The notes: generated from the letters alone by a model not told the origin. Shown: positions 1 through 24,654, counted from the first letter of the stretch. The stretch is DNA of 24,654 nt from Neoechinorhynchus agilis (GCA_051530055.1 JBMGUZ010000040.1:1-24654), one strand, 5' to 3'. Translations and numbers: made by a program.

Positions 1-117
1 GATCGAAATTTCTGATGACGTCATCGAGATTTTGGATGACGTCATCCAAATTTTTTATGACGTCATGGAAATTTTTATGACGTCATCGAGATTTTTAATG
101 ACGTAATCGAGATTTTT

Positions 118-129
118 GATGACGTCATC
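118..129. promoter_or_regulatory. Representative 12-bp palindrome GATGACGTCATC (CRE / ATF-CREB-type bZIP site motif), present in most monomers of the window
   Basis: TGACGTCA is the canonical CRE. The motif match is certain, but function as a binding site is not shown by the sequence. Confidence 0.4.
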
Positions 130-989
130 GAGATTTTTGATGACGTCATCGAGATTTTTTATGACGTCATGGAAATTTTTTTGACGTCATCGAAATTTTT
201 AATGACGTCATCGAGATTTTTGATGACGTCATCGAGATTTTTGATGACGTCATCGAGATTTTGGATGACGTCATCGAAACTTTTGATGACGTCATCGAGA
301 TTTTGGATGACGTCATCGAGATTTTTGATGACGTCATCGAGATTTTGGATGACGTCATCGAGATTTTTGATGACGTCATCGAGATTTTGGATGACGTCAT
401 CCAAATTTTTGATGACGTCATCAAGATTTTTATGACGTCATCGAGATTTTTGATGACGTCATCGAGATTTTTGATGACGTCATCGAAATTTTGATGACGT
501 CATCGAGATTTTTGATGACGTCATCGAAATTTTTGATGACGTCATCGAGATTTTTGATGACGTATCCAAATTTTTGATGACGTCATCGAGATTTTTGATG
601 ACGTCATCGAGATTTTTATGACGTCATCGAGATTTTTGATGACGTCATCTAGATTTTTGATGACGTCATCGAGATTTTTGATGACGTCATCGAGATTTTT
701 GATGACGTCATCGAGATTTTTGATGACATCATCGAGATTTTTATGACGTCATCGAGATTTTTGATGACGTCATCGAGATTTTTATGACGTCATCTAGATT
801 TTTTATGACGTCATCGAGATTTTTGATAACGTCATCGAGATTTTTGATGACGTCATCGAGATTTTTGGTGACGTCATCGAGATTTTTAATGACGTCATGG
901 AAATTTTTGATGACGTCATCGAAATTTTTGATGACGTCATCGAGATTTTTATGACGTCATGGATATTTTTGATGACGTCATCGAAATTT

Positions 990-2490
990 TTGATGACGTA
1001 ATCCCAATTTTTGATGACGTCATCGAGATTTTTATGACATCATCGAAATTTTAGATGACGTCATCGAGATTTTCGATGACGTCATCGAGATTTTTGATGA
1101 CGTAATCTATATTTTTTATGACGTCATCGAAATTTTTTGATGACGTCATCGAGATTTTTGATGACGTCATCGAGATTTTTGATGACGTCATCGAAATTTT
1201 TGATGACGTCATCGAGATTTTTGATGACGTCATCGAGATTTTTGATTACGTAATCCAAATTTTTGATTACGTCATCGAGATTTTTGATGACGTCATCGAG
1301 ATTTTTGATGACGTCATCGAGATTTTTTTGATGACGTCATCTAGATTTTTGACTACGTCATCGAGATTTTTGAGTACGTCATCGAAATTTTGTATGACGT
1401 CATCGAGATTTTTATGACGTCATCGATATTTTTGATGACGTCATGGAAATTTTTTTGACGTCATCGAGATTTTTGATGACGTCATCGAGATTTTTGATGA
1501 CGTCATCGAGATGACGTCATCGAGATTTTTGATGACGTCATCGAAATTTTTGATGACGTCATCGAGATTTTTGATGACGTCATCGAGATTTTGATGACGT
1601 CATCGAATTTTGATGACGTCATCGAGATTTTGATGACGTCATCGAGATTTTTGATGACGTCATCGAAATTTTTGATGACGTCATCAAGATTTTTATGACG
1701 TCATCGAGATTTTTGATGACGTCATCGAAATGACGTCATCGAAATTTTGATGACGTCATCGAATTTTTGATGACGTCATCGAAATTTTTGATGACGTCAT
1801 CGGGATTTTGATGACGTAATCCAAATTTTTGATGACGTCATCGAGATTTTTGATGACGTCATCGAGATTTTTTATGACGTCATCGAGATTTTTGATGACG
1901 TCATCGATTTTTGATGACGTCATCAGATTTTTGATGACGTCATCGAGATTTTTGATGACGTCATCGAGATTTTTGATGACGTCATCGAAATTTTTGATGA
2001 CGTCATCGAGATTTTTATGACGTCATCGATATTTTTGATGACGTCATCGAAATTTTTGATGACGTAATCCCAATTTTTGATGACGTCATCGAGATTTTTT
2101 ATGACATCATCGAAATTTTAGATGACGTCATCGAGATTTTCGATGACGTCATCGAGATTTTTGATGACGTAATCTATATTTTTTATGACGTCATCGAAAT
2201 TTTTTGATGACGTCATCGAGATTTTTGATGACGTCATCGAAATTTTTGATGACGTCATCGAAATTTTTGATGACGTCATCGAAATTTTTGATGACGTCAT
2301 CGAGATTTTTGATGACGTCATCGGGATTTTTGATTACGTAATCCAAATTTTTGATTACGTCATCGAGATTTTTGATGACGTCATCGAGATTTTTGATGAC
2401 GTCATCGAGATTTTTTTGATGACGTCATCTAGATTTTTGACTACGTCATCGAGATTTTTGAGTACGTCATCGAAATTTTATGACGTCATC
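990..2490 (+). repeat. Local duplication at offset about 1,067 bp (about 990-1420 vs 2057-2490)
   Basis: GTAATCCCAATT at 998/2064 and GTAATCTATATT at 1102/2169; near-identical ORFs 1118-1417 and 2185-2562. Confidence 0.8.
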
Positions 2491-2719
2491 GAGATTTTTA
2501 TGACGTCATCGAAATTTTTGATGACGTCATGGAAATTTTTGATGACGTCATCGGATTTTTGATACGTATCAAATTTTTGATACGTCATCGAGATTTTTGA
2601 TGACGTCATCGAGATTTTTGATGACGTCATCGAGATTTTTGATGACGTCATCGAGATTTTTGATTACGTCATCGAGATTTTTGATTACGTCATCGAAATT
2701 TTTTATGACGTCATCGAGA

Positions 2720-4684
2720 TTTTATGACGTCATCGATATTTTTGATGACGTCATGGAAATTTTTGATGACGTCATCCCAATTTTGATGACGTCATCGAGA
2801 TTTTTTATGACGTCATCGAAATTTTTGATGACGTCATCGAGATTTTTGATGACGTGATCGAAATTTCTGATGACGTCATCGAGATTTTGGATGACGTCAT
2901 CGAAATTTTTGACGACGTCATCGAGATTTTTCATGACGTCATCGGGATTTTTGGTTACGTAATCCAAATTTTTGATTACGTCATCGAGATTTTTGATGAC
3001 GTCATCGAGATTTTTGATGACGTCATCGAGATTTTTTTGATGACGTCATCCTGATTTTTGACTACGTCATCGAGATTTTTGAGTACGTCATCGAGATTTT
3101 TATGACGTCATCGATATTTTTGATGACGTCATGGAAATTTTTGATGACGTCATCGAGATTTTTGATGACGTCATCGAAATTTTTGATGACGTCATCGAGA
3201 TTTTTGATGACGTCATCGAAATTTCTGATGACGTCATCGAGATTTTTGATGACGTCATCCAAATTTTTTCTGACGTCATCAAGATTTTTTATGACGTCAT
3301 CGAGATTTTTGATGACGTCATCTAGATTTTTGATGACGTCATCGGGATTTTTGATGACGTGATCGAAATTTTTGATGACGTCATCGAGATTTTTGATGAC
3401 GTCATGGAGATTTTGGATGACGTCATCGAGATTTTTGATGACGTCATCCAAATTTTTTTGACGTCATCAAGATTTGATGACGTCATCGAGATTTTTCATG
3501 ACGTCATCGAAATTTTTGATGGCGTCATCGAGATTTTTGATTACGTCATCGAGATTTTTGATGACGTCATCTAGATTTTTGATGACGTCATCAAGATTTT
3601 GGATGACGTCATCGAGATTTTTGATGACGTCATCGAGATTTTTGATGACGTCATCCAAATTTTTGATGACGTGATCAAGATTTTTGATGACGTCATCGAG
3701 ATTTTTATGACGTCATCGAGATTTTTGATGACGTCATCGAGATTTTTGATGACGTCATCGAGATTTTTGATGACGTCATCGAGATTTTTGATGACGTCAT
3801 CGAGATTTTTGATGACGTCATCGAGATTTTTGATGACGTCATCGAGATTTTTGATGACGTCATCGAAATTTTTGATGACGTCATCGAGATTTTTGATGAC
3901 GTCATCGAAATTTTTGATGACGTCATCGAGATTTTTGATGACGTCATCGAGATTTTTGATGACGTCATCGAGATTTTTGATGACGTCATCGAAATTTTTT
4001 GATGACGTCATCGAGATTTTTGATGACGTCATCGAAATTTTGATGACGTCATCGAGATGATGACGTCATCGAATTTTTGATGACGTCATCGAGATTTTTG
4101 ATGACGTCATCGAATTTTTGATGACGTAATCCAAATTTTTGATTACGTCATCGAGATTTTTGAATGACGTCATCGAGATTTTGATGACGTCATCGAGATT
4201 TTTGATGACGTCATCGAGATTTTTGAGTACGTCATCGAAATTTTGTATGACGTCATCGAGATTTTTATGACGTCATCGATATTTTTGATGACGTCATGGA
4301 AATTTTTGATGACGTCATCCCAATTTTTGATGACGTCATCGAGATTTTTTATGACATCATCGAAATTTTTGATGACGTCATCGAGATTTTTGATGACGTG
4401 ATCGAAATTTCTGATGACGTCATCGAGATTTTTGATGACGTCATCGAAATTTTTGACGACGTCATCGAGATTTTTCATGACGTCATCGGGATTTTTGGTT
4501 ACGTAATCCAAATTTTTGATTACGTCATCGAGATTTTTGATGACGTCATCGAGATTTTTGATGACGTCATCGAGATTTTTTTGATGACGTCATCTAGATT
4601 TTTGACTACGTCATCGAGATTTTTGAGTACGTCATCGAGATTTTTATGACGTCATCGATATTTTTGATGACGTCATGGAAATTT
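2720..4684 (+). repeat. Local duplication at offset about 1,544 bp (about 2720-3140 vs 4264-4684)
   Basis: GACGAC at 2911/4455, GACTAC at 3060/4604 and GAGTAC at 3081/4625. Confidence 0.8.
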
Positions 4685-5839
4685 TTGATGACGTCATCCC
4701 AATTTTTGATGACGTCATCGAGATTTTTGATGACATCATCGAAATTTTTGATGACGTCATCGAGAATTTTGATGACGTGATCGAAATTTCTGATGACGTC
4801 ATCGAGATTTTTGATGACGTCATCGAGATTTTTGATGACGTCATCCAAATTTTTTCTGACGTCATCAAGATTTTTGATGACGTCATCGAAATTTTTATGA
4901 CGTCATCGAGATTTTTGATGACGTCATCTAGATTTTTGATGACGTCATCGGGATTTTTGATGACGTCATCGAAATTTTTGATGACGTCATCGAGATTTTT
5001 GATGACGTCATCGAGATTTTTGATGACGTCATCGAGATTTTTGATGACGTCATCGAAATTTTTGATGACGTCATCAAGATTTGATGACGTCATCGAGATT
5101 TTTGATGACGTCATCGAAATTTTTGATGACGTCATCGAGATTTTTGATTACGTCATCGAGATTTTTGATGACGTCATCTAGATTTTTGATGACGTCATCG
5201 AGATTTTTGATGACGTCATCGAAATTTTTGATGACGTCATCGAGATTTTTGATGACGTCATCGAAATTTTTGATGACGTGATCAAGATTTTTGATGACGT
5301 CATCGAGATTTTTATGACGTCATCGAGATTTTTGATGACGTCATCGAGATTTTTGATGACGTCATCGAGATTTTTGATGACGTCATCGAGATTTTTGATG
5401 ATGTCGAGATTTTTGATGATGTCATCGAGATTTTTGATGGCGTCATCGAGATTTTTGATGACGTCATCGAGATTTTTATGACGTCATCGATATTTTTGAT
5501 GACGTCATCGAAATTTTTGATGACGTCATCGAAATTTTTGATGACGTCATCGAGATTTTTGATGACATCATCGAAATTTTTGATGACGTCATCGAGATTT
5601 TTGATGACGTCATCGAGATTTTTGATGACGTAATCTATATTTTTGATGACGTCATCGAAATTTTTTGATGACGTCATCGAGATTTTTGATGACGCCATCG
5701 AAATTTTTGATGATGTCATCGAGATTTTTGATGACGTCATCATAATTTTTGATGACGTCATCGAGATTTTTGATGACGTCATCGGAATTTTTGATGACGT
5801 CATCCAAATTTTGATGACGTCATCGAGATTTTATATGAC

Positions 5840-7715
5840 GTCATCGAGATTTTTGAGGAAGTCATCTAGATTTTTGATGACGTCATCAGAATTTTTGATG
5901 ACGTGATCGAAATTTGTGATTACGTCATCGAGATTTTTGATGACGTCATGGAGATTTTGGATGACGTCATCGAGATTTTTGATGACGTCATCCAAATTTT
6001 TGATGACGTCATCAAGATTTGATGACGTTATCGAGATTTTTCATGACGTCATCGAAATTTTTGATGACGTCATCGAGATTTTTGATGACGTCATCGAGAT
6101 TTTTGATGACGTCATCGAGATTTTTGATGACGTCATCGAGATTTTTGATGACGTCATCGAGATTTTTGATGACGTCATCAAAATTTTTGATGACGTCATC
6201 AAGATTTTTGATGACGTCATCGAGATTTTTATGACGTCATCGAGATTTTTGATGACGTCATCGAGAATTTGATGACGTCATCGAAATTTTTGATGACGTC
6301 ATCGAGATTTTTGATGACGTCATCGAAATTTTTGATGACGTCATCGCGATTTTTGATGACGTCATCGGGATTTTTGATTACGTAATCCAAATTTTTGATG
6401 ACGTCATCGAGATTTTTGATGACGTCATCGAAATTTTTGATGACGTCATCGAGATTTTTTGATGACGTTATCGAGATTTTTTTGATGACGTCATCTAGAT
6501 TTTTGATGACGTCATCGAGATTTTTGATGACATCATCGAGATTTTTGATGACGTCATCGAGATTTTTTATGACCTCATCGAGATTTTTGATGACGTCAAC
6601 GAGATTTCTGATGACGTCATCGAGATTTTTTTGATGACGTCATCTAGATTTTGATGACGTCATCGAGATTTTTGATGACGTCATCGGGATTTTTGAATAC
6701 GTCATCAAGTTTTTTTTGATGACGTCATCTAGATTTTGATGACGTCATCGAGATTTTTTATGACGTCATCTAGATTTTGATGACGTCATCGAGATTTTTG
6801 ATGACGTCATCGAGATTTTTTTTGATGACGTCGTCTAGATTTTGATGACGTCATCGAGATTTTTGATGAAGTCATCGAGATTTTTTATGACGTCATCAAG
6901 ATTTTTGATGACGTCATCGAGATTTTTGATGACGTCATCGAGATTTTTTATGACGTCATGGAAATTTTTATGACGTCATCGAGATTTTTGATGACGTGAT
7001 CGAAATTTGTGATGACGTCATCGAAATTTTTGATGACGCCATCGAAATTTTTGATGACGGCATCGAGATTTTCTATGACGTCATGGAGATTTTAATGACG
7101 TCATCGAAATTTTTGATGACGTCATCGAGATTTTTGATGACGCCATCGAAATTTTTGATGATGTCATCGAGATTTTTGGTGACGTCATCGAAATTTTTGA
7201 TGACGTCATCGAGATTTTTGATTACGTGATAGAAATTTTTGATGACGTCATCGAGATTTTTGATGACGTCATCAAAATATCTTATGACGTCATCGAAATT
7301 TTTGATGACGTCATCGAGATTTTTGATGACGTCATCGGGATTTTTGGTTACGTAATCCAAATTTTTGATTACGTCATCGAGATTTTTGATGACGTCATCG
7401 AGATTTTTGATGACGTCATCGAGATTTTTTTGATGACGTCATCTGGATTTTTGACTACGTCATCGAGATTTTTGAGTACGTCATCGAAATTTTTTATGAC
7501 GTCATCGAGATTTTTAATACGTCATCGATATTTTTGATGACGTCATGGAAATTTTTGATGACGTCATCCCAATTTTTGATGAAGTCATCGAGATTTTTGA
7601 TGACATCATCGAAATTTTTGATGACGTCATCGAGATTTTTGATGACGTGATCGAAATTTCTGATGACGTCATCGAGATAATTGATGACGTCATCCAAATT
7701 TTTTCTGACGTCATC
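5840..7715 (+). repeat. Segmental duplication copy 1 (partner about 16946-18821, offset 11,106 bp)
   Basis: Identical translated ORFs 6996-7229/18102-18335, 7073-7360/18179-18466 and 7226-7537/18332-18643. Rare markers GTCAACGAGATTTCTG (6595/17701) and GAATACGTCATCAAG-T8 (6695/17801) sit at the same offset. Confidence 0.9.
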
Positions 7716-9021
7716 AAGGTTTTTGATGACGTCATCTAGATTTTTGATGACGTCATCGGGATTTTTGATGACGTGATCGAAATTTGTGATGACGTCATCG
7801 AGATTTTTGATGACGTCATGGAGATTTTGCATGACGTCATCGAGATTTTTGATGACGTCATCAAGATTTGATGACGTCATCGAGATTTTTCATGACGTCA
7901 TCGAAATTTTTGATGGCGTCATCGAGATTTTTGATCACGTCATCGAGATTTTTTATGACGTCATCTAGATTTTTGATGACGTCATCGAAATTTTTGATGA
8001 CGTCATCGCAACTTTTGATACGTCATCGACGTCATCGAGATTTTTGATGACGTCATCGAGATTTTGGATGACGTCATCGAAACTTTTGATGACGTCATCG
8101 AAATTTTTGATCACGCTATCGAAATTTTTGATTACGTCATCGAGATTTTTGATGACGTCATCGAGATTTTTGATGACGTCATCGAGATTTTTTTGATGAC
8201 GCCATCTAGATTTTTGACTACGTCATCGAGATTTTTGAGTACGTCATCGAAATTTTAGATGACGTCATCGAGATTTTTATGACGTCATCGAGATTTTTGA
8301 TGACGTCATAGAGAATTTGAATACGCCATCAAAATATTTGATGACGTCATCGAAATTTTTGATGACGTCATCGAGATTTTTGATGACGTCATCGAAATTT
8401 TTGATGACGTCATCGAGATTTTTGATGACGTCATCGAGATTTTTGATGACGTCATCGAGATTTTTTTGATGACGTCATCTAGATTTTTGACTACGTCATC
8501 GAGATTTTTGAGTACGTCATCGAAATTTTGTATGACGTCATCGAGATTTTTATGACGTCATCGATATTTTTGATGACGTCATGGAAATTTTTGATGACGT
8601 CATCCCAATTTTTGATGACGTCATCAAATTTTTTGACGTCATCAATTTTTATGACGTCATAATTTTTATGACGCATCGAGATTTTTTATGACATCATCGA
8701 AATTTTTGATGACGTCATCGAGATTTTTGATGACGTGATCGAAATTTCTGATGACGTCATCGAGATTTTGGATGACGTCATCGAGATTTTTGATGACGTC
8801 ATCCAAATTTTTTCTGACGTCATCAAGATTTTTTATGACGTCATGGAAATTTTTATGACGACATCGAGATTTTTGATGACGTCATCTAGATTTTTGATGA
8901 CGTCATCGGGATTTTTGATGACGTCATCGGGATTTTTGATGACGTGATCGAAATTTGTGATGACGTCATCGAGATTTTTGATGACGTCATGGAGATTTTG
9001 GATGACGTCATCGAGATTTTT

Positions 9022-11050
9022 GATGACGTCATCGCCATTTTTGATGACGTCATCGCCATGACGTCATCGTGAATTTTGATGACGTCATCGCCATGACGTC
9101 ATCGTGATTTTTGATGACGTCATCGCCATTTTTTATGACGTCATCGCCATGACGTCATCGTGATTTTTGATGACGTCATCGCCATTTTTGATGACGTCAT
9201 CGCCATTACGTCATCGTGATTTTTGATGACGTCATCGCCATGACGTCATCGTGATTTTTGATGACGTCATCGCCATTTTATATGACGTCATCGCCATGAC
9301 GTCATCGTGATTTTTTATGACGTCATCGCCATTTTTGATGACGTCATCGTGATTTTTGATGACGTCATCGCCATTTTTGATGACGTCATCGCCATGACGT
9401 CATCGTGATTTTTGATGACGTCATCGCCATTTTTGATGACGTCATCCCCATGACGCCATCGCGATTTTTGATGACGTCATCGCCATGACGTCATCGAGAT
9501 TTTTGATGACGTCATCGCCATTTTTGATTACGTCATCGCCATTTTTGATGACGTCATCGCGATTTTTGATTACGTCATCGCCATTTTTGATGACGTCATC
9601 GCCATGACGTCATCGTGATTTTTGATGACGTCATCGCCATTTTTGATGACGTCATCGCCATGACGTCATCGTGATTTTTGATGACGTCATCGCCATTTTT
9701 GATGACGTCATCGCCATGACGTCATCGTGATTTTTGATGACGTCATCGCCATTTTTGATGACGTCATCGCCATTTTTGATGACGTCATCGCCATGACGTC
9801 ATCGTGATTTTTGATGACGTCATCGCCATTTTTGATGACGTCATCGCCATGACGCCATCGCGATTTTTGATGACGTCATCGCCATGACGTCATCGTGATT
9901 TTTGATGACGTCATCGCCATTTTTGATGACGTCATCGCCATGACGTCATCGTGATTTTTTATGACGTCATCGCCATTTTTGATGACGTCATCGCCATGAC
10001 GTCATCGCGATTTTTGATGACGTCATCGCGATTTTTGATGACGTCATCGCCATTTTTGATGACGTCATCGCCATGACGTCATCGTGATTTTTGATGACGT
10101 CATCGCCATTTTTGATGACGTCATCGCCATGACGTCATCGTGATTTTTGATGACGTCATCGCCATTTTTGATGACGTCATCGCCATGACGTCATCGTGAT
10201 TTTTGATGACGTCATCGCCATGACGTCATCGTGATTTTTGATGACGTCATCGCCATTTTTGATGACGTCATCGCCATGACGTCATCGTGATTTTTGATGA
10301 CGTCATCGCCATGACGTCATCGTGATTTTTGATGACGTCATCGCCATTTTTGATGACGTCATCGCCATGACGTCATCGTGATTTTTGATGACGTCATCGC
10401 CATTTTTGATGACGTCATCGCCATGACGTCATCGTGATTTTTGAATACGTCATCGCCATGACGTCATCGTGATTTTTGATGACGTCATCGCCATTTTTGA
10501 TGACGTCATCGCCATGACGTCATCGTGATTTTTGATGACGTCATCGCCATTTTTGATGACGTCATCGCCATGACGTCATCGTGATTTTTGATGACGTCAT
10601 CGCCATTTTTGATGACGTCATCGCCATGACGTCATCGTGATTTTTGATGACGTCATCGCCATTTTTGATGACGTCATCGCCATGACGTCATCGTGATTTT
10701 TGATGACGTCATCGCCATTTTTGATGACGTCATCGCCATGACGTCATCGTGATTTTTGATGACGTCATCGCCATTTTTGATGACGTCATCGCCATGACGT
10801 CATCGTGATTTTTGATGACGTCATCGCCATTTTTGATGACGTCATCGCCATGACGTCATCGTGATTTTTGATGACGTCATCGCCATTTTTGATGACGTCA
10901 TCGCCATTTTTGAACGTCATCGTGATTTTTGATGACGTCATCGCCATTTTTGATGACGTCATCGCCATATACGTCATCGTTATTTTTGATGACGTCATCG
11001 CCATTTTTGATGACGTCATCCCATTTTTGATGAAGTCATCGCGATTTTTG
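9022..11050 (+). repeat. Type-B block 1: 56-bp higher-order repeat (21+21+14 bp) ATGACGTCATCGTGATTTTTG-ATGACGTCATCGCCATTTTTG-ATGACGTCATCGCC
   Basis: GCC/GTG spacers run from 9034 to about 11002. The 56-bp period has occasional 35-bp and 77-bp variants, and both edges are more degenerate. Confidence 0.95.
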
Positions 11051-12510
11051 ATGACGTCATCGAAATTTTTGATGACGTCATCGAGATTTTTGATGACGTC
11101 ATCGAAATTTTTGATGACGTCATCGACATTTTTGATGACGTCATCCAAATTTTTTATGACGTCATCAAGCTTTGACGTCATGGAAATTTTTATGACGTCA
11201 TCGAGATTTTTGATGACGTCATCTAGATTTTTGATGACGTCATCGGGATTTTTGATGACGTCATCGAAATTTGTGATGACGTCATCGAGATTTTTGATGA
11301 CGTCATCGAGATTTTGCATGACGTCATCGAGATTTTTGATGACGTCATCCAAATTTTTGATGACGTCATCAAGATTTGATGACGTCATCGAGATTTTTCA
11401 TGACGTCATCGAAATTTTTGATGACGTCATCGCCATTTTTGATACGTCATCGAGATTTTTGATGACGTCATCTAGATTTTTGATGACGTCATCGAAATTT
11501 TTGATGACGTCATCGCAACTTTTGATCACGTCATCGAGATTTTTGATGACGTCATCGAGATTTTGGATGACGTCATCGAAACTTTTGATGACGTCATCGA
11601 AATTTTTGATCACGCTATCGAAATTTTTGATTACGTCATCGAGATTTTATATGACGTCATCGAGATTTTTGATGACGTCATCGAGATTTTTTTGATGACG
11701 CCATCTAGATTTTTGACTACGTCATCGAGATTTTTGAGTACGTCATCGAAATTTTAGATGACGTCATCGAGATTTTTATGACGTCATCGAGATTTTTGAT
11801 GACGTCATAGAGAATTTGAATACGCCATCAAAATATTTGATGACGTCATCGAAATTTTTGATGACGTCATCAAAATATCTTATGACGTCATCGAAATTTT
11901 TGATGACGTCATCGAGATTTTTGATGACGTCATCGGGATTTTTTATTACGTAATCCAAATTTTTGATTACGTCATCGAGATTTTTGATGACGTCATCGAG
12001 ATTTTTTTGATGACGTCATCTAGATTTTTGACTACGTCATCGAGATTTTTGAGTACGTCATCGAAATTTTGTATGACGTCATCGAGATTTTTATGACGTC
12101 ATCGATATTTTTGATGACGTCATGGAAATTTTTGATGACGTCATCCCAATTTTTGATGACGTCATCGAGATTTTTTATGACATCATCGAAATTTTTGATG
12201 ACGTCATCGAGATTTTATATGACGTGATCGAAATTTCTGATGACGTCATCGAGATTTTGGATGACGTCATCGAGATTTTTGATGACGTCATCCAAATTTT
12301 TTCTGACGTCACCAAGATTTTTTATGACGTCATGGAAATTTTTATGACGACATCGAGATTTTTGATGACGTCATCTAGATTTTTGATGACGTCATCTGGA
12401 TTTTTGATGACGTCATCGGGATTTTTGATGACGTGATCGAAATTTGTGATGACGTCATCGAGATTTTTGATGACGTCATGGAGATTTTGGATGACGTCAT
12501 CGAGATTTTT
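11051..12510 (+). repeat. Type-A block 2 (about 1.46 kb), largely a copy of the distal end of type-A block 1
   Basis: GAG/GAA spacers. Shares rare markers with 7740-9021, e.g. CACGCTATC at 8112/11611 and GAGAATTTGAATACGCCATCAAAATATTTG at 8311/11810. Confidence 0.93.
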
Positions 12511-14430
12511 GATGACGTCATCGCCATTTTTGATGACGTCATCGCCATGACGTCATCGTGATTTTTGATGACGTCATCGCCATGACGTCATCGTGATTTT
12601 TGATGACGTCATCGCCATTTTTGATGACGTCATCGCCATGACGTGATCGTGATTTTTGATGACGTCATGGCCATTTTTGATGACGTCATCGCCATGACGT
12701 CATCGTGATTTTTGATGACGTCATCGCCATTTTTGATGACGTCATCGCCATGACGTCATCGTGATTTTTGATGACGTCATCGCCATTTTTGATGACGTCA
12801 TCGCCATGACGTGATCGTGATTTTTGATGACGTCATGGCCATTTTTGATGACGTCATCGCCATGACGTGATCGTGATTTTTGATGACGTCATCGCCATTT
12901 TTGATGACGTCATCGCCATGACGTCATCGTGATTTTTGATGACGTCATCGCCATTTTTGATGACGTCATCGCCATGACGTCATCGTGATTTTTGATGACG
13001 TCATCGCCATTTTTGATGACGTCATCGCCATGACGTCATCGTGATTTTTGATGACGTCATCGCCATTTTTGATGACGTCATCGCCATGACGTCATCGTGA
13101 TTTTTGATGACGTCATCGCCATTTTTGATGACGTCATCGCCATGACGTCATCGTGATTTTTGATGACGTCATCGCCATTTTTGATGACGTCATCGCCATG
13201 ACGTCATCGTGATTTTTGATGACGTCATCGCCATGACGTCATCGCCATTTTGATGACGTCATCGCCATGACGTCATCGCGATTTTTGATGACGTCATCGC
13301 CATGACGTCATCGTGATTTTTGATGACGTCATCGCCATTTTTGATGACGTCATCGCCATGACGTCATCGTGATTTTTGATGACGTCATCGCCATGACGTC
13401 ATCGTGATTTTTGATGACGTCATCGCCATTTTTGATGACGTCATCGCCATGACGTCATCGTGATTTTTGATGACGTCATCGCCATTTTTGATGACGTCAT
13501 CGCCATGACGTCATCGTGATTTTTGATGACGTCATCGCCATTTTTGATGACGTCATCGCCATGACGTCATCGTGATTTTTGATGACGTCATCGCCATTTT
13601 TGATGACGTCATCGCCATGACGTCATCGTGATTTTTGATGACGTCATCGCCATTTTTGATGACGTCATCGCCATGACGTCATCGTGATTTTTGATGACGT
13701 CATCGCCATTTTTGATGACGTCATCGCCATGACGTCATCGTGATTTTTGATGACGTCATCGCCATTTTTGATGACGTCATCGCCATGACGTCATCGTGAT
13801 TTTTGATGACGTCATCGCCATTTTTGATGACGTCATCGCCATGACGTCATCGTGATTTTTGATGACGTCATCGCCATTTTTGATGACGTCATCGCCATGA
13901 CGTCATCGTGATTTTTGATGACGTCATCGCCATTTTTGATGACGTCATCGCCATGACGTCATCGTGATTTTTGATGACGTCATCGCCATTTTTGATGACG
14001 TCATCGCCATGACGTCATCGTGATTTTTGATGACGTCATCGCCATTTTTGATGACGTCATCGCCATGACGTCATCGTGATTTTTGATGACGTCATCGCCA
14101 TTTTTGATGACGTCATCGCCATGACGTCATCGTGATTTTTGATGACGTCATCGCCATATTTGATGACGTCATCGCCATTTTTGATGACGTCATCGCCATG
14201 ACGTCATCGTGATTTTTGATGACGTCATCGCCATTTTTGATGACGTCCCCAACATCGGATTTTGATGACGTCATCGCCATTTTTGATGACGTCATCGCCT
14301 GACGTCATCGCCATTTTTGATGACGTCATCGCCATGACGTCATCGTGATTTTTGATGACGTCATCGCCATTTTTGATGACGTCATCGCCATGACGTCATC
14401 GTGATTTTTGATGACGTCATCGCCATTTTT
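12511..14430 (+). repeat. Type-B block 2: 56-bp higher-order repeat
   Basis: GCC spacers from 12523 to 14424, with a near-perfect 56-bp period through about 12900-14140. Confidence 0.95.
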
Positions 14431-17400
14431 GATGACGTCATCGAGATTTTTGATGACGTCATCGAGATTTTGGATGACGTCATCGAAATTTTTGATGACG
14501 TCATCGAGATACGTCATCGAGATTTTTGATGACGTCATCGAGATTTTTGATGACGTCATCGAATTTTGATGACGTCATCGAGATTTTGGATGACGTCATC
14601 GAGATTTTTGATGACGTCATCGAGATTTTGGATGACGTCATCGAGATTTTTGATGACGTCATCGAGATTTTGGATGACGTCATCCAAATTTTTGATGACG
14701 TCATCAAGATTTTTATGACGTCATCGAGATTTTTGATGACGTCATCGAGAATTTGATGACGTCATCGAAATTTTTGATGACGTCATCGAGATTTCTGATG
14801 ACGTCATCGAAATTTTAAATGACGTCATCGGGATTTTTGATTACGTAATCCAAATTTTTGATGACGTCATCGAGATTTTTGATGACGTCATCGAGATTTT
14901 TTGATGACGTCATCGAGATTTTTGATGACGTCATCGAGATTTTTTTGATGACGTCATCTAGATTTTTGATGACGTCATCGAGATTTTTGATGACGTCATC
15001 GGGATTTTTGATGACATCATCGAGATTTTTGATGACCTCATCGAGATTTTTATGACGTCATCGAGATTTTTGATGACGTCATCGAGATTTTTGATGGCGT
15101 CATCGAGATTTTTGATGACGTCATCGAGATTTTTTTATGACGTCATCTAGATTTTTTATGACGTAATCGAGATTTTTGATAACGTCATCGAGATTTTTGA
15201 TGACGTCATCGAGATTTTTGGTGACGTCATCGAGATTTTTAATGACGTCATGGAAATTTTTGATGATGTCATCGAAATTTTTGATGACGTCATCGAGATT
15301 TTTATGACGTCATGGATATTTTTGATGACGTCATCGAAATTTTTGATGACGTAATCCCAATTTTTGATGACGTCATCGAGATTTTTTATGACATCATCGA
15401 AATTTTGGATGACGTCATCGAGATTTTCGATGACGTCATCGAGATTTTTGATGACGTAATCTATATTTTTTATGACGTCATCGAAATTTTTTGATGACGT
15501 CATCGAGATTTTTAATGACGCCATCGAAATTGTTTATGATGTCATCGAGATTTTTGATGACGTCATCATAATTTTTGATGTCGTCATCGAGATTTTTGAT
15601 GACGTCATCGAGATTTTTGATGACGTCATCGAGATTTTTGATGACGTCATCGAGATTTTTTTGATGACGTCATCTAGATTTTTTACTACGTCATCGAGAT
15701 TTTTGAGTACGTCATCGAAATTTTTGATGACGTCATCGAGATTTTTGATGACGTCATCGAGATTTTTATGACGTCATCGACATTTTTGATGACGTCATGG
15801 AAATTTTTGATGACGTCATCCCAATTTTTGATGACGTCATCGAGATTTTTGATGACATCATCGAAATTTTTGATGACGTCATCGAGATTTTTGATGACGT
15901 GATAGAAATTTTTGATGACGTCATCGAGATTTTTGATGACGTCATCAAAATATTTGATGACGTCATCGAAATTTTTGATGACGTCATCGAGATTTTTGAT
16001 GACGTCATCGAAATTTTTGACGACGTCATCAAGATTTGATGACGTCATCGAGATTTTTCATGACGTCATCGAAATTTTTGATGGCGTCATCGAGATTTTT
16101 GATTACGTCATCGAGATTTTTGATGACGTCATCTAGATTTTTGATGACGTCATCTAGATTTTTGATGACGTCATCGAGATTTTGGATGACGTCATCGAGA
16201 TTTTGGATGACGTCATCCAAATTTTTGATGACGTGATCAAGATTTTTGATGACGTCATCGAGATTTTTATGACGTCATCGAGATTTTTGATGACGTCATC
16301 GAGATTTTTGATGACATCATCGAGATTTTTGATGACGTCATCGAGATTTTTGATGACCTTATCGAGATTTTTGATGATGTCATCGAGATTTTTGATGGCG
16401 TCATCGAGATTTTTGATGACGTCATCGAGATTTTTGATGATGTCATCGAGATTTTTGATGGCGTCATCGAGATTTTTGGTGACGTCATCGAGATTTTTAA
16501 TGACGTCAATGAAATTTTTGATGACGTCATCGAGATTTTTGATGACGTCATCAAAATATTTGATGACGTCATCGAAATTTTTGATGACGTCATCGAGATT
16601 TTTGATGACGTCATCGAAATTTTTGACGACGTCATCGAAATTTTTGATGACGTCATCGAAATTTTTGACGACGTAATCGAGATTTTTGATGACGTCATCG
16701 AGATTTTTGATGACGTAATCTATATTTTTGATGACGTCATCGAAATTTTTTGATGACGTCATCGAGATTTTTTATGACGCCATCGAAATTTTTGATGATG
16801 TCATCGAGATTTTTGATGACGTCATCATAATTTTTGATGAAGTCATCGAGATTTTTGATGACGTCATCGGAATTTTTGATGACGTCATCCAAATTTTGAT
16901 GACGTCATCGAGATTTTTGATGACGTCATCGAGATTTTTGATGACGTCATCGAGATTTTTGAGGACGTCATCTAGATTTTTGATGACGTCATCAGAATTT
17001 TTGATGACGTGATGTAAATTTGTGATTACGTCATCGAGATTTTTGATGACGTCATGGAGATTTTGGATGACGTCATCGAGATTTTTGATGACGTCATCCA
17101 AATTTTTGATGACGTCATCAAGATTTGATGACGTTATCGAGATTTTTCATGACGTCATCGAAATTTTTGATGACGTCATCGAGATTTTTGATGACGTCAT
17201 CTAGATTTTTGATGACGTCATCGAGATTTTTGATGACGTCATCGAGATTTTTGATGACGTCATCGAGATTTTTGATGACGTCATCGAGATTTTGGAATAC
17301 GTCATCCAAATTTTTGATGACGTCATCAAGATTTTTGATGACGTCATCGAGATTTTTATGACGTCATCGAGATTTTTGATGACGTCATCGAGAATTTGAT

Positions 17401-20400
17401 TACGTCATCGATATTTTTGATGACGTCATCGCGATTTTTGATGACGTCATCGGGATTTTTGATTACGTAATCCAAATTTTTGATGACGTCATCGAGATTT
17501 TTGATGACGTCATCGAAATTTTTGATGACGTCATCGAGATTTTTTGATGACGTCATCGAGATTTTTGATGACGTTATCGAGATTTTTTTGATGACGTCAT
17601 CTAGATTTTTGATGACGTCATCGAGATTTTTGATGACATCATCGAGATTTTTGATGACGTCATCGAGATTTTTTATGACCTCATCGAGATTTTTGATGAC
17701 GTCAACGAGATTTCTGATGACGTCATCGAGATTTTTTTGATGACGTCATCTAGATTTTGATGACGTCATCGAGATTTTTGATGACGTCATCGGGATTTTT
17801 GAATACGTCATCAAGTTTTTTTTGATGACGTCATCTAGATTTTGATGACGTCATCGAGATTTTTTATGACGTCATCTAGATTTTGATGACGTCATCGAGA
17901 TTTTTGATGACGTCATCGAGATTTTTTTTGATGACGTCGTCTAGATTTTGATGACGTCATCGAGATTTTTGATGAAGTCATCGAGATTTTTTATGACGTC
18001 ATCAAGATTTTTGATGACGTCATCGAGATTTTTGATGACGTCATCGAGATTTTTTATGACGTCATGGAAATTTTTATGACGTCATCGAGATTTTTGATGA
18101 CGTGATCGAAATTTGTGATGACGTCATCGAAATTTTTGATGACGCCATCGAAATTTTTGATGACGGCATCGAGATTTTCTATGACGTCATGGAGATTTTA
18201 ATGACGTCATCGAAATTTTTGATGACGTCATCGAGATTTTTGATGACGCCATCGAAATTTTTGATGATGTCATCGAGATTTTTGGTGACGTCATCGAAAT
18301 TTTTGATGACGTCATCGAGATTTTTGATTACGTGATAGAAATTTTTGATGACGTCATCGAGATTTTTGATGACGTCATCAAAATATCTTATGACGTCATC
18401 GAAATTTTTGATGACGTCATCGAGATTTTTGATGACGTCATCGGGATTTTTGGTTACGTAATCCAAATTTTTGATTACGTCATCGAGATTTTTGATGACG
18501 TCATCGAGATTTTTGATGACGTCATCGAGATTTTTTTGATGACGTCATCTGGATTTTTGACTACGTCATCGAGATTTTTGAGTACGTCATCGAAATTTTT
18601 TATGACGTCATCGAGATTTTTAATACGTCATCGATATTTTTGATGACGTCATGGAAATTTTTGATGACGTCATCCCAATTTTTGATGAAGTCATCGAGAT
18701 TTTTGATGACATCATCGAAATTTTTGATGACGTCATCGAGATTTTTGATGACGTGATCGAAATTTCTGATGACGTCATCGAGATTTTTGATGACGTCATC
18801 CAAATTTTTTCTGACGTCATCAAGCTTTTTTTGACGTCATGGAAATTTTTATGACGTCATCGAGATTTTTGATGACGTCATCTAGATTTTTGATGACGTC
18901 ATCGGGATTTTTGATGACGTGATCGAAATTTGTGATGACGTCATCGAGATTTTTGATGACGTCATGGAGATTTTGGATGACGTCATCGAGATTTTTGATG
19001 ACGTCATCCAAATTTTTGATGACGTCATCAAGATTTGATGACGTCATCGAGATTTTTCATGACGTCATCGAAATTTTTGATGACGTCATCGAGATTTTTG
19101 ATGACGTCATCGAGATTTTATATGACGTCATCTAGATTTTTGATGACGTCATCGAGATTTTTGATGACGTCATCGAGATTTTTGATGACTTCATCGAGAT
19201 TTTTGATGACGTCATCGAGATTTTTGATGACGTCATCGAGATTTTTGATGACGTCATCGAGATTTTTGATGACGTCATCGAGATTTTTGATGACGTCATC
19301 TAGATTTTTGATGACGTCATCGAGATTTTTGATGACGTCATCGAGATTTTTGGTGACGTCATCGAGATTTTTAATGACGTCATGGAAATTTTTGATGACG
19401 TCATCGAAATTTTTGATGACGTCATCGAGATTTTTATGACGTCATGGATATTTTTGATGACGTCATCGAAATTTTTGATGACGTAATCCCAATTTTTGAT
19501 GACGTCATCGAGATTTTTTATGACATCATCGAAATTTTTGATGACGTCATCGAGATTTTTGATGACGTCATCGAGATTTTTGATGACGTAATCTATATTT
19601 TTGATGACGTTATCGAAATTTTTTGATGACGTCATCGAGATATTTGATGACGCCATCGAAATTTTTGATGATGTCATCGAGATTTTTGATGACGTCATCA
19701 TAATTTTTGATGACGTCATCGAGATTTTTGATGACGTCATCGGAATTTTTGATGACGTCATCCAAATTTTGATGACGTCATCGAGATTTTTGATGACGTC
19801 ATCGAGATTTTTTATGACATCATTTAAATTTTTGATGACGTCATCGGAATTTTTGATGACGTGATCGAAATTTGTGATGACGTGATCGAGATTTTTGATG
19901 ACGTCATGGAGATTTTGGATGACGTCATCGAGATTTTTGATGACGTCATCCAAATTTTTGATGACGTCATCAAGATTTGATGACGTCATCGAGATTTTTC
20001 ATGACGTCATCGAAATTTTTGATGGCGTCATCGAGATATTTGATTACGTCATCGAGATTTTTGATGACGTCATCGAGATTTTGGATGACGTCATCGAGAT
20101 TTTGGATGACGTCATCGAGATTTTTGATGACGTCATCGAGATTTTGGATGACGTCATCCAAATTTTTGATGACGTCATCAAGATTTTTGATGACGTCATC
20201 GAGATTTTTATGACGTCATCGAGATTTTTGATGACGTCATCGAGAATTTTATGACGTCATCGAAATTTTTTATGACGTCATCGCGATTTTTGATTACGTC
20301 ATCGGGATTTTTGATTACGTAATCCAAATTTTTGATGACGTCATCGAGATTTTTGATGACGTCATCGAAATTTTTGATGACGTCATCGAAATTTTTGATG

Positions 20401-21999
20401 ACGTCATCGAAATTTTTTTGATGACGTCATCTAGATTTTGATGACGTAATCTTGATTTTGATGACGTCATCTAGATTTTTGATGACGTCATCGGGATTTT
20501 TGAATACGTCATCAAGATTTTTTTGATGACGTCATCTAGATTTTGATGACGTCATCGAGATTTTTGATTACGTCATCGAGATTTTTTTTGATGACGTCGT
20601 CTAGATTTTGATTACGTCATCGAGATTTTTTTTGATGACGTCGTCTAGATTTTGATGACGTCATCGAGATTTTTTTGATGACGTCATCGAGATTTTTGAT
20701 GACGCCGTGGAAATTTTTATGACGTCATCTAGATTTTTGATGACGTCATCGAGATTTTTGGTGACGTCATCGAGATTTTTGATGACGTCGTCGAGATTTT
20801 GGATGACGTCATCCAAATTTTTTATGACGTCATCAAGATTTTTGATGACGTCATCGAGATTTTTGATGACGTCATCGAGATTTTTGATGACGTCATCGAG
20901 ATTTTTGATGACGTCATGGAGATTTTTGATGACGTCATCGAGATTTTTGATGACGTCATCCAAATTTTTTATGACGTCATGGAAATTTTTGTGACGTCAT
21001 CGAGATTTTTGATGACGTCATCTAGTTTTTTGATGACGTGATTGAAATTTGTTATGACGTCATCGAGATTTTTGATGACGTCAAGGAGATTTTGGATGAC
21101 GTCATCGAGATTTTTTATGACGTCATCGAAATTTTTGATGACGTCATCGAGATTTTTGATGACGCCATCGAAATTTTTGATGATGTCATCGAGATTTTTG
21201 ATGACGTCATCATAATTTTTGATGACGTAATCGAGATTTTTGATGACGTCATCGAAATTTTTGATTACGTCATCGAAATTTTTGATGACGTCAACGAAAT
21301 TTTTTATGACGTCACCGAAAATATTTATCACCGCATCGAAATTTTTTATGACGTCATCGCAACTTTTGGTCACGTCATCGAGATTTTTGATGACGTCATC
21401 GAGATTTTGGATGACGTCATCGAAACTTTTGATGACGTCATCGAAATTTTTGATGACGCTATCGAAATTTTTGATGACGGCATCGAGATTTTTGATGACG
21501 TCATGGAGATTTTTTATGACGTCATCGAAATTTTTGATGACGCCATCGAAATTTTTGATGATGTCATTGAGATTTTTGATGACGTCATCGAAATTTTTGG
21601 TGACGTCATCGAGATTTTTGATGACGTGATAGAAATTTTTGATGACGTCATCGAGATTTTTGATGACGTCATCGGGATTTTTGATTACGTAATCCAAATT
21701 TTTGATTACGTCATCGAGATTTTTGATGACGTCATCGAGATTTTTTATGACATCATCGAAATTTTTGATGACGTCATCGAGATTTTTGATAACGTCATCG
21801 AGATTTTTATGACGTAATCTATATTTTTGATGACGTCATCGAAATTTTTTGATGACGTCATCGAGATTTTTGATGACGTCATCGAAATTTTTGATTACGT
21901 AATATAACTTTTTGATTACGTCATCGAGATTTTTTATGACGTCATCGAGATTTTTGATGACGTCATCGAGATTTTTTTGATGACGTCATCGAGATTTTT
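14431..21999 (+). repeat. Type-A block 3 (about 7.6 kb), a mosaic of segments also found in type-A block 1
   Basis: GAG/GAA spacers. Shared markers with block 1, e.g. GTAATCTATATT at 15456, 16715, 19588 and 21814 versus 1102, 2169 and 5630. Confidence 0.95.
16946..18821 (+). repeat. Segmental duplication copy 2 (partner about 5840-7715)
   Basis: Same markers as copy 1 at +11,106. Looser homology extends to about 16230 and 19140. Confidence 0.9.
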
Positions 22000-24654
22000 G
22001 ATGACGTCATCGCCATGACGTCATCGTGATTTTTGATGACGTCATCGCCATTTTTGATGACGTCATCGCCATGACGTCATCGTGATTTTTGATGACGTCA
22101 TCGCCATTTTTGATGACGTCATCGCCATGACGTCATCGTGATTTTTGATGACGTCATCGCCATTTTTGATGACGTCATCGCCATGACGTCATCGTGATTT
22201 TTGATGACGTCATCGCCATTTTTGATGACGTCATCGCCATGACGTCATCGTGATTTTTGATGACGTCATCGCCATTTTTGATGACGTCATCGCCATGACG
22301 TCATCGTGATTTTTGATGACGTCATCGCCATTTTTGATGACGTCATCGCCATGACGTCATCGTGATTTTTGATGACGTCATCGCCATTTTTGATGACGTC
22401 ATCGCCATGACGTCATCGTGATTTTTGATGACGTCATCGCCATTTTTGATGACGTCATCGCCATGACGTCATCGTGATTTTTGATGACGTCATCGCCATT
22501 TTTGATGACGTCATCGCCATGACGTCATCGTGATTTTTGATGACGTCATCGCCATTTTTGATGACGTCATCGCCATGACGTCATCGTGATTTTTGATGAC
22601 GTCATCGCCATTTTTGATGACGTCATCGCCATGACGTCATCGTGATTTTTGATGACGTCATCGCCATTTTTGATGACGTCATCGCCATGACGTCATCGTG
22701 ATTTTTGATGACGTCATCGCCATTTTTGATGACGTCATCGCCATGACGTCATCGTGATTTTTGATGACGTCATCGCCATTTTTGATGACGTCATCGCCAT
22801 GACGTCATCGTGATTTTTGATGACGTCATCGCCATTTTTGATGACGTCATCGCCATGACGTCATCGTGATTTTTGATGACGTCATCGCCATTTTTGATGA
22901 CGTCATCGCCATGACGTCATCGTGATTTTTGATGACGTCATCGCCATTTTTGATGACGTCATCGCCATGACGTCATCGTGATTTTTGATGACGTCATCGC
23001 CATTTTTGATGACGTCATCGCCATGACGTCATCGTGATTTTTGATGACGTCATCGCCATATTTGATGACGTCATCGCCATGACGTCATCGTGATTTTTGA
23101 TGACGTCATCGCCATTTTTGATGACGTCATCGCCATGACGTCATCGTGATTTTTGATGACGTCATCGCCATTTTTGATGACGTCATCGCCATGACGTCAT
23201 CGTGATTTTTGATGACGTCATCGCCATTTTTGATGACGTCATCGCCATGACGTCATCGTGATTTTTGATGACGTCATCGCCATTTTTGATGACGTCATCG
23301 TGATTTTTGATGACGTCATCGCCATTTTTGATGACGTCATCGCCATGACGTCATCGTGATTTTTGATGACGTCATCGCCATTTTTGATGACGTCATCGCC
23401 ATGACGTCATCGTGATTTTTGATGACGTCATCGCCATTTTTGATGACGTCATCGCCATTTTTGATGACGTCATCGCCATGACGTCATCGTGATTTTTGAT
23501 GACGTCATCGCCATTTTTGATGACGTCATCGCCATTTTTGATGACGTCATCGCCATGACGTCATCGTGATTTTTGATGACGTCATCGCCATTTTTGATGA
23601 CGTCATCGCCATGACGTCATCGTGATTTTTGATGACGTCATCGCCATTTTTGATGACGTCATCGCCATGACGTCATCGTGATTTTTGATGACGTCATCGC
23701 CATTTTTGATGACGTCATCGCCATGACGTCATCGTGATTTTTGATGACGTCATCGCCATTTTTGATGACGTCATCGCCATGACGTCATCGTGATTTTTGA
23801 TGACGTCATCGCCATTTTTGATGACGTCATCGCCATGACGTCATCGTGATTTTTGATGACGTCATCGCCATTTTTGATGACGTCATCGCCATGACGTCAT
23901 CGTGATTTACATTGATGACGTCATCGCCATTTTTGATGACGTCATCGCCATGACGTCATCGTGATTTTTGATGACGTCATCGCCATTTTTGATGACGTCA
24001 TCGCCATGACGTCATCGTGATTTTTGATGACGTCATCGCCATGACGTCATCGTGATTTTTGATGACGTCATCGCCATTTTTGATGACGTCATCGCCATGA
24101 CGTCATCGTGATTTTTGATGACGTCATCGCCATGACGTCATCGTGATTTTTGATGACGTCATCGCCATTTTTGATGACGTCATCGCCATGACGTATCGTC
24201 GATTTTTGATGACGTCATCGCCATTTTTGATGACGTCATCGCCATGACGTCATCGTGATTTTTGATGACGTCATCGCCATTTTTGATGACGTCATCGCCA
24301 TGACGTCATCGTGATTTTTGATGACGTCATCGCCATTTTTGATGACGTCATCGCCATGACGTGATCGTGATTTTTGATGACGTCATCGCCATTTTTGATG
24401 ACGTCATCGCCATGACGTGATCGTGATTTTTGATGACGTCATGGCCATTTTTGATGACGTCATCGCCATGACGTGATCGTGATTTTTGATGACGTCATCG
24501 CCATTTTTGATGACGTCATCGCCATGACGTGATCGTGATTTTTGATGACGTCATCGCCATTTTTGATGACGTCATCGCCATGACGTGATCGTGATTTTTG
24601 ATGACGTCATGGCCATTTTTGATGACGTCATCGCCATGACGTGATCGTGATTTT
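22000..24654 (+). repeat. Type-B block 3: highly homogeneous 56-bp higher-order repeat, truncated by the window end
   Basis: TCATCGTGAT starts at 22021 and 22077 (period 56), continuing almost without substitutions to about 23050 and with few variants after that. Confidence 0.96.

What the first reader, a model, noticed from the sequence alone, without database searches (positions are those of the whole stretch)
1..24654. About 1,200 tandem copies of an extended CRE palindrome: candidate bZIP sponge, protein-scaffold or origin/segregation array
Seen: variation is concentrated in the spacer (GAG, GAA, GCC, GTG, CAA, TAG, T4-T8), while the core ATGACGTCAT is kept in the large majority of monomers of both subfamilies. 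Established: TGACGTCA is the ATF/CREB CRE, ATGACGT is the fission-yeast M26 Atf1-Pcr1 recombination-hotspot heptamer, and TGACG/GACGTC are plant TGA/C-box elements. From memory, in-vitro motifs of ATF2/ATF7/BATF3-type bZIP dimers extend to GATGACGTCATC; this needs confirming. Inference: such an array could titrate a dimeric factor, nucleate a centromere/partition-like or replication-origin complex, or act as a super-enhancer, loosely like the palindromic hr arrays of baculoviruses. I do not recognise it as a named satellite.
Basis: partly seen in the sequence, partly recalled or inferred. Interest (0 to 1): 0.8.

Follow-up and report, generated by a model that had tools for sequence, protein, structure and literature searches.

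The report
21-bp satellite DNA carrying CRE palindromes
The whole window is one long tandem array (about 1,200 copies of a 21-base unit) of the kind called satellite DNA, from an unidentified, probably eukaryotic genome. Each unit carries a perfect binding-site sequence for CREB/ATF/AP-1-type proteins, but nothing in the sequence shows that this site is what is being preserved.

Summary
The array is real. There are about 1,213-1,217 head-to-tail units with consensus GATGACGTCATCGAGATTTTT, all in one orientation. ATGACGTCAT occurs 953 times against 0.7 expected. There are no flanks, genes or RNA families.

The array has two interleaved domain types:
- A: 21-mers with GAG/GAA-type linkers.
- B: a 56-bp higher-order unit (21+14+21, GCC/GTG linkers).
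Multi-kb internal duplications are 98.8-100% identical. This is how satellite DNA normally evolves.

Variation sits at five positions only: GAG, plus the T|G junction after the T-run. The ATTTT box is as invariant as the palindrome. In domain A the main bZIP contact bases (G4, C9) vary about 10%, more than ATTTT does. So conservation does not single out the CRE.

The 12-mer does match published BATF3/FOS-type in-vitro motifs.

No relative was found in viral, prokaryotic, phage, plasmid, protein or paper-text searches. The one exception is a two-unit micro-array in a eukaryote-like metagenome contig. Dfam, Repbase and nt could not be searched, and the host is unknown.

Verdict: ordinary satellite, a new member of a known kind. 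bZIP binding, possibly ATF-type heterochromatin nucleation, is plausible but untested. The origin, partition and hr-like readings have no support.

The parts
1..24654 (+). Whole window: one head-to-tail array of a 21-bp satellite unit, consensus GATGACGTCATCGAGATTTTT. About 1,213-1,217 units in a single orientation; the array runs off both ends of the window.
   Evidence: TRF; wraparound alignment; spacer orientation 854 forward vs 6 reverse
118..138 (+). Example of the canonical unit. It holds a 12-bp perfect palindrome GATGACGTCATC (CRE core TGACGTCA), the variable linker GAG and the box ATTTTT.
1..9077 (+). Domain A1: 21-mers with GAG/GAA/TAG/CAA linkers. T-tracts are in helical phase.
9078..10987 (+). 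Domain B1: 56-bp higher-order repeat (GCC-21 + GCC-14/15 + GTG-20/21), irregular between 9414 and 10071.
10988..12566 (+). Domain A2
12567..14388 (+). Domain B2 (56-bp higher-order repeat)
14389..22055 (+). Domain A3
22056..24654 (+). Domain B3 (56-bp higher-order repeat). Its last 600 bp show a 112-bp super-unit that carries an ACGTGATC variant.
22070..22125 (+). Example of one exact 56-bp higher-order unit: CATGACGTCATCGTGATTTTT GATGACGTCATCGCCATTTTT GATGACGTCATCGC
   Evidence: 77 exact copies
5567..7700 (+). Segmental duplication inside the array, copy 1. It pairs with 16652-18806 at 98.8% identity.
16652..18806 (+). Segmental duplication, copy 2
8037..9058 (+). Segmental duplication that reaches the A-to-B junction, copy 1. 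It pairs with 11536-12547 at 98.9% identity; the sequence across the junctions at 9077 and 12566 is nearly the same.
11536..12547 (+). Segmental duplication that reaches the A-to-B junction, copy 2
1496..1526 (+). Isolated 14-bp unit in domain A, made by a 7-bp deletion of ATTTTTG between short direct repeats. A second, independent case lies at 1716-1745.

Best explanation
This is a stretch of satellite DNA from an unidentified, most likely eukaryotic, genome.

Shown:
- A 21-bp unit has been amplified head-to-tail to at least 24.6 kb.
- The array is kept homogeneous and reshuffled by in-register exchange and segmental duplication. These produce two interleaved domain types, a 56-bp higher-order unit and multi-kb blocks that are 98.8-100% identical.
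- Short deletions between direct repeats also occur (the 14-bp units).
- Each unit consists of a 12-bp perfect palindrome identical to the optimal in-vitro site of CRE-type bZIP dimers, a 3-nt variable linker, and an ATTTT(T) box.
- In domain A the unit length equals two helical turns. All T-tracts and all palindromes therefore lie on one face of the helix, so this DNA is predicted to be intrinsically curved. In domain B that phasing is lost but the palindrome is kept.

Inferred, not shown:
- In the cell the array is packaged as constitutive heterochromatin.
- Its palindromes are occupied by an ATF/CREB-family bZIP. The ATF2/ATF7/Atf1 class is known elsewhere to recruit H3K9 methyltransferases and HP1.
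- The AT box offers curvature or a minor-groove (AT-hook type) site.
- Any titration of bZIP factors would be a side effect of copy number.

The conservation pattern is what concerted evolution of a young array gives. It does not by itself show selection on the CRE.
For: Anatomy:
- Tandem structure, copy number and orientation.
- Domain map and the 56-bp higher-order unit (77 exact copies).
- Internal duplications 98.8-100% identical, with in-register junctions.
- Recurrent 7-bp deletions.

Non-coding and without relatives:
- No genes. ORFs exist only because 21 bp = 7 codons with stop-free frames. They have no homologues and are not on record. No Rfam family matched.
- Absent from prokaryotic genomes, viral contigs, phages and plasmids.
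- The only relative is a two-unit micro-array with the same 21-bp spacing in L001, a gene-poor, minisatellite-rich metagenome contig. Its complete unit differs from the consensus only at hot sites 13 and 15.

Motif and structure:
- The palindrome matches published bZIP motifs.
- ATF/CREB proteins nucleate or occupy heterochromatin: Atf1/Pcr1 at the S. pombe mat locus (PMC10863984); ATF7 and dATF-2 at pericentric heterochromatin, recruiting H3K9 methyltransferases (PMC9890523).
- T-tract helical phasing R=0.86-0.92 in A domains against about 0.2 in B domains.
- CpG transitions are not elevated. This fits an unmethylated or very young array; established knowledge says methylation of the central CpG blocks CREB/ATF binding.
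Against: - No binding, chromatin or localisation data exist, and the host is unknown.
- Conservation does not single out the CRE. ATTTT is equally or more invariant.
- In domain A the critical half-site bases G4 and C9 are 9-10% non-consensus, and 25-28% of units lack a canonical CRE.
- Rare single-change variants are spread evenly over core and spacer, although that test is biased against the hot sites.
- The hot sites beside the T-run could be purely mutational (misalignment next to a homopolymer).
- A eukaryotic origin is inferred from absence elsewhere and from array architecture. It is not demonstrated.
Confidence: 0.55

Rival explanations
1. Purely selfish, structure-driven satellite. 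The palindrome persists because neighbouring palindromes on a single strand pair into 12-15-bp hairpins. These promote replication slippage and unequal exchange, so units with intact palindromes are preferentially re-amplified. No protein recognises the CRE in any way that matters.
For: - Single-stranded DNA of six units folds with neighbouring palindromes paired: -32.9 kcal/mol, z=-9.1 against shuffles.
- All rearrangements are in register.
- No excess conservation of the bZIP contact bases over the ATTTT box.
- Rare variants are evenly spread.
Against: - It does not explain why ATTTT, which forms the loop rather than the stem, is just as invariant.
- It does not explain why the palindrome equals the optimal bZIP site to 12-13 of 14 bases rather than being an arbitrary palindrome.
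- Hairpin-driven amplification bias is itself untested here.
Confidence: 0.27
2. Centromeric satellite. The array is the CENH3-loaded repeat of the host, and the palindrome acts as a CENP-B-box-like motif or as a non-B-DNA signal.
For: - Long homogeneous arrays with higher-order units and nested duplications are typical of centromeric repeats.
- Short dyad symmetries are common in centromeric satellites (established knowledge).
- Very short centromeric units are known, for example the roughly 20-bp repeat of Astragalus sinicus (from memory, not checked here).
Against: - No positional information at all.
- The 12-bp palindrome has no loop, so it is a weak cruciform former in duplex DNA.
- Most satellites are not centromeric.
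Confidence: 0.12
3. Regulatory sponge. The array has been selected to titrate a dimeric bZIP factor and so buffers or gates CRE-dependent transcription.
For: - One optimal site per 20-29 bp, 953 in this fragment alone.
- Published motifs match.
- Sequestration of a bZIP (C/EBP alpha) by mouse major satellite has been reported. This is from memory; my paper searches for it did not retrieve the report (one search was rejected by the tool).
Against: - No evidence of selection on the contact bases.
- Total copy number, accessibility and methylation are unknown.
- Heterochromatic packaging would normally limit access.
Confidence: 0.06
4. Replication origin, partition or viral hr-like enhancer array on a virus, plasmid or other extrachromosomal element; or a technical artefact such as rolling-circle amplification or misassembly.
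For: Only the loose analogy of repeated palindromes. The window has no flanks, so its replicon is formally unknown.
Against: - 24.6 kb without one gene.
- No array in 2.9 million viral contigs. The 7 single-unit hits there are about the number I estimated for chance.
- Nothing in phages or plasmids beyond 51-nt marginal hits, and nothing in 185,579 prokaryotic species genomes.
- Baculovirus hr regions, as I recall them, are about 30-bp imperfect palindromes in a few copies between genes.
- An amplification artefact would give uniform copies with random errors. It would not give two subfamilies, a 56-bp higher-order unit and nested duplications.
Confidence: 0.03

Closest known systems
Eukaryotic satellite DNA with higher-order repeats and a conserved protein-binding box (e.g. 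alpha satellite with the CENP-B box)
   Same: Long head-to-tail array, subfamilies in blocks, higher-order units, nested near-identical duplications, and invariant boxes separated by variable positions.
   Different: The unit is only 21 bp, against about 171 bp for alpha satellite. The box is a bZIP CRE palindrome, not a CENP-B box. Host, chromosomal location and binding protein are unknown.
ATF/CREB-dependent heterochromatin (S. pombe Atf1/Pcr1 sites s1/s2-REIII at the mat locus; Drosophila dATF-2; mammalian ATF7 at pericentric heterochromatin)
   Same: The same recognition sequence class (ATGACGT / TGACGTCA). Those proteins recruit H3K9 methylation and HP1 (PMC10863984, PMC9890523).
   Different: The known cases, as described in those papers, use a few sites or unmapped sites, not a satellite in which every unit is an optimal CRE. 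No binding is shown here.
Satellites that concentrate sequence-specific factors (Drosophila D1/Prod and AT-hook proteins on AT-rich satellites; HSF1 on human satellite III; C/EBP alpha on mouse major satellite). Recalled from memory, except the AT-hook review PMC11354804, which was only listed.
   Same: A high density of a factor's site in a tandem repeat. The ATTTT box could serve minor-groove binders.
   Different: This is a different motif and there are no experimental data. Here the site is a full consensus palindrome in roughly three quarters or more of the units.
Curved satellite DNAs with helically phased A/T-tracts
   Same: In domain A the T5 tracts recur every 21 bp, which is two helical turns. 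Phasing R=0.86-0.92.
   Different: Domain B abolishes the phasing (R about 0.2) yet was amplified all the same, so curvature is not a universal requirement of this family.
Baculovirus hr regions and the fission-yeast M26 hotspot
   Same: Repeated palindromes (hr). The ATGACGT heptamer is contained in the core (M26).
   Different: hr regions, as I recall them, are about 30-bp imperfect palindromes in a few copies, interspersed among viral genes. No viral relative or gene is present here. M26 is a single-site meiotic hotspot, not a satellite.

Membership tests
Satellite DNA | Head-to-tail tandem units forming an array of many kilobases | tested here: met
   TRF 2..24633, period 21, 1213 copies; 1217 units by wraparound alignment
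Satellite DNA | Concerted evolution: subfamilies in blocks, higher-order repeats, in-register duplications | tested here: met
   A and B domains; 56-bp unit with 77 exact copies; 112/168-bp super-periods; duplicated blocks 98.8-100% identical
Satellite DNA | Non-coding | tested here: met
   ORFs are frame artefacts of a 7-codon unit and have no homologues; no Rfam family
Satellite DNA | High genomic abundance and heterochromatic, centromeric or subtelomeric location in a eukaryotic chromosome | not testable with these tools
   No flanks in the window and no eukaryotic genome collection. The only indirect support is absence from prokaryotic, viral, phage and plasmid collections.
CRE-type bZIP binding site | Core TGACGTCA with palindromic flanks matching in-vitro motifs | tested here: met
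   981 exact 8-mers, 953 10-mers, 718 12-mers. BATF3 TGATGACGTCATCA, FOS GATGACGTCATCA and FOSL1::JUN ATGACGTCAT in the literature.
CRE-type bZIP binding site | Contact bases conserved above neighbouring non-contact bases | tested here: not met
   In domain A, G4 is 10% and C9 9% non-consensus against 0-3% for ATTTT. Core and ATTTT are equally cold in paralogue differences, p=0.71.
CRE-type bZIP binding site | Actual occupancy by a bZIP protein | not testable with these tools
   Needs EMSA, pull-down or ChIP in the host
Baculovirus hr / viral enhancer-origin repeats | Short clusters of about 30-bp imperfect palindromes dispersed among viral genes | tested here: not met
   12-bp palindrome, about 1,200 copies, no genes; no viral contig with an array
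Plasmid or prokaryotic iteron/partition arrays | Located on a prokaryotic replicon next to rep/par genes | tested here: not met
   No match in plasmids or in 185,579 species genomes; no genes in the window
An already described, named satellite | Sequence match to a published or catalogued repeat | tested here: inconclusive
   No 15-20-mer of the unit, in any rotation or strand, occurs in 8.3 million full texts. No paper joins the CRE sequence with satellite DNA. Dfam, Repbase, nt and supplementary satellitome tables could not be searched.

The most novel reading that the evidence does not exclude
A satellite whose every unit is an optimal CRE and which is the natural, large-scale platform for ATF2/ATF7/Atf1-type bZIPs. 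Heterochromatin over the whole array would then be nucleated directly by a stress-kinase-regulated transcription factor and released on stress. This would be a sequence-encoded, environmentally switchable heterochromatin block and, as a by-product, a bZIP reservoir.
Probability: 0.12. Interest if true: 0.7.

Novelty: new member of a known kind. Interest (0 to 1): 0.3.

Why it matters
If a bZIP really occupies this repeat, it would be a clean natural system for asking how a sequence-specific, signal-regulated transcription factor builds or dissolves satellite heterochromatin. There would be more than a thousand optimal sites in register on one helical face in domain A, and the same sites out of register in domain B. 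That amounts to a built-in comparison of site phasing. As the evidence stands, this is an otherwise ordinary satellite of unknown host. Its main practical value is as a repeat-library entry and as a caution: a perfect transcription-factor motif in a satellite is not in itself evidence of selection.

Tried and rejected
Host identification and search for relatives:
- Exact and degenerate two-unit patterns found nothing in viral contigs or in prokaryotic genome contigs.
- The one metagenome scan gave a single hit, L001.
- A single-unit pattern in viral contigs gave 7 isolated hits, about the number I estimated for chance.
- blastn against phages gave only 51-nt marginal hits in Paenibacillus phages (E about 1e-3), which I treat as chance. 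Plasmids gave nothing.

Reaching the source through protein space:
- Three exact look-ups of window ORFs were not on record.
- A homologue search with the DDVIEIF-frame ORF gave only P0001, a bacterial protein with an unrelated short heptad repeat next to LysR and glycosyltransferase genes. I rejected it.
- A search with the other three open frames found nothing.

Other searches:
- Rfam on the window and L001 found nothing.
- ARAGORN and an inverted-repeat search on L001 gave no tRNA, SINE or TIR evidence.
- Literature: no text hit for the unit or for CRE plus satellite. The metagenome id was not found. The C/EBP-satellite sequestration report I recall could not be retrieved (one search was rejected by the tool). 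One search was empty.

A test I discounted: rare single-change variants looked uniform across the unit. The test cannot count switches between common linker variants, so it is biased against the hot sites. I replaced it with differences between duplicated blocks.
Full report
**1. What is there**

The whole 24,654-bp window is one tandem array.
- Tandem Repeats Finder reports a single array, 2..24633, with period 21, 1213 copies and 81% matches. The consensus is ATCGAGATTTTTGATGACGTC, a rotation of GATGACGTCATCGAGATTTTT.
- A wraparound alignment to the cyclic consensus cuts the window into 1217 units. Of these, 939 are 21 bp, 92 are 20 bp and 115 are 14 bp.
- ATGACGTCAT occurs 953 times, against 0.73 expected from dinucleotide-preserving shuffles. 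TGACGTCA occurs 981 times and the 12-bp perfect palindrome GATGACGTCATC 718 times.
- The array is in one orientation throughout: 854 forward against 6 reverse spacer signatures.
- It runs off both ends of the window, so the window has no flanking sequence.

**2. Architecture**

Two kinds of domain alternate.
- Domain A covers 1-9077, 10988-12566 and 14389-22055. It is made of 21-mers with GAG, GAA, TAG, CAA and similar linkers.
- Domain B covers 9078-10987, 12567-14388 and 22056-24654. It is a 56-bp higher-order unit: GCC-21, a shortened GCC unit that lacks ATTTTTG, and GTG-20/21. There are 77 exact copies.
- Domain B also shows 112- and 168-bp super-periods.

Inside the array there are multi-kb duplications.
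- 5567-7700 pairs with 16652-18806 at 98.8% identity.
- 8037-9058 pairs with 11536-12547 at 98.9%. This duplication reaches the A-to-B junction, and the sequence across the junctions at 9077 and 12566 is nearly the same. The third A-to-B junction, at 22055, has a different context.
- Several smaller pairs are up to 100% identical. All junctions are in register.

Seven-bp deletions between short direct repeats (GAT...GAT or AT...AT) arose more than once. Besides the B unit there are isolated 14-mers at 1496-1526 and 1716-1745.

This is the usual signature of satellite DNA evolving by unequal exchange, segmental amplification and slippage.

**3. Where the variation is**

Position by position (independently) the picture is sharper.

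| Positions | Sequence | Non-consensus |
|---|---|---|
| 2-12 | palindrome | 0.7-6.7% |
| 13-15 | GAG | 14-33% |
| 16-20 | ATTTT | 0.4-2.5% |
| 21 and 1 | T and G, beside the T-run | intermediate |

Copy-weighted frequencies reflect amplification history. I therefore also counted differences between near-identical duplicated blocks.
- Of 55 differences, 32 fall on the five sites 13-15, 21 and 1, against 13.1 expected (p about 2e-9).
- The core has 1.4 differences per site and ATTTT 1.6 per site. They are indistinguishable (p=0.71).
- Some block pairs overlap, and switches between common variants may be gene conversion rather than mutation. The counts are therefore not fully independent events.

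Within domain A alone:
- The two bases most critical for bZIP half-site recognition, G4 and C9, are 10% and 9% non-consensus.
- ATTTT is 0-3% non-consensus.
- Only 72% of units keep the exact 10-mer.

Domain B keeps it in 94% of units because it is very homogeneous.

A first test on rare single-change variants looked uniform. It is biased against the hot sites, and I do not rely on it.

The conclusion is that the unit has two invariant boxes, the palindrome and ATTTT, joined by two short variable linkers.

The junction hot sites (G1 to T, T21 to G) extend or shorten the run beside a homopolymer. They may be mutational; this is inference.

Transitions at the two CpGs are not elevated (C6>T 1.0%, G7>A 1.6%, against T8>C 1.65%). 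This fits an unmethylated or very young array.

**4. Physical properties**

- A unit of 21 bp is two turns of B-DNA. The T-tracts of domain A are almost perfectly in helical phase: resultant R is 0.86-0.92 at 10.5 bp per turn, against about 0.3 for random placement.
- From established knowledge of phased A-tracts, domain A is therefore predicted to be intrinsically curved, with all palindromes on one face.
- In domain B the 21/35-bp spacing rotates successive tracts by 120 degrees and R falls to about 0.2. The feature common to both domains is the palindrome, not the curvature.
- As single-stranded DNA, neighbouring palindromes pair into 12-15-bp stems (-32.9 kcal/mol for 126 nt, z=-9.1). This gives a plausible slippage mechanism.
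- In duplex DNA the 12-bp palindrome has no loop and should be a poor cruciform former (inference).

**5. Coding and RNA**

A 21-bp unit is seven codons, and two frames per strand are free of stops. This is why ORFs of up to 275 aa appear.
- They have no homologues. One search returned only an unrelated bacterial protein, and a search of the other frames returned nothing.
- They are not on record as called genes.
- No Rfam family matches.

**6. Relatives and host**

- No array or two-unit match exists in 2.9 million viral contigs.
- None exists in one genome each of 185,579 prokaryotic species.
- Phages gave only 51-nt marginal hits, and plasmids gave nothing.
- Single-unit matches in viral contigs (7 isolated hits) are about the number I estimated for chance.

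The single real relative is L001, metagenome contig Ga0099797_103640.
- It is AT-rich, has essentially no ORFs, and carries 100-, 92- and 25-bp tandem arrays. That makes it eukaryote-like.
- It contains TGATGACGTCATCAATATTTT TGATGACGTCATCAC, with a degenerate unit beside it, at the same 21-bp spacing.
- Its complete unit differs from the window consensus only at hot sites 13 and 15.
- This looks like a short 'seed' array of the same family in a related genome. The idea that satellites expand from dispersed micro-arrays comes from my own knowledge.

The host of the window remains unknown. A eukaryotic origin is inferred, not shown.

**7. The motif**

The BATF3 HT-SELEX motif is TGATGACGTCATCA (PMC5449588). 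JASPAR FOS MA1951.1 is GATGACGTCATCA and FOSL1::JUN MA1129.1 is ATGACGTCAT (PMC9164029).
- With its flanks the satellite reads TGATGACGTCATCG, 13 of 14 identical to the BATF3 motif.
- ATF/CREB proteins are linked to heterochromatin. Atf1/Pcr1 nucleate it at the fission-yeast mat locus independently of RNAi (PMC10863984). ATF7 and dATF-2 sit at pericentric heterochromatin, and ATF7 recruits H3K9 methyltransferases (PMC9890523).

**8. Most likely explanation and rivals**

Best explanation (confidence about 0.55 for the whole statement, and about 0.9 for the bare claim that this is satellite DNA): an ordinary satellite that probably lies in heterochromatin. Its built-in optimal CRE is probably occupied by an ATF/CREB-type bZIP that helps recruit H3K9 methylation. 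The ATTTT box would supply curvature or a minor-groove site. The steps from sequence to binding and chromatin are inference.

Rivals:
- A purely selfish, hairpin-driven repeat with no meaningful protein recognition (0.27).
- A centromeric repeat (0.12; not exclusive of the best explanation).
- A selected bZIP sponge (0.06).
- An origin, partition or hr-like element, or an artefact (0.03). The structured subfamilies and nested duplications argue against an amplification artefact. The absence of genes and of viral or plasmid relatives argues against the others.

**9. Comparison with what is known, and novelty**

- It meets every testable defining feature of satellite DNA (tandem, long, concerted evolution, non-coding). 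Abundance and location could not be tested.
- It is a sequence-level match to CRE-type bZIP sites, but it fails the test that contact bases are better conserved than neighbouring non-contact bases.
- It is not a baculovirus hr and not a prokaryotic iteron array.
- I found no description of it in 8.3 million full texts. Dfam, Repbase, nt and supplementary satellitome tables were not available, so 'undescribed' is provisional.
- I rate it a new member of a known kind, with interest 0.3. The perfect bZIP palindrome in every unit and the two differently phased architectures make a tidy experimental system. Nothing here is surprising for satellite biology, and the host is unknown.
- The most novel reading still open is a stress-switchable, ATF-nucleated satellite heterochromatin. 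I give it a probability of about 0.12.

Noticed in passing
L001 3590-3680 (metagenome contig Ga0099797_103640): A micro-array of two to three units of the same motif at 21-bp spacing (TGATGACGTCATCAATATTTT TGATGACGTCATCAC). It sits in a eukaryote-like, essentially ORF-free contig. Its complete unit differs from the window consensus only at the hot linker sites 13 and 15. It may be a 'seed' of the satellite in a related genome.
   Followed up: partly
L001 18-3057 and 5500-5704: The same contig carries three other tandem arrays (100-bp x 13.6 copies, 92/369-bp x 10, 25/75-bp x 8). It also has several isolated TGACGTCA-like sites and a G24 run. No tRNA-like or TIR structure was found.
   Followed up: partly
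window, domains A vs B (e.g. 14389-22055 vs 22056-24151): T-tracts are helically phased in A (R about 0.9) and actively dephased in B (R about 0.2, below random). B's 168-bp super-period equals exactly 16 helical turns. The two domain types should therefore differ sharply in intrinsic curvature.
   Followed up: partly
window 1496-1526 and 1716-1745: Isolated 14-bp units in domain A show the same 7-bp deletion (ATTTTTG lost between short direct repeats) that defines the short unit of the B higher-order repeat. The deletion is therefore recurrent.
   Followed up: partly
window 10868-11695 (+), 21038-21817 (+), 19300-19989 (-) and others: ORFs of 150-275 aa encode heptad repeats (DDVIEIF, MTSSRFL, KNLDDVI, KISMTSS). 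They arise only because the unit is seven codons with two stop-free frames per strand, and they have no homologues.
   Followed up: yes
window, positions 6-7 and 12-13 of every unit: The two CpGs per unit show no excess of C>T/G>A transitions over non-CpG sites. This suggests little CpG methylation-driven decay, or a very young array.
   Followed up: partly
window 24041-24654: The last 600 bp show a 112-bp super-unit (two 56-mers) marked by an ACGTGATC variant of the core. This variant turns one CRE half-site into an ACGTG (G-box-like) sequence.
   Followed up: no
L002 1810-2916 (Logan SRR34260823 contig): Bacterial protein P0001 has an N-terminal run of about six FDNVIE(T/A) heptads resembling the DDVIEIF translation. 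It sits among LysR, glycosyltransferase and methyltransferase genes. I judged the resemblance to be chance.
   Followed up: yes
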